Shown here: piece after piece, positions 1 to 26,134 of the stretch
Position numbering within the stretch: position 1 is the first letter of the stretch
Layout: the number at the start of each line of letters is the position of its first letter
Notes under the pieces: generated by a model
What the model was told of the DNA's origin: nothing
Database searches by the model: none
The model's input: only the letters and a program-made list of their open reading frames with translations
UHGV virus genome: UHGV-1624389
Length of the DNA stretch: 26,134 bases
DNA from: a virus
Strand: one strand, 5' to 3'
Made by a program: the position numbers and the translations under genes

Positions 1-763
1 CCGTAGCCTGCCCTGTCTGCCTGATATACATCGGACGGTAACGGGCAATAAATGCGTCTTCTGTGCGGGCCCGCAGCGCGGTGGTGGTGGCCTCACCGAA
101 ATCATCGTCGTTTCCGGCACGCTGCCCCGCCACCTGGTAAACAGAAAACCGCTCCCGGATACTCTTCTCCGTATCGCAGGAAAGGATGTTTTCCCCGAGT
201 ACCAGCGCGGTATGTGCCCGTGTTGAGCCAATACCGCCAATCACCAGCCTGCCGTGCGGGTCGTCGTAAGCCAGCGCCTGCTGCTGACCGAGTATTTTGT
301 TGATCACCTCGATCACCGTTTCACCGTGATCAGGCTGGACATCAGGAATAACACCCGACGGCGCACCACTGTTCACCACCTCAATGCCGAAAGGCGCAGC
401 AAGCGCCTGCGCAATCTGTACCAGCGATCGTCCGTTAAACTGTGTCGGTTTGGCTGCACAGTCAATCAGGTCAGCGGTCAGACTACGTCCGGCAATACCG
501 GTGCTGACCGAACGGGCATCGTAACGAACGGGCGTCGCCTCCACCCAGCCAGTGATCACCAGCTCATCACCAATCAGCACTTCCACTTTTGAACCGTTTT
601 TAATGCGCGGCTGAAGCGTGGTGATACCCTCATCTCCCGGCCACTGGCGGGTGATCTCCACACTGAAATCCCGCGCCAGTCGTTCAACACCGGCACCGAT
701 GCGCACCGATGTCCAGCCATTCCACTCCCGGCCATTTACCCGTAGCGTGACGTTATCGTTCAT
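1..763 (-). CDS. Phage baseplate/tail protein, Mu gpP / P2 gpD-like; N-terminal part only, 3' end runs off the window
   Basis: Minus-strand ATG at 763..761 overlaps the stop of the upstream N-like gene (ATGA). Hand translation gives MNDNVTLRVNGREWNGWTSVRIGAGVERLARDF... with no stop to position 1. Plus-strand ORFs 52-812 look like antisense artefacts. Family call is from gene order and memory only. Confidence 0.55.
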   Translation of the reverse strand, partial: MNDNVTLRVNGREWNGWTSVRIGAGVERLARDFSVEITRQWPGDEGITTLQPRIKNGSKVEVLIGDELVITGWVEATPVRYDARSVSTGIAGRSLTADLIDCAAKPTQFNGRSLVQIAQALAAPFGIEVVNSGAPSGVIPDVQPDHGETVIEVINKILGQQQALAYDDPHGRLVIGGIGSTRAHTALVLGENILSCDTEKSIRERFSVYQVAGQRAGNDDDFGEATTTALRARTEDAFIARYRPMYIRQTGQAT

Positions 764-2088
764 TGCACTGGCACCTTCAGAGGGATCACCGGCACAAAGC
801 CGGGATGCGTAATGGCATTACGCCGGATAATGTCCCCGTCACGCGCCGCGTTATCAAACCAGGTCGCCGCCAGCACCAGCGCGGGTAAAACCTCATCCGG
901 TGTGCGCTGAATGATCCGTGCAGACTGTTCAAGGCGCGTGTTGATATCCGCATTCAGATCTGCTTTCACCCGGCGCAGCGCCAGAAACAGCGCATCACTG
1001 GTTGTACGGGACAACTCCTTATCAATTGCCGTATTCAGTGTGTCGCGAATGTCGGTCAGTTCTTCCCACGTCGGCAGGTCAACCGTGTTTTTCACCGCCG
1101 GTGCATTGTTCAGTGCCGGATGCGTGACGGAAGGCCAGCAAGTGCTCTGCGCAGGTGTTGTTGCCTGCCCCACTGCGGCATTCTGCATCACCGCGGAAGT
1201 TGTTAGCGCAGGCAATCGGGTGACGGCATACGCCGCTTCGCTGATTGCGGTCGTACGAAGGGTGCTGGCAACCACGTTACGCTGCTGCGTCGCCGTGGCG
1301 GTGGTTTTACTGTCCGTTTTCCAGACGCCGCGCGGTTGCAGATCGCTGCCGAGGCTGACACCGGAAAGCGTTTTGATCATGGTGACCAGGTCGCTGGCGT
1401 TACCATAAAGGCGTTTCCCAGTACGCCACATTTTCTGCACCTGCTCAACGAAATTTTTGCCTGACGATGGCGGCGGCAGAAGTACCGAGATATCCCCCTG
1501 CAACAGCCTGGCGGCATCCGATACGGCAGAATCCACCACTTTCATCGCATCAGAAACATACCCCAGCATTATGCTGGCATTACCGATAACGTCGTTCTGC
1601 ACGAAATCCGCCACACCATCGATACTGAAACCGCTGAAGCTGTCACTGATGCAGTCATCCAGTGCAGAACAGGATGACATCAGCGTCTGCGCCGTCGCCG
1701 CACCTGATGTGGGGTAAGAGAGTTCTCCCGCTTCGACAAACTTCAGGTCAAAGCGGACAATACGCCCTTCACTCTTCGATGTGCTGACCCGAACCTCTCC
1801 GTCAACACAGACTTTCAGCTCACCGTAAGTCGGATGGACAAGCGTGCCGGGACCGGGTTTATTCAGCGCGTCAATCAGGCGATCGCGCTGGTCAAAGCAG
1901 TCATCTCCCACCACATAAGCCGTGATGGACGGGCGGAAAGTGATTTTCCCCAGGTCTTCGGTATAGGGCTTGTCGCGGTTCGGGTATTCATGTGTTTCCA
2001 CACGACGACCGGTTCCCGCACTTTCTTCTTCAACCTTAAACGGCACACCGCGAAATGACGCGTCCTGAAGTCTGTCTTTCCACGTCAT
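760..2088 (-). CDS. Phage DNA circulation protein (Mu N-like)
   Basis: 442-aa ORF starting MTWKDRLQDASFRGVPF, sitting directly downstream of the tape measure as in Mu-like tail modules. Family assignment from memory. Confidence 0.6.
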   Translation of the reverse strand: MTWKDRLQDASFRGVPFKVEEESAGTGRRVETHEYPNRDKPYTEDLGKITFRPSITAYVVGDDCFDQRDRLIDALNKPGPGTLVHPTYGELKVCVDGEVRVSTSKSEGRIVRFDLKFVEAGELSYPTSGAATAQTLMSSCSALDDCISDSFSGFSIDGVADFVQNDVIGNASIMLGYVSDAMKVVDSAVSDAARLLQGDISVLLPPPSSGKNFVEQVQKMWRTGKRLYGNASDLVTMIKTLSGVSLGSDLQPRGVWKTDSKTTATATQQRNVVASTLRTTAISEAAYAVTRLPALTTSAVMQNAAVGQATTPAQSTCWPSVTHPALNNAPAVKNTVDLPTWEELTDIRDTLNTAIDKELSRTTSDALFLALRRVKADLNADINTRLEQSARIIQRTPDEVLPALVLAATWFDNAARDGDIIRRNAITHPGFVPVIPLKVPVQ

Positions 2089-2100
2089 ATATACTCCGAA

Positions 2101-2131
2101 AATTAAAAAGCCACCTATTAGAAGGTGGCCT
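2101..2131 (-). terminator. Intrinsic terminator after the AT-rich tail-cluster insert
   Basis: Read on the minus strand: stem GCCACCT (rc of 2123-2129), 6-nt loop, AGGTGGC (rc of 2110-2116), then TTTTTAATT. It lies between the insert's stop (2150) and the N-like start (2088). Confidence 0.6.
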
Positions 2132-2149
2132 TGTAATGAATTTTATTAA

Positions 2150-2680
2150 TTAGCGAGTCAGAAACAACGAATCTTTATACTTTTGCTGTTGTTCATTTAA
2201 ATACTTAGCTGTTTCATCGCTGGCAAATGGAAATATTACCGTATTTTTAGGCATGGTAATTTCTTTTTTGTCCAGCGTCAGAGTAAACATAGGAACATAC
2301 TGAGCAGAGTAACGCACCGCAGAAACGAGCTCTAGTTTAGACTCTTCAATAACACTTAAATTATCCAGGCTAACTTTCTCTTCATCTTTTTTCTTTGACG
2401 CATTTAAAGTTTTTATTACTTTATTTAATTTCTCCTGAAAATCCTCCTTAAAGTTTTCAGGATTGCCGTCGACAACAAGAATCTGTTCACCCTGATTATC
2501 TGGAAAAATAATCTTTGCACTTATCAATTTATTTTCTTTATAAACATCACCAAGTTTTATGGCTCCTCCAGATAACTGAATAATATGTTCATCTTTAAAG
2601 GAGATGTTGCCAGAGATTATGAGAGATGAAAAAACAGCCGCTGCTCCAAGAATTACACTTGCTGTGATATAGCCTTTCAT
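2150..2680 (-). CDS. Hypothetical signal-anchored or secreted protein; AT-rich cargo gene inside the tail cluster
   Basis: 176-aa ORF with hydrophobic N-terminus MKGYITASVILGAAAVFSSLIISG and a Lys/Glu-rich remainder. Visibly AT-rich compared with flanking tail genes (not computed). Has its own AT-rich upstream spacer (2681-2771) and downstream terminator. Confidence 0.55.
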   Translation of the reverse strand: MKGYITASVILGAAAVFSSLIISGNISFKDEHIIQLSGGAIKLGDVYKENKLISAKIIFPDNQGEQILVVDGNPENFKEDFQEKLNKVIKTLNASKKKDEEKVSLDNLSVIEESKLELVSAVRYSAQYVPMFTLTLDKKEITMPKNTVIFPFASDETAKYLNEQQQKYKDSLFLTR

Positions 2681-2771
2681 TTTTCGCCTATTAACATTTT
2701 TCTAAATGTGCATTAATTCTATCACTCTATTTATGACTTACAACCAGCAATACCTGTGAGGGGAATCCTGG

Positions 2772-4604
2772 CTACCAAAATCGGGTATAGCCAACATCGT
2801 GATTTATATCAATGCCACTGGAGCGTGTTTCCGTAACCCGCATACCTGGTGGCATATTTATAAATGATACCTTGATCTCACCATCAACTTTTGGCGCAGA
2901 AGCTTTGTTAATCATGAAGGGATTCGGGCCTGTGGCATCGGAGGCGTTGTTTGACTGAGCCAGATCTACCGCCGGATAAGGTGTGTATCCCCGCGCCGGT
3001 ATTCCCGTCCCATAAGCATCATAAGCACCCGCGCCCCACTGCGCAGAGTTAATGGCATCGACCGTGTCACCGGAACTGTCGGTAAACCACTCAATAATTG
3101 GCTTCAGCTTATCCCACATATCCTGAAACCACTTAACAACCGGTCCCCAGTTTTTGATCACCATCCCCAGCGGCGACCAGGCAAAAACCTTCTTCAGAAG
3201 TTCCCAGCCAGCCTCAAAATAAGGACCAATGGTTTCCCAGAGCTTCTTGAAATAAGGTCCGACAACATCCCAGTTAGTGATAATTAATCCCGCAGCCAGA
3301 GCAATCGCCGTCGCAATCATGCCAATCGGCGTCATCGACATAATCCTGCTGACAATACTGATGGCACTGCCCACGCCCATCAATCCCAGTTTCAGAATCG
3401 CAAGACCGGCAGCAAGCCCGACGACGCCGCGAATAACCCGGGGATTTTCATCCGCAAACTTCGTGAATTTCTCCCCCAACTCCCCCAGCCACTGCGTGAT
3501 ATTTTTGGCGTCACCAGAAAATGCGCCGCCAATAGCTGCAAGACCGTTAGTTGCGGTCCCCGTCATTGCCTCCCACAGGTTGGACAGCGTACCAAGCTGA
3601 GCCTGAACACGTTTATTCAGGCTGGCCTGTTTATTCATCTTCTGCTGGATCTGATCGTAGCCATCCTTTCCTTTATCGATTAGTGCATTGACCACCTGAA
3701 GGGTTTCGGCATCATCACCAAATATTGCCTTAAGTACGCCTGTTCGCTTAACGTCGGTCAGTTTTCGCAGCTTTGCCAGTTGCCTGAACATGTTATCAAG
3801 ACCGCCAAAACTCCCTTTGCCGTCAGTAAAATCGAGCTGTACCCCGAGTTTCTGGCGGGCCATGATTTTATTGACGTCCCTGATTTTCTTAACGCTTAAT
3901 CCGGACTGGATAACTTTTCGCAGGGCGTTACCTGCCGACTCCCCGTTCATCCCCATCTGATCCATCATGACGCTGATGGGGGCAAGGCTCTGTGCAGCCT
4001 GAAGACCGTCCTTGTTCACCATCTTCAGAACAGAGCTGGTTTTAGTGAAGAAGGACAACATGTTGGTATCGTCAACGCCCAGATAAAACGCCTTCTGGAT
4101 AGTGTCGAACAGCCCCATCATGTCTTTTGACGCCGTTCCGGTAGCATCCTGCATCTTTGCGGCAAACTCGGCAGCCGCTTCCGGTGTTTTTTTCAGTTGT
4201 ACCGCAAGATAAGCTGTCGCTTTACCCACACCGCCAAGAATGTTTTCTGCCGGGATCCCCTGACGCACCAGCATCTGCATCATGTTCTGGAAATCAGCCG
4301 TTGTACCGGGTAGCTGATTACCCAGGCCAATAGCCAGTTTATTGATGTCCTGAAAGCTCTTTCCAACCTCGCCGTTCGCATCCATCATGGCGACTTTCAG
4401 CCCGGTGGCGGCGTTTTCCTGATCGGCATAAGATTTCAGGGAAAGCGTCAGACCCGCTGCCAGTCCGCCTCCAAGCGCCAGCCCACCCTGTGACGCTTCT
4501 TCCGCCTGGCGTTTAAATCCCCGGATTTTCTTTTGCATTTTCGACAGCGCGGGAGAAAGCCTGTCGACACCGGTGATCAACGCCTTAAGCTCAAATTCCG
4601 CCAT
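2772..4604 (-). CDS. Tail tape measure protein
   Basis: 610-aa ORF, Ala/Gly-rich with a hydrophobic block (LAAGLAILKLGLMGVGSAISIV), located after the tail assembly chaperone and before the N-like gene. Confidence 0.8.
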   Translation of the reverse strand: MAEFELKALITGVDRLSPALSKMQKKIRGFKRQAEEASQGGLALGGGLAAGLTLSLKSYADQENAATGLKVAMMDANGEVGKSFQDINKLAIGLGNQLPGTTADFQNMMQMLVRQGIPAENILGGVGKATAYLAVQLKKTPEAAAEFAAKMQDATGTASKDMMGLFDTIQKAFYLGVDDTNMLSFFTKTSSVLKMVNKDGLQAAQSLAPISVMMDQMGMNGESAGNALRKVIQSGLSVKKIRDVNKIMARQKLGVQLDFTDGKGSFGGLDNMFRQLAKLRKLTDVKRTGVLKAIFGDDAETLQVVNALIDKGKDGYDQIQQKMNKQASLNKRVQAQLGTLSNLWEAMTGTATNGLAAIGGAFSGDAKNITQWLGELGEKFTKFADENPRVIRGVVGLAAGLAILKLGLMGVGSAISIVSRIMSMTPIGMIATAIALAAGLIITNWDVVGPYFKKLWETIGPYFEAGWELLKKVFAWSPLGMVIKNWGPVVKWFQDMWDKLKPIIEWFTDSSGDTVDAINSAQWGAGAYDAYGTGIPARGYTPYPAVDLAQSNNASDATGPNPFMINKASAPKVDGEIKVSFINMPPGMRVTETRSSGIDINHDVGYTRFW

Positions 4605-5015
4605 GTGCGCGTTTCTCCTGCTCTATCCTGTTTGCCTGACTGACCAGCAAGGGAATTTCACTGATCGGCATATTCAGCAATTCGAAGGGATTAATGCGCC
4701 AGTAGCTGGCGCAGTCAAAGAAGCGATCAGTGAGGTATTCAGCCGTCAGGCCTGGAGGAAAAAACCAGCCACAAGCCACGCCGCTGCATTCAGGTCTGCC
4801 GGAGACATCTGGTCGACAGAGCTTTGCGGCACTTTCGCCAGCCGCACAATGTATTTCGATACAACATGCGCCAGAAGTCTGACGGACTCATCCTGATTCA
4901 TCTGGTAGGGATACCCCAGCTCGCGGACATCTTTCCCGGTGGGCTCATCAAACTCCAGTACGGAGAGTGTCTCGCCATGAGCGGTAATCGGTTTCTTTAA
5001 CTCAAGCTCTTTCAT
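4591..5015 (-). CDS. Tail assembly chaperone, -1 frameshift-extended product (GT-like)
   Basis: Minus strand reads GCT GGT TTT TTC CTC CAG GCC TGA in frame 0. The -1 frame is open from the slippery T_TTT_TTC (rc of 4758-4764) to 4591, giving ...GWFFPPGLTAEYLTDRFFDC..., and overlaps the tape-measure start at 4604. This matches the conserved chaperone frameshift of dsDNA phage tails. Confidence 0.5.
4746..5015 (-). CDS. Tail assembly chaperone, zero-frame product (G-like)
   Basis: 89-aa ORF between tail tube and tape measure. Ends ...AGFFLQA just after a TTTTTTC slippery run. Confidence 0.6.
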   Translation of the reverse strand: MKELELKKPITAHGETLSVLEFDEPTGKDVRELGYPYQMNQDESVRLLAHVVSKYIVRLAKVPQSSVDQMSPADLNAAAWLVAGFFLQA

Positions 5016-5371
5016 TACTGGTAATCCCCTTCTTCACCGTGGAACTCAAGATCAACCGTGCCTTCTTCGGCATTATGGTTCGCTTCGCCGTGCAGCCAGG
5101 CTGACGACAATACATAGACCTGACCGTTCGCCAGCTCAGCAGTGATGGTCATCTCATCAGACGAGGTGATTTTGCTCACCGGAAAATTCTTCGGCACCTT
5201 GAAGGTCCCTTTGACATAAGGCGCACGGTGAGTTTCCTTGCGGTCCACTGAACCGTCCAGGCCGATGATGTCATCATTGACCGTCCTGTTCATGGGCACC
5301 TCAATGCCGCCGGTCAGCGATAGCTGCTGACCGTCAATTTTGAAATAACAGGTTCCCCCGATACGGGCCAT
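5015..5371 (-). CDS. Contractile tail tube protein
   Basis: 118-aa ORF immediately downstream of the sheath gene (shares ATGA-type junction at 5371). Size and position are typical of myovirus tube proteins. Confidence 0.7.
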   Translation of the reverse strand: MARIGGTCYFKIDGQQLSLTGGIEVPMNRTVNDDIIGLDGSVDRKETHRAPYVKGTFKVPKNFPVSKITSSDEMTITAELANGQVYVLSSAWLHGEANHNAEEGTVDLEFHGEEGDYQ

Positions 5372-6867
5372 TATGCAGACTCCTCTGAATACTGAAGACG
5401 GAACTGGTTAACCACGGCAAAAACACGCAACTGGTTAACATAGTCAGGCGGGAACAGCGTGTTCAGGCGGTTCGGATCGCTGGCATCACGCTCCACAACC
5501 AGGTACTGCTTAAACAGTTCGTAGTTTTCCACGATCCCCGCACGCTCAAGCTGACGGTAGGTTGCCAGCAGTTCCCCTTTGATTACCGCCGGGGTGACAA
5601 TCGCCTGACCGGGACCAAAGCGGGTACCGTCGCTGGCAAGCTTGTGACGCCCGTACTTACTGGTAATGACGGATTTCAGTTTGCGCAGTACATACGCACT
5701 GGTATGCAGCGTCTCGCTGTCGAGGTAGCTGTTATCCGCAACCCCGTAAGAATTTTTCCTGTACGTGGTGACATCACGCTGAATGCGCAGCACCCCGCTT
5801 TCGACATACGCCGTTGCCACGCCATGAGACAACAGGGTCTGCTGCTCGGTCATCGTGAACCGTTTCCCCTTCGGCGCAGGCAGCATACCCACCAGCTCAC
5901 CGGTCTGCGTGGGACGTGCCGGATCGTTGCGGATAAACACCGCTGCGCGGGCGGTACGGCTTGCCGCCAGCTCGTCGGCAGGCGTCTGGGTCTCTTTTTC
6001 GTACCCCGCCAGGGTAATGTGCTGCTGGTTAAACTGGTCACCAGCGGTCACCAGTTCTGACAGCGTGCCGATCTTTGCCGTATACACATGACCGTACAGC
6101 TGACGCGCATAGCTCCAGCGACCGCTGGTATCGTTCATCTCGGTCACCAGCGTGTTAACGGAGGCCGTGTCGTTGAACGGCAGGCCGATATAATCAAACG
6201 GCTCATCCGCCATTGCAGCCACCGCGCCGGTGAGAACCGGAGCACCCGTTCCGGCGGTACCCGTCGCCACGGCAATCTGTACGCCCGCTGGCAGCACTTC
6301 GCCCCCACCAAAGCCGTAGTAATTGAGGCTGACAGGAATTTCATTCCCGCAAAGCCCCTTATGACGCGCGGTCAGTGTGACCACGCCTGCCGAAGATGAA
6401 GCCGTAAACGGCAGGGTCGGAACGGCATTGATGGCATCCTGGATACTGCTGGCAATCATCGTGACGTTATCGCCGTTAGTCACCGGTGCCTGCACGCGGG
6501 TACGTCCCACATACACATTCACCGTGCCGGTTTCGGTTGCCGCCCCGGTCACCGTCAGCGTAACCGTTGCCGCCGCGCCTGTGGATTCAGGAACGGCAAT
6601 CACATACAGCTCGCCAAACGGGTCAGTCTGGCGATAAGCCTCGACCATACGCGCCAGCTGACTTCCCGCACCACAAATCTGGCGTGCATAGTCTGCCGAC
6701 GACATCAGTACCAGACTGTTGGCAACAATCTCTGCACCGTTATTGGCATGACCAATCAGCAGCGATGCTCCGCTGTCCTGTGCAGTATTCGCCGCCTGGT
6801 TATCCATTTCCGCATAAAACAGCGGAACCAGCGTATTCGACGGAATGGTGTTAAAGCTTATCGTCAT
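5371..6867 (-). CDS. Contractile tail sheath protein
   Basis: 498-aa ORF, MTISFNTIPSNTLVPLFYAEMDN..., size and position match Mu L / P2 FI-type sheath proteins. Confidence 0.8.
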   Translation of the reverse strand: MTISFNTIPSNTLVPLFYAEMDNQAANTAQDSGASLLIGHANNGAEIVANSLVLMSSADYARQICGAGSQLARMVEAYRQTDPFGELYVIAVPESTGAAATVTLTVTGAATETGTVNVYVGRTRVQAPVTNGDNVTMIASSIQDAINAVPTLPFTASSSAGVVTLTARHKGLCGNEIPVSLNYYGFGGGEVLPAGVQIAVATGTAGTGAPVLTGAVAAMADEPFDYIGLPFNDTASVNTLVTEMNDTSGRWSYARQLYGHVYTAKIGTLSELVTAGDQFNQQHITLAGYEKETQTPADELAASRTARAAVFIRNDPARPTQTGELVGMLPAPKGKRFTMTEQQTLLSHGVATAYVESGVLRIQRDVTTYRKNSYGVADNSYLDSETLHTSAYVLRKLKSVITSKYGRHKLASDGTRFGPGQAIVTPAVIKGELLATYRQLERAGIVENYELFKQYLVVERDASDPNRLNTLFPPDYVNQLRVFAVVNQFRLQYSEESA

Positions 6868-7021
6868 CGGTGTTCACCTTTTTATTCACGCGCCGGATAT
6901 CACCCGCTGCTTCACGGCGCAGCCAGTAGTTGTTCTCGTCAACATTTCGCCCTTCGACGGGCAAAAGGTCACCGCGGGCAGGGTCAGGCACTGACCGCCC
7001 TTTAACAGGTTTCACAAACAT
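6851..7021 (-). CDS. Small conserved phage protein (Mu gp38 / DUF2635-like), absent from the ORF track
   Basis: Hand translation of minus strand from ATG 7021..7019: MFVKPVKGRSVPDPARGDLLPVEGRNVDENNYWLRREAAGDIRRVNKKVNTDDDKL, stop at 6853..6851. Overlaps the sheath start by 17 nt in another frame. Family name from memory. Confidence 0.45.
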   Translation of the reverse strand: MFVKPVKGRSVPDPARGDLLPVEGRNVDENNYWLRREAAGDIRRVNKKVNTDDDKL

Positions 7022-7029
7022 GAAGATTC

Positions 7030-7590
7030 TCAGGAAGGAAGGGTTATTTCGGTGTGATGTTCGATATCGCCGTCAGGCCCGTTACCGGGCTCGAGATAAT
7101 CAACATCAATCGCCAGCGTTTGCAGTTCATCCAGACTGTTCAGATCATCCTGCTGGCGGGTATCGTCTTCAGTCAGCTCGCTGATGACCGAAAAATCGAA
7201 CTGATAAATCAGCTCATGACGATTCAGATCCAGCAGCGTGCCGCCGTCATAGGTAATCGGGTTACCGCACGCTTCCGGGTTCCAGCCCAGCAGGGCCTTA
7301 AAGAGCATCTGCCGGACATCGTCCACCACATCATACGAGGCAAACTGACCGCGCTCATCACGCCCGTTACTCAGTATGACAACCACGGAGAAGCCCTCTT
7401 TCAGCTCCTGCCAGTAGTCGGTCTGGCTTTTGTTTTCTCCCGGAGAGTCATCACCCGGTACCACATACGCCGCCGGGAGTCTCAGCTTTCCGACCTCCGG
7501 CAGATTTTTGAACTGTGCCGCGCCTGCCACCCGGTTTTCAAAATACGGGCAGCGGGCACGCAGCGCAGCAATAACAGGCGTCAGTTTCAT
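7030..7590 (-). CDS. Hypothetical virion/tail-associated protein
   Basis: 186-aa acidic ORF between head-tail joining genes and the sheath. No motif recognised. Confidence 0.45.
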   Translation of the reverse strand: MKLTPVIAALRARCPYFENRVAGAAQFKNLPEVGKLRLPAAYVVPGDDSPGENKSQTDYWQELKEGFSVVVILSNGRDERGQFASYDVVDDVRQMLFKALLGWNPEACGNPITYDGGTLLDLNRHELIYQFDFSVISELTEDDTRQQDDLNSLDELQTLAIDVDYLEPGNGPDGDIEHHTEITLPS

Positions 7591-8093
7591 CTGTGTCGTC
7601 TCTCCGGCTTCAGTGATTTACGCAATTCCCGCGCCAGAAAATAGCGTGTCCAGCTGCGGTTCTTTTCAAGAGTTTCCACCATGAAGTTATTACGTGGAGC
7701 CAGTCGCCAGCCGCTGCCACCGGATGCACCACGATGATGACTACGACGACGTTTTGCTCCTCCCCGGACACCAAAAAACAGAAACGCCGGATAGAAGTCA
7801 CCAGAGATCATCCGGTTCCCCTTCCCGTTGCGCTGGTTAGGGGCAATGCGTGTCATAAAACCGGCTCGCTTTTTACTGGCTCTCGGCACCATATAACCAA
7901 TCGAACGAGCCAGGCGTCCGGTCTGATAACCGGGGTTTTCACCCGGTGCCGACCGCGCACGGCGCATCACCAGCCGACGGGCATCACGCATATGACGCTG
8001 CCCAATCGTGACAAACGCCCTCCGGACACGGGCGCGGTTAAAGCGCATCTCGGCGGGCTGCTGAACATCAACGTGAAAAAAGGGAGTCGCCAT
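7587..8093 (-). CDS. Putative virion morphogenesis / tail completion protein
   Basis: 168-aa strongly basic ORF (Arg-rich), overlapping neighbours by ATGA-type junctions. Position matches Mu G / HK97 gp10-like genes. Function is inferred from position. Confidence 0.45.
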   Translation of the reverse strand: MATPFFHVDVQQPAEMRFNRARVRRAFVTIGQRHMRDARRLVMRRARSAPGENPGYQTGRLARSIGYMVPRASKKRAGFMTRIAPNQRNGKGNRMISGDFYPAFLFFGVRGGAKRRRSHHRGASGGSGWRLAPRNNFMVETLEKNRSWTRYFLARELRKSLKPERRHR

Positions 8094-8478
8094 TGCTGCC
8101 TCCGTGACTCTGCCTACATTCGCCCAGCTCCGTACACTCCAGCAGCAGAAAGCGCCGCGCCCCGTTCAGATCACGCTGACGTTTCACCCGGTACACACTG
8201 TCATCACAGACCACCTCATAATCAGCAGTGATCCCCCGGCGGTAACGAATGGTGATGTAATGGGTGATGGCGTCCCCGGTCTGCGCGGTTTCCTGCCAGG
8301 TGGTGGCACTGGTCTGGATAACCTTCGCCCATGTCCGGAACGTAACCGGGTATTGAGGCTCCACGCCAAAGTTATCCGCGGGCATATCCACCCGCTGGCG
8401 GATCAGGATGCGTTTATTCAGTTCACCGGGGTCCGGCAGAATGTAGGTTGCGCTGGTCTGCGCCTGACGAATTTTCAT
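8068..8478 (-). CDS. Head-tail adaptor / head closure protein (putative)
   Basis: 136-aa ORF following the gp6-like connector gene. Assignment by gene order. Confidence 0.5.
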   Translation of the reverse strand: MKIRQAQTSATYILPDPGELNKRILIRQRVDMPADNFGVEPQYPVTFRTWAKVIQTSATTWQETAQTGDAITHYITIRYRRGITADYEVVCDDSVYRVKRQRDLNGARRFLLLECTELGECRQSHGGSNGDSLFSR

Positions 8479-8798
8479 TGCGGAAAGTACCTGTACGGGC
8501 CGACAAGCCAGCCAAAACTCTGCGGCATGTCGAGTTTCTCCACTTCCGTAACCGACGAGCGGTTTTCGTAAAAATGACTGATAAGCATCAGCATCCCCAG
8601 ACGAATATCATCCGGCAGGTGCAGCCCGTCCGGATCGCTGTCCGGAATGGTTTCATCCGGTGCATAGAGCTTCCGGTTCAGATACGTTTCCGTCCGCTTT
8701 TGTGCCGCACAGGCCAGCAGTTGCAGATGGCGGTCATCAGCATCGAAATCCTCATCCAGCCGGAGTTGGGCTTTAATCTCTTCCATTGTCAGAAGCAT
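8475..8798 (-). CDS. Head-tail connector protein (gp6-like)
   Basis: 107 aa, MLLTMEEIKAQLRLDEDFDADDRHLQLLACAAQ..., which resembles the conserved N-terminus of gp6-type connector proteins (from memory). Confidence 0.65.
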   Translation of the reverse strand: MLLTMEEIKAQLRLDEDFDADDRHLQLLACAAQKRTETYLNRKLYAPDETIPDSDPDGLHLPDDIRLGMLMLISHFYENRSSVTEVEKLDMPQSFGWLVGPYRYFPQ

Positions 8799-8800
8799 AC

Positions 8801-9001
8801 TCAGCCCTCTTTACTGGTCGTGGCTTTTTTCTCTTTTGTCGCTTTACTGCTTTTTGCACTGGTTCCGCGCTCTGCTAACCCGGCCTGAAGTGCAATCTCC
8901 TGCACCCGGGCAGGAAGCGCCCCGTCGTCATACTCACCGGCCCGAATGACCTCAACACGCATACCGTCCGGTGACCATTTCAGATCTTGTTTCAGGATCA
9001 T
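8801..9001 (-). CDS. Small hypothetical head-associated protein
   Basis: 66-aa ORF with a Lys/Ser/Thr-rich tail, directly downstream of the major capsid gene. Confidence 0.35.
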   Translation of the reverse strand: MILKQDLKWSPDGMRVEVIRAGEYDDGALPARVQEIALQAGLAERGTSAKSSKATKEKKATTSKEG

Positions 9002-9023
9002 GATTCTTCACCCGTCAGAACAG

Positions 9024-9043
9024 GGGGCGCGGTTCCGCGCCCC
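9024..9043 (-). promoter_or_regulatory. GC-rich stem-loop just 3' of the major capsid gene
   Basis: Arms GGGGCGCG (9024-9031) and CGCGCCCC (9036-9043) around loop GTTC. No U-tract follows on the coding strand, so this is not a classical terminator. Confidence 0.4.
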
Positions 9044-9050
9044 TGAGTGA

Positions 9051-10256
9051 TTACGCCGCTGCAATCTTCAGCAGTTTGATGGCCTGCGAATCGACCAGCA
9101 TCCCGCCGGTGCGCTTGGTGGTATAAAAACCGACAAACGGTTTATTGGTGTACGGGTCACGCAGAATGCGGGTGCCGATACGGTCAACGATGGTGTAACC
9201 CCGTTTGAAGTTACCAAATGCAATGGCTTTCGCATCAGCGGCGATATCCGGCATCTGTTCGTTTTCAGCGATACCGTAACCCGCCAGAGAGGACGGCTGC
9301 CCCAGTTCCAGCCCCGGACGCCACAGATAGTTACCCTCGGTGTCTTTCAGCAGACGTATGGCAAACAGGCTGTTGTTGTTCATCATGAACTTCGCGCCAG
9401 TGCGGTGTGCCTTACGCAGCGTGTAAATCAGTTTGATAATGGCGTCTGCGGTCACCGCGGTCGCTTCGCCGGATACAATATGCTGAAGTTTGCCGAACGC
9501 CCGGACCTTGTCGGTTTCATCAGTGGATTCATACGCCAGGAACCCTTTCGGCTTCTTGGTGCCATTGCCTGAGGTAAAGGCAATTTCTTCCTGTTCGGCA
9601 AATTCGGTTGCCAGCTCGCTGTTGATCCAGGCCTCCACGTTGAAGAAGGCATCGTCCAGCATTTTCTGGGTAGCCTGCGGGTTGCCGTAGATTTCCCCCA
9701 TGAGAGGTTCAATCAGCTCCAGTCTGGAGGTGGCAGTCTGGGATCGCGTATCCGTTTCCCCCACCCATCCGGAAGCCGTACCGCCCAGATTCACCAGTTT
9801 TTTGTAGTCGGAACCGCCAACGGTGATCACCGTGGCTTCCTGACGCATCACCACTTCATCTTTCAGCAGGTTAAGAATGTTGCGATCCAGTTCTTCCGGC
9901 ACGGCGTAGCCACCGTCTTCATCGGTACCCACCTGCAATGCCTTACGCTCCAGATCGCGCAGACCGTCTTCACGGCCTTTACGCAGGAAGCCCACAAACG
10001 CCTCTTTATGCTCGGTGGCCAGTTTATTTTGCGCTCCACCTGCCGGACGTTTCAGCTCAAGCAGCTCTTTTTCAAGGTCGCTTTTGAGATTTTCCAGCTC
10101 GCTGAGTTTCCCGTTCAGGGTTTCCACCTGCCCGGCAAGCTTGCCTTTTTCCTGCTCAATCGCATCCACGCGCTTGTCGTTCTTTGCTTTGAAGTCGTCA
10201 AACTTCTGCTGCAGCTCCTGCGCGACCTGTTCGACATCTTTAATATCAACCGCCAT
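9051..10256 (-). CDS. Major capsid protein, HK97-type
   Basis: 401 aa with a coiled-coil-like N-terminal region (KLSELENLKSDLEKELLELK), positioned after the prohead protease and portal as in HK97-type head modules. Confidence 0.8.
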   Translation of the reverse strand: MAVDIKDVEQVAQELQQKFDDFKAKNDKRVDAIEQEKGKLAGQVETLNGKLSELENLKSDLEKELLELKRPAGGAQNKLATEHKEAFVGFLRKGREDGLRDLERKALQVGTDEDGGYAVPEELDRNILNLLKDEVVMRQEATVITVGGSDYKKLVNLGGTASGWVGETDTRSQTATSRLELIEPLMGEIYGNPQATQKMLDDAFFNVEAWINSELATEFAEQEEIAFTSGNGTKKPKGFLAYESTDETDKVRAFGKLQHIVSGEATAVTADAIIKLIYTLRKAHRTGAKFMMNNNSLFAIRLLKDTEGNYLWRPGLELGQPSSLAGYGIAENEQMPDIAADAKAIAFGNFKRGYTIVDRIGTRILRDPYTNKPFVGFYTTKRTGGMLVDSQAIKLLKIAAA

Positions 10257-10270
10257 CGTATTTCTCCTGA

Positions 10271-10957
10271 TTAGAAGTTCAGATTTTTCAGTGCATTCAG
10301 TGCAGAGCCCACATCCTCAGCGTCGCGCAGGGACAGTGCGCCATAGCCCCCGGCCATGAATGCTTTGGCCTGGGTACGGGAGAGTCCGACATCACGCAGG
10401 ACTCTTTCGATTTTTTTCTGTTCGGGGATTTCCCCGCGGGCCAGTGCGTTCTTGACGTCGCTGATCCGCGCCTCGTCGTTAGACGGGAACGTCACCAGGC
10501 TGACTTCCCAGAGGTCGATTTCTTTCAGCAGAAAGGCTTCTTTGCTCCGGTCGTATTCCCAGTCTTTCAGGACGTACCCAATAGAAAGGCCGGTTAACGA
10601 ACCGGCCTTCATGTGTGCATGTGCGCGTTTTGCGAGGGGATCATCATCAATAAGCAACCGTCCCCTGACGTAAAGCCCGACATCGTCTTCCTTCATTTCG
10701 GTGTAAACACCGATGGGTTCATCCATGCGGTGCTGCCAGAGCAGCGCAGGTAACGCTTTTCTGTCACTCCACGCCCGCAGGGAAGCAGCAAATGCCCCGG
10801 ACATCACCACATCATCGTGGCTGTCCTTTACACCAAAGACGGAGCCATACCCTTCAAACTCACCGGAGTCACTGACAGATTTCAGACTCAGCGGTACATC
10901 AAGACGTTGTTTCGTCTGCATTGGCGTTATCCTTCTGCTTACCGGCTTTACTGCCAT
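10271..10957 (-). CDS. Prohead maturation protease (HK97 family)
   Basis: 228-aa ORF between portal and capsid; the true start may be the internal Met (MQTKQRL...). Overlaps the portal 3' end. Confidence 0.75.
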   Translation of the reverse strand: MAVKPVSRRITPMQTKQRLDVPLSLKSVSDSGEFEGYGSVFGVKDSHDDVVMSGAFAASLRAWSDRKALPALLWQHRMDEPIGVYTEMKEDDVGLYVRGRLLIDDDPLAKRAHAHMKAGSLTGLSIGYVLKDWEYDRSKEAFLLKEIDLWEVSLVTFPSNDEARISDVKNALARGEIPEQKKIERVLRDVGLSRTQAKAFMAGGYGALSLRDAEDVGSALNALKNLNF

Positions 10958-12140
10958 CGGAGGGTTTCGTGGTCATGTTCATCGGTGTGAGATAGACATC
11001 ACCACCGGGTCGTGGATTCATATCTTCCAGGTCGCGGCAGTCATTGGGAGAGTAAATTCCCCAGTTGATCCCGGTGGCGTAGGCTTCAAAACGGGACTTC
11101 ATATCCCCGCGCAGTAACGCCCCGGCGTTAAATTTGGCGTAATAAACGCCCTGCTTACTTTTTCGTACCAGTCCGGTGTTGATCCGCTGTTCGATGCGGG
11201 TCAGATACGGCACCAGTGAATAGTTGATAAATCCCAGCCCCAGCTCTTCGATATTGTTGAAGGTGGCGCGATCGGTGTTCTGCACCATGTGCAACGGCAC
11301 CCGGAACAGACGACAGATTTCTTCAAGCTGAAACTTGCGGGTTTCCAGGAACTGGCTGTCCTCGGCGTTCAGCGCCATCGACTTCCAGTCCAGCCCCATC
11401 TCAAGGATCATCGGGCGGTGAGCATTGCCAAGCCCGGTGTGACGCTCCTCAAAATCTTTCTTCAGGCGCTCATAAGCCTGATCTGACAGCGTCTGCTCTG
11501 TACGCAACACACCCGACGTCACCGCGCCATTGCTGAACAGTCTGGCCCCGTGCTCTTCGGTCGCTGCCGCCAGCGATATTGCCTCGCGGGCATAGGCGAT
11601 GGGATTCAGCCCCACCAGTCCGTCCAGCGTCAGCGTGCGCACATGCCAGATATCCTCCTGGCTCAGTACATCCGTGGAGCCATCCGGGAATGTGACCTGA
11701 TAGATCGGCTCCCAGCTACTGTTAAGCTTCGGTACCACACAGCCGGGATCGACGGGCAGCAGTTCAGCCACTTCGCCAAATGCTTTCACTTTGTAGGCGT
11801 AAAAGTTTCCCCGCAGGCACAGACAGGTGACCACCAGCTCCCAGAACTCCTGCGGCGTCATATAGCCATTGGGATGCGTGGAGATCAGCTTATGCAGACG
11901 CTCGCCGGTGGCTCTCTGTTTCAGGCTGCCGTTCAGGTGATACAGATTGCAGGGCAACATCCCGACCGACTCTGCCAGCACCCTGACACAGGAAAAAACC
12001 GCCGTCAGTCGCATGGCCCGCTGGCTGCTGATCTGCTTTCCGGTATAGGTGTCGTAGGACAACCCGATGGCATCCGCCAGCTCTGCTGGCGTGGTCACCG
12101 GTGCGTCACTTTTTCGTTGAAATAATCCCGAAAAGAACAC
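10899..12140 (-). CDS. Portal protein (HK97 family)
   Basis: 413 aa, immediately downstream of the large terminase, with an acidic Lys/Asp-rich C-terminus. Confidence 0.8.
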   Translation of the reverse strand: MFFSGLFQRKSDAPVTTPAELADAIGLSYDTYTGKQISSQRAMRLTAVFSCVRVLAESVGMLPCNLYHLNGSLKQRATGERLHKLISTHPNGYMTPQEFWELVVTCLCLRGNFYAYKVKAFGEVAELLPVDPGCVVPKLNSSWEPIYQVTFPDGSTDVLSQEDIWHVRTLTLDGLVGLNPIAYAREAISLAAATEEHGARLFSNGAVTSGVLRTEQTLSDQAYERLKKDFEERHTGLGNAHRPMILEMGLDWKSMALNAEDSQFLETRKFQLEEICRLFRVPLHMVQNTDRATFNNIEELGLGFINYSLVPYLTRIEQRINTGLVRKSKQGVYYAKFNAGALLRGDMKSRFEAYATGINWGIYSPNDCRDLEDMNPRPGGDVYLTPMNMTTKPSDGSKAGKQKDNANADETTS

Positions 12141-12322
12141 TATTTACCTCCACCAACAGACAGCTGTGTACGATCGAGATATCGCGCTACCAGCCACGAC
12201 CAGAACAGGCACAACGCCCCGGCAACAACAAACCCCGCCGGGGGATAAATCAGCCAGGCACCATACGCCAGCAAAAGCGCCCCCAGCACGCCCACCAGAG
12301 GCGCGAGAATCAGCATGATCAT
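12140..12322 (-). CDS. Small membrane protein (two predicted TM helices)
   Basis: 60 aa, [49 protein letters not shown], wedged between terminase and portal with overlapping junctions. Confidence 0.4.
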
Positions 12323-12333
12323 AATTACCTCAG

Positions 12334-14067
12334 TTAAAGCGAGCGGATCCCATAGGACTCAATGTGGTCAGACAGCGTGTCTTCTTTCTCGTACAGCATG
12401 GCTCTGCCAACCGCCATAATCAGCGCAACTGCACCGTCAATTTTGTTTTCCGCCTGCTCTTTGACGGGTTTCACCACATCATCGTTACCCGGAATGGTTT
12501 TGCCGACCACATTGCCGATACACCAGGTCATGATGGGATTGCCATCATGATGAAAGCGCCCCGATTCAATTGCCGCTTCCAGCTCTTTCATCGGGTCGGA
12601 CATGTTGGTGTAGTTCTGAATGATAGTGACGGGATTCAGGTCTTCATCAGCAAGGTCATGTGACAACCCGGTCGCCCCGAAGGGGTCGATGGGTGACTCA
12701 CTGACCGGGCTGATTTTGTTCGCCGCTTTGGCCTCCTCGAGGATGTAGCGATAATCCACCTCCGCACCATCGGTAACGGTCAGAACGCCCATTTCCACCC
12801 ATTTCTGAAAGCGTTCGGCTGTCCGGCGATCTTCATTTTTCTCGACGCTGTACACCGTGTCATACGGTACCCAGAAGCGCGGAGCCACACTGTAGTAATG
12901 CGTTTTACCGTCAATCTCGCGGGTATAAAGTCGCGCCATGCTGTTCATATCCAGCTTACGCGCCAGGTCAAAGGCCAGAATGCACGGTTGCCCCTCGAAC
13001 TGCTCAAGGGTCAGTGATTTATCCTCGCAGCTCTGCCAGCTCACCAGGTTGAAATACGCCGAACGCGCCGACACCCAGATATTGAGGTGTTTTGTTTTAA
13101 AGACGTTTGCCAGACGGGCGTTATTTTTCGCACGCTGCTGCTGACTTAACAAAAATTCGCGATAAACCGACACGCCAATATTCGGGTTAGCTTTTTCCAG
13201 CACCTGCGGGTCGGTCCAGTCATCGCCTTCGTCAACGGTATAGATGATCCCGAACAGTTCATCGTTGGGTACCGAACCGTTGAGCATCTCGATAACTTCC
13301 CGCCGCTTGTCGTAGCACGGCCCCTCAATGTTGTACCCGGCGGTGGTGATGGCCCACATCAGTGGCTGACGTCGCGCGCCCATCCCGGTAAGCATCGTGG
13401 TATAAAGCGCATCGGTGGCGTGCTCGTGATATTCATCCACCACGGCACAGTGGGGTGATGAACCATCACCGGGGTTACCGATCAGCGGTTCAAACCGCGC
13501 GCCATCCTCCGGACGGTTCATGTTTGAGGCGTTAACCTCAATCCCGAACGCTTCCGTCAGCATGGGTGTGCGTTTACACATCAGTCGCGCCGGGCGAAAG
13601 ACTTCCCACGCCTGTTTCTCTGTCGTGGCACCGGAATACACTTCCGCGCCAAACTCGTTATCACAGGCAAAACAATACAGGGCAACACCGGCAGAGATTG
13701 CCGATTTGCCGTTCTTACGGGGGATTTCGGTATACACCTCCCTGAAGCGGCGCAGCCGGGAGCCTTTATTGACCCAGCCAAACGCACAGCAGATCACAAA
13801 GAGCTGCCACGGTTCCAGCGTGATGGGCATCCTCTTGAATGCCCACTCCCCCTTGGTGTGTGGCAACAGCTGAATAAATTTCGCGGCCCGTTCAGCCAGG
13901 TCCTTGTCGAAGCGGTAACGAAACGACTTACTTTTTTCCGCCATCAGGTCATCAAGATGGCGCTGGCAGGCCTGAATCACAAACTGGCAGGCCACAATCT
14001 TTCCGCGCACGACATCACGGGCATACTGATTGGCAGCATTTACGTTGGGGTAAGATTTCCGGCTCAT
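12334..14067 (-). CDS. Terminase large subunit
   Basis: 577 aa with a Walker A-like stretch ([12 protein letters not shown]) and acidic nuclease-like C-terminal half. ATGA overlap with the small terminase gene. Confidence 0.9.
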
Positions 14068-14567
14068 GATTCGATGATTTTCAGAAACGGGTTAGTGGCT
14101 TTCTTCTGCCCCGCCAGGCCAATCAGACGCTGGCGGCTGCTGGGGTCGAGTCCGAGCATTGCCCCCGTGCTGCTCATCTCGGACTCCTGTTCTTTCTTGG
14201 CGGTCAGCTCCGGATTTTTGACCATGCCACCCATTGCACCGGTGATGGTGTTGCCCTGTCTGGCAATATTTTTCACGGCACGCCGCCAGAACTCGTAGGC
14301 CACGCACCACCGCTCAAGCACCGCGAGGTCAGTCACGCACAGCAGGCCCTGACCGCAGAGTTCTTTGGTTGTCAGTTGCCACATGATCGTGGCGAGAGGG
14401 AGATCTTCTTCAGCGAACCACTCCGGTGGCTCAACACCTTTGATGGGCGTAAAAACAGGTTCATCTTTATTCAGGGCTCGCTTGCCGGGGTTTCCGGCCA
14501 GCGCCTTGCGCGCCGTTGGCTTGGGGCGACGCCCGGAACGCCCCGCCGTTCCAGCCATATGCGGCAC
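14064..14567 (-). CDS. Terminase small subunit (P27-like)
   Basis: 167 aa with basic N-terminus [30 protein letters not shown], directly upstream of the large terminase. Confidence 0.75.
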
Positions 14568-14608
14568 TCCTGGTTAAATTTCATTTTTCGCGGGTATAAA
14601 AAAACGAT

Positions 14609-14657
14609 GGGGCGGGCAGTCCGGAAGACGTCAGGTCACAGAGATTTGACCCGCCCC
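14609..14657. repeat. GC-rich inverted repeat between the HNH and terS genes; candidate cos/packaging-site region
   Basis: GGGGCGGG (14609-14616) and CCCGCCCC (14650-14657) flank a nested GTCA...TGAC symmetry. Location matches cos sites of HNH-dependent HK97-like packaging modules. Confidence 0.35.
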
Positions 14658-14683
14658 TCCCCTCAGACAGTTGAGAATTATTA

Positions 14684-15034
14684 TCACTTTAGCCGTTCAC
14701 GGGCCGTCTTCGCCTTATGACACGGCCAGCACAGACTCTGCAGATTATTGTCGGCCTCAGTGCCGCCATGTGCTTTAGGGATGATGTGGTCAACGGTTTT
14801 CGCCTCACGCACCACACCGGCACGCAGACATAACTGACACAGGCCCTTGTCACGCTTCAGTACACGTTCACGGATAGCATCCCATTTCGAACCGTAGCCG
14901 CGCTGATGACGGGATTGTCCTGGCTTGTATTGCTTCCAGCCTTCGCTTTTGTGGCTTTCGCAGTAGCCTGACGGGTCTGTGGTGGTATGGCGGCAGCCAC
15001 GAACACGGCAGGCTTTTGGGATTCGTGGGGGCAT
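14684..15034 (-). CDS. HNH endonuclease (terminase-associated)
   Basis: 116 aa with Cys pairs and a DHIIPKAHGG...N...CWPCH motif, placed just upstream of terS. Confidence 0.85.
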   Translation of the reverse strand: MPPRIPKACRVRGCRHTTTDPSGYCESHKSEGWKQYKPGQSRHQRGYGSKWDAIRERVLKRDKGLCQLCLRAGVVREAKTVDHIIPKAHGGTEADNNLQSLCWPCHKAKTARERLK

Positions 15035-15060
15035 AAATATATTCCTGTTCTTTGTCCAGA

Positions 15061-15333
15061 TTATTTGCCTGCTGCCAGCAAAGCGTTATGGCGCATCTCG
15101 ATACTTCGAATCCCCGCTTTGTCAATATTGCATTGTCCCAACGCTGACAACAGACTCACATTCAACTCCAGACTGGCACCATACGTCAGCGGATTGGGTA
15201 TAAACGGTACAGGAGTATCAGAAGTCAGGCTGGCTGGCAGTGGTGCCACCGGAGCGCTCACGTAAACCGTCCGCGAATTTCCGCAACCTGTCAGCAGCGG
15301 CAGCAGGCACAGGACGTGAAGCACAATCATCAT
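15061..15333 (-). CDS. Outer-membrane spanin lipoprotein (Rz1-like)
   Basis: Starts at the internal Met MMIVLHVLCLLPLLTGC (lipobox LLTGC), begins inside Rz in another frame and extends past the Rz stop. Pro-rich mature part. Confidence 0.65.
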   Translation of the reverse strand: MMIVLHVLCLLPLLTGCGNSRTVYVSAPVAPLPASLTSDTPVPFIPNPLTYGASLELNVSLLSALGQCNIDKAGIRSIEMRHNALLAAGK

Positions 15334-15610
15334 CCGCAACAGCCACTTTGATATCTTCCTGGGTTCTCTGTGACTCCAGTGCGATCTGCTGTTTTGCATG
15401 CTGGTTAGCCTCTATAACTGTATTGATGATTTGCAGTGATTGCAGAACGTTACGGGTAATGGCAGTTGCTGATTCAGCATTTCGTACAGCCTCATCAGCA
15501 CGCTCCTTTTCGTGCTGATATTTGCTGTAGTAATGCCCGGTAGACCAGATGAAGGAACCAATGACGGTAACAAAGAAGGCAACAATAACCAGCTTATATC
15601 TCAGCTTCAT
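15218..15610 (-). CDS. Inner-membrane spanin (Rz-like)
   Basis: 130 aa with an N-terminal TM helix (LVIVAFFVTVIGSFIW) and a coiled-coil-like periplasmic domain, directly after the endolysin. Confidence 0.7.
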   Translation of the reverse strand: MKLRYKLVIVAFFVTVIGSFIWSTGHYYSKYQHEKERADEAVRNAESATAITRNVLQSLQIINTVIEANQHAKQQIALESQRTQEDIKVAVADDDCASRPVPAAAADRLRKFADGLRERSGGTTASQPDF

Positions 15611-16070
15611 TTACTTCCCCACCAGCCTCTTTAAATCGGGCAATCAGGTCGCCTATTTTATGTTCATACTGACCATAACCTGCACCAGGTAACGACGCCC
15701 AGATATTGCTGCAACGGTCGATTGCCTGACGAATATCACCGCGATCAATCATCGGTAAAGCGCCACGCTCCTTAATCTGCTGTAATGCCACTGAGTCCTG
15801 GCTTCTGGGAGAGAAGTCTTTCAGCCCAAGCTGCTTACGATAAGCATCCCACCAGCGTGAAAGAAGCTGATAGCGTCCAGCGGCTGTTGATTTAAGTTTT
15901 GGGTTTAGAGTGACAAGTTTACGAGGGTGATCGGAGTAATCAGTGAAGAGTTCACCACCGACAATAACATCATAACCGTGATTACGTGTCGGTTGTCGCC
16001 CGTTATCTGTTCCTTCTGACCAGGCCACCATATCCAGAAAAGCTTTACGCTGGGAATTTAGCACCTGCAT
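15594..16070 (-). CDS. R: Endolysin, lambda R-type lytic transglycosylase
   Basis: 158 aa, ...NQRKAFLDMVAWSEGTDNGRQPTRNHGYDVIVGGELFTDYSDHPRKLVTLNPKLKSTAAGRYQLLSRWWDAYRKQLGL..., which matches the lambda R sequence I remember along most of its length. Confidence 0.93.
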   Translation of the reverse strand: MQVLNSQRKAFLDMVAWSEGTDNGRQPTRNHGYDVIVGGELFTDYSDHPRKLVTLNPKLKSTAAGRYQLLSRWWDAYRKQLGLKDFSPRSQDSVALQQIKERGALPMIDRGDIRQAIDRCSNIWASLPGAGYGQYEHKIGDLIARFKEAGGEVNEAEI

Positions 16071-16073
16071 AAA

Positions 16074-16400
16074 TTACTCCTTAGAACCACCAAACTTATT
16101 ACCGATTACTCTCATTGCAGCCCCACGAATAGCATCGACCCCGATCAGCCCAACGCCACCACCAATGGCAACAGAAAGAGATTTAGGCCATCCGACATAC
16201 TCAAGAGCGGATGCAAAAGTCAGCGTCAGAGCACCACAGAGCAAAATCTCGAGCGTTTTTCGTTTCCAGCCACCACCACCGCCAAAATAGGCAATGCGCA
16301 AGCCAGCCATAACGATCGACATAATCACTGCGCCCAGCGGTGTGTCTCCACGCCACCAGCTCTGGAACAACTCCAGCCAGGTATTTGGGTTATGAGGCAT
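16074..16400 (-). CDS. S: Holin (lambda S family, three TM helices)
   Basis: 108 aa with three hydrophobic segments and a GAVIMSIVMAGLRIAYFGGG stretch that resembles lambda S (GAILAFAMAYLRGRYNGG) from memory. Sits immediately upstream of R. Confidence 0.8.
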   Translation of the reverse strand: MPHNPNTWLELFQSWWRGDTPLGAVIMSIVMAGLRIAYFGGGGGWKRKTLEILLCGALTLTFASALEYVGWPKSLSVAIGGGVGLIGVDAIRGAAMRVIGNKFGGSKE

Positions 16401-16544
16401 TTGTAGTTATCTCTCACCTCGCAATACAGGAGGTGCAAATTGAGGGAACATCATGTACCGCAAATCAGAAGCGGAAACGTAAAAGAAGTCGAGCCAATGG
16501 ATAAGTACCAGATAGACCAAGCCCAACGAATACCAAGGCCTAGA

Positions 16545-16575
16545 AATGACAAAACCCGCTCGACGGCGGGTTTAA
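16545..16575 (-). terminator. Intrinsic terminator upstream of the lysis cassette (tR'-like candidate)
   Basis: On the minus strand: AAACCCGC, spacer, GCGGGTTT, followed by TTTTGTCATTTCT (stem arms at 16552-16559 and 16566-16573). Confidence 0.5.
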
Positions 16576-16618
16576 GCTGTGTGGCGAAGTAACCACTCTT
16601 AACACGATACAATAATTT

Positions 16619-16647
16619 TTGCGTACGCGTTAGCGCTTTTGTATATT
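16619..16647 (+). promoter_or_regulatory. Candidate sigma-70 promoter for the plus-strand two-gene insert
   Basis: TTGCGT (16619-16624), 17-bp spacer, TATATT (16642-16647), about 35 bp upstream of the ATG at 16681. Confidence 0.35.
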
Positions 16648-16680
16648 CAGCTTAATCCTATGTATTTATGGAAAAATAAG

Positions 16681-17712
16681 ATGAGCAAGCGTGAAATCAA
16701 AACTAAAAAAATAATCTATAAAGAAGTCACAATGTCAGGTGTGTCAAAGACGCTCCAGTCGATGCTAATGGAGCTGCTCAAAAAACACACTAAAGCAGAT
16801 TCTCGCAAGGAAATGGTCAACCCAGGAGAGGAAGACTTATTCCGATTAATTAATAAACATGAAGAGTTCCAGGGAATGCTGTTTTGCCAGCTTGTTGCCT
16901 TCGAACCAGGCCATTCTCAACGCTATATACAGCTTAAAAATGATGCTGAATCTTATGAAATAAGATCCGTAACATCAGATGAACTTTCTAAAATGACTGT
17001 TGAAGAAGCTGAAGAAGCACGCACAGAGAGGGAACAGGTTGTGCGTGAGTTTATAGATTCAATTCTTTATTTCGGTGTATTTGGTAACAGCATCGTAGTA
17101 ATGCAATCCAGATCTCTTACAACAAGAGAACTTGAAACACATCTGAAATGGTTACTTGGCTCTTTAAGCAATTACTTAGGCGCAGAAAACATCTTAAAAG
17201 TTTCCGATAAGCCCAAAGAAGAGATCATTGAGGAAGTTCTAAAACGACCTGTAAAATCAGTTTCTATAGGTGCCCCTGTAACTGCCGTTAACGAATTTAG
17301 TCAAGGAAGCAAAAGCCCAGGCTGGGTTCCCGCAGGAACTGCCTCTGAACTCCTTAAAGCTATGTTAGCAGAGAAATGGGAAAGCTTCTTACGTAGTAGC
17401 AAGCTTGAAGATTGTCTTGATGACGCTAATCTTGAAGTAACGCTGAAAATCACATACAAGAGGAAAACTTCTGATTCAGGAGAAAGGATGTTAAGAAATC
17501 TTGTTGACGCTACCAGACACTACCCGGATGATGACGTCGTTGTTGAAATGGTTGGTGGGACGCGTTTAACTGGTAAAGAGATTCGTTTATGGAATACTGT
17601 TAAACTCACAACTTACAATAGCTTAATTGATGAACATGAACTATATGGCCAAATGCATGATTGGATGGTCGCTCTGATCAACAATGGAGAAATAGAAGAG
17701 ACCGATGAATAG
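16681..17712 (+). CDS. Insert gene A: soluble protein of unknown function, candidate sensor component
   Basis: Long ORF on the strand opposite to all flanking phage genes. The start is taken at MSKREIKTKK (16681) because the track's first Met at 16639 lies inside the putative promoter. About 343 aa, hydrophilic, no Walker A or nucleotidyltransferase GS...DxD motif seen. Visibly AT-rich. Confidence 0.7.
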   Translation: MSKREIKTKKIIYKEVTMSGVSKTLQSMLMELLKKHTKADSRKEMVNPGEEDLFRLINKHEEFQGMLFCQLVAFEPGHSQRYIQLKNDAESYEIRSVTSDELSKMTVEEAEEARTEREQVVREFIDSILYFGVFGNSIVVMQSRSLTTRELETHLKWLLGSLSNYLGAENILKVSDKPKEEIIEEVLKRPVKSVSIGAPVTAVNEFSQGSKSPGWVPAGTASELLKAMLAEKWESFLRSSKLEDCLDDANLEVTLKITYKRKTSDSGERMLRNLVDATRHYPDDDVVVEMVGGTRLTGKEIRLWNTVKLTTYNSLIDEHELYGQMHDWMVALINNGEIEETDE

Positions 17713-18244
17713 AGAGGCTGCTAAGTGCATATCCTACCAACAACCAAGTAGAGCATTCCACTTGGTTGTTGTAGTATTGCTTATGTTTACAGCCTGGTTT
17801 ATCGCCAATAAGTACATCATTTTAACATCCATTCCTTGGGGCGTATTAACTATCCTCATCTTACCAATTGCAAGTAGCGCAACCCTGTTTCATAAGTTAT
17901 CTGAAACCCAAAAAAACGTTGCTGAGGATTTATCTCGCAATGAACAAAGAAGGTTAACAAGGCTTATTAAAGAAAAAAGCCGGGCAACATTATTCATGCT
18001 TACGCTACAAATTTCGATAATAATTTTTGTGGCATTGATTAGCCTTGGCAATGAGTCCTCTTTTGTTCAACAGCACATTCATACTATAAGTAAATTCGTT
18101 GTTTGTGCTTTGGTTTTTTCACTATACTCATTAATCCCTGTTTTACTAGGAGTAAAGGAAGTTATTGATTTTGAAGGGTTAATAAAAACACGAAAAACAT
18201 TAAATAAGCGTAAAAAATCTGCATTATCCAAGCTTGGGAAGTAA
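17705..18244 (+). CDS. Insert gene B: four-TM small membrane protein, candidate effector
   Basis: 179 aa with four hydrophobic helices (HLVVVVLLMFTAWFIA, IPWGVLTILILPIASSATLF, LFMLTLQISIIIFVALISLG, FVVCALVFSLYSLIPVLLGV), a charged loop and a basic C-tail. Start overlaps gene A's stop (ATGAATAG), so the two are translationally coupled. Confidence 0.7.
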   Translation: MNREAAKCISYQQPSRAFHLVVVVLLMFTAWFIANKYIILTSIPWGVLTILILPIASSATLFHKLSETQKNVAEDLSRNEQRRLTRLIKEKSRATLFMLTLQISIIIFVALISLGNESSFVQQHIHTISKFVVCALVFSLYSLIPVLLGVKEVIDFEGLIKTRKTLNKRKKSALSKLGK

Positions 18245-18265
18245 TCCAAGCTTGGGTTAGCACTC

Positions 18266-18622
18266 TTAAACCATTCTCAGAACACCATCAATAAAACCTA
18301 AAGCAGTTTGCAATTCTTTTCTGATCGTACCATCTGAGCATTTCTGCTTCTTTGCAATTGTACGGAGCGAAACCCCAATAACAAAATGTGCGATTATCAG
18401 CTCATATTCTTCAGGCCTATATTTACGCAACCGAGCCACACAACTGTCTATCATAATGCCTTCGTCATCATCACACTGAATCCGGGACTTTTTGCCATGA
18501 GGTAAAAGCCCCTTGAAGCCAGCGGCTACCGGTTGCCAGTCCACTCCGCTATTGTCTGAAGCAGCCCAAGCTCCCCAACGATCCATCACTTCATACATAT
18601 CACGCATCAACTTTCTCCACAA
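18266..18622 (-). CDS. Q: Late-gene antiterminator Q (phage antitermination Q family)
   Basis: 118 aa: ...RWGAWAA...AAGFKGL...QCDDD...ARL.K...CSDG.I...LQ.A.G.I.G.L, a pattern matching remembered Q proteins of lambdoid/Stx-type phages. Sits upstream of the lysis cassette. Confidence 0.75.
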   Translation of the reverse strand: MWRKLMRDMYEVMDRWGAWAASDNSGVDWQPVAAGFKGLLPHGKKSRIQCDDDEGIMIDSCVARLRKYRPEEYELIIAHFVIGVSLRTIAKKQKCSDGTIRKELQTALGFIDGVLRMV

Positions 18623-18624
18623 AA

Positions 18625-19620
18625 TCAGGCCAGTACGCCTATTGCCAGCGCACGATCGATAAAACGAAATATCAGCTCCAACTGGGAGCCATACATCTCT
18701 TCAAATGCCACGGTATCCGCATGCAGCTCGTCGTGATGCTTTCTGCACAAAGGCAACACAAAGAGGTCATGCGCTTTTGTACCCATTCCCCCCTGACCGT
18801 GGCCTATCAGGTGGTGGGGATCATCAGCAAGCTTTCCACAACATGCACACGGCTGTGTCTTAACCCAGCGCGTGTACTTTTCATTAACCCAGCGGCGACG
18901 TTTTGGGCGTAACATAAAAGACTCCGGCGACTCCGGATCCACTTTCAGCGCCAGCACCTTTTTCGCTTTATCCTGGATAATGCTGGTGGCAGGAACCGAA
19001 GGAACAAGGTCACTCTCCCGGGTGACAGACGGCACAACAGGCTTCGGTAATCTCAGTGCCTTACGGGCTGCACTTTCCGGTAAGGCATCCGCCAGGTCAT
19101 TACGAACCAGCCACCAGCACAGTTCCGGCATTGTCACAACGTGACTGTCATCAAAACCGAGATCACGGCGCACAACAGACAACACCCAGCGGGCACAGTT
19201 ATCCGTTGCCATTGATTCCAGCCGTTCCGTGAACTGATCGCGCAGCTGGTTATCGCAGTGCCAGCACAGACGGATTGCGCCCGGAGCGTGTCGCATTGTG
19301 GTCATGTTCTCGCTGTGCCAGTCGGAATGAGGCCACTGGCAGCCTTTTTCACGAAGTAACCAGCTTTCAAGACATTCCACGCCACCAGCACGACGGATCA
19401 CAGCCTCATTGCGGAACACGGCCCGAACGGCAGGATCATCCGCCAGCGGTTGTGATGCCGCCGGAACGGCACCACTGGCGAAAGATGAATAACGTTCCGG
19501 CTCAGGCTCCAGCAGGACACGCCCCTGCATAAACAGGGGCATCAGCTCTGAACCTGGTCTGAACAATACGATCCCCATACGCGGGGCAATTTCAGGGGTC
19601 AGTAGTGCTCTCACGGTCAC
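18625..19620 (-). CDS. DUF968-type nin-region protein with C-terminal HNH-like Zn-finger motif
   Basis: 331 aa with C-terminal CACCGKLADDPHHLIGHGQGG...CRKHHDELH. The track's first residue is a GTG codon at 19620; an ATG 14 codons in (MGIVLF) is an alternative start. Confidence 0.65.
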   Translation of the reverse strand: MTVRALLTPEIAPRMGIVLFRPGSELMPLFMQGRVLLEPEPERYSSFASGAVPAASQPLADDPAVRAVFRNEAVIRRAGGVECLESWLLREKGCQWPHSDWHSENMTTMRHAPGAIRLCWHCDNQLRDQFTERLESMATDNCARWVLSVVRRDLGFDDSHVVTMPELCWWLVRNDLADALPESAARKALRLPKPVVPSVTRESDLVPSVPATSIIQDKAKKVLALKVDPESPESFMLRPKRRRWVNEKYTRWVKTQPCACCGKLADDPHHLIGHGQGGMGTKAHDLFVLPLCRKHHDELHADTVAFEEMYGSQLELIFRFIDRALAIGVLA

Positions 19621-19621
19621 C

Positions 19622-20419
19622 TCAATGAACGGTATCGAGCAGCTTTAACAGCTCAGGGAATCGGGATTCGAAGAAATGCGGCTGCGTCTCGCGCGGATTT
19701 GCGGGACTGGTGATGTTCTTGCCGAACATGCAGCCTTTCGCTGTCAGTGACCAGAATTTTTTGATGTTGTTAATCGCAGTACGGCTGTATCGTTCGCGCT
19801 GCTCGACGATCCCCAGCTTCACCATCTGGTGATATGCCTGATTAGCTGTCAGGCGGATACCATACTGCTTCAGCAGTGCACTCAGTGACAGCGTGGGGCG
19901 GCTTGAGCCATCAGGCGCGTCAGCAGGAGCATCAATGGCATAGCTCGGTGCCAGATTCGGTAAACCAACAGCCTCCTGGAGTTTCTGACAGGCACCAAGC
20001 ACTGATGAGTTAGACAGGTTTAACTCCCGGCGCATAAAGTCCAGCAGAATCACACCAGCCTGCATCTTGTCAGCAGCCTGCCCGGATAATTTTTCCGGTG
20101 CGCTGGTTACCATGTCGAAAGTACGGATCACCTTCAGATGGAATGACGGGCTGATCCACATTGCATAGGCATACACCAGTTCTTTGCAGACATACGTCCC
20201 CTGGTTATTTCCGCCACGAATAACGTTAACTGGCTCTATATTGACCGAGTTGCAAATCTGCAACTCGCTTATTAAACGTTCAGTTTGCTCATTGCGGAGC
20301 CAGAATGCAGGCTTATGCTTATCCAGAGAACCGGCAGCCCTGTGCAGATCGTTCAGGCTGTAACGCCCATAAGCATCACGACGAACTTCAATACCATCAA
20401 TGACCATCAGATTATTCAT
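19622..20419 (-). CDS. KilA-N domain protein (antirepressor-like)
   Basis: Start set at MNNLMVIDGIEV (ATG 20419..20417), preceded by AGGAG. N-terminal region ...YSLNDLHRAAG...KPAFWLRN... is typical of KilA-N domains. Confidence 0.7.
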   Translation of the reverse strand: MNNLMVIDGIEVRRDAYGRYSLNDLHRAAGSLDKHKPAFWLRNEQTERLISELQICNSVNIEPVNVIRGGNNQGTYVCKELVYAYAMWISPSFHLKVIRTFDMVTSAPEKLSGQAADKMQAGVILLDFMRRELNLSNSSVLGACQKLQEAVGLPNLAPSYAIDAPADAPDGSSRPTLSLSALLKQYGIRLTANQAYHQMVKLGIVEQRERYSRTAINNIKKFWSLTAKGCMFGKNITSPANPRETQPHFFESRFPELLKLLDTVH

Positions 20420-20438
20420 ACTTCGTTTCTCCTCTTGA

Positions 20439-20828
20439 TCAGGCGGCTGCACCCGCCGTTTTCTCGTACTTACTGATAGTGATCTCGACCTTCCCTTCCG
20501 GGATAACCGGTCCCCACTCCACCAGCATTCTTTTCACCTGACTGTCGTCTTCCCACACACCCGCGTGGGTCAGGGCGTCAAACAGCGCCTTGTTATAGTT
20601 GTCCAGATCGCGGATCCGGTTATCCGGAGGAAACAACACGATCTCCACTGAAGCAGGTGCCGACGTTGGTTTTGGCAGACGACGTAACTGCTCAACTATT
20701 GCTGCACACGCCGCGCTCTGGAATTTGCGCCCCGCCGCGCTTATCAGGCTCTTACCTGCAAACGCCCCTTTATTGGGGTGTCGCCAGTACGTGTTCACGC
20801 TGGGCGGGAAAGGCAAGATCAGCTTCAT
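20439..20828 (-). CDS. rusA: RusA-family Holliday junction resolvase
   Basis: 129 aa, MKLILPFPPSVNTYWRH...DLDNYNKALFDALTHAGVWEDDSQV..., which matches the RusA pattern (PPS.N.YYRH...DLDN...DALT.AG.W.DD.QV) from memory. Confidence 0.85.
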   Translation of the reverse strand: MKLILPFPPSVNTYWRHPNKGAFAGKSLISAAGRKFQSAACAAIVEQLRRLPKPTSAPASVEIVLFPPDNRIRDLDNYNKALFDALTHAGVWEDDSQVKRMLVEWGPVIPEGKVEITISKYEKTAGAAA

Positions 20829-21151
20829 ACTTTCAGGCCCCTCTCATGTAACCAGTGGGCTGCACGCAGCCTGGCGTTTTCCTCACCGGCAAGCAGTGAG
20901 CGGATAATCCCGACCGCCTCGCTGTCGTCGTCCTTCACCACGGTATGAAGCGTGATGCCCCGGGCCACGCCACGCTTTATCGTGATGACGCCTTTTTTCT
21001 CCAGTGCGCGAAGATGTTCTACCGCTGCATTCACTGAACGGTATCCCAGCATGGTTGCCACCTCCTGATTGGTTGGCGGGAAGCCACGTTCTTTCTGGTA
21101 AGAAATCAGCATATCCAGCACCTGCTGCTGGCATTGAGTTAACATCGTCAT
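20825..21151 (-). CDS. LexA-like DNA-binding-domain-only protein (no peptidase domain)
   Basis: 108 aa: LTQCQQQVLDMLISYQKERGFPPTNQEVATMLGYRSVNAAVEHLRALEKKGVITIKRGVARGITL parallels the LexA N-terminal winged helix (LTARQQEVFDLI...[43 protein letters not shown]). The ORF stops well before any S24 Ser/Lys domain. Confidence 0.75.
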   Translation of the reverse strand: MTMLTQCQQQVLDMLISYQKERGFPPTNQEVATMLGYRSVNAAVEHLRALEKKGVITIKRGVARGITLHTVVKDDDSEAVGIIRSLLAGEENARLRAAHWLHERGLKV

Positions 21152-21801
21152 GCCGCCATCTCCCTGACCAGTTTTTCCGCCTGCTGGCGAACCTGCGCCA
21201 GAAACGCCTCACCACATGCCTCAAGTTCATCGCGCCCGATGTAGCTGATTGCCGGTCCCTTCCAGGTCTTGTCAAAAACAGCAATAGCACCAGCGAAAAA
21301 AGCTCCTGTCGGTACCTGCTTCTCGTCTTTCGGGATAAACCAGACAGGCAGTTCAAAACCAATACGCCCGCGAATAAAAGCAATATGATCTGCATCTTCC
21401 GGCCACCACACTTCGCTGGTGGCAGCTTTGATCAGGAAAACATAGCGCCCGCCCTTATCACGCATGGCACTGGCATGTTTCATGATGTAACGCATGCCGG
21501 TGATGTATTGCCCCTCATGCTGACTGGCGCGGCTGTATGGGGGATTACCAAAGGCAGCCCCTTTAAGCTCCGCAAGACGTTCTGACCAGTCATGCGCCAG
21601 CGCGTTGTCTTCCGCAGTGTAATACGCAGCACATTTGGCGTTATCACCGTCAGTAAACAGATCCAGAACAAACGGGCCAAACAGGGTGTTAATTCCCCAG
21701 AAAATGTTGTCCGGCGTGCGCCACTGATCGCCCACTTCCTTCAGTTCATGGGCTGGTTTGTTCCGCAGTTCCACCAGCGCCTGGCAATATTTATTACTCA
21801 T
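21148..21801 (-). CDS. Phage N6-adenine DNA methyltransferase (Dam-like)
   Basis: Contains FGNPPYS (the D/NPPY/F catalytic motif). Start set at MSNKYCQ (ATG 21801..21799), which overlaps the upstream stop as TAATG. Confidence 0.75.
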   Translation of the reverse strand: MSNKYCQALVELRNKPAHELKEVGDQWRTPDNIFWGINTLFGPFVLDLFTDGDNAKCAAYYTAEDNALAHDWSERLAELKGAAFGNPPYSRASQHEGQYITGMRYIMKHASAMRDKGGRYVFLIKAATSEVWWPEDADHIAFIRGRIGFELPVWFIPKDEKQVPTGAFFAGAIAVFDKTWKGPAISYIGRDELEACGEAFLAQVRQQAEKLVREMAA

Positions 21802-22289
21802 TAAGCCCCCACGTAATTCCCTGACAGATACCACTCTTCACCCGATGCAGCGCGCTTGCTGCTTTTCCGTAAGCACCGCTCACGACGCGCCAGAAAATTG
21901 TTTCGTTCTGGCTGGGAGTGGCTTTCACGGAATGCCGCCATCCACACGGTTGCAGCACGACGGTATAAGCCCCTGGACTCCAGTTCTTCAGCCTGGCGGG
22001 TCAGGCACAAAATCACCCGTGGATCGTTAGTGCCGACATAGAAATTGCGCACAGGTCTGGTTTCTCGAACTGGTTGTGGTTCCGGTTCCTGCGCTCTCTC
22101 AGTCAGGCGCGGGAAATGTCTGCGTGTATCTCCTTCACAACGGTGAGCCACACGCCCACTCTGACGTAACTTGCTTGCTGACTGCAGAACGCGCTGCCGT
22201 GAGTAACCTGCAAAAGCATCCGCAATGTCTCCGGAAGTACATCCCGGATGGGCTTCAATGAATTTCTGAACTTCATTCAAAAGACTCAT
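21801..22289 (-). CDS. Hypothetical nin-region protein (possible winged-helix N-terminus)
   Basis: ATG at 22289..22287 (MSLLNEVQKFIEAHPGCTSGDIADAF...), 2 nt after the O-like stop. Arg-rich C-terminal half. Not a recognisable DnaC- or P-type helicase loader. Confidence 0.45.
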   Translation of the reverse strand: MSLLNEVQKFIEAHPGCTSGDIADAFAGYSRQRVLQSASKLRQSGRVAHRCEGDTRRHFPRLTERAQEPEPQPVRETRPVRNFYVGTNDPRVILCLTRQAEELESRGLYRRAATVWMAAFRESHSQPERNNFLARRERCLRKSSKRAASGEEWYLSGNYVGA

Positions 22290-22291
22290 GA

Positions 22292-23233
22292 TCACCCCCT
22301 GAATCCTGCCGGGATCTGGCTGTAGTCCACGTTGTCGTAACTGGATTTGAAGTACGGGTCTTCGCGTTTTTCGGTGTACGTGCTGACGGACGGTGATAAG
22401 CGCAGGGAAAGCTCATCCCATTTTTCCCGCAACTTCGACGGGCTGAGCACGTTACGGCACCAGAACGGATCGCGGCTGACGCGGCTGTACATCTCGCAGA
22501 TTTGTTTGTGAGTACGACCATCCTGCACACACATCAGGCGAATTTCGTTTGCCCAGGCTGTCCAGTTCGGTTCTTTGGGACGAACCACCTCGCCGTCACA
22601 TTCGGCGGCTTGCTCGTACAGGGCGATGATTTTTTTCCAGAGCCACTGTGCGCAGGTCAAATCATCCTGCGTTCCCCACTGGCGCTTTTTAGGGCTGAAT
22701 ACAACCGCATCAGGATGGCGAGTTAAAAAATCCTGTTCATCCGTCTGCGTGTCCGGTTGCGAAGCGTCCGGACGAGAAGGTTTTTTATCTGACGGATCAT
22801 GTTTTGATTTTACTGACGGATCCCCGCCAGATTCTGACGGGTGAAAACCCGCTTTTTTGCCAGATTTCGACGCATCAAATTTTGACGGGTCAGATTTTGA
22901 TGCGTCAGATTTTGACGGGTCAGAATCTGACAGTTGAGAAAATGCCGCTGCCTGAAGCTTCGCAACGTTAAGCTGATAAACATTCGACGCATTGCGGTTA
23001 CCCTGGCGACGCGCCTTACGCGTTAACCAGCCTTCTGCTTCCAGCCGTGCGATAGCCGTCCTGACGGTACTCATCCCCGCGCCAATCTGACGGGCAATAG
23101 TTTCAATTGATGGCCAGCACACACCTTCGTCATTACTGAAATCAGCCAGGCGGGCCATAATTGCCACGCTGGATAATTTCATGCCTGATGCAGCGCAACC
23201 ATCCCATACATAGCCGGTTAATTTAGTGCTCAT
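22292..23233 (-). CDS. Replication initiation protein (lambda O-like, N-terminal HTH, iterons embedded)
   Basis: 313 aa with an N-terminal HTH-like region (SIETIARQIGAGMSTVRTAIARLEAEGWL), a central DPSKSDASKSDPSKFDASKSG repeat encoded by 15-bp DNA repeats, and a conserved-looking C-terminal domain. Confidence 0.7.
   Translation of the reverse strand: MSTKLTGYVWDGCAASGMKLSSVAIMARLADFSNDEGVCWPSIETIARQIGAGMSTVRTAIARLEAEGWLTRKARRQGNRNASNVYQLNVAKLQAAAFSQLSDSDPSKSDASKSDPSKFDASKSGKKAGFHPSESGGDPSVKSKHDPSDKKPSRPDASQPDTQTDEQDFLTRHPDAVVFSPKKRQWGTQDDLTCAQWLWKKIIALYEQAAECDGEVVRPKEPNWTAWANEIRLMCVQDGRTHKQICEMYSRVSRDPFWCRNVLSPSKLREKWDELSLRLSPSVSTYTEKREDPYFKSSYDNVDYSQIPAGFRG
22805..22935. repeat. Iteron-like direct repeats (candidate origin of replication) inside the O-like gene
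   Basis: Seven or more copies of a motif with core TGACGG (22814, 22835, 22883, 22913; variants at 22868, 22898, 22928). Five copies are spaced at exactly 15 bp across 22861-22935. Confidence 0.6.
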
Positions 23234-23242
23234 GACCGACCT

Positions 23243-23581
23243 CTATTTCCCTGAATTTACGACGAAACTGTTCGAGCGGACTGAAGCATTCATGCTCATA
23301 ACCTTCGCGGAGGTAGATAACCCGTTGTGTTTCCGGCTCCCAACGAATGACTCTGACGAGCACTCCGTAGTGATCTTTGAACCAGCGGTTAACTTGTCGC
23401 AAAGGACTGTCTCCTTCTGCCGGTTGAAATCACCCACAGCCCACTCTGCAAAGCTGTGGGTTACAATTTCCCTGTCACCTGGTACATTCACTGCATAGCA
23501 ATATTCCACCTTCGCTTTTCCACCCGGTACAGGAAGCGCAATCAGTTGCGAGCGACGGTAGTGTGTTGTTAAACTGTTCAT
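23243..23581 (-). CDS. Hypothetical protein with ambiguous reading frame in its 3' half
   Basis: ATG at 23581 has a good SD (GGAGA, 9 nt upstream). The N-terminal half looks protein-like, the C-terminal half is Ser-rich and low-complexity, and an alternative frame (TTG at 23402 to 23223) reads more like a real protein. See findings. Confidence 0.3.
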
Positions 23582-24147
23582 GCGTTAGTTTCTCCACAAC
23601 CAGAAGCAATCGACGCCACGACGCCCGGAGCTGCACACTCGCGGGCGTCATTACTTTCTGAAATGCAAAAAATTTTGTAGACAAGTGCTGCATGCTCCTG
23701 CAGCTTCGAAATTGAGAGATACAGCTCGTCGTTAATTGCTGTCTTCTCATGCGGTTCCACTACGCCGTCTTCGATTGCTGAACGAATCTGTTTTGAATAA
23801 CTGCCGATCTGTTCAATGACTTCCAGCAGACGCTGGTTAATATCGGCGTTGTCCACATCCTCGACGTCAGGAAGAGACACAAAGACGCCATTTGCAGACT
23901 GCGCCACAGCATCAGCAATGAAGTGAGTGCCACCAGCACGCTGTAAAACCATTGCCCATCCCAGCGGGAAAATCTGATCGCCATCTGCACGAAGGCGGTT
24001 GAATAAAGCGTTCTCTGTTACATCCAGCCAGTCAGCGGCTTCAGCGTAACCCCCCGGCAACGCCGCGATAGTTTTTCTGACAGCTTTCACGTACCACTCA
24101 GGCTGTTTTTCTATTTTCCAGTGATGCTTACCCACGGTTAGCCTCAT
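23578..24147 (-). CDS. CII-position regulatory protein (YdaT-like, putative)
   Basis: 189-aa ORF immediately downstream of the cro-like gene, in the position held by cII / YdaT in lambdoid prophages. No motif positively recognised. Confidence 0.45.
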
Positions 24148-24178
24148 CGTTCTGTGGTTAAAAATTGAAAGTGTTCTG

Positions 24179-24379
24179 CTAATCTTTCGGATAGATATCC
24201 GGTCTTAAGTCAGATTTCGTAATTGCACCTGACGTGCATTGCTCAAGTTTTTTAGCCAGCACAAAACTGGCTTTTTTATAGCCATTGAAAACCAGCCGTA
24301 AGTAGCCAGGTGTTGAGCCAACTTTTCCGGCCAACTCGCCCTGCTGTTCTTTGGTTAAAGAGTCCCAATACGCTTTCAT
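24179..24379 (-). CDS. cro: Cro-like HTH repressor (YdaS-like)
   Basis: 66 aa from ATG 24379..24377 (MKAYWDSLTKEQQGELAGKVGSTPGYLRLVFNGYKKASF...), preceded by GGAGG. Divergent from cI across an operator-rich spacer. The longer 167-aa track ORF would overlap cI and is rejected. Confidence 0.65.
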   Translation of the reverse strand: MKAYWDSLTKEQQGELAGKVGSTPGYLRLVFNGYKKASFVLAKKLEQCTSGAITKSDLRPDIYPKD

Positions 24380-24385
24380 ACAATA

Positions 24386-24454
24386 TGTACCTCCGGTGTA
24401 CATATTACATGATTGAAATGAACCTTCAAGATACTTGTACCTTAACGGTACAAG
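24386..24454. promoter_or_regulatory. Operator region with divergent pR-like and pRM-like promoters
   Basis: Inverted repeats with GTAC cores: TGTACCTCCGGTGTACA (24386-24402) and CTTGTACC-TTAAC-GGTACAAG (24434-24454). Minus strand carries TTGAAG, 16-bp spacer, TAATAT for cro. Plus strand carries TTGTAC (24435-24440), 17-bp spacer, TTTAAT (24458-24463), placing the start near the cI ATG. Confidence 0.55.
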
Positions 24455-24469
24455 GGTTTTAATTTCGTT

Positions 24470-25144
24470 ATGAAAACAATCCATGACATCCGGCGGTCTA
24501 ACGCCAGAAAACTGAGAGATGGTGTTGGCGGGAATTCTTCCTTTGCCACTATGATTGATCGCGAGCCAACCCAGACCAGCAGGTTTATGGGAGATGGTGC
24601 TACTAAAAATATCGGTGACAGCATGGCACGACACATCGAAAAATGTTTCGACCTGCCTGTCGGATGGCTCGATCAAGAACACCAGACAACGAACATCACA
24701 AAAAAACCTGATGTTTCAATCACTAATAAACAAATCACATTAGTCCCTGTCATATCATGGGTACAGGCCGGAGCATGGAAAGAAGTTGGATATTCTGAGG
24801 TTGATTTGAGCACAGCAGAAACGTATCCCTGCCCTGTACCCTGTGGGGAAATGACTTATATCTTGCGGGTGATAGGTGATTCAATGATTGATGAGTACCG
24901 CCCGGGAGACATGATTTTTGTCGATCCTGAAGTACCTGCCTGCCACGGTGACGACGTTATTGCATTGATGCACGATACAGGCGAAACCACCTTCAAAAGG
25001 TTGATAGAAGATGGGACACAGCGTTATCTCAAAGCGTTAAACCCAAACTGGCCTGAGCCTTACATTAAGATCAACGGTAATTGCTCTATAATTGGTACAG
25101 TGATTTTCTCAGGAAAACCAAGAAGATACAAAATCAAAGCCTAA
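24470..25144 (+). CDS. cI: CI-like repressor (HTH plus S24 LexA-like autopeptidase domain)
   Basis: 224 aa with a C-terminal ...VIGDSMIDEYRPGDMIFVDP...TFKRL... segment (Ser in GDSM, Lys in FKRL) typical of the S24 fold. Divergent from cro. Confidence 0.85.
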   Translation: MKTIHDIRRSNARKLRDGVGGNSSFATMIDREPTQTSRFMGDGATKNIGDSMARHIEKCFDLPVGWLDQEHQTTNITKKPDVSITNKQITLVPVISWVQAGAWKEVGYSEVDLSTAETYPCPVPCGEMTYILRVIGDSMIDEYRPGDMIFVDPEVPACHGDDVIALMHDTGETTFKRLIEDGTQRYLKALNPNWPEPYIKINGNCSIIGTVIFSGKPRRYKIKA

Positions 25145-25156
25145 TCAATGTTTATG

Positions 25157-25179
25157 AACCTGCTTCGGCAGGTTTTTTT
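25157..25179 (+). terminator. Intrinsic terminator downstream of cI
   Basis: AACCTGC-TTCG-GCAGGTT followed by TTTTTTT. Confidence 0.7.
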
Positions 25180-25183
25180 ATAC

Positions 25184-25216
25184 TTGACAATGTACCTTTG
25201 AGATACATAATGTACC
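25184..25216 (+). promoter_or_regulatory. pL-like promoter with GTAC operator repeats
   Basis: TTGACA (25184-25189), 16-bp spacer, CATAAT (25206-25211). AATGTACC is repeated at 25189-25196 and 25209-25216, overlapping the promoter. Confidence 0.55.
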
Positions 25217-25321
25217 CAAGCGAAACAACGAACAGGCAGGACGCCCACGAAGTAGCCGCCTGGGGCATATGAAGTCCAGGATGATTCGTTAGCAACAAAA
25301 AAGCGCCCTACAGGACGCTTA

Positions 25322-25333
25322 GCTCTTTAACAA
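25322..25333 (+). promoter_or_regulatory. BoxA-like element (nutL-like)
   Basis: GCTCTTTAACAA matches the boxA consensus (C/T)GCTCTTTAACAA in 12 positions. It lies about 110 nt downstream of the pL-like promoter. Confidence 0.45.
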
Positions 25334-25434
25334 TCTGGTCCCCATCAACAAGTAACTGATAACTTGAGGAGATGTGAAATGCACAAAACAGAACCCAAAA
25401 TCGTCGCGCCTGGCTACACAGATGAGGAAATTTA

Positions 25435-26134
25435 TGAGTGGATGACAAAGAAGCTTGAATCGCCACGGATAATCTAGACACTTCCGAGCCGTTGATAATA
25501 CTGGTTTTCATATTCTGTCGGTGACATCTGATCGCTGGAACCATGCCGACGCTTACTGTTATAAAACATTTCGATGTAATCAAAAATATCGCTGCGGGCT
25601 TCTTCCCGCGTTCCGTAGATCTTTTTCTTTATCCGTTCGCGTTTCAACAACTGGAAAAAGCTTTCTGCAACCGCATTATCATGGCAGTTACCGCGACGGC
25701 TCATGCTGCCCTCCAGGCCGTGTGATTTCAGGAACGACTGCCACTCATGGCTTGTGTACTGACTGCCCTGATCCGAATGAACCAGCACCTGTTTTTGGGG
25801 ATTACGGCGCCATACAGCCATCAGCAGTGCGTTCAGGACAATGTCCTTTGTCATCCGGGATTGCATGGACCAGCCGATAATTTTGCGTGAGAACAGATCA
25901 ACAACCACGGCAAGATACAGCCAGCCTTCGTGGGTCCTGATGTAGGTTATGTCCGTTACCCAACGCTTATCCGGAGCATCCGGATTGAACTGTCGCTGGA
26001 GCCTGTTGGGCGACACGATACTGGCCTCGCCTTTACGTGCCCGCGGGCTCCGGTATCCGACCTGAGCCTTTATCCCGACACGTTTCATCAGTCGCCAGAC
26101 TCTGTTCACTCCGCACTGTTGCCCGCTGTCCCGC
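25435..26134 (-). mobile_element. IS3-family insertion sequence, partial; extends beyond the right edge
   Basis: Contains an IS3-family orfB-type transposase. The left boundary is uncertain: the TGAGTGG... stretch at about 25435 is a guess at the terminal inverted repeat, made from memory of IS3-family ends. Confidence 0.6.
25474..26109 (-). CDS. IS3-family transposase OrfB (DDE integrase core)
   Basis: 211 aa: ...WVTDITYIRTHEGWLYLAVVVDLFSRKIIGWSM...HSDQGSQYTS...GNCHDNAVAESFF..., an RNase-H-like DDE pattern close to IS3 InsF as remembered. The orfA/frameshift region lies outside the window. Confidence 0.85.
   Translation of the reverse strand: MNRVWRLMKRVGIKAQVGYRSPRARKGEASIVSPNRLQRQFNPDAPDKRWVTDITYIRTHEGWLYLAVVVDLFSRKIIGWSMQSRMTKDIVLNALLMAVWRRNPQKQVLVHSDQGSQYTSHEWQSFLKSHGLEGSMSRRGNCHDNAVAESFFQLLKRERIKKKIYGTREEARSDIFDYIEMFYNSKRRHGSSDQMSPTEYENQYYQRLGSV

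Follow-up and report, generated by a model that had tools for sequence, protein, structure and literature searches.

Positions 1-16400 of the window, the whole 26,134-nt stretch of virus genome UHGV-1624389 that was analysed, almost certainly represent the late region of a temperate, cos-packaging, contractile-tailed prophage of the SfII/SfI/SfIV/SfV group, a common and previously published type in E. coli and Shigella; the region encodes the lysis and packaging functions, the head and neck, and most of the tail. All genes of this region lie on the minus strand. A first-pass annotation had described an HK97-type head and packaging module, a Mu-type contractile tail and lambda-type lysis genes; the gene content and order that it listed were confirmed, and every structural gene has a Pfam or PHROG assignment. 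The combination of an HK97-like head with a Mu-like tail is not new, having been known for SfII/SfI/SfV-type prophages for about twenty years. Allison et al. reportedly belong to the earlier literature on the same arrangement. Myovirus morphology has been published for SfI, SfII and SfIV; SfI was described as a mosaic phage with this morphology (PMC3636060), and the head proteins of SfIV were assigned to the HK97 family (PMC3851460).

The annotation had named collinearity with one known phage type as the observation that would contradict it. Shigella phage SfII (NC_021857 / KC736978) is collinear with positions 1-16400 and covers 95.4% of them, and a screen of 5426 complete E. coli genomes found 535 with at least 80% of window positions 1-25000; the annotation's reading is therefore contradicted on its own terms. 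The implied novelty does not hold either, as the arrangement is collinear with SfII, SfI, SfIV, SfV and vB_EcoM-689R6. Nucleotide identity to SfII is 97.5% at 1-2112 and 2778-14683, and 89% at 14684-15044 and 15138-16643. Of the 23 proteins encoded in the stretch that begins with the P-like hub and ends with the holin, insert 1 and both spanins left aside, 22 are at least 94% identical to their SfII counterparts (HNH endonuclease, 92%). SfI matches 85% of 1-16400 at 97.6% identity.

A novel three-way hybrid, formed by recent recombination of HK97-like, Mu-like and lambda-like phages in this genome and with the inserts as its joints, is very improbable and was rejected on the collinearity with SfII. 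GC content does vary by block (head and tail about 0.55-0.58, lysis 0.49, inserts 0.39-0.44), and the best archetype match shifts along the region. However, SfII, SfI, SfIV, SfV and 689R6 carry the identical gene order and joints at 89-98% nucleotide identity, the arrangement recurs in hundreds of E. coli genomes, and the inserts lie away from the head-tail and lysis-packaging boundaries. HK97 and Mu proteins share only 25-43% identity with those of the window, and these relationships are therefore ancient. The likeness to HK97, Mu and lambda is an ancient, family-level homology common to the whole phage group, and recent recombination in this genome is not its source.

Packaging, cos and head genes

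The terminase small subunit gene terS (14064-14558) belongs to the P27/Terminase_4 family (Pfam Terminase_4, 2.4e-21); its ATG lies at 14558 with AGGAG 5′ of it, and BLAST gave no match between its product and HK97 gp1. The large subunit encoded by terL (12334-14067) contains the Pfam domains TerL_ATPase and TerL_nuclease and shares 26% identity with HK97 gp2 over 522 aa. Directly upstream of cos and terS lies an HNH endonuclease gene (14684-15034; Pfam HNH, 6.9e-16), whose product is 42% identical over 48 aa to HK97 gp74 and which occupies the same genome position. HNH genes adjoining cos and terminase are common (PMC3592412), and HK97 gp74 stimulates cos cleavage by terminase (PMC9410871).

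The HNH-terS intergenic region contains the cos decamer TGCCCGCCCC on the minus strand (14609-14618), read directly in the sequence and identical to the experimentally determined 10-nt cohesive end of SfI (PMC3636060). The linear records of SfV and SfII end at window positions 14625/14626 and 14683/14684, respectively. By analogy with HK97, concatemers would be cut by terminase at TGCCCGCCCC with the aid of the HNH protein, and terminase would then package DNA through the portal.

Between terL and the portal gene, a YmfR-like 60-aa membrane protein is encoded (12140-12322; phrog_502 membrane protein, 1.5e-27; PGAP name ymfR), hydrophobic over residues 1-49. The portal (10899-12140; Pfam Phage_portal, 6e-108) is 32% identical to HK97 gp3 over 377 aa. 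It is followed by an S78 prohead serine protease of the HK97 gp4 family (10271-10957; Pfam Peptidase_S78, 1.2e-31; 36% identity to gp4), named 'HK97 family phage prohead protease' by PGAP; its start in relatives' annotation is equivalent to 10921. The HK97-family major capsid protein (9051-10256; Pfam Phage_capsid, 9.8e-79, residues 115-398) shares 25% identity over 170 aa with HK97 gp5 and 99.5% with the SfII protein. Its N-terminal approximately 114 residues, ahead of the capsid domain, probably form a scaffold-like delta domain; as in well-studied homologues, the capsid would assemble with this region as its own scaffold, to be cleaved off afterwards by the S78 protease. The gene 3′ of the capsid gene (8801-9001) encodes a 66-aa protein of phrog_1020 (function unknown), 100% identical to SfII_07 and without a match in SfV.

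Two connectors complete the HK97-like set: a head-tail adaptor of the gp6 family (8475-8798; Pfam Phage_connect_1, 5.7e-10) and a head closure protein of the gp7 family (8068-8478; Pfam Phage_HCP, 2.5e-22), HK97 gp6 and gp7 matching the same respective families. The HK97-like head assignment is thus borne out by the Phage_capsid, Peptidase_S78 and Phage_portal domains, the connectors and the HNH gene by cos, with 25-42% identity to HK97 in five of seven head and packaging genes. None of the seven matches Mu, and Mu-type genes for head, transposition or regulation are absent from the window.

Tail genes and inserts

Through the HK97-type adaptor and head-closure proteins, the head is predicted to join a Mu-type contractile tail built from the terminator, gp38-like protein, sheath, tube, chaperone, tape measure, N and P. 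A neck or tail-completion protein (7587-8093) was assigned by PHROG (phrog_879 'tail completion or Neck1', 3.4e-95) and has no Pfam match. The tail terminator (7030-7590; Pfam Phage_tail_terminator, 2e-26) is followed by a small Mu gp38-like protein (6851-7021; Pfam DUF2635, 5.4e-16; 42% identity to gp38) and by the contractile sheath (5371-6867), which has three sheath Pfam domains and is 36% identical to Mu L over its full length (alignment of 500 aa, E 5e-84). The tail tube (5015-5371; Pfam Tail_tube, 2.4e-33) shares its Pfam family and length (118 aa) with Mu M, a pair without significance in pairwise BLAST.

The tail assembly chaperone (4746-5015; Pfam Phage_TAC_7, 1.9e-16) has a slippery heptamer, T_TTT_TTC, at 4764 to 4758, in the zero frame directly ahead of its stop codon (4748-4746). 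The -1 frame is open to 4591, giving an extension ORF (whole product 4591-5015) that is conserved in SfII and SfV (97%). As in well-studied homologues, two forms of the chaperone would be made by -1 frameshifting. The tape measure (2772-4604; Pfam PhageMin_Tail, 1.6e-26) is 98% identical to that of SfII; BLAST did not match it to Mu gp42, a member of Pfam TMP_3. The Mu N/gp43-like DNA-circulation protein (760-2088; Pfam DNA_circ_N, 6.6e-34) matches Mu N only along the first part of the protein (43% identity over 89 N-terminal aa) and is 97.5% identical to its SfII counterpart. The gene for the Mu P/gp44-like baseplate hub (1-763; Pfam GpP-like_1st, 4e-23, and Gp44-like_2nd, 5.6e-27) is truncated by the window start; the 254 N-terminal aa present are 99% identical to SfII, and identity to Mu P is 36% over 255 aa. 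The remaining baseplate would be encoded past the window start, and the fibres, att, int and any gtr genes likewise fall outside the stretch covered. The Mu-like tail assignment accordingly stands: the genes follow the Mu order, with 36-43% identity for sheath, gp38, N and P and a shared Pfam family for the tube.

R-type tailocins usually derive from Mu-like and P2-like tail clusters, and these tail genes could in principle encode a stand-alone phage-tail-like bacteriocin without any virion. Such a reading is scarcely credible here, as intact terminase, portal, protease, capsid and connector genes adjoin the tail genes without interruption and in the same orientation, and the close relatives are complete phages.

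The annotation had placed two inserts and several short overlapping ORFs at module junctions. Insert 1 (2107-2777; insert proper 2113-2777) is instead a cargo gene, or moron, inside the tail operon, separating tape measure and N, which are adjacent in Mu. It consists of a promoter-like site (2743 to 2716), a 176-aa gene (2680 to 2150) and a terminator-like hairpin (2132 to 2107), with GC of about 0.39 against about 0.55 in the flanking genes. The product has one hydrophobic N-terminal helix and belongs to phrog_5485 (function unknown), with no match in Pfam or PADLOC. A screen of 5426 E. coli genomes found insert 1 in 179; it is missing from SfII, SfV, 689R6 and GPEC1189 and present in WS0115A. 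Insert 2 (16644-18277) lies between Q and the holin gene, outside 1-16400; it resembles a RexA/RexB-type two-gene module. Among the matches examined, no database record carries both inserts. Breakpoints between relatives do cluster at the head-tail joint, at about 8363, 8585 and 8799 (about 8360-8800), without any insert. The overlapping ORFs are ordinary features, namely the chaperone's -1 extension, one nested spanin gene and coupled gene ends; their placement at junctions was not confirmed.

Lysis cassette

The lambda-type lysis assignment stood in part. The holin (16074-16400; Pfam Phage_holin_3_1, 6.6e-25) is a distant member of the lambda S family (24% identity, pairwise E 1e-6), and the endolysin (15594-16070; phrog_90 endolysin) aligns over all 158 aa with both lambda R (88% identity) and HK97 gp71 (89%), in agreement with the close match to lambda R that the annotation had stated. 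The spanins do not fit. The Rz-like inner-membrane spanin (15218-15610; phrog_214, 1.2e-46) has a single N-terminal hydrophobic helix and 31% identity to Mu gp23, with no BLAST match to lambda Rz; the outer-membrane spanin, an Rz1/LysC-like lipoprotein (15061-15333; Pfam LysC, 8.5e-16; lipobox LLTGC), is 51% identical to an ORF in Mu that overlaps the end of gp23 and has no BLAST match in lambda. The latter gene starts in the +1 frame within the inner spanin gene and ends 157 nt past it. The two form a LysC/DUF2570 pair of overlapped Mu/P2-type architecture, in contrast to the embedded Rz/Rz1 of lambda.

A Q-family antiterminator gene (18266-18622), whose product BLAST did not match to lambda Q, lies upstream of the late genes. 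By analogy with well-studied homologues, Q-dependent late transcription would proceed first through the holin, endolysin and spanin genes and afterwards through HNH, terS and terL. The lysis segment has a partly separate history, since its identity to SfII is about 89% and that of the spanins 67-77%; for Q it is 72%.

Relatives and comparison with known phages

In close relatives, the prophage is located at tRNA-Thr next to proA, the published SfI/SfV integration site (PMC3636060). Relatives of the same group include the remnants e14 and CPS-53 in E. coli K-12, and PGAP gives several genes the names of these loci (ymfR, ymfQ, ymfL, yfdN). An IS3-family element begins at about 25452, near the immunity region, and the distal tail genes lie beyond the window; a decaying, non-functional remnant like e14 would be compatible with these features. 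We consider this unlikely, however, as all structural ORFs in 1-16400 are full length and 92-100% identical to those of SfII, which was isolated as infectious particles, and the frameshift signal, cos decamer and spanin lipobox are all intact.

SfII, together with SfI and SfIV, shares with the window the order Q, lysis, HNH, cos, terS/terL, ymfR-like gene, portal, protease, capsid, connectors and Mu-like tail to N/P, and its head and tail proteins are 98-99% identical. It also carries a reverse-oriented two-gene cargo between Q and holin, in which the genes SfII_49 and SfII_50 have no detectable homology to the window's pair. SfII lacks insert 1 (45 nt versus 665 nt) and differs in its immunity genes, where the window matches SfV, with identities of 100% for cI and 96% for the ORF containing the Cro-like gene (24179-24682).

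SfV (NC_003444), whose GenBank record already notes that its tail genes resemble Mu gp38, L, N, P and gp45-48, matches 1-16400 throughout except for insert 1 and the head block 8799-12395, with 92-97% nucleotide identity in the tail, neck, terS, most of terL, lysis cassette and HNH genes. In that block, the adaptor, 66-aa gene, capsid, protease, portal and ymfR-like gene are replaced by a divergent HK97-family set (portal 28%, capsid 25%), in which BLAST found no match to the window's protease; the SfIV paper likewise reports this replacement (PMC3851460).

Phage vB_EcoM-689R6 (ON470584) matches 95% of 1-16400 at 96.4%, the E. coli GPEC1189 prophage matches 2778-24159 at 98.1%, including insert 2, and the WS0115A prophage matches 1-15035 at 98.3%, including insert 1. 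The cargo in the variable slots differs in each: WS0115A carries a KAP NTPase gene in the Q-holin slot and an extra gene between HNH and spanins, while 689R6 has other genes in both slots.

Among the archetypes, HK97 has the same order of HNH, cos, terS, terL, portal, S78 protease, capsid, gp6-like adaptor and gp7-like head closure. It differs in a terS without detectable similarity and in its lambda-like non-contractile tail, and the window has additional small genes (ymfR-like and 66-aa ORFs). Lambda has no HNH gene before cos, and its spanins are embedded and, by BLAST, non-homologous, but it shares the order Q, holin, endolysin, spanins, then cos and terminase, along with R and an S-family holin. 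With Mu, the tape measure falls into another Pfam family and BLAST detects neither tube nor chaperone, yet the tail genes run in the identical succession (gp38, L, M, chaperone, tape measure, N, P) and the spanin pair is similar.

Late genes and their kinship with the SfII group

Coding in the window is almost entirely on the minus strand in the ORF map, and a tRNA scan of the window returned no tRNA genes, unlike SfI, which carries two tRNAs after Q (PMC3636060). From position 16400 down to about 14684, the genes encode a holin, an endolysin, an overlapping spanin pair and an HNH endonuclease. Beyond a 116-nt intergenic region lie terS, terL, a 60-aa membrane protein, the portal, an S78 protease, the capsid and a 66-aa ORF. 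These are followed by the head-tail adaptor, head-closure protein, neck protein, tail terminator, a DUF2635 protein and the sheath, and then by the tube, tail chaperone, tape measure, a low-GC 176-aa gene, an N-like DNA-circulation protein and a P-like baseplate hub, of which only the first 254 residues lie inside the window. All late genes have a Pfam match above the gathering threshold save the endolysin, the neck protein, two tiny ORFs, the 176-aa gene and the i-spanin (whose DUF2570 match falls just under it); PHROGs assigns the endolysin, neck protein, i-spanin and holin. The gene list of the first-pass annotation is therefore correct by Pfam and PHROGs assignment. The 60-aa protein between terL and the portal gene (12140–12322, minus strand) is YmfR-like and very hydrophobic; it is present in SfII, not in SfV, and is classed by PHROGs as a moron/membrane protein. 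The ten largest plus-strand ORFs over the structural genes were treated as antisense artefacts, since they match no Pfam family.

In a megablast search against the phage collection, Escherichia phage vB_EcoM-689R6 covers 95% of positions 1–16400 at 96.4% identity, and the Shigella phages SfII and SfI each cover 85% at 97.5–97.6%. The shortfall of SfII is only apparent and is due solely to its linear record, which is cut open at cos. In a direct alignment, SfII matches 1–2112 and 2778–14683 at 97.5%, and 14684–15044 and 15138–16643 at 89% each; it accounts, in the same order, for 95.4% of 1–16400 at 89–97.6% identity. Protein identity to SfII reaches 98% in the tail, 99% in head and packaging, 95% in the connectors and 86% in lysis. 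SfV also matches the 1–16400 span, with lysis and HNH genes at 92%, except for 8799–12395 and the low-GC element in the tail operon (insert 1). The first-pass annotation had set its mosaic of three phage types against whole-length collinearity with a single known type, and such collinearity is what the comparison with SfII gave.

At least 80% of window positions 1–25000 is carried by 535 of the 5426 complete E. coli genomes. In the closest of them the prophage sits at the tRNA-Thr gene adjoining proA, with no gtr genes annotated. Serotype-conversion (gtr) genes are a feature of the Shigella members of the SfII/SfI/SfIV/SfV group; the window itself is without an int, att or gtr region. Integration at the tRNA-Thr gene (thrW) beside proA has been published for SfI, SfII, SfIV, SfV and SfX (PMC3636060).

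The architecture is likewise on record. SfI has been described as a mosaic phage with contractile-tail morphology (PMC3636060), and the head proteins of SfIV have been assigned to the HK97 family and differ from those of SfV (PMC3851460). SfII has been grouped with SfV and SfI in published work, and an isometric head with a contractile tail has been published for SfI, SfII and SfIV from electron microscopy; from the sheath and tube genes, we infer a contractile-tailed virion for the prophage in the window. The GenBank record of SfV lists Mu similarities gene by gene. Allison et al. reportedly claimed in 2002/2003 that SfV is mosaic.

Window 1–16400 represents the late genes of an SfII/SfV-type prophage, an ordinary region whose genes were read correctly. 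Set against the archetype phages the mosaic is genuine, yet it is of ancient origin, common to the whole group and already published, and the combination of an HK97-like head with a Mu-like tail is not new. The discovery value is small, as what has been found again is an architecture known from the literature for a very common family of enterobacterial prophages; the matter can be considered settled, and the window can be annotated confidently. Its practical use lies partly in a precise late-region map showing cos, the frameshift of the chaperone gene and the overlapped spanin pair.

Comparison with HK97, Mu and lambda

Every window protein was run by tblastn against HK97, Mu and lambda. The claim of an HK97-type head holds at family level: capsid (PF05065), protease (PF04586) and portal (PF04860) stand in the gene order of HK97, and head and packaging identities lie within 25–42%, namely 26% over 522 aa for terL, 32% over 377 aa for the portal (gp3), 36% for the protease (gp4), 25% over 170 aa for the capsid (gp5) and 42% over 48 aa for the HNH endonuclease (gp74). 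Two connector proteins share their Pfam families with HK97 gp6 and gp7. No ORF for a separate scaffold lies between the protease and capsid genes in the ORF map. The window terS, a Terminase_4 family member, gave no tblastn match to HK97 gp1 at E 1e-3, and gp1 matches no Pfam family. At 17–23% identity, the three-sequence capsid alignment is too divergent to assign columns to the HK97 crosslink residues K169, N356 and E363.

Between the HNH and terS genes, the decamer TGCCCGCCCC stands at 14609–14618; it is identical to the 10-nt cohesive end of SfI (PMC3636060) and is the predicted cos of the window. The HNH gene (14684–15034) lies 65 nt upstream of this decamer. The placement of an HNH gene immediately upstream of cos is shared with HK97, whose terminase is stimulated by gp74 to cut at cos (PMC9410871, PMC3592412).

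The lysis cassette was described as lambda-type, which stands for the holin and endolysin, two of its four genes, and fails for the spanin pair, which is Mu-like and overlapped. The endolysin, described in the first-pass annotation as close to lambda R, is indeed 88% identical to it over all 158 residues, the only lambda BLAST match among the window late proteins. The holin is a distant member of the lambda S family (PF05106, 6.6e-25; 24% identity, pairwise E 1e-6). The spanins have no tblastn match in lambda and match Mu gp23 (31%) and an ORF overlapping the end of gp23 (51%). The o-spanin, a LysC family protein with the lipobox LLTGC, begins within the i-spanin gene, in the +1 frame at about 15333, and its end at 15061 lies 157 nt beyond the stop of that gene (15218), whereas lambda Rz1 is fully contained in Rz. 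As a whole, the pair (15061–15610, minus strand) resembles Mu gp23 and the P2 LysC family though it directly follows a lambda R-type endolysin, and among the late genes it diverges most from SfII (67–77% identity).

A late promoter was not located between Q and the holin gene, where only a terminator-like hairpin and weak promoter-like sites were seen. The hairpin, GC-rich and followed by a T run, occupies 16573–16552 on the minus strand, about 150 nt upstream of the holin gene; this position suggests a tR′-like terminator for Q-dependent read-through.

The tail, annotated as Mu-type, is so at family level, with homologues of gp38, L, M, N and P following Mu's order from gp38 to P. Identities to Mu are 36% for the sheath over its full length, 36% for P, 43% for the N-terminal domain of N and 42% for gp38. 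At 118 aa, the tube has the same length as Mu M, and both are strong PF10618 members; their pairwise BLAST comparison is not significant. The tape measure gave no BLAST match to Mu gp42, the two belonging to different families (PhageMin_Tail vs TMP_3).

Just before the stop of the tail chaperone lies a perfect slippery heptamer, T_TTT_TTC, in the zero frame (4764–4758, minus strand). ORF 4591–4779 (minus strand) continues the chaperone in the −1 frame, runs without a stop as far as the beginning of the tape-measure gene and is conserved in SfII and SfV; it is the predicted product of a conserved −1 frameshift. Conserved chaperone frameshifts are known from lambda G/GT and P2 E/E+E′. In phage 689R6, the corresponding ORF is annotated only as a separate hypothetical protein.

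None of the seven head and packaging genes of the window matches Mu. The early genes (cI, Cro, Q, RusA, Dam) are of lambdoid type, and on these two grounds a Mu-like phage in the Muvirus sense was rejected. The immunity region (24179–25144) is of SfV type, with cI 100% identical and the ORF of the Cro-like gene (24179–24682) at 96%, while the replication and nin genes (18278–24163) share 96% nucleotide identity with SfII, which makes the early region, too, a recombinant between group members. Just beyond the cI region, at about 25452–26134, lies an IS3-family insertion sequence with rve integrase domains, 99–100% identical to copies scattered through many E. coli genomes. This element may affect prophage inducibility.

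Module junctions and exchangeable slots

Divergence points between head and tail among the relatives fall at about 8363 (ST64B and 118970_sal3, sharing only the head side), 8585 (SKA5, sharing only the tail side) and 8799 (SfV). They lie within or at the ends of connector genes, and none carries an insert. The first-pass annotation had placed two inserts at the module junctions; insert 1 lies between the tape measure and N, and insert 2 lies outside 1–16400. Its interpretation is wrong in two details, the spanins and the insert positions.

The short overlapping ORFs that it had noted comprise the −1 chaperone extension, the nested o-spanin, overlaps of 4 to 26 nt between late genes, such as are typical of translational coupling, and long antisense ORFs that match no family.

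The block 8799–12395 (adaptor, 66-aa ORF, capsid, protease, portal, ymfR-like gene and the 3′ end of terL) is of SfII/SfI/ST64B type, and in SfV its place is taken by a divergent set of HK97-family genes at 25–28% identity. The exchange is a clean cassette swap within the phage group.

Related prophages carry further genes in this architecture. The prophage of E. coli WS0115A has a hypothetical gene between HNH and the spanins (25085–25639 of its locus) and a KAP-family NTPase between Q and the holin (27359–28690 of its locus); both positions are therefore exchangeable cargo sites. A Leclercia prophage has genes of 503 aa and 94 aa between N-like and P-like (7013–8808 of its locus), where the window has none, and neither product has a Pfam match; the Mu-type tail module thus varies at this point as well. 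Within this phage type, the exchangeable parts are the head block 8799–12395 and the tape measure/N, Q/holin and HNH/spanin slots.

Two cargo loci

Insert 1 (2113–2777) takes the place of 45 nt of SfII in the alignment, between the tape measure and N. The element as a whole (2107–2777, minus strand) is low in GC and has the classic moron layout: an extended −10 promoter-like site, an AT-rich gene of 176 aa and a hairpin terminator. Its product is predicted to be membrane-anchored, with one N-terminal hydrophobic helix. Of 5426 E. coli genomes, 179 carry the insert, in every case next to the tape-measure gene. Leclercia prophages carry a 52%-identical homologue of the protein in the same slot, and SKA5 carries an unrelated 170-aa gene there, which makes this position within the tail operon a hotspot for cargo. 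The best PDB match of the protein model (pLDDT 67.6) reaches only E 0.03 and is kinesin noise.

Insert 2 (16644–18277) carries a two-gene cargo (16639–18244) on the plus strand, antisense to the late operon, between Q (18266–18622) and the holin gene (16074–16400). The cargo encodes a soluble protein of 343–357 aa and a membrane protein of 179 aa that has about four hydrophobic segments, and the pair is found in only 14 of the 5426 E. coli genomes. The larger protein matches nothing in Pfam or PADLOC and has only 28 homologue clusters, the named ones nearly all from Enterobacterales. PADLOC, run on both inserts and on the DUF968, KilA-N and YmfR proteins, returned no defence family, one weak KilA-N protein match excepted.

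In the PDB, the AlphaFold model of the larger protein (mean pLDDT 72.6) significantly matches lambda RexA (8twq) alone, with E 2.8e-5 and probability 0.99 but a low global TM-score of 0.26–0.31. Weak RdgC matches appear in the viral structure library; RexA itself, a protein of two domains with a hinge and a swivel loop, is related to RdgC. BLASTP and hhalign against lambda RexA and SfII_50 gave nothing significant for the larger protein, and the small protein against RexB gave only a marginal pairwise E of 0.01. The hydrophobic segments of the small protein are RexB-like, at a length of 179 aa against 144 aa for RexB. The pairing is conserved at 36–65% identity in Providencia, Microbulbifer and Franconibacter: the Providencia pair directly follows a cI-like repressor, which is the rexAB position, the Microbulbifer pair adjoins an HTH pair, and the Franconibacter pair occupies the same Q-holin slot as in the window. 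A Rex-like exclusion function of the pair is plausible but unproven.

Both uncharacterised loci are flagged as candidates for prophage-encoded defence. The tape measure/N slot is comparable to that of HK97, whose gp15 moron adjoins its tape-measure gene. We tentatively speculate, with the odds somewhat against this joint reading, that insert 2 could be an uncharacterised, sequence-divergent abortive-infection or exclusion module of the RexA/RexB type, mobile between cI-adjacent and Q-holin slots, and that the moron of insert 1 could encode an HK97 gp15-like superinfection-exclusion protein that targets the tails of incoming phages.

Follow-up and report, generated by a model that had tools for sequence, protein, structure and literature searches.

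Several phages encode small envelope-tethered proteins that block receptor use or injection, namely Llp of T5, Cor of phi80, HK022 and N15, Ltp of TP-J34, SieA of P22 and Imm and Sp of T4, and the lambda proteins Bor and Lom raise the fitness of the host. Temperate phages also have cargo hot spots, such as those of P2 and P4 and the lambdoid Q-lysis position. The definition of phage morons is reportedly due to Juhala et al. in 2000. Morons are described as extra genes of distinct base composition, with their own promoter and terminator, that are active while the prophage is repressed (Cumby, Davidson and Maxwell 2012, PMC3594210). One of them encodes gp15 of HK97, a small inner-membrane protein that mediates superinfection exclusion and blocks DNA entry in a manner determined by the tail type of the phage trying to enter (PMC3594210). 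In SfIV, a moron is found at the Q-lysis position (PMC3851460).

Here, we describe a cassette inside the tail operon of UHGV virus genome UHGV-1624389 (26,134 nucleotides, analysed over its full length and referred to below as the window), an SfV-like E. coli prophage with a lambdoid head and regulation and a Mu-type contractile tail. This optional, AT-rich cassette fits precisely between the tape-measure stop codon and the ribosome-binding site of N (Table 1); it has the layout of a classic moron, and its slot accepts different cargos in different prophages. A preliminary description of this DNA had pointed to an AT-rich segment between the tape-measure and N-like genes and, indeed, we found a GC content of 34.1% for the cassette, against 52-56% for its flanks (51.6% for the tape-measure gene, 56.4% for the N-like gene) and 52.0% for the whole window. 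For the only ORF within the cassette, the GC3 was 30%, compared to 57-62% in the flanking genes. Homology to SfII and SfV restarts exactly at the tape-measure stop codon and, on the N side, stops just upstream of the ribosome-binding site. Neither direct or inverted repeats nor target-site duplications were found around the cassette, and there was thus no sign of transposition or site-specific insertion.

Table 1. Features of the cassette, its flanks and its remote homologue (positions in the window unless an accession is given)
Feature	Position	Strand	Basis or context
AT-rich cassette	2089-2771	(-)	between tape-measure stop codon and ribosome-binding site of Mu N-like gene
Cargo gene, phrog_5485 member, predicted TM anchor and putative periplasmic alpha/beta domain	2150..2680	(-)	ORF and translation, 176 aa
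Predicted single transmembrane helix / signal anchor, codons 2-23	2612..2677	(-)	AlphaFold2 helix at residues 2-23 and hydropathy
Tail tape-measure gene, 610 aa	2772..4604	(-)	upstream flank; PF10145 E = 1.6e-26; phrog_28/17727
Mu N-like DNA-circularisation / baseplate-hub gene, 442 aa	760..2088	(-)	downstream flank; PF07157 (DNA_circ_N) E = 6.6e-34; phrog_184 E = 1.3e-145
GGAG ribosome-binding site of N-like gene	2097-2094	(-)	downstream boundary of cassette
Predicted sigma-70 promoter: -35 TTGTAA (2743-2738), 16-nt spacer, extended -10 TGaTAGAAT (2724-2716)	2716..2743	(-)	consensus scan
Weak Shine-Dalgarno AGGCG, 4 nt upstream of ATG	2685..2689	(-)	read from sequence
Intrinsic terminator: stem-loop 2132-2107, T-run 2109-2100	2100..2132	(-)	terminator scan and RNA fold
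Q-like antiterminator gene, same prophage	18266..18622	(-)	phrog_79 E = 2.6e-47
Lipoprotein A0A2H4P829 of Pseudomonas phage ventosus	MG018930, 51995-52429		early/middle region of virulent 97-kb phage; Foldseek

The availability of close relatives allowed us to compare the tape-measure/N junction. Five isolated phages (SfV, SfI, SfII, SfIV and vB_EcoM-689R6) have flanking tail genes with 90-93% DNA identity to those of the window, and their slot contains no gene and measures only ~25-50 bp. Among 5,426 complete E. coli genomes, the flanks of the SfV-like tail module were matched in 1,091 (about one in five), a contiguous empty junction was present in 531 and the cargo gene in 174, the carriers of the gene being human, poultry, cattle, pig and environmental isolates. 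E. coli LST200A is identical in sequence to the window over positions 1900-3000. Furthermore, in other prophages, including SKA5, the same slot is filled by at least four further single genes, all AT-rich and unrelated. They encode a signal-peptide protein, a lipoprotein, a transmembrane-anchored OB-fold protein and a bPH_1 protein, three of the four being envelope-targeted, and none of these alternative cargos matched PADLOC defence models. The gene for the OB-fold protein lies on the strand opposite to the late operon, and the slot is therefore not confined to late-transcribed genes. The empty slots and the unrelated occupants confirm the earlier proposal that the gene is inserted cargo and not a core tail gene. 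As expected of a moron, it separates two genes that are direct neighbours in related, collinear sequences (the five phages and the 531 E. coli genomes), and it has a distinct base composition and its own terminator, with the caveat that a hairpin is found in the empty slot too. A tblastn search of 50,697 phage records with the cargo protein yielded no match at E <= 1e-5, i.e. the protein is absent from the isolated phages in that collection, and in the literature searched we found no description of either the tape-measure-to-N slot of SfV-like phages or the 176-aa protein.

The cargo gene has long resided in the slot, where, judging from its homologues, it has diverged to 29-60% identity across Enterobacterales genera without ameliorating. 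In prophages of Leclercia and Edwardsiella and in metagenomic prophages, homologues down to 29% identity directly precede the N gene, and the profile search with the family alignment (A1) in the genome collection returned a single locus, in Edwardsiella. We distinguished 13 homologue contexts (24-60% identity), eight of which are in the tape-measure-to-N slot and one of which immediately precedes N but lacks a tape-measure gene, and all seven homologues with at least 31% identity in intact prophages occupy the slot. A further one of the 13 is a decayed prophage of Lelliottia amnigena, located downstream of icd, where only the last 41 tape-measure codons and the intact cassette are left. More distant members (~20-30% identity) occur outside prophage tail modules, beside genes for gluconate dehydrogenase, thioredoxin and, on one 1.3-kb contig only, the T6SS-immunity protein Rap1a, suggesting that the domain may have a more general periplasmic role. 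The cargo protein is conserved and under purifying selection: dN/dS is 0.078 between Leclercia-type alleles, and the E. coli alleles differ by 13 synonymous and 11 nonsynonymous variants, the latter mostly conservative.

Conservation at this position across Mu-like tail modules, with matching base composition, would according to the preliminary description point to a structural or assembly gene. The position is indeed kept in a subset of Mu-type modules, but the composition does not match: every homologous tail-slot locus is AT-rich, with 32-42% GC compared to 56-57% for the N gene. Thus, the AT-rich segment is an insert as proposed, but its AT-richness is no mark of recency, given that the family diverged within the slot. 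AT-richness has lasted despite a long stay in hosts of 50-55% GC, indicating that low GC in a moron is an unreliable mark of recent acquisition.

Independent expression signals had also been proposed for the cassette, and we do find a terminator and a predicted promoter within it, and a Q-like antiterminator gene upstream. The intrinsic terminator claimed for the coding strand consists of a 10-bp stem at 2132-2107, then UUUUUAAUUUU, and its RNA folds with -17 kcal/mol (z = -6.1; 0 of 200 shuffles fold as well); Rfam gave only sub-threshold, leader-like matches for it. A terminator inside the tail operon is therefore real but not special to the insert, as the empty slot of SfII and SfV also bears a hairpin just upstream of N, with -14.8 kcal/mol. 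Among same-strand cassette variants, the hairpin at this position differs in sequence. The predicted promoter, a site that was absent from the earlier list of features, has 9 of 12 consensus matches plus the TG motif and lies ~35 nt upstream of the ATG; it is a consensus match without enrichment, as scanning the 2-kb region returned 2 sites compared to 2.9 expected from shuffled sequence. Comparable promoter-like sites, likewise consensus matches, are present in homologous cassettes (TTGTCA-16-TATAAT in L094, TGtTATAAT in L015), and the combination of a terminator of its own and a promoter-like site recurs in several diverged cassette lineages.

The product is predicted to be a membrane-anchored periplasmic protein. 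In line with the hydrophobic N-terminus and the Lys/Glu-rich body noted before, the 19-residue Kyte-Doolittle maximum of 2.09 falls on residues 5-23, the sole hydrophobic segment, residues 3-28 form an uncharged run of 26 residues, and Lys and Glu make up 23% of the body. A hydrophobic N-terminus is shared by all 64 aligned family members. The 176-aa protein contains no Cys and hence no lipobox, ruling out that it is a lipoprotein. An AlphaFold2 model with a pLDDT of 90.5 consists of the N-terminal helix, which could be either a stable anchor or a cleaved signal peptide, and an alpha/beta domain of ~150 aa; an earlier model that drew on 14 close homologues reached a pLDDT of only 59.6 and was discarded along with its meaningless Foldseek matches in the PDB.

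Searches for known families returned little. The protein matches phrog_5485 (E = 4e-108), a PHROGs family of unknown function, and the PHROGs hmmscan at E up to 1 added only phrog_34391, also of unknown function, and chance-level matches. Pfam and NCBIfam gave zero matches, as did the PADLOC-DB v2 defence models at E up to 10, so that in PHROGs, PADLOC, Pfam and NCBIfam no known exclusion or defence family was matched. A Pfam scan of all 64 aligned members gave scattered chance matches only, a sequence-profile search of the PDB was empty and no solved structure matched the alpha/beta domain. None of the functions proposed earlier (exclusion, envelope modification or virulence) was assigned by a database or structural match.

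The only real fold match was a lipoprotein of the Pseudomonas phage ventosus, with a Foldseek E of 1.7e-6, a probability of 1.0 and TM-scores of 0.56/0.66. The family profile also aligned to it collinearly with 16.6 bits, and this alignment covers the GxVxxE hairpin motif as well as the C-terminal half. The two proteins have the same predicted alpha/beta domain and are predicted to be membrane-tethered, but they share only 14% sequence identity, and the anchor of the ventosus protein is a lipobox (LLTGC), not a transmembrane helix. Its gene, likewise uncharacterised, belongs to the early/middle region of a virulent phage and not to a tail operon. The presence of the same tethered domain in a phage without a lysogenic state favours a phage-versus-phage role over a role in virulence.

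Our leading, tentative reading is that this is a self-contained moron cassette expressed in the lysogen and that its product is most likely a superinfection-exclusion factor acting at the envelope. Host sigma-70 RNA polymerase would transcribe the cargo gene from its own predicted promoter in the lysogen, when the late operon is silent, and the terminator would prevent this transcription from reaching the baseplate genes. In the lytic cycle, Q-modified polymerase, to judge from lambdoid biology, would read through the terminator. The protein would insert into the inner membrane N-in/C-out, placing the domain in the periplasm, where it could hinder genome delivery by incoming phages at the periplasm/inner-membrane step; plausible targets are the tape-measure or hub proteins that related contractile tails eject. 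HK97 gp15 serves as our working analogy because it is a single-pass membrane moron product encoded beside a tape-measure gene. Exclusion proteins of this type stop the genome of a superinfecting phage from entering but permit adsorption, and the incoming tail or tape-measure protein sets their specificity. Counting for exclusion are the optional slot, the predicted expression signals, the transmembrane helix, the envelope-targeted alternative cargos, the purifying selection, the retention in Lelliottia and the linkage to N and thereby to the injection machinery; counting against it are the missing match to known families, the unenriched promoter and the distant members outside tail modules. 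More generally, we infer that protection of the lysogen at the envelope is the most likely function, probably against other phages. A bolder version of exclusion, which as a whole we consider doubtful, would make the tape-measure-to-N junction an undescribed hypervariable hot spot largely for envelope proteins and the 176-aa family a new class of membrane-tethered, periplasmic exclusion proteins that recognise ejected contractile-tail tape-measure or hub proteins, with the linkage keeping their specificity matched to ‘self-like’ tails, the closest competitors.

Moron architecture and envelope location fit equally well with a lysogenic-conversion factor that serves the bacterium and is unconnected with phages, i.e. 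a periplasmic protein raising niche fitness in the manner of lambda Bor and Lom. Possible benefits would be tolerance to stress, serum or antimicrobials, or immunity to toxins that act in the periplasm, for instance T6SS effectors, colicins and tailocins. Such a role is supported by the variety of isolates carrying the gene, by the cassette being kept alone in the decayed Lelliottia prophage and by the distant homologues in ordinary chromosomal contexts, one of them beside the Rap1a gene, although this last adjacency comes from the one short contig. However, the strictly virulent ventosus could not gain from lysogenic conversion and nonetheless encodes the lipoprotein-anchored remote homologue, and a host-niche function leaves the long-term linkage to the tape-measure and N genes, down to 29% identity, unexplained. 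We therefore regard a conversion factor as rather unlikely.

The same virulent homologue, together with the conserved position beside N and the weak promoter evidence, would suit a non-essential accessory of the lytic cycle that is transcribed mainly with the late operon. Such a protein could keep progeny virions from injecting into cells that are lysing or already infected, much like T5 Llp or T4 Imm and Sp, or modulate envelope events at lysis or tail function. As the cargo gene lies inside the late operon on the same strand, Q-antiterminated transcription would give it high late expression. However, a terminator and a promoter-like site would be superfluous for a purely late gene and yet are found in several diverged lineages, the gene outlives the late operon in the prophage remnant, its base composition is strongly and persistently unlike that of late genes, and the OB-fold cargo occupies the slot on the opposite strand, making this explanation improbable. 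That the gene is a structural or assembly part of the Mu-type tail, for example an accessory of the tail tip or the tape measure, which only looks foreign, is very improbable and, although the same tape-measure/hub position is kept across genera, effectively refuted because the slot is empty in functional, plaque-forming phages (the five isolates); in addition, SKA5 and other prophages bear unrelated genes there, a transmembrane anchor and periplasmic location misfit cytoplasmic tail assembly and the GC3 departs from that of the flanks.

With 174 carriers among the genomes that have SfV-like tail modules, the cargo is a frequent accessory envelope protein in E. coli, both commensal and pathogenic. 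In near-isogenic tail modules, the slot is either empty or contains the cargo gene or one of the four other cargos, and nature thus provides an allelic series. If the protein does exclude phages, this would have a bearing on the host range of therapeutic phages in E. coli and Shigella.

Compared to known systems, the cassette resembles phage morons in being an extra gene of distinct composition inside a late structural operon, with a predicted promoter and a terminator, but it differs in not being recent, having persisted and diverged in its slot across Enterobacterales genera while still AT-rich. Membership in the Tab/Tai tail-assembly blockers was set aside by description: the account of Tab available to us presents a small protein acting on the tape-measure protein of the invading phage during tail assembly, not at the envelope. 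With Llp, Cor, Ltp, SieA, Imm and Sp, the cargo shares being a small phage-encoded protein with a predicted tether to the envelope, and here transmembrane- and lipoprotein-anchored versions of one domain are known, the latter from ventosus; it differs from them in having no homology in PHROGs and Pfam scans, and neither lipobox nor Cys. Like the P2, P4 and Q-lysis hot spots, the slot is a fixed intergenic site with alternative, unrelated AT-rich accessory genes in one phage group, but its cargos are single small genes, mostly for envelope proteins, without a PADLOC match.

The closest parallel is HK97 gp15. No sequence relation to gp15 (gp15/YebO-like) was detected by PHROGs hmmscan, Pfam or NCBIfam, the cargo gene lies downstream of the tape-measure gene whereas that of gp15 lies upstream, and the tail is of the Mu-type contractile kind here but a siphovirus tail in HK97. 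Our protein has a folded, putative periplasmic domain of ~150 aa, whereas gp15 is described only as a small inner-membrane protein (PMC3594210). Nevertheless, both are encoded by single-gene morons of the tail operon that adjoin the tape-measure gene, and both products are predicted to be single-pass inner-membrane proteins; if the exclusion of phages holds true, the cargo would be a periplasmic, contractile-tail-directed counterpart to HK97 gp15.

The interval 2089-2771 fits exactly between the Mu N-like start codon and the tape-measure stop codon. Its GC content is 34.1%, compared with 51.6% in the tape-measure gene, 56.4% in the N-like gene and 52.0% in the whole window. Third-codon-position GC is 30% in the cargo ORF against 57% and 62% in the two flanking genes. 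These values bear out the preliminary description of an AT-rich segment inside the tail genes, and its account of the gene content was equally accurate. The encoded protein has an N-terminal hydrophobic segment, the only one present (residues 5-23, Kyte-Doolittle maximum 2.09; residues 3-28 uncharged), and a Lys/Glu-rich body (Lys+Glu = 23% of the remainder) without cysteines, and the coding strand carries an intrinsic terminator, whose hairpin has a folding energy of -17 kcal/mol (z = -6.1 relative to shuffled sequences). The promoter-like site is a consensus match only, of a kind not enriched in the region; both expression signals, promoter and terminator, are predicted.

Coordinates of the features discussed (window unless a locus is named)
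Feature	Position	Strand	Remarks
Mu N-like gene	760-2088	minus	start codon is one edge of the interval 2089-2771
N ribosome-binding site	2097-2094		GGAG
Terminator	2132-2107	minus	10-bp GC-rich stem-loop, 17 bases past the cargo stop codon, then UUUUUAAUUUU
Cargo ORF	2150-2680	minus	176 aa
Promoter-like site	2743-2716	minus	TTGTAA-16-TGaTAGAAT, ~35 nt upstream of the ATG
Replaced segment, read against empty-slot phages	~2099-2771
Tape-measure gene	2772-4604	minus	stop codon is the other edge of the interval
HNH-endonuclease-family gene	14684-15034	minus	just upstream of the terminase region
Holin gene	16074-16400
Two-gene cassette	16639-18244	plus	opposite strand; phrog_3482 (357 aa) and phrog_16807 (179 aa), families without an assigned function
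Q-like antiterminator gene	18266-18622	minus	same strand as the cargo; upstream of the lysis genes (holin, endolysin, spanin) and of the structural operon
HNH-endonuclease-family gene	18625-19620	minus	331 aa, phrog_96; adjoins the Q gene
Empty junction, SfII	L001 1699-1737		AT-rich spacer
Empty junction, SfV	L003 1700-1749		AT-rich spacer
Lelliottia amnigena cassette	L009 7806-8568		with the last 41 tape-measure codons
Ventosus lipoprotein	L105 1995-2429 (MG018930 51995-52429)		144 aa, lipobox LLTGC; annotated only as hypothetical protein
Distant member with Rap1a neighbour	L108 89-1061		1.3-kb metagenomic contig

When a 1.1-kb junction query was matched against isolated phages, only its two flanks were found (91-93% identity) in the Shigella and E. 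coli phages SfI, SfII, SfV and vB_EcoM-689R6, over 481 bp versus 1,101 bp in the window. Homology to these phages ends at the N ribosome-binding site and restarts at the tape-measure stop codon; those two points lie ~50 bp apart in SfII and SfV, and in SfIV the tape-measure and N genes are 24 bp apart. The slot between the two genes is thus empty in all of these phages, supporting the insertion that had been proposed for this junction. No flanking repeats or target-site duplication were found around the cassette. In a census of 5,426 complete E. coli genomes, 1,091 had any flank match, 174 carried the window's insert at at least 95% identity and 531 a contiguous SfII-type empty junction. The cassette is optional, compositionally distinct, precisely bounded and genetically linked to the genes for tape-measure and hub. 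The ‘empty’ junction of SfII and SfV retains an AT-rich spacer of ~50 bp, with a terminator-like hairpin (-14.8 kcal/mol; annotated in SfII) directly before the N ribosome-binding site, which may be what a lost cassette left behind or may work as an attenuator in the late operon. Since the empty slot has a hairpin too, having a terminator ahead of N characterises the junction and not the cassette alone.

All 524 members of the close protein cluster are hypothetical proteins of E. coli, and wherever the 80 recovered IMG/VR prophage contigs include the flanks of the gene, these are tape-measure and N. The same slot holds homologues in Leclercia (L005-L008 and L100, 52-53% identity to the window protein), Edwardsiella anguillarum (L015, 41%), metagenomes (L094, 59%; L103, 55%; L096, 31%) and a genome contig (L106, 37%), and a further homologue (L107, 29%) lies directly upstream of DNA_circ_N. 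In all these loci GC is 32-42% for the cargo gene and 56-57% for N, and most have a GC-rich hairpin and T-run ahead of N. Conservation at this position with matching composition had been named as the mark of a structural or assembly gene; the position is indeed conserved in part, but the composition never matches. dN/dS is 0.078 for a pair of Leclercia-type alleles, and among E. coli alleles there are 13 synonymous versus 11 nonsynonymous variants, the latter mostly conservative. The cargo protein diverges faster than its flanks, with 53-60% identity where N has 69-80%. The gene is long established in the slot and under constraint. Between the members of that Leclercia-type pair, the Leclercia locus L005 and the metagenomic locus L103, dS is 1.07 for the cargo and 0.29 for the adjacent N gene and the tape-measure proteins are only 41% identical; tape-measure identity swings from ~40% to ~80% independently of the cargo. 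Because of this dS contrast and these jumps, the region is seen to be mosaic, with the cassette recombining as a unit, and the L005-L103 comparison indicates recombination breakpoints at both cassette edges.

In PHROGs, the full-length matches of the protein are to families of unknown function (phrog_5485, E = 4e-108); Pfam, NCBIfam and PADLOC, a collection of defence-protein models, gave no match. An exhaustive profile search yielded 77 cluster representatives, nearly all of them 165-200 aa long and sharing the N-terminal hydrophobic segment; none of the 64 aligned family members has a Pfam domain. Residues G39, L43, G44, E49, N93, Y124 and L134 are conserved family-wide, and a G-x-V-x-L-G-x-V-Y-x-E motif lies on the first beta-hairpin. 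From the 64-sequence alignment, AlphaFold2 (pLDDT 90.5, pTM 0.75) predicted a transmembrane helix (2-23) followed by four strands (32-72) and a helix (74-93), then a Lys/Glu-rich loop, two long strands (114-143) and, at the C-terminus, another helix (149-171). The sole significant match in a viral structure library was a lipoprotein from ventosus, a virulent Pseudomonas phage (E = 1.7e-6, TM-score 0.56/0.66). The family profile aligns to this lipoprotein collinearly, hairpin motif included (16.6 bits), and the lipoprotein is conserved (32-70% identity) in three further virulent phages of Pseudomonas. This match would place the domain on the periplasmic side, tethered to the membrane by two different anchors, an arrangement predicted to span temperate and virulent phages. 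The cargo is a predicted single-pass membrane protein with an uncharacterised, otherwise structurally unmatched periplasmic domain.

Evenly spaced sampling of the remaining E. coli records revealed four other, unrelated single-gene occupants of the slot (L010-L014 and L002), every one AT-rich: a same-strand signal-peptide protein (164-170 aa, 31-32% GC), present in the isolated phage SKA5 too; a 225-aa lipoprotein with an LLGGC lipobox (42% GC); a 148-aa tRNA_anti-like OB-fold protein with an N-terminal transmembrane segment, encoded on the opposite strand (37% GC; 5'-truncated in L011); and a 125-aa bPH_1 PH-domain protein with no evident signal peptide or transmembrane segment (38% GC). Every same-strand cassette closes with a distinct hairpin and T-run directly before the N ribosome-binding site, and none of the four cargos matched PADLOC defence models. 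The tape-measure-to-N junction is a cargo hot spot, apparently undescribed. Elsewhere in the window, a two-gene cassette between the Q-like antiterminator and holin genes occupies the classic lambdoid Q-lysis cargo position; neither of its proteins matched PADLOC. The window also holds two HNH-endonuclease-family genes, and cos packaging modules of the HK97-like kind typically have such a gene just upstream of the terminase region, as is the case for one of the two.

In Lelliottia amnigena, a 763-bp stretch just downstream of icd, a known prophage integration site, is 74% identical to a Leclercia prophage and contains the intact cassette with gene, terminator and predicted promoter. No other phage genes were found within 8 kb, and the locus is a prophage remnant in which the cargo gene alone is retained. 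We tentatively regard superinfection exclusion at the DNA-delivery step as the most likely activity, on account of this retention, the envelope bias of the other slot cargos, the homologue in a virulent phage and the analogy with HK97 gp15, the product of a tail-operon moron adjoining the tape-measure gene that causes a tail-dependent entry block (PMC3594210). In a lysogen, the cargo would be transcribed from its own predicted promoter, with the terminator shielding the baseplate genes, and the protein would sit N-in/C-out in the inner membrane and act in the periplasm. Homologues at about 20-30% identity lie beside gluconate dehydrogenase, thioredoxin, HTH regulator or Rap1a T6SS-immunity genes; one (24% identity) adjoins a divergently oriented Rap1a gene (PF18602), which hints that the domain may serve periplasmic immunity outside phages. 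That the cargo is itself a host-fitness or toxin-immunity envelope factor seems unlikely. During lytic growth, Q-modified polymerase would pass the cassette terminator, and an Llp/Imm-type accessory expressed late in the lytic cycle is an alternative to which we give little weight. A structural tail gene is effectively refuted, as the slot is empty in viable phages, which rules out an essential structural role.

We found no literature on the tape-measure-to-N slot or the 176-aa protein, which belongs to none of the known exclusion or defence families, by sequence or by fold. For superinfection exclusion, the likeness to HK97 gp15 is one of architecture and genomic logic only. In SfIV, the Q-lysis position has been described as a moron site (PMC3851460). 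At the sequence level, the cassette in the tape-measure-to-N slot is likewise a moron, an extra phage gene with its own predicted terminator and a promoter-like site.

Follow-up and report, generated by a model that had tools for sequence, protein, structure and literature searches.

The DNA analysed here, a stretch of 26,134 nt that we refer to as the window, derives from an SfV-like E. coli prophage, and its tail is contractile and Mu/SfV-like, with sheath and tube. The tail module runs in the order sheath, tube, PF10109 chaperone, PF10145 tape measure and Mu-type DNA_circ_N. On the minus strand, the sheath gene (5371–6867) lies upstream of the tail tube gene (5015–5371), whose 118-aa product matches PF10618 Tail_tube (E=2.4e-33) and has a RefSeq homologue named 'phage tail tube protein'. 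The tube gene adjoins the chaperone gene on its upstream side, its stop codon and the chaperone ATG overlapping as TAATG. The chaperone ORF, read in the zero frame (4746–5015, minus strand), encodes 89 aa (9.9 kDa) and ends TGG CTT GTG GCT GGT TTT TTC CTC CAG GCC TGA. Three codons ahead of this stop stands the heptamer T_TTT_TTC (4764–4758, minus strand), which we assign as the slippery site by direct reading, by its register and conservation, and by a position homologous to that of GGT TTT TTG in P2. The zero frame reads it as GGT (4766–4764), TTT (4763–4761) and TTC (4760–4758), that is, Gly84-Phe85-Phe86. From C4758 the −1 frame is open for 55 codons up to a TGA at 4593–4591, and its translation gives a T/E'-like domain (4591–4758, minus strand). 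The predicted fusion of chaperone residues 1–86 to this extension has 141 aa (15.9 kDa) and a junction peptide VPQSSVDQMSPADLNAAAWLVAGFFPPGLTAEYLTDR; the predicted peptide of the short form is VPQSSVDQMSPADLNAAAWLVAGFFLQA. The tape measure gene (2772–4604, minus strand; 610 aa, PF10145) has its ATG at 4604–4602, within the final 14 nt of the −1 ORF, over which the two overlap, and an AGGAG at 4619–4615 could be its ribosome-binding site. A first-pass annotation of the window had described an 89-aa ORF ending just past a TTTTTTC run and a −1 frame open to 4591 that overlaps the tape measure start; both descriptions proved exact to the base.

The same annotation had taken the 89-aa ORF for a tail assembly chaperone, and profile searches agreed. 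The protein matches PF10109 Phage_TAC_7, the family of P2 gpE, Mu gp41 and gp14, at E=1.9e-16 (60.3 bits against a cut-off of 25), with residues 4–86 aligned to profile positions 2–78 of 79. It also matches phrog_166 and phrog_103, as does P2 gpE. Comparison of the N-domain profile with the single P2 gpE and Mu gp41 sequences by hhalign gave no match because the profile is shallow, and family membership therefore rests on the Pfam and PHROG profiles. A search of solved structures returned light-harvesting-protein matches only, which we rejected as spurious.

Conservation of the slip site and the −1 extension

GG-TTTTTT-C/T was found in register in 20/20 related genome loci, which span 40–100% identity and range from Enterobacterales to Derxia. 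The −1 ORF of these 20 loci has 50–59 codons and ends between 13 nt before and 2 nt after the tape measure start, with one locus (L020) in which that start was not clear in the scan; most relatives have an 8-nt overlap of the −1 ORF with the tape measure gene. We extended the comparison to 120 distinct related regions by adding viral contigs, for which a first scan retrieved 100%-identical copies only and divergent queries were then used. Of the 120, 117 keep the T run in that register as T6 or T7, the latter in L018, L019 and L189. Relatives lacking an open −1 frame had been named beforehand as evidence that would count against a frameshift; instead, the regions that keep the run (the 120 span 40–100% protein identity) have a conserved extension of 49–62 codons. 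The three exceptions to the run (L047, L078 and L084) encode proteins identical to that of the window and carry GGG for GGT, which breaks the canonical first position of the heptamer. As these variants retain only the U_UUY tetramer, their sequences suggest that A-site slippage alone may be enough. In the 12 closest loci the synonymous positions of the heptamer are invariant, and flanking third positions vary at 0.4–0.7. We scanned the window's 77 mechanically called ORFs with a length of 80 aa or more, and an in-frame XXXYYYZ with a −1 extension of at least 30 codons occurred only in the chaperone gene and in one spurious ORF within the capsid gene.

Past the slip site, both codon periodicity and synonymous substitution change over to the −1 frame. 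Variability by codon position was 0.11/0.07/0.37 in the zero frame upstream and 0.12/0.07/0.27 in the −1 frame downstream, and the synonymous share of differing codon pairs past the site was 0.57 in the −1 frame compared with 0.09–0.10 in the other two frames. Stops past the site numbered none in the −1 frame and 1–6 in the others. Judged by these substitution patterns, the −1 extension is under purifying selection as protein, with the conserved peptide FDCAxYWRINPxELL...QANRI. It matches phrog_32181. Neither the extension of the window nor those of 12 relatives matched PF06528 (Phage_P2_GpE) at E<=10; P2 E' (2.2e-22) and locus L188 (1.3e-16) did. Profile alignment of the extension with the P2 E' domain PF06528 by hhalign gave P=3.6e-4 over 39 columns, a weak and only suggestive link between the two. 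Six apparent directly encoded fusions (P0001–P0006) were set aside as assembly errors and hence as no evidence for the fusion, because each is confined to a single contig and their indels lie at differing places.

RNA structure downstream of the heptamer

A search for a stimulatory structure in 4650–4757 on the minus strand had been suggested, and we folded this region. Its MFE fold had z=−4.4, with elements beginning 24 and 44 nt past the heptamer. The sole strong hairpin found, an 8-bp hairpin UGCGCCAG-CUA-CUGGCGCA at 4695–4713 (minus strand; z about −5 in SfV-like clades), starts 44 nt downstream of the heptamer and overlaps the conserved DCASYWR codons. It is kept in several clades, including one G-C to A-U double change, and is absent in the CAK-YW[KN] and YDLAWFWK clades; the clades without it keep the slip site. 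In most loci, shuffled sequences folded just as well as the 45 nt after the site (z about 0), and across the loci folded there was no conserved hairpin or pseudoknot 5–9 nt downstream of the heptamer. The consensus fold of the alignment held nothing beyond a 4-pair core of the distant hairpin. A long-range helix was 77% paired among close relatives, its apparent double changes not being truly compensatory. No conserved upstream Shine-Dalgarno-like element was seen in the aligned loci, and a search of Rfam gave no match. With the near-site fold at z about 0, the hairpin limited to certain clades and the helix lacking compensation, we rejected a conserved downstream stimulator, and the structure sought in 4650–4757 is unsupported as a conserved element. 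The 4695–4713 hairpin probably does not belong to the frameshift signal, which appears to be the heptamer alone.

The distant hairpin could, in principle, make a leading ribosome pause and the one behind it queue with its A site on U_UUU_UUC. If so, ribosome collision at the hairpin would lift frameshifting over the 0.1% basal level, and the element would be a distance-tuned, queue-mediated stimulator of a kind undescribed for tail chaperone genes. We regard as highly unlikely the combined proposal that such a stimulator operates here and that the extension (phrog_32181) is a sister family, as yet unmodelled, to the P2 E' domain.

The proposed frameshift and its alternatives

It is very probable that a programmed −1 ribosomal frameshift yields the 141-aa chaperone fusion; the ribosomal nature of the shift, its efficiency and its role in assembly are what we infer. 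The majority of ribosomes would make the 89-aa chaperone and stop at the TGA at 4748–4746. A minority, with tRNA-Phe on UUU in the P site and on UUC in the A site of U_UUU_UUC, would slip one base back, after which both tRNAs would again lie on UUU and CCU CCA GGC... would be decoded for 55 more codons. The product would consist of chaperone residues 1–86 and an E'/T-like C-terminal domain, ending within the tape measure start. On the model of lambda G/GT and P2 E/E+E', the N-terminal domain common to both forms would coat the tape measure protein and the rarer extension would recruit the tube protein; the slip frequency would fix the ratio of the long form to the short one at a low value, and both proteins would be expected to be absent from the virion. 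Measurements in E. coli show both U_UUU_UUC and U_UUU_UUU to be prone to shifting, and IS elements make use of them (PMC4066793). In a reporter that lacks stimulators, however, UUUUUUC has a basal efficiency of just 0.12% (PMC4066793 supplement), which, together with the lack of a conserved stimulator, implies either an unrecognised context effect or that very little fusion is made. The tail chaperone frameshift is conserved widely, and P2 has TTTTTTG without a hairpin (PMC5009743, PMC3091744, PMC2628397). Our literature search for a frameshift in the SfV group, or for its products, found no description. The frameshift is a textbook conserved recoding event and an ordinary instance of a known mechanism; it adds one further well-conserved example of a known rule and opens no new question.

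Slippage during transcription could give the same result, since an extra U in the U6 run followed by normal translation would produce the same 141-aa fusion (GFF-PPG...); the identity of this protein to that of a −1 ribosomal slip follows directly from the sequence. The conserved element is moreover a homopolymer, lengthened to T7 in L018, L019 and L189, and the low ribosomal efficiency of the bare heptamer (0.12%) leaves room for another contribution. However, the run is not longer than 6 in 115 of the 120 distinct regions, and efficient slippage of bacterial RNA polymerase is known mainly from runs of about 8–9 or more A/T residues. The lambda and P2 events have been described as translational (PMC5009743, PMC3091744), and P2 and its relatives conserve TTTTTTG, in which a run of 6 T fits X_XXY_YYZ. 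We therefore consider transcriptional slippage very unlikely.

Proposals that dispense with slippage altogether fare worse. The window has a GTG in the −1 frame at 4779, 21 nt ahead of the first post-slip codon, from which a separate gene of 62 aa could run to 4591, and both the annotation of the −1 ORF as its own hypothetical protein in GenBank ON470584 and the existence of a PHROGs family for it (phrog_32181) would accord with this. Yet when the −1 frame was scanned from its upstream stop to 75 nt beyond the slip site, 11/18 related genome loci had no ATG, GTG or TTG able to start the ORF, and the peptide is still conserved in them. Where an NTG is present it is a by-product of a zero-frame Trp codon (xxN TGG) with no Shine-Dalgarno-like sequence ahead of it (AGACCTGAATGCAGCGGC), and in some loci the −1 frame opens a mere 21–36 nt ahead of the site. 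A search with the −1 ORF among 1.84 billion representative proteins returned 11 matches, several of them repetitive and unrelated to phages; so small a number indicates that gene-calling programs seldom assign it a start, and a separate gene is extremely unlikely. That neither the T run nor the open −1 frame has a function, with 4594–4745 a non-coding spacer, would require a coincidence whose odds are moderate for a single sequence: by our own arithmetic, an in-frame XXXYYYZ within the ~47 overlapping codons has a probability of ~0.18 and 55 stop-free codons one of ~0.07. Site, register and peptide are nonetheless conserved down to 40% identity with a substitution pattern peculiar to the −1 frame, no other real gene of the window has this arrangement, and an annotated P2 frameshift lies at the homologous position, leaving chance a next to negligible explanation.

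With the programmed −1 frameshift as the preferred reading, existing annotation is incomplete at this locus. It had been foreseen that standard annotation would miss the fused product, and this was the case in the five records examined (RefSeq/PGAP E. coli, SfV, vB_EcoM-689R6, Pantoea AH07 and Salmonella F1055), none of which has a joined CDS; they carry the short CDS alone, or the −1 ORF as a separate hypothetical protein. In these records the 141-nt stretch 4605–4745 is unannotated or called a hypothetical gene, and it encodes part of a tail assembly protein that is probably essential. In a search of 5,426 complete E. coli genomes, the SfV/SfI-like prophage module had matches in ~1,090. The locus calls for a joined CDS annotated with ribosomal slippage, and a family model could be built for the extension domain.

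Comparison with known systems

The stimulated frameshifts of dnaX and IS3/IS911 have the X_XXY_YYZ motif class in common with the window, which in contrast has no conserved Shine-Dalgarno-like element, nearby hairpin or pseudoknot, or Rfam match. Lambda gpG/gpGT, the functional model, has the same gene position, a −1 shift shortly before the first ORF ends and the same logic of two products from one start codon, with no required downstream structure. Its heptamer is given as G_GGA_AAG (Levin et al. 1993; Xu, Hendrix and Duda 2004, 2013, 2014; as described in PMC5009743), and the same account has the G domain binding the tape measure and the T domain the tube protein, at a ratio of ~30:1 (PMC5009743). 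Lambda differs from the window in its protein families, its heptamer and its non-contractile tail, and sequence homology is not expected. The first-pass annotation had compared the site with the G/GT-type frameshift of tailed phages. The position between tube and tape measure genes fits that comparison; because the tail is contractile, with sheath and tube, the precise homologue is P2 E/E+E', and lambda G/GT is merely an analogue.

In P2, gpE/gpE+E' belongs to the same N-domain family PF10109 (P2 1.5e-12, window 1.9e-16), and its −1 frameshift is reported at T_TTT_TTG (Christie et al. 2002, as cited in PMC3091744); E+E' is annotated with the −1 shift in GGTTTTTTG. In both phages the tail is contractile, the gene is flanked by those for tube and tape measure, and the slip is at GGT TTT TTN, at the C-terminal edge of PF10109, where profile position 78 aligns with the A-site codon of the heptamer in each (L85, TTG, in P2; F86, TTC, in the window). 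The products are alike in size, the short forms having 91 aa in P2 and 89 aa in the window and the fusions 142 and 141 aa, and the −1 ORF ends within the tape measure start with an overlap of 8 nt in P2 and 14 nt in the window. Neither has a conserved downstream hairpin. They differ in the last base of the heptamer, which is G in P2 and C (or T) in the window and its relatives, in the number of zero-frame codons after the site (6 in P2, 3 in the window), and in the C-terminal extension, which is PF06528 in P2 and without a PF06528 match in the window.

The rest of the tail module is not P2-like but Mu/SfV-like, and the Mu-like neighbours in the window are sheath L, tube M, DUF2635 (gp38) and DNA circularisation protein N. 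Mu gp41 has 144 aa compared with the 89 aa of the window chaperone and matches PF10109 weakly (2.5e-5, 24.7 bits); it matches PF23746 Gp41_Mu at 9.1e-35, whereas the window chaperone matches PF10109 only and not PF23746. A −2 frameshift is reported for Mu gp41 (Xu et al. 2004, as cited in PMC2628397), in contrast to the canonical −1 heptamer here. The window thus has a Mu-like tail module with a P2-type −1 site, whereas Mu is reported with a −2 shift.

Slip site and gene order in the tail region

The region around the putative slip site is 98.4-99% identical to the Shigella/Escherichia phages SfV, SfI, SfII, SKA5 and vB_EcoM-689R6, and a search of 5,426 complete E. coli genomes found prophages 98-100% identical around the site in ~1,090 of them. 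Along the minus strand of the window, HK97-type head genes are followed by genes for the tail sheath (5371-6867; PF04984, PF17482, PF17481), the tail tube (5015-5371; PF10618), the 89-aa tail assembly chaperone (4746-5015; PF10109), the tape measure (2772-4604; PF10145) and a Mu-type DNA circularisation protein (760-2088). The tail is contractile, of the Mu/SfV kind.

Re-reading the sequence bore out what the first-pass annotation had stated about the chaperone ORF, its heptamer, the open -1 frame and the overlap with the tape measure gene. The 89-aa ORF ends in ...GCT GGT TTT TTC CTC CAG GCC TGA, with the heptamer T_TTT_TTC at 4764-4758 (minus strand) read in the zero frame as GGT TTT TTC. 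After a -1 slip the codons become CCT CCA GGC... and 55 of them are open before a TGA at 4593-4591, giving a 14-nt overlap with the tape measure gene, whose ATG is at 4604-4602. The predicted products are a fusion of 141 aa (15.9 kDa) and a short form of 89 aa (9.9 kDa). As a control, we scanned all 77 mechanically called window ORFs of 80 aa or more for an in-frame XXXYYYZ heptamer with a -1 frame that stays open for 30 codons or more beyond the stop; two passed, the chaperone gene and a spurious ORF lying within the capsid gene. The first three codons after the slip (4750-4758, minus strand), CCU CCA GGC, encode Pro-Pro-Gly, a motif that needs EF-P for efficient translation. This motif is not kept in relatives, which have PAG, PQG, PSG or PRD instead.

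The tape measure gene is separated from the DNA circularisation gene by a 176-aa ORF (2150-2680, minus strand) that matches phrog_5485 and no Pfam model; nothing close to its DNA turned up in the phage collection. The prophage in NZ_CP053247.1 (locus L026), otherwise 98% identical, carries a different gene in this slot, encoding an OB-fold protein on the opposite strand; the slot looks like a variable cargo slot. At 21917-25143 of L026, RefSeq marks five early-region genes as 'frameshifted' (a methyltransferase, yfdN, an HTH protein, ymfL and a Cro/CI regulator), suggesting either prophage decay or homopolymer errors in the L026 assembly. The window at ~18634-24159 aligns to this locus with 25 gap openings.

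Conservation of the site and selection on the -1 frame

The first-pass annotation had named related phages without an open -1 frame here as a refutation. A scan of one genome per species yielded 20 loci of 40-100% protein identity, found in Escherichia, Shigella, Edwardsiella, Pantoea and Erwinia and as far away as Derxia. All 20 have GG-TTTTTT-C or -T in the same register and a -1 ORF of 50-59 codons. In 19 of them the end of this ORF falls in the range from 13 nt ahead of the tape measure start to 2 nt beyond it; in the twentieth, L020, the scan gave no clear tape measure start. Four scans of viral contigs added 170 loci, for a total of 120 distinct regions after removal of duplicates. GGT TTT TTC is present in 112/120, AGT TTT TTC in three and an in-register run of seven T in two. 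In the remaining three, viral contigs L047, L078 and L084, whose proteins are identical to the window's, GGG replaces GGT by a change at the equivalent of 4764, with L047 additionally having TTT for TTC. The GGG change destroys position one of the heptamer and leaves the U_UUY tetramer, which ranks with the most shift-prone E. coli motifs (PMC4066793); the three contigs might represent impaired prophages, variants that are tolerated, or errors of sequencing. In contig locus L045 (IMGVR_UViG_2541047860_000003) the -1 frame runs past ...WRINPFELLN into an unrelated ORF, ~500 aa in total; this copy is rearranged or chimeric and no longer has the last part of the extension or the start of the tape measure gene.

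Variability by codon position in the 12 closest loci, all gap-free, was 0.11/0.07/0.37 upstream of the site, in the zero frame, and 0.12/0.07/0.27 downstream, in the -1 frame. Of the codon pairs that differ between the chaperone stop and the tape measure start, 57% are synonymous when read in the -1 frame, against 9-10% in the other two, and stops number zero in the -1 frame versus 1-6 in the others. Within the heptamer the third positions of GGT and TTT never vary among these 12 loci; those of the three codons immediately upstream have a variability of 0.42-0.67. The extension keeps the motif FDCAxYWRINPxELL...LLxxQANRI and belongs to phrog_32181 ('unknown function'); Pfam has no model for it.

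Access to the -1 frame and stimulatory structure

These comparative and selection data contradict a chance arrangement of heptamer and open frame, the probability of which we consider negligible. Searched from its upstream stop as far as 75 nt past the slip site, the -1 frame contains no ATG, GTG or TTG in 11 of 18 genome loci, and any NTG present, including GTG 4779 in the window, is a by-product of a zero-frame Trp codon and has no Shine-Dalgarno sequence ahead. A full HMMER scan of the 62-aa -1 ORF against 1.84 billion representative proteins returned only 11 matches, so gene callers rarely see it. We therefore reject independent initiation as highly improbable; judged from these sequences, it must be a change of frame that would give access to the extension domain. 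One U added to the U6 run during transcription would produce the same fusion as a -1 ribosomal slip, yet six bases make a short run for RNA polymerase to slip on efficiently, published descriptions treat the homologous events as translational, and the run is still six T in 115/120 distinct regions. For these reasons we hold transcriptional slippage to be unlikely.

Database 'fusion' proteins of 107-139 aa (P0001-P0006) were set aside as assembly errors, each being confined to a single contig with indels at differing positions. Several long repetitive proteins (P0123, P0125 and P0126), apparently unrelated to phages, were picked up with the -1 ORF through WR..P-like segments that recur in them.

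The first-pass annotation had pointed to 4650-4757 for a downstream stimulator. This stretch does fold well (-33.9 kcal/mol, z=-4.4), but its elements are badly placed: an 8-bp hairpin, UGCGCCAG-CUA-CUGGCGCA (4713-4695, extended stem 4691-4718, minus strand; z ~ -5), starts 44 nt past the heptamer, and a long-range helix pairing 4733-4724 with 4667-4658 (minus strand) starts 24 nt past it. For most relatives, shuffled sequence folds at least as well as the 45 nt directly after the heptamer. The hairpin is strong (z ~ -5) in SfV-like clades, where its sequence is invariant, synonymous positions included; it overlaps the conserved DCASYWR codons, is absent from several clades that retain the slip site, and keeps only a 4-pair core in the alignment fold. 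L124 has one G-C to A-U double change in it (AGC/TAC to AAA/TAT). In close relatives, pairing of the long-range helix stands at 77%, with double changes that are not truly compensatory. Neither an Rfam match nor a promoter-like site was found in the region. We conclude that the site has no conserved canonical stimulator, as has likewise been reported for P2 and its relatives (PMC3091744). Unlike the SfV group, the divergent, GC-rich loci L018, L019 and L023 have a stable hairpin 1-2 nt past the heptamer (GGGCUCGG-CGGC-GAGCCC, -15.4 kcal/mol, in L018; -22 kcal/mol, z=-2.5, in L023), and some lineages may therefore use a structural stimulator.

Annotation and relationship to P2 E/E+E'

That standard annotation would miss the fused product proved correct, as none of the five records opened carries a joined CDS. 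The short CDS alone is annotated in RefSeq E. coli (PGAP), SfV, Pantoea phage AH07 and Salmonella phage F1055, and the vB_EcoM-689R6 record enters the -1 ORF as a separate hypothetical protein. The feature lists of other matching phages contain no separate fused product, and a literature search that covered sources other than Xu et al. 2004 and the SfV genome paper found no description of a frameshift in the SfV group.

The 89-aa protein matches PF10109, 'Phage tail assembly chaperone proteins, E, or 41 or 14' (E=1.9e-16, 60.3 bits, cut-off 25), as well as phrog_166 and phrog_103, all three shared with P2 gpE; it has no match to Gp41_Mu, the domain specific to Mu. The heptamer's A-site codon falls at PF10109 profile position 78/79 in both proteins (P2 L85, TTG; window F86, TTC). 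In P2, RefSeq annotates the -1 frameshift in GGTTTTTTG, giving an E+E' fusion of 142 aa and an 8-nt overlap with the tape measure start. PF06528 (P2 GpE) is matched by P2 E' and locus L188, and not by the window extension or 12 divergent relatives; a 57-sequence extension profile nevertheless aligned to P2 E' and L188 over 39 columns covering the PF06528 core (P=3.6e-4), which is suggestive of remote homology between the extension and P2 E'.

The first-pass reading as a conserved tail chaperone frameshift describes a textbook mechanism whose closest homologue, P2 E/E+E', is annotated and cited as a -1 translational frameshift. The mechanism is already known, and what is new is therefore a highly probable, unannotated instance in the window's SfV group. 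In a reporter without stimulators, UUUUUUC shifted at 0.12%, UUUUUUU at 0.33% and the P2 heptamer UUUUUUG at 0.12% (PMC4066793 supplement), whereas P2-type frameshifting reportedly exceeds lambda's ~1:30 in efficiency by a factor of 2-3 (PMC5009743). Native context must therefore matter for shift efficiency, at P2 as much as at the window site.

Follow-up and report, generated by a model that had tools for sequence, protein, structure and literature searches.

The spacer between the HNH endonuclease gene and the small terminase gene (terS) of the virus genome UHGV-1624389 raises the question of whether it is a cos site and, if so, by which sequence features such a site can be recognised. The first-pass annotation of the window (the whole stretch of 26,134 nucleotides that was analysed) proposed a candidate cos region here on the basis of a GC-rich nested inverted repeat. 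The open reading frame (ORF) list and Pfam matches show that positions 14568-14683 are a non-coding spacer running from the HNH ORF to the terS ORF, both of which lie on the minus strand. The gene order on this strand is holin, lysozyme, Rz, HNH, spacer, terS (P27 family), large terminase gene terL (HK97 type) and portal, with Rz/Rz1, lysozyme, holin (PF05106) and antiterminator Q (PF06530) upstream of HNH. This gene set is a lambdoid late operon read from the minus strand. The features of the region are listed in Table 1, in which relative positions are counted from the top-strand cut (+1 is 14608).

Table 1. Genes and sequence blocks in and around the HNH-terS spacer.
Feature	Position	Strand	Evidence or remarks
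Portal gene	10899-12140	-	ORF and Pfam
Large terminase gene terL, 577 aa, HK97 gp2 type	12334..14067	-	Pfam PF03354 and PF20441
Small terminase gene terS, P27 family	14064..14558	-	Pfam Terminase_4 PF05119, E = 2.4e-21
ACCCGCGAAAAATGAAATTTAA, +14 to +35, candidate TerS recognition site (cosB equivalent)	14574..14595	-	G/C step, then long A/T tract
Left genome end start ATCGTTTTTTTATAC, +1 to +15, T-run +7 to +11	14594..14608	-	1.16 bits per column
10-nt cohesive end 5'-TGCCCGCCCC-3', cosN equivalent	14609..14618	-	Exact match to mapped SfI cos (PMC3636060)
GGAC-type flank TTCCGGAC, -18 to -11	14619..14626	-	A49 nearly invariant, C50 invariant; 0.98 bits per column
Variable spacer, about -31 to -19	14627..14639	-	Lowest conservation, about 0.5 bits per column
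TCAAATCTCT block, -41 to -32, adjoining the G-rich block	14640..14649	-	A23 and A24 invariant; mean 1.34 bits
G-rich block GGGGAGGGGCGGG, -54 to -42	14650..14662	-	G14 and G15 invariant; mean 1.28 bits (47 cos regions)
HNH endonuclease gene, 116 aa, HK97 gp74 homologue	14684..15034	-	Pfam PF01844, E = 6.9e-16; BLASTP against gp74, E = 3e-10

The HNH, terS, terL and portal ORFs are all intact, with full-length Pfam matches. TerL is the ATPase motor and cos nuclease, and the HNH protein is the accessory nuclease of the packaging module. TerS scores 76.4 bits against PF05119 (cut-off 24.7) and thus belongs to the P27 family, as do phiP27 L35 and phi644-2 gp1, which match the same Pfam entry. The mechanical ORF call placed the terS start at a GTG codon (14567), which falls within a Shine-Dalgarno sequence, AGGAG (14571-14567). 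The ATG at 14558 is the likelier start, because this AGGAG precedes it and because the annotations of SfV (68-562) and SfI (51-545) agree with it; initiation there gives a TerS of 164 aa, as annotated in both phages, and the true spacer would therefore be 14559-14683.

The cohesive end itself can be located through phage SfI. The ends of SfI virion DNA were sequenced by run-off and compared with the prophage, which revealed a 10-nt gap, 5'-TGCCCGCCCC-3', from which the authors concluded that packaging is of the cos type (PMC3636060). The window has one copy of this 10-mer, on the minus strand at 14618-14609; its plus-strand reading, GGGGCGGGCA, forms the proximal arm of the inverted repeat. 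The same cos has been reported for SfIV (PMC3851460). The SfI sequence record terminates in the 10-mer, the first base of the records of Edwardsiella phage EPP-1 and Burkholderia phage phi644-2 aligns with window position 14608, and the linear records of SfI, EPP-1, phi644-2 and HK97 all break at one common aligned base. The annotated 'cos-site' of phiP27 (CGCCCGCCCC) occupies the same 10 aligned columns. For phi644-2, 10-base 3' extensions have been published, the right one being 5'-CGCCCGCTTC-3' (PMC2920897), and this extension aligns column for column with the 10-mer of the window. The proposal of a cos between HNH and terS is supported by the single copy of the mapped SfI end, the co-aligned record ends and the co-aligned phiP27 cos feature, and the comparison with HK97-like cos sites that had been suggested as a check gives the same answer, with the ends of HK97, phi644-2 and phiP27 falling on the homologous position. 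A full-text literature search for the 10-mers returned only unrelated eukaryotic promoter and primer matches.

The position of the cohesive end and its sequence are thereby established through near-identical phages. The top-strand nick (gene-sense, minus strand) is inferred to lie at 14609/14608 and that of the other strand at 14619/14618; the second nick position is marked by HK97-group records that stop 10 nt short of the HK97 record end. The right genome end is predicted to carry a 10-nt 3' overhang. The SfI paper does not state the polarity, and we assign it as 3' because the run-off reads leave a 10-nt gap, whereas reads from 5' overhangs would overlap, and because phi644-2 and HK97 have 3' ends.

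The region from HNH to terS is 96–99% identical by Megablast to that of the serotype-converting Shigella flexneri phages SfV, SfI, SfII and SfIV and of several E. coli phages. Window positions 14392-14676 are 100% identical to SfV, all cos blocks included, and SfI differs from the window across 14470-14664 only at 14608 (+1), with A against G; the SfI 10-nt end is identical to that of the window, as is the order HNH-cos-terS-terL. The cos itself does not differ among SfV, SfI, SfII, SfIV and the window, the one difference in setting being that the window holds a resident prophage copy in which cos is internal. The deposited SfV record (U82619.2) was opened 8 nt upstream of the SfI-mapped 10-mer (window 14625/14626), which is not a physical end, while the SfII record begins right after the HNH stop codon and the ST64B record just before terS. 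Because these openings differ, record boundaries in this phage group are unreliable guides to physical ends.

It could be asked whether the sequence is a relic in this particular genome, the prophage being cryptic or packaging its DNA by a headful (pac) mechanism that leaves the site unused as a cos. Nothing in the window proves inducibility, and only 26 kb are visible. We nevertheless regard this as improbable: the HNH, terS, terL and portal genes are intact over the full length of their Pfam matches, all of the cos blocks are identical to those of the viable phage SfV, SfI uses cos rather than headful packaging (PMC3636060), and about 1070 E. coli records carry the spacer with at least 95% identity.

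A broader sample of the site was obtained with the 20-mer CCGCGAAAAATGAAATTTAA, an exact match to 14593-14574 (+16 to +35). Scanning one genome per species, this 20-mer was found in 47 species-representative genome stretches, in 44 of which the full cos architecture is present. These 44 loci span Citrobacter, Serratia, Photorhabdus, Xenorhabdus, Edwardsiella, Lonsdalea, Vibrio, Comamonas, Acidovorax, Pandoraea, Burkholderia, Paraburkholderia and Pseudohongiella, among others. The remaining three matches (L100, L104 and L106; Flavobacterium and an uncultured bacterium) have no cos-like context, were attributed to chance and were left out of the alignment. The resulting alignment of 47 sequences includes phiP27, EPP-1, phi644-2 and HK97, and the blocks in Table 1 were delimited from its per-column information. 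Two contigs from one draft assembly of Mangrovibacter plantisponsor (L103 and L133) both stop 12 nt past the 20-mer, about +47 from the cut; these stops probably reflect an assembly break at a terS region that is repeated in two prophages, not a physical cos end.

Across this alignment, the cohesive-end columns (-10 to -1) follow the consensus YGCCCGCYYC with a mean of 1.17 bits, and in the adjoining left end columns T67-T70 and A72 are nearly invariant. The +16 to +35 segment has a mean of 1.89 bits per column, a value that is inflated, its conservation being partly by construction because the loci were retrieved with CCGCGAAAAATGAAATTTAA itself. The members of the P27 family share much with the window: phiP27, Burkholderia phage phiE125, phi644-2 and EPP-1 all have a P27-family TerS (PF05119) and an upstream HNH gene, carry a 10-nt YGCCCGCYYC end at the same aligned columns, and possess the G-rich block, GGAC flank, T-run and +16 to +35 motif. 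Their 10-mers differ from that of the window at one to three positions (CGCCCGCCCC, TGCCCGCCTC and CGCCCGCTTC), and their spacers at -31 to -19 are unrelated to that of the window. In EPP-1 and phi644-2 the G-rich block and the cohesive end have lost their complementarity.

This last difference bears on the inverted repeat from which the site was first proposed. The repeat exists as described: a perfect 8-nt pair on the plus strand, GGGGCGGG at 14609-14616 and CCCGCCCC at 14650-14657, separated by a 33-nt spacer, with the distal arm lying inside the G-rich block. The inner symmetry consists of 4-mers only, GTCA (14630-14633 and 14635-14638) against TGAC (14647-14650), and the C that ends this TGAC is also the first base of the outer arm. 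Of 2000 dinucleotide-shuffled versions of the spacer, 7.2% contain a perfect pair of arms that are 8 nt or longer and lie 3–60 nt apart (P about 0.07), and the whole window contains 58 perfect pairs of that kind, or about 0.26 per 116 bp. The nested GC-rich repeat is thus present in the sequence but does not exceed chance.

If the arms acted at the RNA level, they could form an intrinsic terminator or another hairpin between HNH and terS, with the sense strand reading GGGGCGGG...CCCGCCCC and then AUCGUUUUUUU. A GC-rich stem of 8-10 bp is possible on the minus strand, followed 4 nt later by a run of seven U residues, and the minimum free energy is -26.9 kcal/mol. The loop would have to be 33 nt long, however, with the U run not adjacent to the stem, and the sense strand folds no better than shuffled sequences (z = -0.60 as RNA and -0.96 as DNA), 58 of 200 shuffles folding equally well. 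A terminator scan made no call at the spacer, and no Rfam match was found at E ≤ 1. In the alignment of 47 homologous sites, the outer 8 and inner 3 pairs show standard pairing in 64.0% of cells, below the 67.0% of column shuffles, with a covariation score of 0.144 against 0.171 for the shuffles, and sliding the partner gives similar numbers. Furthermore, the T-run and C-rich 10-mer are still conserved where a stem is impossible (HK97, phi644-2 and Xenorhabdus). A terminator or RNA hairpin is therefore extremely improbable.

Alternatively, the arms could bind a dimeric protein as a site of dyad symmetry, or extrude as a cruciform, and be needed in that form for cos recognition. Complementarity is indeed 8/8 in the SfV, SfI, phiP27, Mangrovibacter and Shigella versions. 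It is lost, with the architecture kept, in EPP-1, phi644-2, HK97, Xenorhabdus, Burkholderia and Citrobacter, several of these being viable phages; in the EPP-1, phi644-2, HK97, Xenorhabdus and Burkholderia versions the 10-mer has changed and the G-rich block shows no compensating change. In HK97 itself, the G-run does not complement the end, CGCCGCCAAA. Variation within the lineage was surveyed by an IMG/VR search with the TerS protein, which retrieved 99%-identical loci only; among these 80 loci, those with the distal-arm variant GGGGGAGG keep the 10-mer unchanged. The alignment gives neither excess pairing nor covariation, and an all-against-all scan of its columns for complementarity returned five isolated pairs and no helix. 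The inner GTCA/TGAC is missing in phiP27, and across the alignment only 40% of its cells are paired. A dyad or cruciform requirement is accordingly very unlikely.

Local dyads of other kinds do occur in some lineages. The Xenorhabdus prophages (L099, L118, L128 and L125) have the cohesive end YGCCACCTTG and, across the region of the nicks, a dyad of 7-9 bp such as ACCCAAGG-GACCGCCA-CCTTGGGT in L128. As a result, local dyads at -22 to +8 are in slight excess (reached by 2 of 500 shuffles), a feature that is lineage-specific and absent from the window. Local hairpins in the variable spacer of Lonsdalea and Burkholderia (GGGGC-GA-GCCCC and GGAGG-TGTCG-CCTCC) were considered and set aside: with the observed value attained in 64 of 500 shuffles, there is no enrichment.

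On this comparative evidence, the inverted repeat of the window is best read as the coincidence of a C-rich cohesive end with a G-rich block, and not as a hairpin, terminator or dyad site. The complementarity of the arms in the SfV lineage is a by-product, since the G-rich block faces the C-rich end. Each arm is conserved as a separate motif, and the repeat is not a functional signature. As an indicator of cos, the repeat of the first-pass annotation therefore fares unevenly: the spacer that it pointed to is the cos, but the repeat itself loses its complementarity in relatives and shows no covariation.

The distal arm belongs instead to a candidate second conserved sub-site of cos, composed of the G-rich block and TCAAATCT (14640-14662) and situated on the last-packaged end. 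In both the window and HK97, a G-run followed by TCAAATCT lies exactly 41 nt from the right end. Most likely, TerL or HNH recognises the block, or it serves in termination as cosQ does in lambda. Two other readings of the G-rich block were discarded, both by eye only: a G-quadruplex (there are three G-runs, not four) and, for the block together with TCAAATCT, an IHF site (the match to the consensus is poor). Between this block and the GGAC flank lies the variable spacer, with a GACGTC palindrome and the inner GTCA/TGAC, and most of the variation among the 80 near-identical IMG/VR loci falls there.

HK97 provides a further comparison with experimentally defined ends. Its overhangs are 3' and 10 nt long, and cleavage of its cos by terminase is stimulated by the HNH protein gp74 (PMC9410871, PMC11331095). 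Its TerL (gp2) and HNH proteins are homologous to those of the window (E = 1e-29 and E = 3e-10, respectively), TerL being 26% identical over about 520 aa with the same Pfam domains, and its cos likewise has a GAC flank and a CGCC-type 10-mer. The two sequences were placed by their mapped ends, which leaves the alignment no freedom to shift. In the 60 nt upstream of the cut, 31 of 60 positions are identical between the window and HK97, a value reached by 2 of 200,000 shuffles and peaking at offset 0; in the 40 nt downstream, 13 of 40 are identical, which is the chance level. TerS shows no detectable similarity to HK97 gp1 (BLASTP E = 6.2; gp1 is without a Pfam match), and the HNH stop codon is 319 nt from the end in HK97 as opposed to 74 nt from the top-strand cut in the window. 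A blastn search with the HK97 cos returned close HK97 relatives only. Membership in the HK97 group sensu stricto was rejected on the grounds of the TerS comparison and the chance-level downstream identity.

The pattern of upstream identity and downstream divergence parallels TerL and HNH homology and TerS divergence, suggesting that TerL and HNH may read the upstream block and nick region and TerS the downstream block. We raise as a possibility, more doubtful than not, that the upstream block is a distinct cosQ-like or nuclease-positioning sub-site common to HK97- and P27-type phages from Enterobacterales to Burkholderiales, tracking TerL and HNH instead of TerS; the uncoupling of the block from TerS is seen in one TerS-divergent lineage only, the HK97 group. 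In the HK97 papers examined, which map the TerS site downstream of the cut and no other, no description of the block was found, and a fixed-distance upstream block shared with HK97 is the only mildly new point here.

Downstream of the cut, the +14 to +35 segment reads ACCCGCG and then AAAAATGAAATTTAA. The TerS site of HK97 lies at +15 to +29, with an essential C:G pair at +21 adjoining a 9-bp A-tract (PMC11331095); HK97 and the window thus share a G/C step and an A/T tract at about +15 to +30, where HK97 TerS binds. By analogy, the P27-family TerS may bind at +14 to +35, which corresponds to the HK97 site in position and composition and differs from it in sequence.

The layout of the region also recalls the cosQ-cosN-cosB arrangement of lambda, with an upstream element on the last-packaged end, a nicking site, and a small-terminase site before the gene for that protein, and in both cases late transcription from the lysis genes crosses cos. 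The lambda system has 12-nt 5' overhangs and a gpNu1/gpA terminase, uses IHF, and lacks an HNH protein. The cos of the window showed no sequence similarity to that of lambda, and a lambda-type cos was rejected, given that TerL belongs to PF03354/PF20441 and not to the gpA family, that TerS belongs to PF05119 and that homologous phages have 10-nt 3' ends. The cosQ element is cited in PMC11331095.

Taken together, the site is very probably the cos of an SfV/SfI-like lambdoid prophage with an HK97-type TerL, an HNH accessory nuclease and a P27-family TerS, a reading drawn from sequence comparison. Gene context, TerL and HNH homology, and the mapped-end sequence at the homologous position all agree with the class of HNH-assisted HK97/P27-type cos sites. 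By homology, TerS would recognise +14 to +35 (14574-14595) on concatemeric DNA, and TerL, helped by HNH, would nick twice, 10 nt apart, on the minus strand at 14609/14608 and on the other strand at 14619/14618. Two such nicks would yield virion DNA with 10-nt 3' overhangs. Packaging would start on the terS side and stop at the next cos, leaving the -54 to -32 block on the last-packaged end, where, by analogy only, it would take the place that cosQ has relative to cosN in lambda.

Elsewhere in the window, two overlapping plus-strand ORFs, the first of 357 aa and the second of 179 aa and apparently spanning the membrane, occupy an island of 40–44% GC at 16639-18244. They run opposite to the late operon, between antiterminator Q (18266-18622, minus strand) and the holin gene, and this gap is the slot of the toxin genes in Stx phages. 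Neither a Pfam match above the cut-off nor a PADLOC match was obtained for these ORFs. A 99.7%-identical segment, annotated as hypothetical, adjoins Q in the Stx2a-converting phages Stx2a_1447 and Stx2a_WGPS2. The ORF pair is a moron. A second stretch of low GC content (39%, against about 55% in the flanks) is found at 2001-3000, in the structural/tail region.

The element itself has been described before, as the SfV/SfI cos, which belongs to the phiP27/phiE125/HK97 class. Of 5426 complete E. coli genomes, 1114 contain the 122-bp spacer, and for annotation the result supplies the predicted physical genome ends (14609/14608 and 14619/14618) of a prophage type carried by about one fifth of complete E. 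coli genomes. A signature based on the repeat is the wrong key for recognising such cos sites; a better one is the combination of a G-run with TCAAATCT, GGAC with YGCCCGCYYC, and a T-run with CCGCGAAAAATGAAATTTAA. With respect to mechanism, the HK97 in vitro packaging system gains an upstream element that can be tested and a candidate site for a P27-family TerS.

Follow-up and report, generated by a model that had tools for sequence, protein, structure and literature searches.

In lambda and in phage 21, the late promoter pR′ lies directly past the gene for the antiterminator Q. How is late transcription routed when an antisense cassette separates Q from the holin gene S, as is the case in virus genome UHGV-1624389? 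Here, we show by comparison of a stretch of 26,134 nucleotides of this genome (hereafter, the window) with related loci that the slot holding the cassette is occupied by many different gene sets and is empty in some relatives. We consider it likely that pR′, the probable Q site and the terminator tR′ are all located just upstream of S, and that Q-modified polymerase never crosses the cassette. The divergent cargo slot is what is new; the architecture itself matches phage 21.

Gene layout of the window

The genes that frame and fill the slot are the following:

18266–18622, minus strand: open reading frame of gene Q, late antiterminator (PF06530), with a likely start at ATG 18607 that gives a protein of 113 aa
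16639/16681–17712, plus strand: open reading frame of cassette gene A, start ATG 16681, soluble protein of 343 aa (phrog_3482)
17705–18244, plus strand: cassette gene B, predicted membrane protein of 179 aa (phrog_16807)
16074–16400, minus strand: holin S, the first late gene (PF05106, E 6.6e-25)
15594–16070: endolysin, after S

The open reading frame of Q reaches back to a TTG at 18622. Its product matches PF06530 over 112 of the 118 profile positions (E 1.2e-45) as well as phrog_79, and shows weak similarity when compared directly with the solved Q21 protein (E 1e-3). PF06530 has been placed in the Q21 family by Yin et al. (2022; PMC9388147), and the window Q is, by its profile match, a member of that family. 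The start of gene A, ATG 16681, is also the one used in the Stx2a_1447 annotation. Searches of Pfam and PADLOC gave no match for gene A, and gene B has no PADLOC match and a Pfam match below threshold only; neither protein shows similarity to the PDC-M53 proteins of phage SfII. The assignment of S agrees with the RefSeq annotation of identical loci.

The stop codons of Q (18266) and of the cassette (18244) are separated by exactly 21 bp (18245–18265), the spacing given in the original prediction, which also described antisense cargo ahead of the holin gene. The cargo is indeed there, but its length is about 1.6 kb and not 1.8 kb. Transcription of the cassette and that of the late operon diverge from the promoter region and do not converge; it is early transcription through Q that converges on the cassette. 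At this convergent end, one further element is found:

18226–18257: cassette 3′ hairpin, a perfect 12-bp stem formed by two copies of ATCCAAGCTTGGG

This hairpin covers the cassette stop codon and 13 of the 21 nt between the two stops, and has a folding energy of −21.8 kcal/mol (z −4.2) on the plus and −22.5 kcal/mol on the minus strand; neither strand has a U-tract. In most other cargo types a hairpin is likewise present here, each type having an unrelated one of its own.

A slot for accessory genes between Q and the late promoter

To collect related loci, we searched for exact matches to a 28-nt pattern; the invariance of that stretch among the 107 loci of the sample is therefore by construction. 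Cargo is present in 81 of the slots and absent from 26; it comprises 24 clusters, all with a G+C content of 0.29–0.42, and the main open reading frames run antisense in at least 21 of these. In 1720a-02 and the 25 other empty loci, a block of the form TTAG(C/T)GCGGTCCGCAAAAA...TGTTAAGAGTGGTTACTTCGCCACACAGCTTAAACCCGCC-loop-GGCGGGTTTT starts within about 8 nt of the Q stop. This block (~90 bp) corresponds to window positions 16551–16640 and includes the −35-like and −10-like hexamers, the leader and the hairpin described below. Because the Q stop adjoins the block in the empty-slot phages, the cassette sits between Q and pR′/tR′. A late promoter (a predicted one in the relatives) immediately past the Q stop is present in the 26 empty-slot relatives and in phage 21, whereas in the window the promoter block is ~1.63 kb away with the cassette in between. 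At the level of sequence comparison, we regard the position of the block and the empty slots as established, as well as the fact that the cargo is diverse and for the most part antisense.

The left end of the cargo extends into Q itself:

18266–18283, minus strand: last five codons and stop of Q (VLRMV*), cargo-specific

This C-terminal tail differs in each of 12 cargo types within one Q class, and the left cargo junction thus lies inside Q, right past a conserved GF(I/V)(D/E)G.

The same flanks enclose Kiwa in E. coli TUM14664, PDC-M53 in phage SfII, a three-gene set in Stx1a phages and the Lc/NmpC porin in PA-2, 434 and DLP12. Defence matches among the cargo are Kiwa, PDC-M53, PDC-S20, PDC-S33, PDC-S42 and PDC-S60, Kiwa being a known system and the PDC entries PADLOC candidates, as well as a PDC-M68A-like HNH protein and an OLD-like (OLD/HEC-04-like) ATPase together with a methylase. 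More than half of the cargo types, including the window cassette, are without known function, and the window cassette itself has no anti-phage match. Many unrelated gene sets and empty sites between conserved flanks, both features of an accessory-gene hotspot, are found here, and the cargo is foreign in composition and has putative expression signals of its own; a limited literature search returned no paper that describes this slot as one.

Predicted late promoter, leader and terminator

Upstream of S, the conserved block can be divided into three consecutive elements:

16597–16633, minus strand: predicted pR′, with a −35-like CTAACG (16633–16628), an A5 run (16620–16616) and a −10-like TATCGT (16609–16604)
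16574–16596, minus strand: initially transcribed leader, with a 5′ RNA hairpin GUGGU-UACUUC-GCCAC (16596–16581)
16541–16573, minus strand: predicted intrinsic terminator tR′, a stem-loop (16573–16552) followed by UUUUGUCAUUUCU

Transcription from pR′ is predicted to start at A16597 (range 16597–16601). In the hexamer just before GTTAAGAG, A2 and T6 are constant across variants and T1 is kept except in the CAGTAT form, with positions 3–5 free to vary; we predict that this hexamer, 16609–16604 in the window, is the −10 signature of pR′. The −35-like hexamer agrees with the consensus at three of six positions and needs a spacer of 18–19 bp. A consensus promoter scan called neither pR′ nor the cargo promoter described below, and it matched sites within Q and the cassette no more often than chance predicts. 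TATTGT (16614–16609) was set aside as the general −10 because a −10-like hexamer occurs there in some variants only. A −10 at that position would set TAAGAG at +2, similar to phage 21. Likewise, a paQ-like promoter based on CII-type sites (TTGYN6TTGY) was dropped, as none is found in Q or the block and the total in the window is at chance (five, with 5.8 expected).

What would the polymerase encounter after initiation? The leader hairpin differs by a single C-to-U change in the DLP12 leader of K-12, where the pair is retained as G-U; in DLP12 the predicted start falls near NC_000913.3 577,229 (+) and the predicted 3′ end near 577,276. The leader sequence is similar to the lambda leader AACGATGGGTTAATTCGC and to the phage 21 pause element TAAGCT, and two candidates for a sigma-dependent pause element can be named. 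TAAGAG/AAGAGT (16601–16595) is reminiscent of TAAGCT in phage 21 and AACGAT in lambda, but overlaps the predicted start and does not lie at +1 to +7, and TACTTC (16591–16586) lacks the final T. With a start at 16597, no convincing −10-like pause element is present at +1 to +10. Searches of public tables and full text for the block yielded neither mapped transcript ends (5′ or 3′) nor Q binding or promoter activity, and the supplement text of K-12/O157 datasets gave no experimental ends of either kind for its DLP12 homologue; a full-text literature search for the leader sequence returned no paper.

The terminator stem reads AAACCCGC-CGTCGA-GCGGGTTT at 16573–16552 and is followed by TGTCATTTCT. 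In agreement with the original prediction, hairpin and T-run are on the minus strand, 152 bp upstream of position 16400, where S begins; they lie ~25–50 nt past the predicted pR′ start, giving a predicted short pR′ RNA of ~47–50 nt. A scan of 3 kb yielded three terminator-like sites with 2.7 expected, so that the hairpin alone is not above chance. We take it as real because of its conservation: behind this leader, the stem recurs in at least 120 viral contigs, it has matches in 358 phage records, and variable loops (GTCGA, GCGA, ATTGA, GCCTG, GCCGG and others) are found over the constant stem. The predicted 57-nt RNA folds with −18.8 kcal/mol (z = −3.1). The U-tract of the window (UUUUGUCAUUUCU) is weaker than that of its relatives. 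Homology between the window and Stx2a phages stops exactly past the stem, at 16551, and a recombination junction lies right after it. Together, 16541–16573 is predicted to be tR′, the terminator of the short pR′ transcript.

A motif that follows the Q allele

The spacer that parts the −35-like from the −10-like hexamer of pR′ contains a short motif, at the position of the Q-binding element (QBE) in phage 21:

16621–16630: candidate Q-binding element ACGCGTACGC, with the core palindrome GCGTACGC at 16621–16628

The type of this motif agrees with the Q allele in all 107 loci (37/37, 66/66, 3/3 and 1/1), with zero exceptions, and the sequence 3′ of the motif is common to all Q classes. The pairing itself is established by comparison, and it makes ACGCGTACGC a candidate for the element that Q binds. 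Possibly, the pairing comes from linkage, with Q, cargo and motif inherited together, which is conceivable because no cargo cluster is common to two Q classes. The candidate site can be read as a palindrome or as a repeat with 6-bp spacing, whereas phage 21 has direct repeats with 8-bp spacing. A MAFFT alignment of the Q classes with Q21 was discarded, since a long extra loop in Q21 makes it unreliable in the C-terminal DNA-binding part. Claims on individual residues of the recognition helix are a lead only.

A predicted cargo promoter on the opposite strand

The same segment carries conserved hexamers on the other strand, as comparison of the loci establishes:

16619–16654, plus strand: predicted cargo promoter, with −35 TTGCGT (16619–16624), a 17-bp spacer and −10 TATATT (16642–16647)

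The predicted start near A16654 would leave a 5′ UTR of ~27 nt to ATG 16681 of gene A. TTGCGT agrees with the consensus at three of six positions and lies inside the candidate Q-binding motif. Within the Q class of the window, 14 of 15 distinct flank types have a TAnnnT at a spacing of 17 or 18 bp to TTGCGT, and the mean −10 score has a sharp peak at a spacer of 17. TTGCGT-17 bp-TAnnnT is likely the cargo promoter. It is possible, yet doubtful, that the signal is a remnant of flank ancestry or an A/T-rich UP-like element for pR′, and that each cassette brings its own promoter. The spacer from block to hexamer is T-rich and resembles decayed common sequence, the signal is at the distance from pR′ (−45 to −50) that is typical of UP elements, it is absent in the other Q class, and long upstream regions precede some of the cargo, including Kiwa and the porin genes. 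AT-richness alone, however, would not confine the score peak to one spacer length, nor keep T1, A2 and T6 while leaving positions 3–5 free, and in nine of 12 cargo types the start codon follows just 31–44 nt past the hexamer, which leaves no room for a second promoter.

The second option of the original prediction, a late promoter and Q site within 16580–16700 that overlap the cassette promoter, is thereby supported by the comparative evidence: the −10-like hexamer (16604–16609), the Q-linked motif (16621–16630) and the −35-like hexamer (16628–16633) are all in this interval, and the opposite-strand pair overlaps the elements of pR′. We infer that both promoters are active and that cassette expression may be tied to the lytic switch.

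Model and alternative explanations

We propose that a late switch of the Q21 family has been split in two by the accessory-gene slot. Q (18266–18607, minus strand) would stay at the end of the early operon, with pR′, the Q site and tR′ placed 1.6 kb further on, at ~16541–16633. RNA polymerase would start at ~16597 on the minus strand and, without Q, would make an RNA of ~47–50 nt that stops at the hairpin 16573–16552. Q bound at ACGCGTACGC (16621–16630) would convert it into a termination-resistant polymerase that proceeds into S, R and the morphogenesis genes. The cassette (~16654–18283) would be one of many interchangeable low-GC modules, mostly antisense, that is probably read rightward from the resident promoter at 16619–16647, back to back with pR′, and its transcription probably ends at its own hairpin at 18226–18257, beside the Q stop.

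Could the late promoter instead lie beside Q, with Q-modified polymerase crossing the whole cassette antisense and the hairpin at 16552–16573 being the last terminator that it ignores? This first option of the original prediction follows the order seen in lambda and phage 21, and an antisense defence gene within a Q-controlled operon has been proposed for taiEcA of phi80 (PMC11364771). We nevertheless consider it highly improbable. Of the 21 bp between the stops, 13 belong to the cassette 3′ hairpin, and the window has a single copy of the late-promoter block, at 16581–16604 (no chance matches expected). Promoter-like matches on the minus strand within the cassette are at chance in the consensus scan, seven having been found with 5.4 expected. 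Moreover, what abuts Q in the empty-slot relatives is the equivalent of window 16551–16640, and the Q-allele-specific motif is there too.

A different reading accepts the position of the block (16541–16640) and assigns it another task, namely that it mainly yields a constitutive small RNA similar to StxS, with the late genes reached chiefly by early read-through and the motif being the operator of another regulator or a mere overlap of two −35 regions. RNAs between pR′ and tR′ can be Hfq-binding regulators, such as StxS (PMC7547250), the predicted RNA has a 5′ hairpin and a terminator like many small RNAs, no clear pause element was found, and the motif does overlap the −35 of the opposite-strand promoter. 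Against this, the motif tracks the Q allele in every locus although its flanks are common to the classes, the layout is that of the phage 21 cassette element by element, and Rfam has no match for the block (an E-value scan of 15000–20000 returned no family). A small-RNA role would, as with StxS, supplement antitermination and not replace it, and as a replacement we find it improbable. Our preferred reading therefore remains a Q-responsive pR′ just upstream of S.

Comparison with known systems

The closest parallel is phage 21, for which we used the annotation of OL657228 and the cryo-EM work (Shi 2019, PMC6606751; Yin 2019, bioRxiv 651190). There, the −35 follows 6 nt after the Q stop, the QBE sits in the spacer between −35 and −10, and +50 marks the end of the terminator. 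The two systems share a PF06530 Q, a Q site between −35 and −10 (a candidate one in the window), a very short leader, a terminator at ~50 nt with the lysis genes past it, and the distance from Q stop to −35 is 6–8 nt in phage 21 and the empty-slot relatives. They differ in that there is no DNA similarity, the window Q is ~24% identical to Q21 and ~50 aa shorter, phage 21 has two (A/T)TGAGCA direct repeats where the window has the candidate GCGTACGC, and the window has 1.6 kb of antisense cargo between Q and the promoter.

The Lc/NmpC porin of PA-2, 434 and DLP12 (quuD – nmpC – essD in the latter) occupies the same slot, antisense, with the same block upstream of the holin gene. Its upstream region, however, is a regulatory stretch of ~375 bp with annotated CRP sites, whereas the window has a two-gene cassette abutting the block. 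DLP12 has another Q class, with the motif TACGTACGTA; its lysis operon, beyond nmpC, is reported to be Q-controlled in work cited in PMC7918800.

Unrelated, low-GC and self-contained modules between conserved phage genes are likewise known from the P2/P4 hotspots (Rousset 2022) and from phi80 taiEcA (PMC11364771). In contrast to these, the window slot is upstream of the late promoter, so that Q-dependent transcription would proceed without crossing it, and the cargo of one Q class appears to use a resident promoter within the late-promoter region. StxS, finally, resembles the predicted RNA in being a short constitutive pR′ RNA ended at tR′, a by-product of antitermination. It is, however, 258 nt long and processed to 74 nt in phages with a 144-aa Q (Sy et al, 2020; PMC7547250), whereas the RNA here is predicted at ~47–50 nt and is not known to act in trans, the Q allele is another one and the sequence is unrelated. 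Homology to StxS was dropped on these grounds, StxS belonging with the 144-aa Q and the 258-nt leader, and the small RNA svsR of prophage NC-SV, located at the 3′ end of cI, is unrelated as well.

Implications

With pR′ beyond the cassette, neither an unusual antitermination route nor a collision with Q-modified polymerase is needed for late gene expression. A Q of the Q21 family followed by the block TGTTAAGAGTGGTTACTTCGCCAC and hairpin could serve as a landmark for accessory and defence genes of lambdoid prophages, cargo being present in about three quarters of the sampled loci. The four natural pairs of Q allele and motif lend themselves to tests of DNA specificity in a Q family of which phage 21 is the sole solved member; the contrast of GCGTACGC with GCGGTCCGC, for the window Q and the 1720a-02 Q, is usable to this end.

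Does the overlap of the two promoters serve a purpose? We infer that the cassette promoter may be repressed by Q or by polymerase at pR′. In the Q class of the window this could amount to a two-way switch, in which the motif is both the loading site of Q and the −35 of the cargo promoter, and the cassette promoter is occluded once Q accumulates and polymerase is productive at pR′; we regard this as rather unlikely. If true, the prophage would silence its own cargo, often defence of the abortive-infection type, at commitment to lysis, and the slot would be a plug-in expression site with built-in timing of self-immunity. The same block also lies upstream of stx2 in Stx2a phages, some of which have the same cassette too, and there changed firing of pR′ or competition from the cargo promoter could bear on toxin output.

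Results

Nearly all genes of the 26-kb window are carried by the minus strand, in the order immunity region, replication and nin-type genes, late genes. Its only plus-strand genes are those of a CI-like repressor and of a two-gene cassette between the late antiterminator gene Q and the holin gene S:

24470-25144, plus strand: CI-like repressor
Between the repressor and DUF968 genes, in this order: RusA, KilA-N protein
18625-19620: DUF968 protein
18266-18622, minus strand: Q (PF06530, E 1.2e-45)
17705-18244, plus strand: cassette gene 2 (179 aa, membrane protein; PHROG family of unknown function)
16681-17712, plus strand: cassette gene 1 (343 aa, soluble; PHROG family of unknown function)
16074-16400, minus strand: holin S (PF05106)
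After S, in this order: endolysin, spanins, HNH protein, terminase and head genes

An HNH-type ORF, recognized by sequence motifs, lies at 14684-15034 (minus strand) just upstream of the terminase genes, a placement known from HK97/SfV-like phages.

Where does the late promoter lie? The original prediction placed the Q and cassette stops 21 bp apart, which the coordinates bear out, and offered two alternatives: a promoter beside Q, from which Q-modified polymerase would read through the cassette, or a promoter and Q site at 16580-16700, overlapping the cassette promoter. The minus-strand hairpin that it described about 150 bp upstream of S is present (AAACCCGC-CGTCGA-GCGGGTTT at 16573-16552, then TGTCATTTCT), at a distance of 152 bp. 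BLAST of 15900-18900 retrieved phages and E. coli prophages with a matching Q, a matching sequence upstream of S, or both, but with differences in between. In phage 1720a-02, 8 nt after the Q stop comes the block TTAGCGCGGTCCGCAAAAAGTATGTCAGTATGTTAAGAGTGGTTACTTCGCCACACAGCTTAAACCCGCCGCGAGCGGGTTTTTTT; in the window the same block, CTAACGCGTACGCAAAAATTATTGTATCGTGTTAAGAGTGGTTACTTCGCCACACAGCTTAAACCCGCCGTCGAGCGGGTTTTGT, is found at 16551-16640, beside S instead of Q; the conserved 24-mer of this block occurs once in the window. Other relatives hold different cargo in the same slot, namely a two-gene candidate defence system, PDC-M53, antisense too, in phage SfII, KwaA/KwaB (Kiwa) in E. coli TUM14664, three antisense genes in some Stx1a phages, and the lc/nmpC porin gene in phages PA-2 and 434 and the K-12 prophage DLP12. 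Because the block abuts Q in empty relatives, the cargo differs elsewhere and the block is present in a single copy, it follows that the cassette is inserted between Q and the promoter-terminator unit, not between the unit and the late genes. This empty-site comparison speaks against the first alternative and resolves the question in favour of the second, the unit adjoining S and not Q in the window; Q-modified polymerase would thus not pass across the cassette.

In the Stx2a phages 1447 and WGPS2, Q, cassette and block are all the same as in the window; their similarity to it stops precisely at the end of the hairpin stem (16551), and the stx late region starts there. The window's cassette is in these phages located upstream of the stx2 late promoter.

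An exact 28-nt block pattern was found in at least 120 IMG/VR contigs, and BLAST with a 111-nt block matched 358 phage records. Among the matches listed, 107 loci with a PF06530-type Q upstream formed our survey set; the block abuts the Q stop in 26 of these, and 81 contain cargo of 0.48-3.7 kb. This cargo falls, among the matches listed, into 24 sequence clusters, all with a G+C of 0.29-0.42, and the main ORFs run opposite to the Q strand in at least 21; of the remaining clusters, two are ambiguous (competing ORFs; no long ORF) and one is mostly ORF-free. PADLOC recognized Kiwa, PDC-M53 (two clusters), PDC-S20, PDC-S33, PDC-S60, PDC-S42, a PDC-M68A-like HNH protein and an OLD/HEC-04-like ATPase with a C5 methylase, and gave no match for more than half of the 24 clusters, including both proteins of the window's cassette, for which the sole Pfam match (second gene) was below threshold. 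Since Kiwa, PDC-M53 and other pairs of a soluble and a membrane protein occupy this slot in other loci, the window's cassette is a candidate uncharacterized defence system. Two cargo proteins matching PADLOC entries have further features: that of surveyed locus L107 (338 aa, PDC-S33) has RelA/SpoT-like sequence motifs by eye, and that of L053 (1050 aa, PDC-S60) an N-terminal nuclease-effector-like region.

On its late strand the block contains the following predicted promoter elements:

16633-16628, minus strand: -35-like CTAACG, 18 bp upstream of the -10-like hexamer, with A/T-rich sequence beyond
16609-16604, minus strand: -10-like TATCGT, with predicted start A16597 (range 16597-16601)

Among the matches listed, the hexamer immediately 5' of GTTAAGAG reads TATCGT, TAATCT, TATTGT, TACTGT, TAATGT, TACTCT, TATGCT, TATCCT, TATTAT or CAGTAT, with A2 and T6 in all forms and T1 in all but one; this variation pattern is that of a -10 element. 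The predicted pR' RNA, a 5' hairpin (GUGGU-UACUUC-GCCAC) plus the terminator (-18.8 kcal/mol, z -3.1), would end at ~16548-16551 and measure 47-50 nt. From locus to locus the stem of the terminator hardly changes, whereas its loop varies freely. Invariance within the 28-nt search pattern holds by construction; DLP12, which was found independently, has one base change within the 28 nt, with a G-U pair kept. The DLP12 block lies between nmpC and essD (NC_000913.3 ~577,195-577,280). It predicts an unannotated ~48-nt RNA on the plus strand (start near 577,229, end near 577,276), which had no match in the start-site or 3'-end tables searched. According to a report cited in PMC7918800, the lysis operon of DLP12 is under the control of Q.

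The short motif between the -35-like hexamer and an A-run is not the same in all loci. When grouped by the C-terminal (helix-turn-helix) sequence of Q, the 107 loci fell into four classes.

Q classes and their motifs among the matches listed
...KCSDGTIRKELQ... (window type): motif GCGTACGC, 37/37 loci
...KKDEKLIRIEIQ...: motif GCGGTCCGC, 66/66 loci
...CSDGYIGKKLQ... (DLP12 type): motif TAC(n)CGTA, 3/3 loci
...ISHTQILKRLQ...: motif GGAATTCC, 1/1 locus

The window's class comprises 12 cargo clusters, and the second class 9 clusters and the empty sites. From the A-run or -10 onward the sequence is common to the Q classes, so recombination extends as far as the motif, but each motif always stays with its Q. 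This pairing is as predicted for a Q/QBE specificity pair and makes the motif a candidate Q-binding element (QBE), in the -35 to -10 interval that the QBE occupies in phage 21 and lambda. No cargo cluster is common to two Q classes, so co-inheritance of Q, cargo and motif is also possible.

Read on the cargo strand (plus, 16619-16624), the motif region gives TTGCGT. In the window's Q class, TAnnnT follows downstream in 14 of 15 distinct flank types among the matches listed (17 bp in 12, 18 bp in 2), for example as TATATT (window, 16642-16647), TATAAT, TAAAAT, TAGAAT, TAAGAT, TAAACT, TATTTT, TATGCT or TATCCT. The mean -10 score peaks at a spacer of 17 (+1.6 bits), other offsets scoring 0 to -4.5, and the first start codon comes 31-44 nt after TAnnnT in 9 of 12 cargo types (33 nt for the window's ATG at 16681), which leaves no room for a separate promoter. 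From these signals we infer a resident rightward promoter back-to-back with pR'. The predicted cargo -35 lies inside the candidate QBE and the pR' -35 inside the cargo promoter spacer; two polymerases could not sit on both promoters at the same time, and Q at its site would mask the cargo -35. Loci of the GCGGTCCGC class lack the TTGCGT/TAnnnT signal, and the upstream regions of their cargo are often longer.

On the strand opposite to Q, empty-slot loci (L001, L128 and others) also carry TTGCGG-18 bp-TACTTT, which extends over the stop codon of Q. It may act as a weak promoter directed antisense into Q, similar to paQ, a promoter that is annotated within the phage 21 Q gene (L132:1305-1337).

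Every cargo module has its left junction inside Q. Downstream of a conserved GF(I/V)(D/E)G, each cargo type comes with a different set of 5-12 final residues, so each cargo exchange rewrites the C-terminal tail of the antiterminator; the window's tail is VLRMV* (18266-18283, minus strand), with the junction near 18283. Most cargo modules have a strong hairpin of their own right after the Q stop, and in some loci, e.g. SfII and L038, the cargo terminator hairpin overlaps the last Q codons. The window has a perfect 12-bp hairpin at 18226-18257 (-21.8 kcal/mol), placed between the convergent Q and cassette genes; it consists of two direct copies of ATCCAAGCTTGGG, each with a HindIII site, and forms on both strands. 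Its efficiency as a terminator is doubtful, because neither side has a U-tract.

Discussion

What could then oppose cassette transcription? As the CI-like repressor gene is the only other plus-strand gene, early rightward-operon transcription runs towards Q, and once past Q it faces the cassette, first meeting the 18226-18257 hairpin and beyond it 1.6 kb of antisense sequence that is not translated (C 323, G 285). Early transcripts beyond Q may end at the hairpin, be terminated by Rho or continue. Convergent transcription could reach the cassette in lytic growth, and affect it, by no other route.

PF06530 is the Q21 family (PMC9388147), and the Q21 mechanism has been solved structurally. In phage 21 (OL657228), the -35 TTGACA lies 6 nt from the Q stop, the QBE (ATTGAGCA, AATGAGCA) between it and the -10 AACACT, the pause element TAAGCT at +2 to +7 and the terminator end at +50. 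Apart from the pause element, the predicted elements of the window block match this arrangement in order and dimensions, and DNA comparison with OL657228 gave no similarity. The candidate for the pause element, TAAGAG/AAGAGT (16601-16595), is similar to both the phage 21 TAAGCT and the lambda AACGAT, and the GGTTACTTCGC after it resembles lambda's GGGTTAATTCGC; however, the candidate overlaps the predicted start, whereas a pause element should come after it. With TATTGT (16614-16609) as the -10 the pause geometry would be right, but this hexamer is not kept in all variants. The initially transcribed region of lambda pR' holds a pause element and a -35-like element. The window leader AAGAGTGGTTACTTCGC (16581-16601, minus strand) resembles this region (AACGATGGGTTAATTCGC, L129:788-805) despite unrelated Q protein families; the likeness may be fortuitous or reflect a constraint at the polymerase level common to both.

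Single examples of the slot, lc of PA-2 and nmpC of DLP12, have been sequenced since the 1980s. A limited literature search returned no account of this slot serving in general as a hotspot for cargo or defence genes, of Q-allele/motif pairs or of the shared divergent promoter.

In conclusion, we regard the feature as a late switch of the ordinary Q21 type whose parts lie split, with a divergent-promoter variant that may be of interest. We hypothesize, as did the original prediction, that cassette expression is tied to the lytic switch.

Follow-up and report, generated by a model that had tools for sequence, protein, structure and literature searches.

The window, by which we mean the whole 26,134-nucleotide stretch of UHGV virus genome UHGV-1624389 that was analysed, is a lambdoid prophage. 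Its minus strand carries, in order, a CII-like gene, a helix-turn-helix replication initiator gene with internal iterons, PerC/YfdN, the adenine methyltransferase Dam, a gene for a LexA-like protein, the resolvase RusA, KilA-N, a DUF968 nuclease of the His-Me type, Q, and the lysis and structural genes. The phage also encodes a cI-type master repressor on the other strand (Table 1). This cI, which is separate from the LexA-like protein, is the RecA-sensitive switch and damage sensor of the phage.

The LexA-like reading frame extends over 327 bp from its ATG through the stop codon and overlaps its neighbours on both sides. Its start shares an ATGA with the stop of Dam (21148-21151) and its stop shares another with the start of RusA (20825-20828), an arrangement typical of genes that are translationally coupled. 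As judged from a dN/dS of 0.10-0.13 against the E. coli and Citrobacter orthologues, the gene is under purifying selection. Because of the ATGA overlaps at both ends, the conserved C-terminal tail described below and this dN/dS of about 0.1, we regard it as a working gene and not as a truncated LexA.

No promoter was detected directly upstream of the LexA-like gene by a consensus scan. On the simplest reading, the protein is a delayed-early product whose synthesis requires derepression or infection. The initial annotation had suggested that it could alter the threshold of prophage induction. In a quiescent lysogen such a role is unlikely, since the gene lies inside the cI-repressed early-right operon and the scan found no promoter of its own.

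Table 1. Coordinates of the LexA-like gene, its parts and its neighbours in the window.
Feature	Position	Strand	Evidence
LexA-DNA-binding-domain protein gene, 108 aa	20825..21151	-	ORF list; PF01726; PHROG 362; dN/dS; stop codon 20825-20827
LexA-type winged helix-turn-helix, residues 1-68	20948..21151	-	AlphaFold2 model, Foldseek matches 1lea/3jso
Recognition helix VNAAVEHLRALEK, residues 40-52	20996..21034	-	alignments; family helix variants
Acidic flexible linker, residues 69-77	20921..20947	-	model; pLDDT <50 at 71-75
Conserved C-terminal helical hairpin, residues 78-108	20828..20920	-	family alignments, model
Phage N6-adenine methyltransferase (Dam, PF05869), upstream gene	21148..21834	-	Pfam, ORF list
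RusA Holliday-junction resolvase, downstream gene	20439..20828	-	Pfam, ORF list
Early-right (delayed-early) operon, replication genes to Q	18266..23233	-	gene annotation; same order in other genera
Prophage master repressor, cI type, Peptidase_S24 domain	24470..25144	+	TIGR00498/UmuD-type partial matches

The gene is common. At 90% nucleotide identity or more it was found in 2233 of 5426 complete E. coli genomes (about 40%), with up to four copies in each, and in 61 phage records that include SfII, SfIV, mEp460, cdtI and the Stx2a, Stx2c and Stx2k converting phages. A second search also matched SfV (orf42) and mEp390. The whole protein, C-terminal hairpin included, aligned with PHROG 362 (residues 1-108 against positions 1-106 of 106, E=7e-59). 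That group is labelled "transcriptional repressor", and RefSeq uses "LexA family transcriptional regulator" (e.g. WP_000210154.1). Other records carry the names "LexA DNA binding domain protein" and "SOS-response repressor and protease LexA". All of these names are based on homology, and a full-text search of the literature found no experimental study of the enterobacterial family. The window gene is thus an ordinary member of an enterobacterial prophage family that is already annotated, and the observation of such a gene is not in itself new.

Fold and domain content of the LexA-like protein

Residues 1-65 matched the complete Pfam LexA_DNA_bind profile (PF01726, positions 1-65 of 65); the E value was 4.6e-19 and the score 68.4 bits, the cut-off being 23.7. 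No Pfam match to Peptidase_S24 was found in the 108 residues. In a phmmer search of the PDB sequences the top matches were the E. coli LexA DNA-binding domain (1lea) and full-length LexA (1jhh, 3jso), with E values near 1e-15. BLASTP aligned residues 1-90 with residues 1-86 of E. coli LexA (39 identities in 90 positions, 43%; E=1e-21).

An AlphaFold2 model, built from a 30-sequence alignment of the family, had a mean pLDDT of 84 and reached about 90 in the winged-helix part. This part consists of helices at 6-22, 28-35 and 40-52 and strands at 56-58 and 66-68, which correspond to the three helices and the two-strand wing of LexA. Foldseek placed the first 67-68 residues of the model on 1lea and 3jso with an rmsd of 1.1-1.3 Å and about 50% identity. 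The protein therefore has the LexA winged-helix fold and lacks the S24 protease and dimerisation domain. Its match to the NCBIfam LexA equivalog TIGR00498 covered only profile positions 1-91 of 203, scoring 70.5 bits against a cut-off of 110.95, and since the protein ends at residue 108, it does not extend to the positions of LexA's catalytic Ser119 and Lys156. With no S24 domain, a score below the cut-off and the loss of Glu44 (see below), it falls outside LexA proper. The initial reading of the gene as a phage-borne LexA DNA-binding domain without the autocleavage domain was thus borne out by profile and fold alike, well past what chance would give. In the absence of an autocleavage domain, RecA* cannot inactivate the protein by the LexA mechanism.

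The last 40 or so residues are, on the evidence of the family alignments, a conserved module in their own right. Beyond the linker, the model has helices at 78-88 and 93-103, and the family follows the consensus EAVxLLRALLxGExxARERAIxFLxxRG. Both the winged helix and the tail pattern are kept at 40-57% identity in Cronobacter, Atlantibacter, Klebsiella, Enterobacter, Raoultella, Salmonella and Citrobacter. The initial annotation overlooked this module and treated the end of the protein as a stop before the S24 domain. The tail had no significant Pfam match, and the Foldseek matches in the PDB were confined to the winged helix. A HEAT-type repeat, of which the ARERAxxxL pattern is reminiscent, was considered and dropped when Pfam gave nothing significant. 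The hairpin is probably a module for dimerisation or for binding a partner.

In the HMMER and BLAST alignments, Ala88-Gly89 of the tail (LLAGE) stands opposite the LexA cleavage site Ala84-Gly85 (VAAGE). We rejected the reading of this pair as a relic of the autocleavage site. It varies in the family (AN, VG, RE, EE, NN and others), and the segment is predicted to be helical, unlike the strand and loop of the LexA cleavage region.

Homologues, recognition helix and operator searches

Homologues of 105-135 aa were found in Citrobacter, Salmonella, Cronobacter, Atlantibacter, Klebsiella, Raoultella and Enterobacter. The loci of Cronobacter, Salmonella, Atlantibacter and Citrobacter have the order (PerC and/or adenine methyltransferase), LexA-like, RusA, (antirepressor-type gene), DUF968, antiterminator. 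An obligatory pairing with an adenine methyltransferase was considered and rejected. The upstream methyltransferases come from two families that are not related to each other, PF05869 in E. coli and Cronobacter and PF02086 in Salmonella and Atlantibacter, and none was present in the Citrobacter, Klebsiella and Enterobacter loci. The constant neighbours of the LexA-like gene across loci were RusA and DUF968.

The Klebsiella and Enterobacter homologues are longer (130-135 aa) and have an N-terminal extension. At the head of their operons stands a strong SOS box, TACTGTTTATTTATACAGTA in one locus (L002) and ACCTGTACATTCATACAGTA in another (L010). The box is followed by dinI (in L002 only), a small ORF, the LexA-like gene, a second small ORF, (RusA), DUF968 and an antiterminator. 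From the position of these boxes, the LexA-like protein of this lineage is itself probably SOS-induced.

LexA contacts bases through five residues, Ser39, Asn41, Ala42, Glu44 and Glu45 (PMC3091678, PMC13416735). Four of the five are kept in the window protein, the exception being Glu44, which is replaced by valine. Glu44 was missing from every one of the 30 aligned family members, and Glu45 was present in 14 of them. Ser39 and Asn41 were invariant in the same 30 sequences, as were the structural residues Leu47, Leu50 and Lys53. Among nine full-length LexA-like proteins from the same database search, eight had Glu44; position 45 was variable there. The Enterobacter recognition helix (SSPNAAAEHLKAL) departs from LexA, within the contact set, only at Glu44, and positions 44-45 are Leu-Leu in the Klebsiella protein whose gene follows a canonical SOS box.

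Positions 43-45 took at least 11 forms in the family (AVE, AAE, ATD, AND, ASD, ALT, VLL, IAG, VFI and others). These residues face the DNA, and the hosts are all Enterobacteriaceae that share one SOS box. Such diversity fits operators specific to each element better than a single host box, and argues that different subfamilies may read different DNA sequences. The LexA-like protein of a Citrobacter prophage was 64% identical to that of the window, compared with 88-90% for the adjoining RusA and DUF968. This lower identity is in line with DNA reading that is specific to the subfamily.

The window contained no exact CTGT-N8-ACAG. Allowing one mismatch gave 16 matches where 8.9 were expected, none of which resembles a real box, and neither a scan with the 20-mer SOS consensus nor scans with variable spacing found anything in the window. 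A search of the window and of five related loci for inverted repeats and perfect palindromes gave none that recurred beside the LexA-like gene. The palindromes recovered were replication iterons, cI/cro operators, terminators and unrelated palindromes. No candidate operator for the LexA-like protein was therefore found in the window or in the related loci.

Possible functions of the LexA-like protein

We tentatively favour the view that the protein is a RecA-insensitive, LexA-derived and sequence-specific DNA-binding regulator that has an operator of its own and takes part in the lytic (delayed-early) programme. Upon loss of the cI repressor, it would accumulate together with the other early-right products. 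Its hairpin would dimerise it, two hairpins forming a four-helix bundle that takes the place of dimerisation through the LexA C-terminal domain. We infer that the dimer would bind a palindromic operator, with a half-site related to the CTGT half-site of LexA and not identical with it, as Glu44 is replaced. As the protein would not be cleavable, its activity would be set by the amount made. Its part would thus be to regulate specific promoters in a timed way, in the manner of gp6 of phage GIL01 (see below), and not to sense damage. The phage already has Q for the control of its late genes, so that there is no obvious need for a gp6-like part in late transcription.

It is rather unlikely, though a good deal less so than the other alternatives below, that the protein takes the place of LexA on canonical LexA boxes (CTGT-N8-ACAG) without being cleavable. 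With LexA destroyed, it would then re-silence the host SOS regulon, colicins and those antirepressors of other prophages that LexA controls, and on infection it would damp the SOS response and so protect newly made cI. The identity of about 50% to the LexA DNA-binding domain, with Ser39, Asn41, Ala42 and Glu45 in common, speaks for such binding, as does the Enterobacter helix, whose contact set is that of LexA save for Glu44. The SOS boxes of the Klebsiella/Enterobacter operons, with the dinI homologue in one of them, tie the family to SOS circuitry, and the lack of a phage-borne operator in the window leaves room for a target in the host. However, Glu44, which nearly all of the full-length LexA-like proteins possess, has been lost throughout the family. 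Positions 43-45 are highly variable even though the hosts of the subfamilies share one SOS box, and Leu-Leu stands at 44-45 in the very Klebsiella protein that lies behind a canonical box. Without the LexA dimerisation domain, moreover, the spacing of the half-sites would hang on the role predicted for the tail. The initial annotation had proposed that the protein could occupy SOS boxes without responding to RecA. Its insensitivity to RecA by the LexA mechanism stands, and four of the five contacts are kept; the case for binding itself is weakened, since Glu44 is lost and the recognition helix is diverse.

A specific form of box occupancy, that of a LexA mimic proof against RecA, which silences SOS-box promoters again (those of the host SOS regulon, of colicin operons and of the antirepressors of rival prophages) once its own phage is derepressed, we consider unlikely. 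In a Klebsiella/Enterobacter variant of the mimic, the homologue may feed back on the SOS-box promoter of its own operon. If the mimic were real, an inducing phage would switch off the damage response and also its competitors, and the output of Shiga toxin could be affected. Induction of Shiga-toxin phages is driven by the SOS response. Should SOS boxes be bound at all, the SOS response would be restrained, regardless of damage, by a prophage gene that is very common, and competition between prophages, mutagenesis and the induction of Shiga-toxin phages could be affected.

The neighbouring genes raise the question of whether the protein is a transcription factor at all. It might instead be a DNA-targeting or accessory subunit of RusA or of the DUF968 nuclease, the tail docking the partner and the winged helix binding DNA. 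DUF968 is a His-Me finger nuclease with a proposed role in recombination (PMC5714182). RusA is the next gene, usually with overlapping stop and start codons, and DUF968 lay 0.2-2 kb downstream in every locus examined. In the protein clusters P0150, P0330 and P0331, which are 79-81% identical to one another, the LexA winged helix runs straight into the DUF968 nuclease domain, the junction being the same in all. However, the fusion occurred in only 8 sequences (three clusters), and DUF968 is also fused to Dam, to a replication helix-turn-helix protein and to KilA-N, as expected from deletions in decaying prophages. Synteny of the nin-like kind is general in lambdoid phages and need not mean interaction, and we consider a subunit role improbable.

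Interference with host LexA itself, through inactive heterodimers as the initial annotation had also envisaged, or with the protein serving as a substrate or decoy for cleavage by RecA*, is very improbable. The HMMER and BLAST alignments do reach the LexA hinge, where the Ala-Gly pairs stand opposite each other. However, other family members have different residues in place of the pair, and its segment is predicted to be helical. RecA* engages LexA through the C-terminal domain, and this domain, which holds the dimerisation surface and the catalytic Ser119 and Lys156, is absent. LexA dimerises via the same domain (PMC3091678). The proposed heterodimers are thus unsupported, the protein having a conserved helical tail of its own where LexA has its C-terminal dimerisation domain.

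The reading that we favour, a regulator with its own operator, is considered more likely than occupancy of SOS boxes. If it is correct, the protein would be a further regulator of the early-to-late transition in a large group of enterobacterial lambdoid phages.

Comparison with known systems

The proteins of SfII, SfIV, SfV (orf42), mEp460, cdtI and the Stx2a, Stx2c and Stx2k phages are 96-99% identical to the window protein and occupy the same position between Dam and RusA; no difference separates them from it. Proteins of 65-150 aa that have only a LexA_DNA_bind domain are common in other phage groups too, as in Mycobacterium phage Wildcat, Tectiviridae and uncultured Caudovirales (BFVD models). 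These are 16-38% identical to the window protein, and most lack the helical hairpin of the enterobacterial family.

The N-terminal domain of E. coli LexA (1lea, 3jso) has the same fold and shares Ser39, Asn41, Ala42 and Glu45 with the window protein, which differs in having Val44 and an added, unrelated tail. The natural autocleavage fragment of LexA, residues 1-84, is a weak DNA binder and is cleared by ClpXP.

The closest characterised analogue, and the only characterised phage protein consisting of a LexA domain alone that we found, is gp6 of the Betatectivirus GIL01. This truncated LexA homologue of 66 aa is an activator of P3, a late promoter (Fornelos et al. 2018, PMC6182141), and binds its own palindrome at the -35 region of that promoter (PMC6182141). 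Like the window protein, it is a phage-encoded LexA winged helix without an S24 domain that is expressed with the early genes and cannot be cleaved through RecA. Their identity is 35% over 66 aa (pairwise E=3e-8), a match that is no closer than that of either protein to LexA and so shows shared LexA descent and not orthology.

There are several differences between the two systems. Unlike the window protein, with its 40-residue linker and helical hairpin, gp6 has no C-terminal tail. The recognition helix of gp6 (SHKTAHRYLMQL, with a critical Lys38) is unlike that of LexA, whereas the helix of the window protein is LexA-like. The site that gp6 binds is GaCACAnnTGTGaC. GIL01 is a tectivirus of Gram-positive hosts that uses host LexA as its lysogeny repressor, whereas the phage in the window is lambdoid and has its own cleavable cI and Q. 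If the enterobacterial protein does have its own operator, it would represent a second, independent recruitment of LexA's DNA-binding domain by phages after that of GIL01 gp6.

SOS boxes and methyltransferases around the LexA-like gene

Strong SOS boxes were found at the head of the operon carrying the LexA-like gene in two related prophage loci, L002 and L010, from Klebsiella and Enterobacter (see table). The operon behind the box ran in the order (dinI), an ORF of ~85 aa, the LexA-like gene, a 67-aa ORF, (RusA), DUF968 and the antiterminator. The ~85-aa ORF was conserved, and the LexA-like homologues in these operons were 130-135 aa long. Host LexA appears to directly control the antiterminator operon, together with the LexA-like gene, in these Klebsiella and Enterobacter prophages.

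Two further SOS-box-like sites were detected in L009 and L010. One was located upstream of an 85-aa gene adjoining a repressor that lacks an S24 domain; this site possibly marks a LexA-controlled antirepressor of the Gifsy type. The other lay directly past a lysozyme gene.

The adenine methyltransferase gene directly upstream of the LexA-like gene belonged to two unrelated families. PF05869 (Dam) was found in E. coli and Cronobacter (the window and L006). The Salmonella and Atlantibacter loci (L007, L008 and L009) carried PF02086 (MethyltransfD12). The Citrobacter, Klebsiella and Enterobacter loci had no adenine methyltransferase just upstream of the LexA-like gene.

Features of the window and of related prophage loci
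Locus	Coordinates	Strand	Feature	Details
L002	5385-5404		SOS box	TACTGTTTATTTATACAGTA
L010	7560-7579		SOS box	ACCTGTACATTCATACAGTA
L009	3829-3848		SOS-box-like site	
L010	12164-12183		SOS-box-like site	
L009	7104-7991		Methyltransferase	PF02086
Window	21148-21834		Methyltransferase	PF05869
Window	20246-20267		Perfect palindrome, 8-bp arms	CGAGTTGCAAATCTGCAACTCG
Window	22869-22931		Iterons, 3-4 copies, inverted arrangement	GTCAGATTTTGAC-type
Window	24376-24412 and 24434-24454		Palindromes	TCATACAATATGTAC/GTACATATTACATGA and CTTGTACC-N5-GGTACAAG
Window	25474-26109	-	IS3-family transposase	NF033516, E=5e-83
Window	16639-17712	+	Opposite-strand gene	357 aa
Window	17705-18244	+	Opposite-strand gene	179 aa

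The LexA winged helix in other protein architectures

Three protein clusters from metagenome and JGI contigs (P0150, P0330 and P0331; mutual identity 79-81%) had a DUF968 His-Me nuclease domain joined directly to a LexA winged helix, with the junction common to all three. Since DUF968 also occurs fused to Dam, to the replication HTH protein and to KilA-N, these fusions may be deletion scars. Other proteins, including P0132, P0133, P0144, P0147, P0152 and P0160, contained two separate stretches matching the LexA-like query, one such protein being from a Planctomycetaceae MAG. These stretches are possibly tandem LexA-type winged helices within one chain (single-chain 'dimers').

Other elements of the window

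The iterons were located within the HTH replication-initiator gene and presumably represent the phage origin. The palindromes in the short region immediately upstream of cI (24470) are probably immunity operators. The IS3-family transposase lay ~330 bp past the end of cI and reached the window edge; the prophage probably has an interrupted early-left arm. A further palindrome, within the KilA-N gene, belonged to a longer, imperfect inverted repeat of 27 nt.

The two opposite-strand genes were situated between Q and the holin gene. Neither had a significant match in Pfam, nor any in NCBIfam or PADLOC, the 179-aa product resembling a membrane-domain family of Pfam only weakly. This pair is an uncharacterised moron, occupying the position at which Stx phages carry their toxin genes.

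Follow-up and report, generated by a model that had tools for sequence, protein, structure and literature searches.

A candidate replication origin built of abutting 15-bp repeats within the initiator gene of a lambdoid prophage

The DNA analyzed in this study (the window; one strand of 26,134 nt) is a lambdoid prophage of the E. coli/Shigella SfII/SfIV type. Its cI-like repressor gene occupies positions 24470-25144 on the + strand and is divergent from a set of minus-strand genes, which run leftward in the order cro-like, CII-like (23578-24147), DUF4222, and an ORF of 313 aa (22292-23233), followed by genes encoding PerC-like, Dam methylase, LexA-DNA-binding-domain-like, and RusA products. 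From the ORF list, a Pfam HTH_36 match, a PHROG 391 match, and an AF2 model, we assigned the 313-aa ORF as the replication initiator gene and refer to its product as Rep. Its counterparts in phages SfIV, SfII, and others share 98-99.9% identity with it and have been annotated as either 'replication protein O' or 'primosomal protein'. Among the genes neighboring rep, we found no adjoining P-type, DnaC, or DnaB-type partner that could serve as a helicase or loader. A 221-bp block of the module is present in 2058 of 5426 complete E. coli genomes, and the replication module is also carried by the Shigella serotype-converting phages SfII and SfIV as well as one Stx2a phage. The plasmid records containing the module proved to be large replicons, misfiled chromosome-sized records, or phage-sized circles, with no independent mini-replicon among them, and the literature that we searched contained no paper describing the origin of this module.

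Rep is composed of an N-terminal winged helix, a disordered linker, a phi80-gp15-type C-domain, and a DnaT-like tail. Its best Pfam match is HTH_36 (aa 23-70, 42.9 bits against a cutoff of 25), and no match to PF04492 (Phage_rep_O) was obtained at E<=0.01 in a search that detected the positive control, phi80 gp15, at E=6e-25. At the level of the whole protein, Rep matches PHROG 391, 'replication initiation O-like', at E=1e-135. The winged-helix domain is encoded by codons 1-98 (22940-23233, minus strand), and we propose it as the putative reader of the repeats described below, based upon the HTH_36 match, the AF2 model, and Foldseek. In the AF2 model (aa 1-100), it consists of four helices plus a beta-hairpin wing, and its best Foldseek matches are MarR/ArsR-type dimeric winged helices, at a weak E of about 2e-3. 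A sequence search of the PDB with Rep similarly returned weak MarR-type matches alone, while NCBIfam yielded nothing useful. The linker (aa 102-162) has a pLDDT of <50 and is predicted to be disordered, joining two folded domains. The second of these, a helical domain encoded by codons 166-280 (22394-22738, minus strand), is modeled with a pLDDT of mostly 85-97 and is homologous to phi80 gp15 (BLASTP of aa 169-278: 36% identity, E=4e-25). The protein then ends with SQIPAGFRG (22295-22321, minus strand), an 8/9 match to the last nine residues of E. coli DnaT (SQIPPGFRG); these nine residues alone match, as we found no Rep-DnaT similarity beyond the tail. Because the tail matches DnaT and no loader gene is found nearby, this suggests mimicry of a DnaT contact, and the 'primosomal protein' labels in phage records may rest upon the same short match. 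The literature searched yielded no paper addressing what such a tail does. A prior reading of this DNA from its letters and ORF translations (hereafter the sequence-only reading) had described the protein as O-like. This is apt for the C-domain, which is of the O/gp15 type, but not for the N-domain, which is HTH_36 rather than PF04492, nor for the setting, which includes no P-like partner.

Within the linker-coding portion of rep, five abutting 15-bp units are located at 22858-22932, each an imperfect palindrome with the + strand consensus CGTCAGATTTTGACG. The conserved part of the unit is the 11-mer TCAGATTTTGA on the + strand (TCAAAATCTGA on the coding strand), which is followed by a 4-nt variable spacer and which carries the dyad of the unit, TCA-N5-TGA. 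The five 11-mer cores start at 22860, 22875, 22890, 22905, and 22920, and a perfect 13-bp palindrome, GTCAGAATCTGAC, is found at 22919-22931. Three methods detected the array: TRF reported 22861-22924 with a period of 15 (4.3 copies, 81% matches) and also a period of 30 (88%), a separate repeat search gave copy spacings of 15, 15, and 15, and the lag-15 self-identity of 22855-22935 was 0.71 versus 0.26 in shuffles (z=8.7), which is the maximum of all 90-nt windows across the 26 kb. The 30-bp super-period, which reflects alternating P and A codons, is not retained in homologs. When TCAGATTTTGA was searched with <=2 mismatches, it was found at the five tandem positions as well as at starts 22827 and 22797, while with <=1 mismatch it occurs nowhere else in the 26-kb window. 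The first of these dispersed copies, CCAGATTCTGA (22827-22837; coding strand TCAGAATCTGG, peptide PSESG), lies 33 bp from the tandem block, and the second, TCATGTTTTGA (22797-22807), is a weak copy having 2 mismatches. All of the repeated sites, i.e. five tandem and two dispersed, fall within codons 99-150. A spacing of 15 bp corresponds to about 1.43 helical turns, which rotates adjacent sites by about 154 degrees, and the dyads abut without spacers; a Rep dimer may read either TCA-N5-TGA inside of a unit or TGA-N4-TCA over the junction between two units.

In the coding direction, the unit reads TCA AAA TCT GAY NNN and the array encodes SDS-DPSKS-DASKS-DPSKF-DASKS, in agreement with the repetitive DPSKSD-type linker noted by the sequence-only reading. 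The tandem 15-bp array that it placed inside the 313-aa O-like ORF was likewise recovered by TRF, the repeat search, and lag-15 identity. It had also proposed a series of TGACGG repeats, with TGACGG as the core. Five sites do occur at an exact 15-bp spacing, but the exact hexamer is found at just two of the five: on the + strand, it occurs at 22790, 22814, 22835, 22883, and 22913, and the other phased positions are degenerate (22868 CGACGC, 22898 TGATGC, and 22928 TGACAG). The hexamer is also common window-wide (35 matches versus 14.7 expected), with 28 of the 35 matches located outside of the array. We therefore rejected TGACGG in favor of TCA-N5-TGA as the core, since the CGG portion is the complement of the freely varying codon.

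Downstream of the tandem array, a further block at 22787-22822 was delimited by its codon conservation and low GC content and contains two GATC-containing 12-mers, ATCTGACGGATC (22787-22798) and TACTGACGGATC (22811-22822). The same codons are used for GATCCGTCAGTA (corresponding to + strand 22811-22822) in 10 of 11 diverged homologs, and GATCCRTCAGAT (corresponding to + strand 22787-22798) is located 24 bp beyond it. The block is conserved, including its synonymous sites, in all of the subclades having it, and we consider 22787-22822 to be a candidate common core or unwinding region. The lowest GC content of the entire rep gene occurs in the 40-nt window 22780-22819 (35% GC), and the conserved block as a whole (22780-22822) is moderately AT-rich at 64-65%. 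We found no strongly AT-rich unwinding tract, the richest 40-nt window being 65% AT, whereas in origins of the lambda type a distinct AT-rich tract adjoins the iterons (PMC7466680). No DnaA box (<=1 mismatch) was found in or near the array, the single match being at 22633, and no sigma-70-like promoter was found at 22200-23400.

Since the linker is predicted to be disordered, protein-level constraint should be weak in this portion of Rep. We compared the gene with its homologs in six phages, chosen with N-domain identities of 64-88%: Citrobacter phiNP, Klebsiella Kp4871-1 and KpF5, Escherichia Flotzy, Yersinia YeP2, and Stx2_KH16-043 (Stx2a). At positions having identical amino acids, codons were also identical in 181/211 cases (86%) for linker aa 99-150 versus 189/450 (42%) for N-domain aa 1-98 (Fisher p=6e-28, with pairs that are not independent). 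As a peptide, the linker shows less conservation than the N-domain. When two full-length homologs from Klebsiella phages were scanned in sliding windows, codon identity at identical amino acids was similarly high (80-93%) over about 22740-22960, compared to 20-60% for the N-domain and about 45-65% for the majority of C-domain windows. We propose this block of synonymous-site constraint (22740-22960) as the putative extent of the origin. The interval previously suggested, 22805-22935, does include the array, but the constrained block reaches further. Within the array, the 11-mer is kept among homologs, while the spacer codon varies at all three positions (CCG, GCA, GCG, ACA, GCC, CCC, GGG, ACC, and CCT were all seen), yielding P, A, T, or G residues. 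In Stx2_KH16-043, one copy of the motif, TCAGAATCTGA, is even out of frame and encodes LTLQNL. The coding-strand sequence of the dispersed copy, TCAGAATCTGG, is identical in five homologs, appears as CCAGAATCTGG in YeP2, L102, and L103, and is replaced in L101. An additional 80 IMG/VR loci have 100% identical N-domains, which made them uninformative on divergence but useful for copy-number variation. Among these near-identical loci, the number of tandem units ranged from 4 to 7, with every length difference a multiple of 15 bp. Where substitutions hit the well-conserved inner units, they fell in the spacer codon, and the few located inside of 11-mers affected degenerate outer units or the dispersed copy. 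From these patterns of codon identity and variation, the array is selected as DNA rather than as a peptide.

The repeats also track the N-domain of the initiator, rather than its C-domain, the host, or the neighboring genes. In phage mEp460_4F5, the downstream genes are those of the window and the C-half of the initiator is identical, yet the N-domain is a different one, and the array has a 23-bp period with a GGGTCAYTTTGACCC dyad that is out of codon phase. Conversely, phiNP, Flotzy, and YeP2 combine a window-type N-domain and a 15-bp array with a different C-domain, while Stx2_KH16-043 has both on a third C-domain that is shared with SfV orf39, an initiator with yet another N-domain and with repeats of 21-24 bp. 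Using a protein search and reading the arrays from the contigs, we identified four further diverged subclades (56-64% identical overall), which exhibit a 15-bp period throughout (4.5-5.9 copies) with a unit private to each subclade. In Rahnella and Klebsiella, the unit is GTTCAGAATCTGAAC, a perfect 15-bp palindrome encoding SESER, while one E. coli prophage has GTCCAGAAACTGAAC (RPETE) and another has CCCGTCAAAWATTGA (DPSNI). YCA-N5-TGA and the 15-bp period persist across subclades despite unlike peptides. The period is exactly 15 bp in 11/11 family members examined, and it is a fixed trait of one initiator family. Because the N-domain and the repeats are adjacent, simple linkage could explain part of their co-inheritance.

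The same array has a published counterpart in E. coli K-12. SrsR (YgfI) is a LysR-type host regulator whose overexpression raises yfdO and yfdK mRNA, with activation of yfdONMLK having been reported (PMC9181523). Of its gSELEX peaks in K-12, the highest corresponds to the 'yfdO/yfdP spacer' of the cryptic prophage CPS-53 (1206 versus 158-278 for the other listed peaks), where SrsR forms several EMSA complexes and protects 66 bp from DNase I, a footprint that takes in four 11-bp repeats: TCAaATTTTGa, TCAGATTTTGa, TCAGATTTTGa, and TCAGAgTcTGa (PMC9181523). That study reads the site as the promoter operator of a host regulator, and a phage origin is unmentioned (PMC9181523). We found the K-12 spacer DNA to be 98% identical over 723 bp to the window from 22280 to about 23002 and divergent beyond this point. 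The four SrsR boxes correspond to window positions 22875-22930, i.e. four of the five units, and are identical but for one base. Because the homology stops at about 23002, the K-12 yfdO region is a relic of a 5'-truncated rep gene, lacking the winged helix while retaining the whole array. No sequence similarity was found between SrsR and the Rep N-domain.

Several explanations other than an origin could be considered for such an array. The repeat might be a feature of the protein alone, namely a low-complexity pentapeptide linker (S-K-S-D-x) that has grown by replication slippage. In-frame slippage of a pentapeptide gives a period that is a multiple of 3, just as is found here, the region is predicted to be disordered, and copy number does shift by whole 15-bp units, from 4 to 7 in close relatives and from about 0 to 10 family-wide. 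However, a selected peptide should not leave synonymous sites far more conserved than in the N-domain while the peptide itself is less conserved, and the sole codon that varies freely is one that alters the amino acid. Furthermore, the peptides differ by subclade (SKSDP, SESER, RPETE, and SNIDP) while YCA-N5-TGA and the period stay, one copy is out of frame, and non-tandem copies are conserved too, all of which makes a purely peptide origin of the repeat improbable. An overlapping gene read in a different frame could also impose the constraint, as could a structured RNA, either mRNA or antisense. Two other frames are open over the array (22804-22971 on the + strand and 22810-22992 on the minus strand), the predicted RNA fold of 22780-22945 has z=-5.3, and the + strand carries a terminator-like hairpin at 22838-22851. 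However, the alternative frames are open because the repeat has no stops in them, and the RNA folding potential follows from the palindromic units. The overlapping ORFs have stops or lack starts in homologs (for instance, antisense in Kp4871-1; sense +1 in phiNP, YeP2, and KH16-043), and RNAalifold gave an unfavorable covariation term of +2.42, with compensatory pairs at 1/44 and variation that is mostly pair-breaking. Rfam returned sub-threshold miRNA noise alone for the array. We rejected both the overlapping ORFs and the structured RNA, and we see hardly any chance that either is responsible for the constraint.

The published SrsR data, comprising gSELEX, EMSA, footprint, and mRNA results, provide for a different kind of explanation and concern the truncated K-12 copy of this array (PMC9181523). 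Accordingly, the array could mainly be an SrsR operator that activates the downstream genes (the rest of rep, PerC-like, Dam, and others), with an origin role that is either absent or secondary. A single host factor's operator would not be expected to change its unit with the N-domain subclade among E. coli prophages (TCAAATATTGA in L101 and CCAGAAACTGA in L102), nor to be a 23-bp unit in mEp460_4F5 despite the same downstream genes. The array is also found in Klebsiella, Yersinia, and Citrobacter phages, and our search of 22200-23400 gave no sigma-70-like promoter. In addition, this single repeat-rich site was the main source of the SrsR box, the other targets match 6-9/11 positions, and the footprint needed 10-40 uM protein (PMC9181523). 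We consider it rather unlikely that the array is principally an operator. SrsR binding may nevertheless coexist with origin function, either as an added layer or as a K-12 domestication.

Overall, the repeats are probably the initiator-binding (iteron) part of a lambdoid-type replication origin, embedded within the DNA encoding the disordered linker. We favor this reading because of the DNA-level selection upon the array, its tracking of the N-domain, and its lambda/phi80-like context (cI / cro / cII / Rep). The sequence-only reading had likewise drawn a parallel with the lambda iterons located inside of O, which is now supported by the DNA-level constraint, the co-variation with the N-domain, and the homology of the C-domain to phi80 gp15. 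As for how such an origin would operate, we infer Rep binding, unwinding, helicase recruitment, and origin activity as follows. Winged-helix dimers of the Rep N-domain would bind to the 15-bp imperfect palindromes via the TCA-N5-TGA core, and the five abutting units together with the two dispersed copies would seed the assembly of a Rep oligomer over about 140 bp. This complex would then open the neighboring conserved, moderately AT-rich block with its two GATC sites (22787-22822), after which the phi80-gp15-type C-domain and the DnaT-like tail might bring in the host DnaB/DnaC machinery. Recruitment of the host proteins is proposed because no helicase or loader is encoded next to rep. Since the 15-bp units abut (about 1.4 turns), neighboring dimers would be positioned on nearly opposite faces of the helix, unlike lambda-type origins, which have a roughly two-turn site spacing. 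The half-site centers of the dyad are 6-8 bp apart, which is short for a winged-helix dimer; this very short dyad geometry and the apparently missing AT-rich tract are real gaps in the origin reading.

Origins located inside of initiator genes are textbook for lambdoid phages. In lambda, four 19-bp imperfect inverted repeats are found inside of O, adjoining an AT-rich tract (PMC7466680). As in lambda ori, the window has several dyad repeats in the initiator gene, situated between the portions encoding the N-terminal DNA-binding domain and the C-domain; the initiator gene is likewise downstream of cro and cII, and the N-domain plus repeats behave as a single specificity module (PMC7466680; bioRxiv 10.1101/2020.10.05.325894). 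The window differs from lambda in having an HTH_36 N-domain rather than PF04492, no P gene, no distinct AT-rich tract that we could recognize, and units of 15 bp that abut, whereas lambda has repeats of about 19 bp at a spacing of about 20 bp or more. Gene 15 of phi80, whose product is a classical O analogue, is similar in its homologous C-domain and in having four gp15 sites, annotated in its GenBank record, inside of the gene at an equivalent relative position directly after the N-domain, but its N-domain is PF04492, its sites are of the TCCCGAAAACGGGA type with a 20-21-bp period, and it has an AT-rich stretch after the sites as well as a P analogue (gp14). The predicted origin of phage L consists of six imprecise 11-bp repeats, TGTCCAACGGA, in its gene 18 (bioRxiv 10.1101/2020.10.05.325894). 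This is another example of short repeats in a lambdoid initiator gene that were proposed as iterons from sequence alone, although the repeat sequence is unrelated and phage L encodes a DnaB-type helicase itself. Other HTH_36 initiators (Phi24B 'O', SfV orf39, Klebsiella RAH1 O, Pectobacterium ZF40 gp14, and Vibrio D75) have a winged helix that is followed by a private palindromic array, and the mEp460_4F5 initiator is organized similarly, except that its winged-helix N-domain has no Pfam family match. The periods in all of these are 21-24 bp, and a 15-bp period is confined to the window's subfamily. A period unlike that of lambda, as had been noted previously, is a fixed feature of this Rep family, compared to 20-24 bp in lambda, phi80, and six other initiators. 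The 15-bp family and its 20-24-bp relatives offer a natural comparison of how initiator oligomers deform DNA.

Three features of this system are new: a spacer-less 15-bp geometry to which an entire initiator family adheres, the pairing of a non-O N-domain with a C-domain of the gp15 type plus a DnaT-like tail, and the identity of the array with a published SrsR site. In practical terms, the locus provides a precise and testable candidate origin for a widespread E. coli replication module, and it implies that codons in the linker would not be freely recodable without risk to origin function. On the origin reading, what SrsR targets most strongly in the genome would be the array of a relic phage origin, with consequences for our understanding of the SrsR box and regulon. 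A more speculative extension, and one that we hold to be doubtful, is that two proteins read this spacer-less 15-bp iteron origin, namely SrsR, as a stress regulator of the host, and the initiator of the phage. Were this dual reading true, host physiology (stationary phase and oxidative stress) would gate the firing of the prophage origin, and more than one in three E. coli genomes would carry such a gated origin. Relic arrays like that of K-12 CPS-53 would then survive as domesticated SrsR operators and could possibly act as decoys that titrate the initiators of incoming phages. The 1.4-turn spacing would, on this view, further point to an initiator-DNA filament whose construction differs from that of the lambda O-some. 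As a separate observation regarding the initiator proteins themselves, the SQIPAGFRG tail is kept on three different, unrelated types of C-domain.

Homologous stretches link the Rep region to E. coli K-12, with NC_000913.3 positions 2472864-2473609 (4365-5110 of the K-12 stretch L098) corresponding to window 22280-23002. By sequence, yfdO together with the so-called yfdO/yfdP spacer of the cryptic prophage CPS-53 is a 5'-truncated relic of the Rep gene, in which the entire repeat array is retained and the winged-helix domain is gone. The yfdO/yfdP spacer site is also the strongest K-12 binding site reported for the host LysR-type regulator SrsR (YgfI) (PMC9181523). A further motif copy, TCAGAATCTGA, was found at nt 467-477 of the Rep gene in the Stx2a phage Stx2_KH16-043 (L088), where the window-type N-domain is fused to an SfV-orf39-type C-domain. 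The reading frame of this copy does not agree with that of the others, which argues that it is the DNA that has been kept, rather than the peptide.

The gene following Rep (window 21801-22295, minus strand) is a PerC-family activator-like gene homologous to YfdN, and its start overlaps the end of Rep. The yfdONMLK operon of K-12 has been associated with peroxide tolerance. Within K-12, yfdN is part of this SrsR-activated operon (PMC9181523).

Between the dispersed copies and the tandem array lies a terminator-like hairpin, CGGGTGAAAACCCG (window 22838-22851, plus strand, antisense to Rep), followed by CTTTTTTG, a T-run extending to 22859 that is poorly conserved among homologs. The poly-A run at window 22850-22855 or thereabouts appears to be slippage-prone. 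In the IMG/VR locus UViG_2531839147_000009 (L020), an A6 to A7 slip within the GGCAAAAAAGCG run of the Rep linker creates a frameshift that cuts Rep to 145 aa.

Two GATC-containing 12-mers, GATCCGTCAGAT and GATCCGTCAGTA on the coding strand, are located 24 bp apart at window 22787-22798 and 22811-22822, with identical codons in 10 of 11 diverged homologs. Since the phage carries its own Dam methylase gene three genes downstream (window 21148-21834), control of the putative origin by methylation or SeqA is conceivable.

The final nine Rep residues, SQIPAGFRG (window 22295-22321, minus strand), match the E. coli DnaT C-terminus, SQIPPGFRG, at eight of nine positions, and the VDYSxIPxGFRG tail is retained across three different C-domain types. 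Because a helicase or loader gene is absent downstream of Rep, the tail may, from its sequence, mimic a DnaT contact and so recruit host DnaB/DnaC.

Adjoining the cI-like repressor gene, the minus-strand ORF at window 25474-26109 looks like a candidate IS3-family transposase OrfB, given an HSDQGSQYTS motif recognized by eye.

Several 37-44 kb "plasmids" in PLSDB are phage genomes bearing the Rep replication module, such as the circular 37,667-bp record NZ_CP081716.1 (L105). These module-bearing entries lack plasmid replicon typing, and such circles are probably excised or episomal phage caught in assemblies.

Follow-up and report, generated by a model that had tools for sequence, protein, structure and literature searches.

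Overlapping genes are a familiar feature of phage genomes. In the Rz/Rz1 pair of phage lambda, a small gene has its own start inside another gene and in a different frame, and lambdoid phages keep both frames open; the two products have defined functions in which they co-operate, and amino-acid-level constraint acts on both frames. Prophages also encode small proteins that block Z-ring formation upon prophage derepression, such as Kil (in lambda and Rac) and DicB.

The identity of SfiC, the SOS division inhibitor of the e14 prophage, has been a question for approximately 35 years, which is currently answered with ymfM. In the work of Ansari et al., the ymfM open reading frame (ORF) was cloned in pBAD24 and lambda-Red deletions were made; filamentation was reported upon expression of the Escherichia coli K-12 ORF, and Z rings were lost upon its induction, with no need for SulA, SlmA, or MinC (bioRxiv 10.1101/2020.11.19.390815). 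Earlier expression-library screens yielded a clone with ymfL(142-185), ymfM, and ymfN(1-92) in one case and a region from ymfN to ymfK in the other.

Here, we have analyzed a 26,134-nucleotide stretch of DNA from the virus genome UHGV-1624389 (the whole stretch is called the window below), in which two protein-like reading frames share one gene slot. With a probability of roughly 80%, we consider this slot to comprise two genuine out-of-frame overlapping genes of an e14-type early-right operon, ymfM and a gene for a DUF4222 protein. Both genes were already known separately; what is modestly new is the conservation of their overlap, the avoidance of stops in one frame without constraint on its sequence, and the consequence for SfiC.

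Layout of the slot and its two reading frames

An e14-type lambdoid prophage is represented on the minus strand of the window by its early-right operon, which consists of a cro-like gene, a cII-type regulator gene, the ymfM/DUF4222 slot, and an O-like replication gene, followed by PerC, Dam, and later genes; a cI-like repressor gene lies on the plus strand (24470-25144). The slot thus has the position expected of YmfM in an early-right operon, with the cII-like ymfL on one side and the replication gene on the other. The features of the slot are listed in Table 1.

Table 1. Coordinates of the ymfM/DUF4222 slot and its neighbors in the window, with the basis of each assignment
Feature	Position	Strand	Basis
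cII-type regulator gene, ymfL-like (189 aa)	23578..24147	-	Pfam Phage_CP76 (E=1.3e-13); ymfL in K-12 and RefSeq annotation
ymfM ribosome-binding site, GGAG	23592..23595	-	10 nt 5' of the ATG; read from the sequence
ymfM ORF, 112 aa, e14 'cell division inhibitor YmfM' (SfiC)	23243..23581	-	Identity to K-12 b1148; phrog_1170
ymfM-only stretch, conserved N-terminal domain of about 60 residues	23403..23581	-	Homologue alignment; pN vs pS
DUF4222 ribosome-binding site, AAGGAG, within ymfM	23411..23416	-	8 nt 5' of the TTG
DUF4222 gene, 59 aa, TTG start, -1 frame relative to ymfM	23223..23402	-	Pfam PF13973; selection; PGAP
160-nt dual-coding stretch (DUF4222 codons 1-53, YmfM residues 61-112)	23243..23402	-	Stop avoidance; codon choice
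ymfM TAG and 9-nt spacer (AGGTCGGTC) up to the O-like ATG	23234..23245	-	GAGG across stop and spacer
O-like replication initiator gene, 313 aa	22292..23233	-	Pfam HTH_36 (E=4.3e-11); 'DNA replication protein O' in phage records

The ymfM ORF extends from ATG 23581 to TAG 23245-23243, and its ATG overlaps the TGA stop of the cII-like ymfL gene (ATGA). The DUF4222 ORF extends from TTG 23402 to TAA 23225-23223; the O-like ATG (23233) lies 11 nt inside its end, and it runs 20 nt past the ymfM stop and is thus not fully embedded. A sequence-only reading of this DNA had described a 112-aa ORF with a good ribosome-binding site, and the GGAG at 23595-23592 confirms this. It had also described a 59-aa frame that is preceded by AGGAG and overlaps the O-like start; this motif is part of AAGGAG (23416-23411), the overlap amounts to 11 nt, and the translation is exactly as given. 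No RNA family was detected in the window by an Rfam search.

Two other regions of the window deserve mention. Just beyond the cI-like repressor gene, an ORF at 25474-26109 (minus strand) has the integrase core of the rve family (Pfam rve, E=1e-33); it resembles an insertion sequence that marks the left border of the immunity region. At 16639-18244 (plus strand), beside the antiterminator-Q region, two ORFs, one of 357 aa that begins with TTG and one of 179 aa, are opposed to the surrounding phage genes. Neither matched anything in Pfam or PADLOC, and the full cassette is confined to 14 of the 5426 complete E. coli genomes, as 'hypothetical protein'; it is possibly a moron or defence cargo.

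The window ymfM shares 99% nucleotide identity with b1148 of the K-12 e14 prophage (two amino-acid differences, S75P and V102A), and residues 1-112 of its product match phrog_1170 (E=8.5e-69). DNA matches were found in 2685 of the 5426 complete E. coli genomes and also in phages such as SfII and SfIV. The N-terminal part of approximately 60 residues is well conserved, with 22 invariant columns among 23 homologues, and the corresponding stretch of the gene has a pN of 0.14 versus a pS of 0.44. Stand-alone genes for this domain exist in phrog_20047 and in Entomohabitans, and shorter YmfM forms (61-68 aa) also occur as clusters. In Entomohabitans teleogrylli (locus L204), a 78-aa gene that codes for the N-terminal domain only overlaps the O-like start directly, with no DUF4222 gene present; the domain, carried alone here, is therefore an autonomous module. 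Sequence conservation, the excess of pS over pN, and the stand-alone versions all argue that the N-terminal domain is part of a real gene product.

The last 45 residues of YmfM include 12 Ser and 3 Thr, in agreement with the Ser-rich, low-complexity end noticed in the sequence-only reading, and the tail (residues 60-112) is disordered in the AlphaFold model (pLDDT 31-42); the model as a whole is poor (pLDDT 48) and was left out of the fold search. Among homologues, the Ser/Thr-rich tail varies freely, yet it stays open: homologues down to 44% identity (44-63%) keep an ORF of 112-117 aa. Their comparison revealed no conserved tail sequence beyond what DUF4222 imposes. Hence, with regard to the question raised earlier of whether homologues support the 112-aa frame across its whole length, they do so for its openness but not for the sequence of its tail.

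The second frame matches Pfam PF13973 with 66.3 bits (cut-off 27; E=1.7e-18), residues 2-53 being aligned with profile positions 3-52 of 53, and corresponds to phrog_1343 in PHROGs, as the YmfM frame does to phrog_1170; both are families without known function. Relatives are mostly 59-70 residues long and have a common N-terminus, MR(Q/E)(V/L)NR, which places the DUF4222 start at TTG 23402; the start codon is TTG in the window and ATG in most relatives. A Shine-Dalgarno-like core of at least 4 nt is found within 22 nt upstream of the start in 32 of 37 lineage representatives. The AlphaFold model (pLDDT 83.6) shows a small barrel of five strands and one short helix, for which Foldseek against PDB returned generic small-barrel likeness only (KOW/Tudor/SH3, best E=0.03) and no functional lead. 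Sequence searches of PDB and NCBIfam yielded nothing for YmfM or DUF4222, including any solved relative. Considering the predicted foldable domain and the purifying selection described below, it is very likely that DUF4222 is a real gene. In the window protein, residue 15 is Leu (CTC, position 23359) where K-12 and the family consensus have Pro, and the same base change gives Ser instead of Pro at residue 75 of YmfM.

Conservation of the overlap and selection in its two frames

Related loci were collected from species-representative genomes (35 DUF4222 loci), from divergent YmfM homologues (two), and from viral contigs (160). For the viral contigs, a first DUF4222 alignment gave only near-identical E. 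coli copies, and a divergent alignment was then used for diversity. The 199 loci represent 110 distinct DUF4222 sequences, which form 37 clusters below 90% nucleotide identity and range across the Enterobacterales, from Escherichia to Pantoea and Providencia. Both frames are open in 196 of the 199 loci, DUF4222 being broken in two and the ymfM tail truncated in one; the alignment with related loci, proposed in the sequence-only reading as a way to find an indel, thus recovered the same two-frame structure in K-12 and in these 196 loci. In every one of the genome loci, DUF4222 is entered by an upstream ORF, which is in the +1 frame relative to it and ends at nt 160-169 of the DUF4222 gene, and the third frame closes within 8-113 nt. 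The ORFs that read in are of at least three or four divergent N-terminal types, and the nesting is also seen for DUF4222 genes that are at most 47% identical to the window protein.

The three exceptions are natural single-frame knock-outs and possible test material. In L161, YmfM is cut short at ...LCDK (residue 63) by a stop that occupies nt 11-13 of the overlap, counted from zero at the DUF4222 start, and DUF4222 is intact; in L022 and L132 a stop lies inside DUF4222 and the ymfM frame is intact. Together with the clusters of shorter YmfM forms, the truncation in L161 suggests that the tail is dispensable, at least in the short term.

A different arrangement was observed in Providencia sp. 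PAZ2 (L036 and L037), where a YmfM-like gene (68 or 96 aa) has its stop immediately past the DUF4222 ATG (ATGACTGA) and DUF4222 ends at the replication gene. The +1 frame over DUF4222 is still stop-free in these two loci (P of about 0.05-0.07 each) and has its own ATG 7 nt past the DUF4222 ATG. As the frame is open here without read-in, openness is not strictly tied to read-in.

Within the overlap, the amino-acid constraint is set by DUF4222. Across pairs (NG86), this frame has a pN of 0.14 and a pS of 0.72, and its pN/pS is about 0.2-0.3 (0.29 over codons 2-33); over the same codons, the ymfM and third frames have ratios of 1.26 and 1.52, respectively. Within the overlap, purifying selection on amino acids was thus seen for DUF4222 (0.29) but not for ymfM (1.26). 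Substitutions are concentrated at DUF4222 third positions (0.52 vs 0.24 and 0.20), and the earlier impression that the 59-aa frame reads more naturally agrees with this selection on the DUF4222 frame. A lowered synonymous divergence of DUF4222, looked for as a sign of constraint on the tail, was not found either (pS 0.70-0.72 vs 0.68 in the O gene).

Such values raise the question of whether DUF4222 is the only functional gene in the overlap, the ymfM tail being a meaningless run-on whose openness derives from codon bias or shared ancestry. The ymfM-frame ratio of 1.26 resembles that of the non-coding third frame (1.52), the tail is predicted to be disordered, the Providencia frame is open without read-in, and L161 is a naturally truncated variant, all of which fit this explanation. 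However, synonymous sites between lineages are saturated (pS about 0.7), and yet the ymfM frame contains no stop within the overlap in any of the 37 clusters, against about two expected in each when synonymous codons are resampled for each DUF4222 protein with local codon usage; the third frame, in contrast, carries 1-9 stops, about the number expected. Under this resampling, the probability of an open ymfM frame is 0.03-0.24 per sequence, and the joint probability for 13 lineages with all pairwise pS values of at least 0.5 is about 10^-14, a figure that is indicative only because the sequences are related. Codon choice is also context-dependent within the same genes. Where a Val, Leu, or Ile codon is followed by A or G, so that TAA, TAG, or TGA is possible in the ymfM frame, only 1 of 180 such codons ends in A or G, compared with 48 of 154 in safe contexts (Fisher p=2e-17, again indicative only given the phylogenetic relatedness of the sequences). 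T and C alternate at these constrained third positions, which implies that the sites do turn over. In addition, the position of the ymfM stop is fixed beside the replication-gene start, as detailed below. A run-on thus appears unlikely, although it is the most serious of the alternatives, and we conclude that the ymfM frame is kept stop-free by selection on DUF4222 synonymous sites.

Two further features bear on the tail itself. Its hydrophobic content is below the mean of the no-stop simulation in all 13 lineages, and the third positions of DUF4222 are C-rich (0.37 vs 0.27) and T-poor compared with flanking genes. Both suggest that the tail is indeed produced and is prevented from doing harm. 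Since changes in the ymfM frame are free and no conserved tail sequence exists, any claim of a specific function for the tail is weakened.

Expression of the slot and alternatives to two genes

The end of the ymfM frame adjoins the start of the replication gene in all 34 lineage representatives in which that gene could be located. The gap is mostly 9 nt, in the order TAG or TAA, then AGGNCGNNC, then ATG, and is 0-6 nt elsewhere; the stop lies past the replication-gene ATG by 11 nt in L038, L124, and L149 and by 38 nt in L195. This adjacency holds across several unrelated replication-gene types and also in the absence of DUF4222 (Entomohabitans), and the position of the DUF4222 stop is variable, between 8 and about 90 nt inside the replication gene.

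If the slot contains two genuine overlapping genes, translation of ymfM would begin by stop-start overlap with ymfL and first produce the conserved domain of approximately 60 residues. Ribosomes would then presumably translate the tail as well, reading on out of register through DUF4222 to add a disordered, Ser/Thr-rich stretch of approximately 50 residues that ends 9 nt before the replication-gene ATG. DUF4222 would have a separate start within ymfM, with a ribosome-binding site and a TTG of its own, to give a 59-residue beta-barrel protein, and both proteins would probably be made together upon SOS-driven loss of the cI-like repressor. From geometry alone, we infer a chain of translational coupling from ymfL through ymfM to the replication gene. 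The tail may be open mainly so that ribosomes from ymfL and ymfM reach the replication-gene start (coupling and avoidance of polarity) rather than for its sequence: since the ymfM ORF must bridge the DUF4222 module, stops would be selected against without selection on the tail sequence. The Providencia frame that is open without read-in is a caveat to the coupling, which the DUF4222 stop alone could also supply.

The geometry of the two frames also invites the idea of programmed -1 ribosomal frameshifting that fuses the YmfM N-terminal domain to DUF4222, given that the DUF4222 frame is -1 relative to ymfM and that databases contain fusions of the YmfM N-terminus with DUF4222 (P0031, P0053, P0060, and P0065). 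These fusions, however, have few members and differ from one another in their junctions (indels or deletions), which gives them the appearance of indel variants or errors. Moreover, an in-frame stop precedes the DUF4222 start by 0-39 codons, a distance that shrinks to 0-2 codons in several lineages (L033, L018, L023, and L024), no slippery heptamer of the form X XXY YYZ occurs in 23403-23440, and DUF4222 possesses a separate ribosome-binding site as well as a start that lines up with the N-terminus of the family. Frameshifting was therefore rejected as highly improbable.

Annotation practice has split the two genes between databases. The NCBI pipeline (PGAP/RefSeq) annotates DUF4222 and leaves about 175 nt after ymfL blank (loci L001 and L202), so the YmfM N-terminal domain goes unannotated in thousands of PGAP genomes, while the curated K-12 annotation includes ymfM and no DUF4222 gene. 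The latter would be expected if only ymfM was real and DUF4222 was a spurious family derived from its shadow frame, but this option was also rejected, and with even less hesitation: the DUF4222 frame shows third-position substitutions and a pN/pS of 0.29, its fold is predicted with confidence, and the YmfM-like gene of Providencia ends just past the DUF4222 start, without reading through DUF4222. Finally, a frameshifted pseudogene or a sequencing or assembly error in this genome, which were offered along with overlapping genes in the sequence-only reading and might account for two plausible frames in one slot, one with a low-complexity end, can be dismissed for practical purposes, as K-12 (99% identity) and thousands of genomes sequenced independently have the identical arrangement, distant genera share it, and both frames are intact in 196 of 199 loci.

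The SfiC assignment and comparison with known systems

Two genuine genes in the slot have a direct consequence for SfiC. The K-12 ymfM ORF (L002, 2823-3161) contains the DUF4222 ribosome-binding site, its TTG (3002), and codons 1-53 of 59, which comprise the entire Pfam domain. Among published ymfM experiments, which used whole-ORF clones and whole-gene deletions, none was found that separates YmfM from the DUF4222 product. Since such constructs and deletions carry or remove both products, they do not distinguish YmfM from DUF4222 as the division blocker. It is possible, though on balance rather doubtful, that the SfiC division block is wholly or partly due to the DUF4222 beta-barrel protein or needs both products. 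In any case, the assignment of SfiC to the 112-aa YmfM rests on DNA that encodes two products, and frame-specific mutants are needed in searches for its target and mechanism.

The closest described locus is that of K-12 e14, in which ymfM is the same gene and lies between the same neighbors, downstream of ymfL and upstream of an O-like gene. The latter is truncated and fused in K-12 (ymfN), whereas it is intact in the window (313 aa). In addition, published K-12 work treats ymfM as a single gene, whereas a nested DUF4222 gene is found here. As to the DUF4222 family (phrog_1343), the window protein is a full-length match with conserved start and length. The family is listed without function in Pfam, its nesting inside a ymfM-like ORF was not found in any paper, and none of the five open-access papers found to mention DUF4222 links it to ymfM.

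As a small prophage-encoded protein with a reported Z-ring block, YmfM is comparable to Kil and DicB; no relation to them by sequence or fold was found in Foldseek, PDB, and NCBIfam searches. With respect to gene arrangement, the lambda Rz/Rz1 pair is the nearest parallel, but two differences are evident: DUF4222 is not fully embedded in ymfM, and the frame of the ymfM tail shows only stop avoidance and composition bias, whereas both frames of Rz/Rz1 are constrained. The locus thus provides a clean natural example in which selection on one frame acts only to keep it open and hydrophilic, and the ymfM/DUF4222 case may be useful for understanding the origins of overlapping genes and translational coupling in mosaic phage operons.

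Follow-up and report, generated by a model that had tools for sequence, protein, structure and literature searches.

The cro-cI region of the analysed DNA (a viral sequence of 26,134 nt, referred to below as the window) appears, with high confidence, to be organised as a lambda-type switch, in which OR has three operators and OL has two, and each of the promoters pR, pRM and pL is overlapped by an operator. The overall explanation, in which these five operators are combined with a pRM start at the cI ATG, is considered probable. The locus as such is already known as the lambda-style lysis/lysogeny (immunity) region of an SfV/SfIV-type prophage. The whole 26-kb window corresponds to an SfV-like prophage, and the segment 24100-25400 was 98-99% identical to the Shigella phages SfIV (KC814930) and SfV (U82619); the identity was about 96% with a dozen Stx2c-converting phages as well as with phages cdtI and Ayreon. 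In the GenBank record of SfV, cI, cro and the terminator that follows cI are annotated, together with a 'putative operator region' whose limits correspond exactly to 24385-24453 (69 bp). Identical cI and cro genes are annotated at the same locus in SfV and SfIV; however, these records hold a block annotation only, whereas the region is split here into O_R1-O_R3 and O_L1-O_L2. The window differs from both phages also in an IS3-family element that truncates its pL operon at about 25474. In the literature searched, no published dissection of the SfV/SfIV region into O_R1-3 and O_L1-2 was found, and the searches on the cI of SfV, SfIV, Stx2c and cdtI phages and on the TGTACC half-site yielded no operator-binding or 5'-end data. 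The five-operator split and the leaderless cI mRNA proposed below appear to be unpublished, though not surprising, detail.

The cro-cI spacer is 90 bp long and lies between the divergent genes cro (24379-24179, minus strand) and cI (24470-25144, plus strand). The cro-like ORF codes for 66 aa, gave weak YdaS/HTH_3 Pfam matches and weak similarity to the solved 'antirepressor protein Cro' chains 8co2/8c7k, and is labelled 'cro: repressor' in SfV. Its Shine-Dalgarno sequence, GGAGG, was read at 24390-24394 on the minus strand, inside the central spacer of O_R1. The cI repressor gene codes for 224 aa and starts with an ATG that is not preceded by a Shine-Dalgarno sequence. The C-terminal domain of cI was assigned to Pfam Peptidase_S24 (E 1.5e-26) and is homologous to the corresponding domain of lambda cI, as solved in PDB 1f39 and other structures (E 2e-9), with FKRL of cI aligning to FKKL of lambda. 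In the translation, VQAG, GDSM and FKRL are the likely counterparts of the lambda cleavage site, serine and lysine, respectively. A helix-turn-helix was not matched in cI by Pfam at E <= 0.01; residues 1-76 gave a weak match to the solved repressor 5d50 (E 0.0018). Downstream of cro, a CII-like gene of the phage 186 CII/CP76 family was found (23578-24147, minus strand, 189 aa; Pfam Phage_CP76, E 1.3e-13), whose counterpart is annotated as 'regulatory protein CII' in Hafnia phage yong2 and which may in fact begin with the GTG at 24135. The cI transcript ends at an intrinsic terminator (25156-25182, plus strand; 8-bp stem and T run), which separates cI from pL and for which the SfV and Ayreon records give a putative rho-independent terminator.

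Two inverted repeats with GTAC half-sites had been placed in the cro-cI spacer by the original prediction, and both were found there. The first, ATGTAC-CTCCGGT-GTACAT, occupies 24385-24403, of which the previously given 24386-24402 is the core. The second, CTTGTACC-TTAAC-GGTACAAG, occupies 24434-24454, the operator proper being 24435-24453. The predicted recurrence of the motif at the pL-like promoter was likewise borne out, as AATGTACC is present there twice (25189-25196 and 25209-25216). These sites are real, but the layout drawn from them was incomplete, since O_R2, O_L2 and pR had been missed.

The operator dyad was defined as a 19-bp sequence, WTGTAC-N7-GTACAW or, more fully, WTGTACC-N5-GGTACAW. 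O_R1 (ATGTACCTCCGGTGTACAT, 24385-24403) and O_R3 (TTGTACCTTAACGGTACAA, 24435-24453) fit the dyad with 0 mismatches; O_R1 covers the edge of the pR -10 and the pR start site, and O_R3 covers the -35 and the spacer of the proposed pRM. O_L1 (ATGTACCTTTGAGATACAT, 25190-25208) has 1 mismatch; it takes up the spacer of pL and extends into the -10. O_L2 (ATGTACCCAAGCGAAACAA, 25210-25228) has 2 mismatches, with a good left and a degenerate right half, and covers the pL start site. The weak O_R2 (ATGAACCTTCAAGATACTT, 24418-24436) resembles O_L1, lies over the pR -35, has its centre 43 bp upstream of the cI ATG and has 2 bp in common with O_R3. With no more than 1 mismatch, WTGTAC-N7-GTACAW was found 3 times in the window, compared with a chance expectation of 0.08, and a count of 3 was not reached in any of 100 shuffles. 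When up to 2 mismatches were allowed, 4 matches were obtained, all within the two regulatory regions.

A weight matrix trained only on the strong sites of the relatives ranked the same five positions highest in the 26 kb: O_L1 (26.0 bits), O_R3 (23.3), O_R1 (22.1), O_L2 (13.5) and O_R2 (12.6). The sixth-ranked position scored 8.0 bits. Across the shuffled windows, the best-scoring position reached 6.9 bits in the median and 15.1 bits at most. Since the scores of O_R2 and O_L2 are lower than 15.1, we base the status of these two sites on their position and conservation no less than on their score.

The conservation was determined with a set of 19 non-identical spacers, consisting of the window, Hafnia phage yong2, Edwardsiella phage EPP-1 and 16 genome loci. 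The two phages were 69-73% identical to the region at the DNA level, and the 16 loci, which are from other genera, had a cI identity of 73-88%. Over all the relatives (Hafnia, Edwardsiella, Klebsiella, Pantoea, Rahnella and others) the cI identity ranged from 73 to 100%. In the OR alignment of the 19 relatives the half-sites were invariant and the 5-nt centres of the dyads freely variable; half-sites kept in sequence, with free centres and no compensatory changes, are the pattern of a protein-binding site and not of an RNA stem. In O_R3, TTGTACC...G.TAC was invariant, and in O_R2, TGAACC...AAG..C. The sequence of O_R2 in the window is ATGAACC-N5-GATACTT, the right half being GGTACTT in most relatives. 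The conservation of O_R2 is explained in part by the pR -35 that lies inside it. The spacing between O_R1 and O_R2 was fixed at 14 nt, and the CTCC inside O_R1 was invariant because the cro Shine-Dalgarno sequence is located in the spacer of this operator. At OL, the string TTGACA-ATGTACC-N5-GGTACAT-A-ATGTACC was invariant; it includes the left half of O_L2, whose right half retains only ..AC... The proposal that the repeats of both regions would serve as operators of one repressor is thus supported by their conservation, by their overlaps with promoters and by the S24-type cI encoded between them.

The promoter pR, read on the minus strand, was identified from its -10 TAATAT (24402-24407), found in a hexamer scan at a conserved position, and its -35 TTGAAG (24424-24429), with a 16-bp spacer. 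The TTG of the -35 (AAG on the plus strand) was invariant in the relatives. The -10 was TAATAT, CATAAT, TAGAAT or TATCCT, so that position 2 was A and position 6 was T in every case. The pR start site is expected at about 24395, under O_R1. The plus-strand promoter pL, located just after the cI terminator, consists of TTGACA (25184-25189), 16 bp and CATAAT (25206-25211), corresponding to 11/12 of the consensus; its start site is expected near 25218. Its arrangement with the dyad was invariant in the relatives, and it is an annotated promoter in phage Ayreon.

The promoter pRM had been proposed as TTGTAC (24435-24440), 17 bp and TTTAAT (24458-24463) on the plus strand. The letters are as claimed, but the promoter is weak, with 3/6 and 5/6 matches to the consensus and T instead of A at position 2 of the -10; it was not reported by the consensus promoter scan. 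The A at position 2 is normally the most important base of a -10, and by consensus rules this pRM would not be a promoter. In most relatives, position 2 was T, C or G. On the other hand, TTTAAT is followed by 6 nt and then by the cI ATG at 24470, so that the -10 ends 7 nt before the A. The same distance is present in the lambda record, where pRM reads TAGATA-17-TAGATT, 6 nt, ATG. The AAT at 24461-24463 and the ATG were invariant in the 19 relatives, and free variation was seen in the 6 nt that separate them and in the 4-5 nt preceding AAT; the 17-bp spacing from TTGTAC to the -10 was kept in 18 of the 19.

A Shine-Dalgarno sequence for cI was absent in all the 19 relatives, the best anti-Shine-Dalgarno pairing being +1.0 to -5.3 kcal/mol, and the cI start was ATG in every case. 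The corresponding duplex of cro amounted to -10.7 to -11.7 kcal/mol in 19/19. The cI start is annotated 39 codons short in Hafnia phage yong2 and 22 codons long in Edwardsiella phage EPP-1, which we attribute to a start that lacks a ribosome-binding site. The predicted leaderless cI transcript thus agrees with the lambda geometry, the invariant AAT and ATG and the missing Shine-Dalgarno sequence, and the noncanonical -10 speaks against it. On balance, we favour a leaderless maintenance cI mRNA with moderate confidence. The lambda cI message from pRM is a documented leaderless repressor mRNA. Experimentally mapped examples in other phages are PaaR2 of CP-933P, whose leaderless mRNA was determined by 5'-RACE (PMC8630535), and the repressor mRNAs of PY54 cI (PMC4488713) and Rac RacR (PMC9638921), both starting at the AUG. 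The mapped mRNAs of Rac and PY54 indicate that a leaderless repressor message is a recurrent design. Among the rows listed in the start-site tables of S. flexneri 5a M90T (PMC7132871), the operator sequences were absent.

The same operators could also be accompanied by a leadered maintenance cI mRNA, started upstream and translated from an internal AUG without a Shine-Dalgarno sequence, but this was judged fairly unlikely. One start for such an mRNA, near 24391, could be provided by the plus-strand hexamer TACAAT (24379-24384). This hexamer agrees with the -10 consensus in 5/6 positions, including the A at position 2 and the T at position 6, in contrast to TTTAAT, which has no A at position 2. 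However, TACAAT lies over the cro start codon at a position that is not conserved in the relatives, its candidate -35 hexamers match only 3/6, and a start from it would fall inside O_R1. Another could be provided by a CII-dependent promoter located within cro or further away. Just after cro there is indeed a gene for a CII homologue of the 186 type, and in lambda and CP-933P a CII-dependent promoter gives rise to a second, leadered repressor transcript (PMC8630535); such an establishment transcript would add to the leaderless maintenance transcript, as in lambda, and not replace it. Between cro and cII, CACGGTTA and TGTGGTTA were first read as direct repeats 20 bp apart belonging to a CII-dependent promoter. 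The relatives keep the inverted repeat CCACRG...CTGTGG at the cII Shine-Dalgarno/GTG instead, and the direct-repeat reading was dropped; no establishment promoter could be assigned between cro and cII. With an upstream start, the invariant AAT 7-9 nt before the ATG is left unexplained and the cI mRNA would still be devoid of a Shine-Dalgarno sequence.

Two further readings concern the repeats themselves. The palindrome at 24434-24454 was listed by the terminator scan, with an 8-bp stem followed by GGTTTTAATT, and the hairpin folds at -11.4 kcal/mol (z -3.35), as would be expected if it acted mainly as an RNA hairpin or intrinsic terminator attenuating rightward read-through into cI. The T-rich tail, however, is not conserved and reads, for example, ACAATGTTTAATTCTGGG in relatives, and on account of this variation of the T tract the terminator reading was rejected. 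As the dyad of O_R3 also recurs at O_R1 and pL, where a terminator makes no sense, and its half-sites are kept in sequence in the manner of a protein site, a primary role as a hairpin is very improbable. That the GTAC dyads are chance or compositional repeats with no regulatory function is effectively refuted: short palindromes are common in AT-rich intergenic DNA and WTGTACC alone occurs 12 times in the window, but three full dyads stand against 0.08 expected, the top matrix matches are all in the two promoter regions, and the half-sites are invariant across genera while the neighbouring bases vary.

The five operators and the proposed pRM start at the cI ATG suggest how the switch would work. 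A cI dimer is expected to bind the 19-bp dyad WTGTACC-N5-GGTACAW. In the lysogen, cI on O_R1 and O_R2 would shut off pR, and cI on O_L1 and O_L2 would shut off pL. Bound to O_R2, which ends 2 bp inside the pRM -35, cI could stimulate the intrinsically weak pRM, and pRM would be switched off when O_R3 is filled by Cro or by excess cI. Transcription from pRM most likely begins with the A of the cI ATG or no more than 1-2 nt away from it, which would give a leaderless maintenance cI mRNA whose translation does not involve a Shine-Dalgarno sequence. By analogy with lambda, RecA-stimulated self-cleavage at VQA/G would inactivate cI. The matrix score of O_R3 is similar to that of O_R1 and O_R3 overlaps O_R2 by 2 bp, which means that the filling order and the O_R2 activation of lambda may not apply here. 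Judging from this overlap, the occupancy of O_R2 (pRM on) and of O_R3 (pRM off) could be mutually exclusive.

The arrangement resembles that of lambda in the divergent cI and cro genes, the three dyad operators at OR with more at OL, the weak middle site that ends 2 bp inside the pRM -35 (the centre of O_R2 is at -43 here and at -42 in lambda), the proposed pRM -10 hexamer followed by 6 nt and ATG, the homologous S24 C-terminal domain, and the terminator after the cI transcript with pL beyond it reading in the same direction. In contrast, the operators are 19 bp long with TGTACC half-sites, compared with the 17-bp sites of lambda, and there are two OL sites here but three in lambda. The centre-to-centre spacings at OR are 33 and 17 bp versus 24 and 23 bp in lambda; at OL the spacing is 20 bp. 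The centre of O_R3 is at -26 here and at -19 in lambda, and this site, overlapping O_R2 by 2 bp, is by score as strong as O_R1. Further differences from lambda are the missing A at position 2 of the pRM -10, a YdaS-like Cro and a CII that belongs to the phage 186 (CP76) type.

The PaaR2/YdaS/YdaT system of CP-933P from E. coli O157:H7 is similar in its leaderless repressor gene, YdaS-type Cro and downstream CII analogue, and its intergenic region of about 97 bp carries several 18-bp palindromes over both promoters (PMC8630535). PaaR2 differs, however, in lacking the S24 domain and in its unrelated sequence; the palindrome consensus of CP-933P is GTTTAGTAA, and its locus contains a toxin-antitoxin pair. 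Rac RacR/YdaS and PY54 cI/cro have repressors of other families than the present switch, and their operators differ from those described here in sequence and in number.

The immunity module ends at O_L2, and the Ayreon, cdtI and Stx2c phages match the window only to about 25227. The first part of the pL transcript holds a structured RNA of 64 nt (25227-25290), which was recognised by covariation and is widespread in prophages. The core of this element was 95-100% identical in SfII, ST64B, ZF40, YeP1-3, mEp237, mEp460, SPN3UB and other phages, the immunity regions of which are unrelated. The exact core was present in at least 120 IMG/VR contigs, representing 108 distinct contexts, and in these contexts it was always located about 10-25 nt after a promoter- or operator-like sequence. 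The closing stem P1 and the hairpin P3 covary strongly: 94.7% of the cells are standard pairs, and in 9 of the 16 pairs both partners change. The covariation score of 0.49 was not reached in any of 500 shuffles, and slid controls stayed at 0.11 or below. It is almost certain that 25227-25290 forms a genuine structured RNA. In the Rfam search over the whole window no family reached the gathering score, and near pL the matches were at chance level. The covariance model built for the element scored 91.5 bits in the window and 87.5 bits in SfV.

The leader RNA is similar to put of HK022 and HK639 in its position just after pL, its size and its two-hairpin content. Homology to put was not supported, as the covariance model found nothing at HK022 putL or HK639 putL and the direct comparison of the element with HK022/HK639 put gave short shared words only; from the likenesses, a put-like function is still conceivable. 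After the 64-nt element there is a hairpin (25301-25320) and then GCTCTTTAACAA at 25322-25333, which we take to be a perfect rrn boxA consensus. The hairpin and boxA tail was present in 19 of the 108 contexts. The SfV record contains a terminator further down the pL operon, and no N gene has been reported for this phage group (PMC3851460), which together make a cis-acting processivity or antitermination role attractive. We tentatively suggest, with low confidence, that the pL leader RNA is such an element and would act on RNA polymerase in the manner of HK022 put.

The switch is one more example of the lambda type, with an operator region already marked in the records of the family. The same immunity module is found in Stx2c-converting, cdt-I and Shigella serotype-converting phages, and the defined operators and promoters provide exact targets for studies of induction and superinfection immunity. 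The start without a Shine-Dalgarno sequence explains the mis-called cI starts that annotation pipelines have given in the relatives. If the suggested role of the pL leader RNA is true, release of O_L would both start transcription and make it resistant to terminators without N, and this RNA may show how N-less lambdoid and SfV-like phages pass their early terminators.

The transcript from the predicted promoter pL was found to begin with a structured RNA of 64 nt (25227-25290, plus strand), the leader RNA, built from the stems P1 (25227-32/25285-90), P2 (25235-37/25255-57) and P3 (25259-63/25276-80). The GGAUGA junction was invariant, and strong covariation was detected among 32 diverse copies. 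At least 120 viral contigs carry the leader RNA, and the immunity regions that precede it in them are of many different kinds. The Rfam search of the window assigned no family to 25227-25290, and the covariance model of the leader RNA gave no match at put, the antiterminator RNA of HK022 and HK639. In these N-less phages the element may represent a new leader or antiterminator RNA that acts in cis.

Downstream of the leader RNA, at 25301-25333 on the plus strand, the hairpin AAGCGCCCUACAGGACGCUU is followed directly by GCTCTTTAACAA, which is identical to the boxA consensus of rrn operons. Hairpin and boxA together were also found after the leader RNA in 19 of the 108 contexts; this arrangement suggests that Nus factors are recruited to the pL transcript. 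The hairpin AAGCGCCCUACAGGACGCUU was also scored as a terminator on the minus strand in the terminator scan. In the case of Hafnia phage yong2, a tRNA-like sequence, GTGGTGTAGCTCAGTTGGTAGAGCGG...GGTTCAAGTCCAGCCACCACA, lies downstream of pL (about 2284-2356 of its locus L003, plus strand) and occupies the place held by the leader RNA in the window.

A mosaic joint was located at about 25227, the end of the operator O_L2. In the Ayreon, cdtI, 2H10 and Stx2c phages, the immunity module shared with the window stops where O_L2 ends and the sequences are divergent beyond it, and the same leader RNA was joined at this point to unrelated immunity modules.

In the cro-cI region, a -10-like TACAAT (5/6) at 24379-24384 on the plus strand overlies the cro start codon, and its predicted transcription start falls inside the operator O_R1. 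Many relatives carry CATAAT or TAATAT near this position, but out of register. The sixth-best match of the operator matrix (8.0 bits; CTGTACCCTGTGGGGAAAT, 24834-24852, plus strand) lies within the cI coding region, has a single good half-site and is probably due to chance. The cI homologues of yong2 (L003 1533-2090) and Edwardsiella phage EPP-1 (L004 1220-1954) are annotated 39 codons short of and 22 codons longer than the conserved MKT... start, respectively. Both of these differing starts are probably wrong, and their discordance is consistent with a start codon lacking a ribosome-binding site.

On the minus strand, the inverted repeat CCACRG...CTGTGG (24132-24157) flanks the SD of the CII-like gene and its likely start codon, the GTG at 24135, and is conserved at the same place in L003, L008-L012, L015, L017-L019 and L023. 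Since the conserved repeat brackets these two elements, the listed ATG (24147) may be 4 codons too long. On the pR mRNA the repeat could form a hairpin occluding the initiation of cII translation.

The first ORF of the pL operon, 98 aa in SfV (orf33), is reduced to 25379-25477 in the window, where it is cut by an IS3-family transposase ORF (25474-26134, minus strand; 211 aa listed) which continues past the window end. The early-left operon is thus interrupted, and the prophage may be defective.
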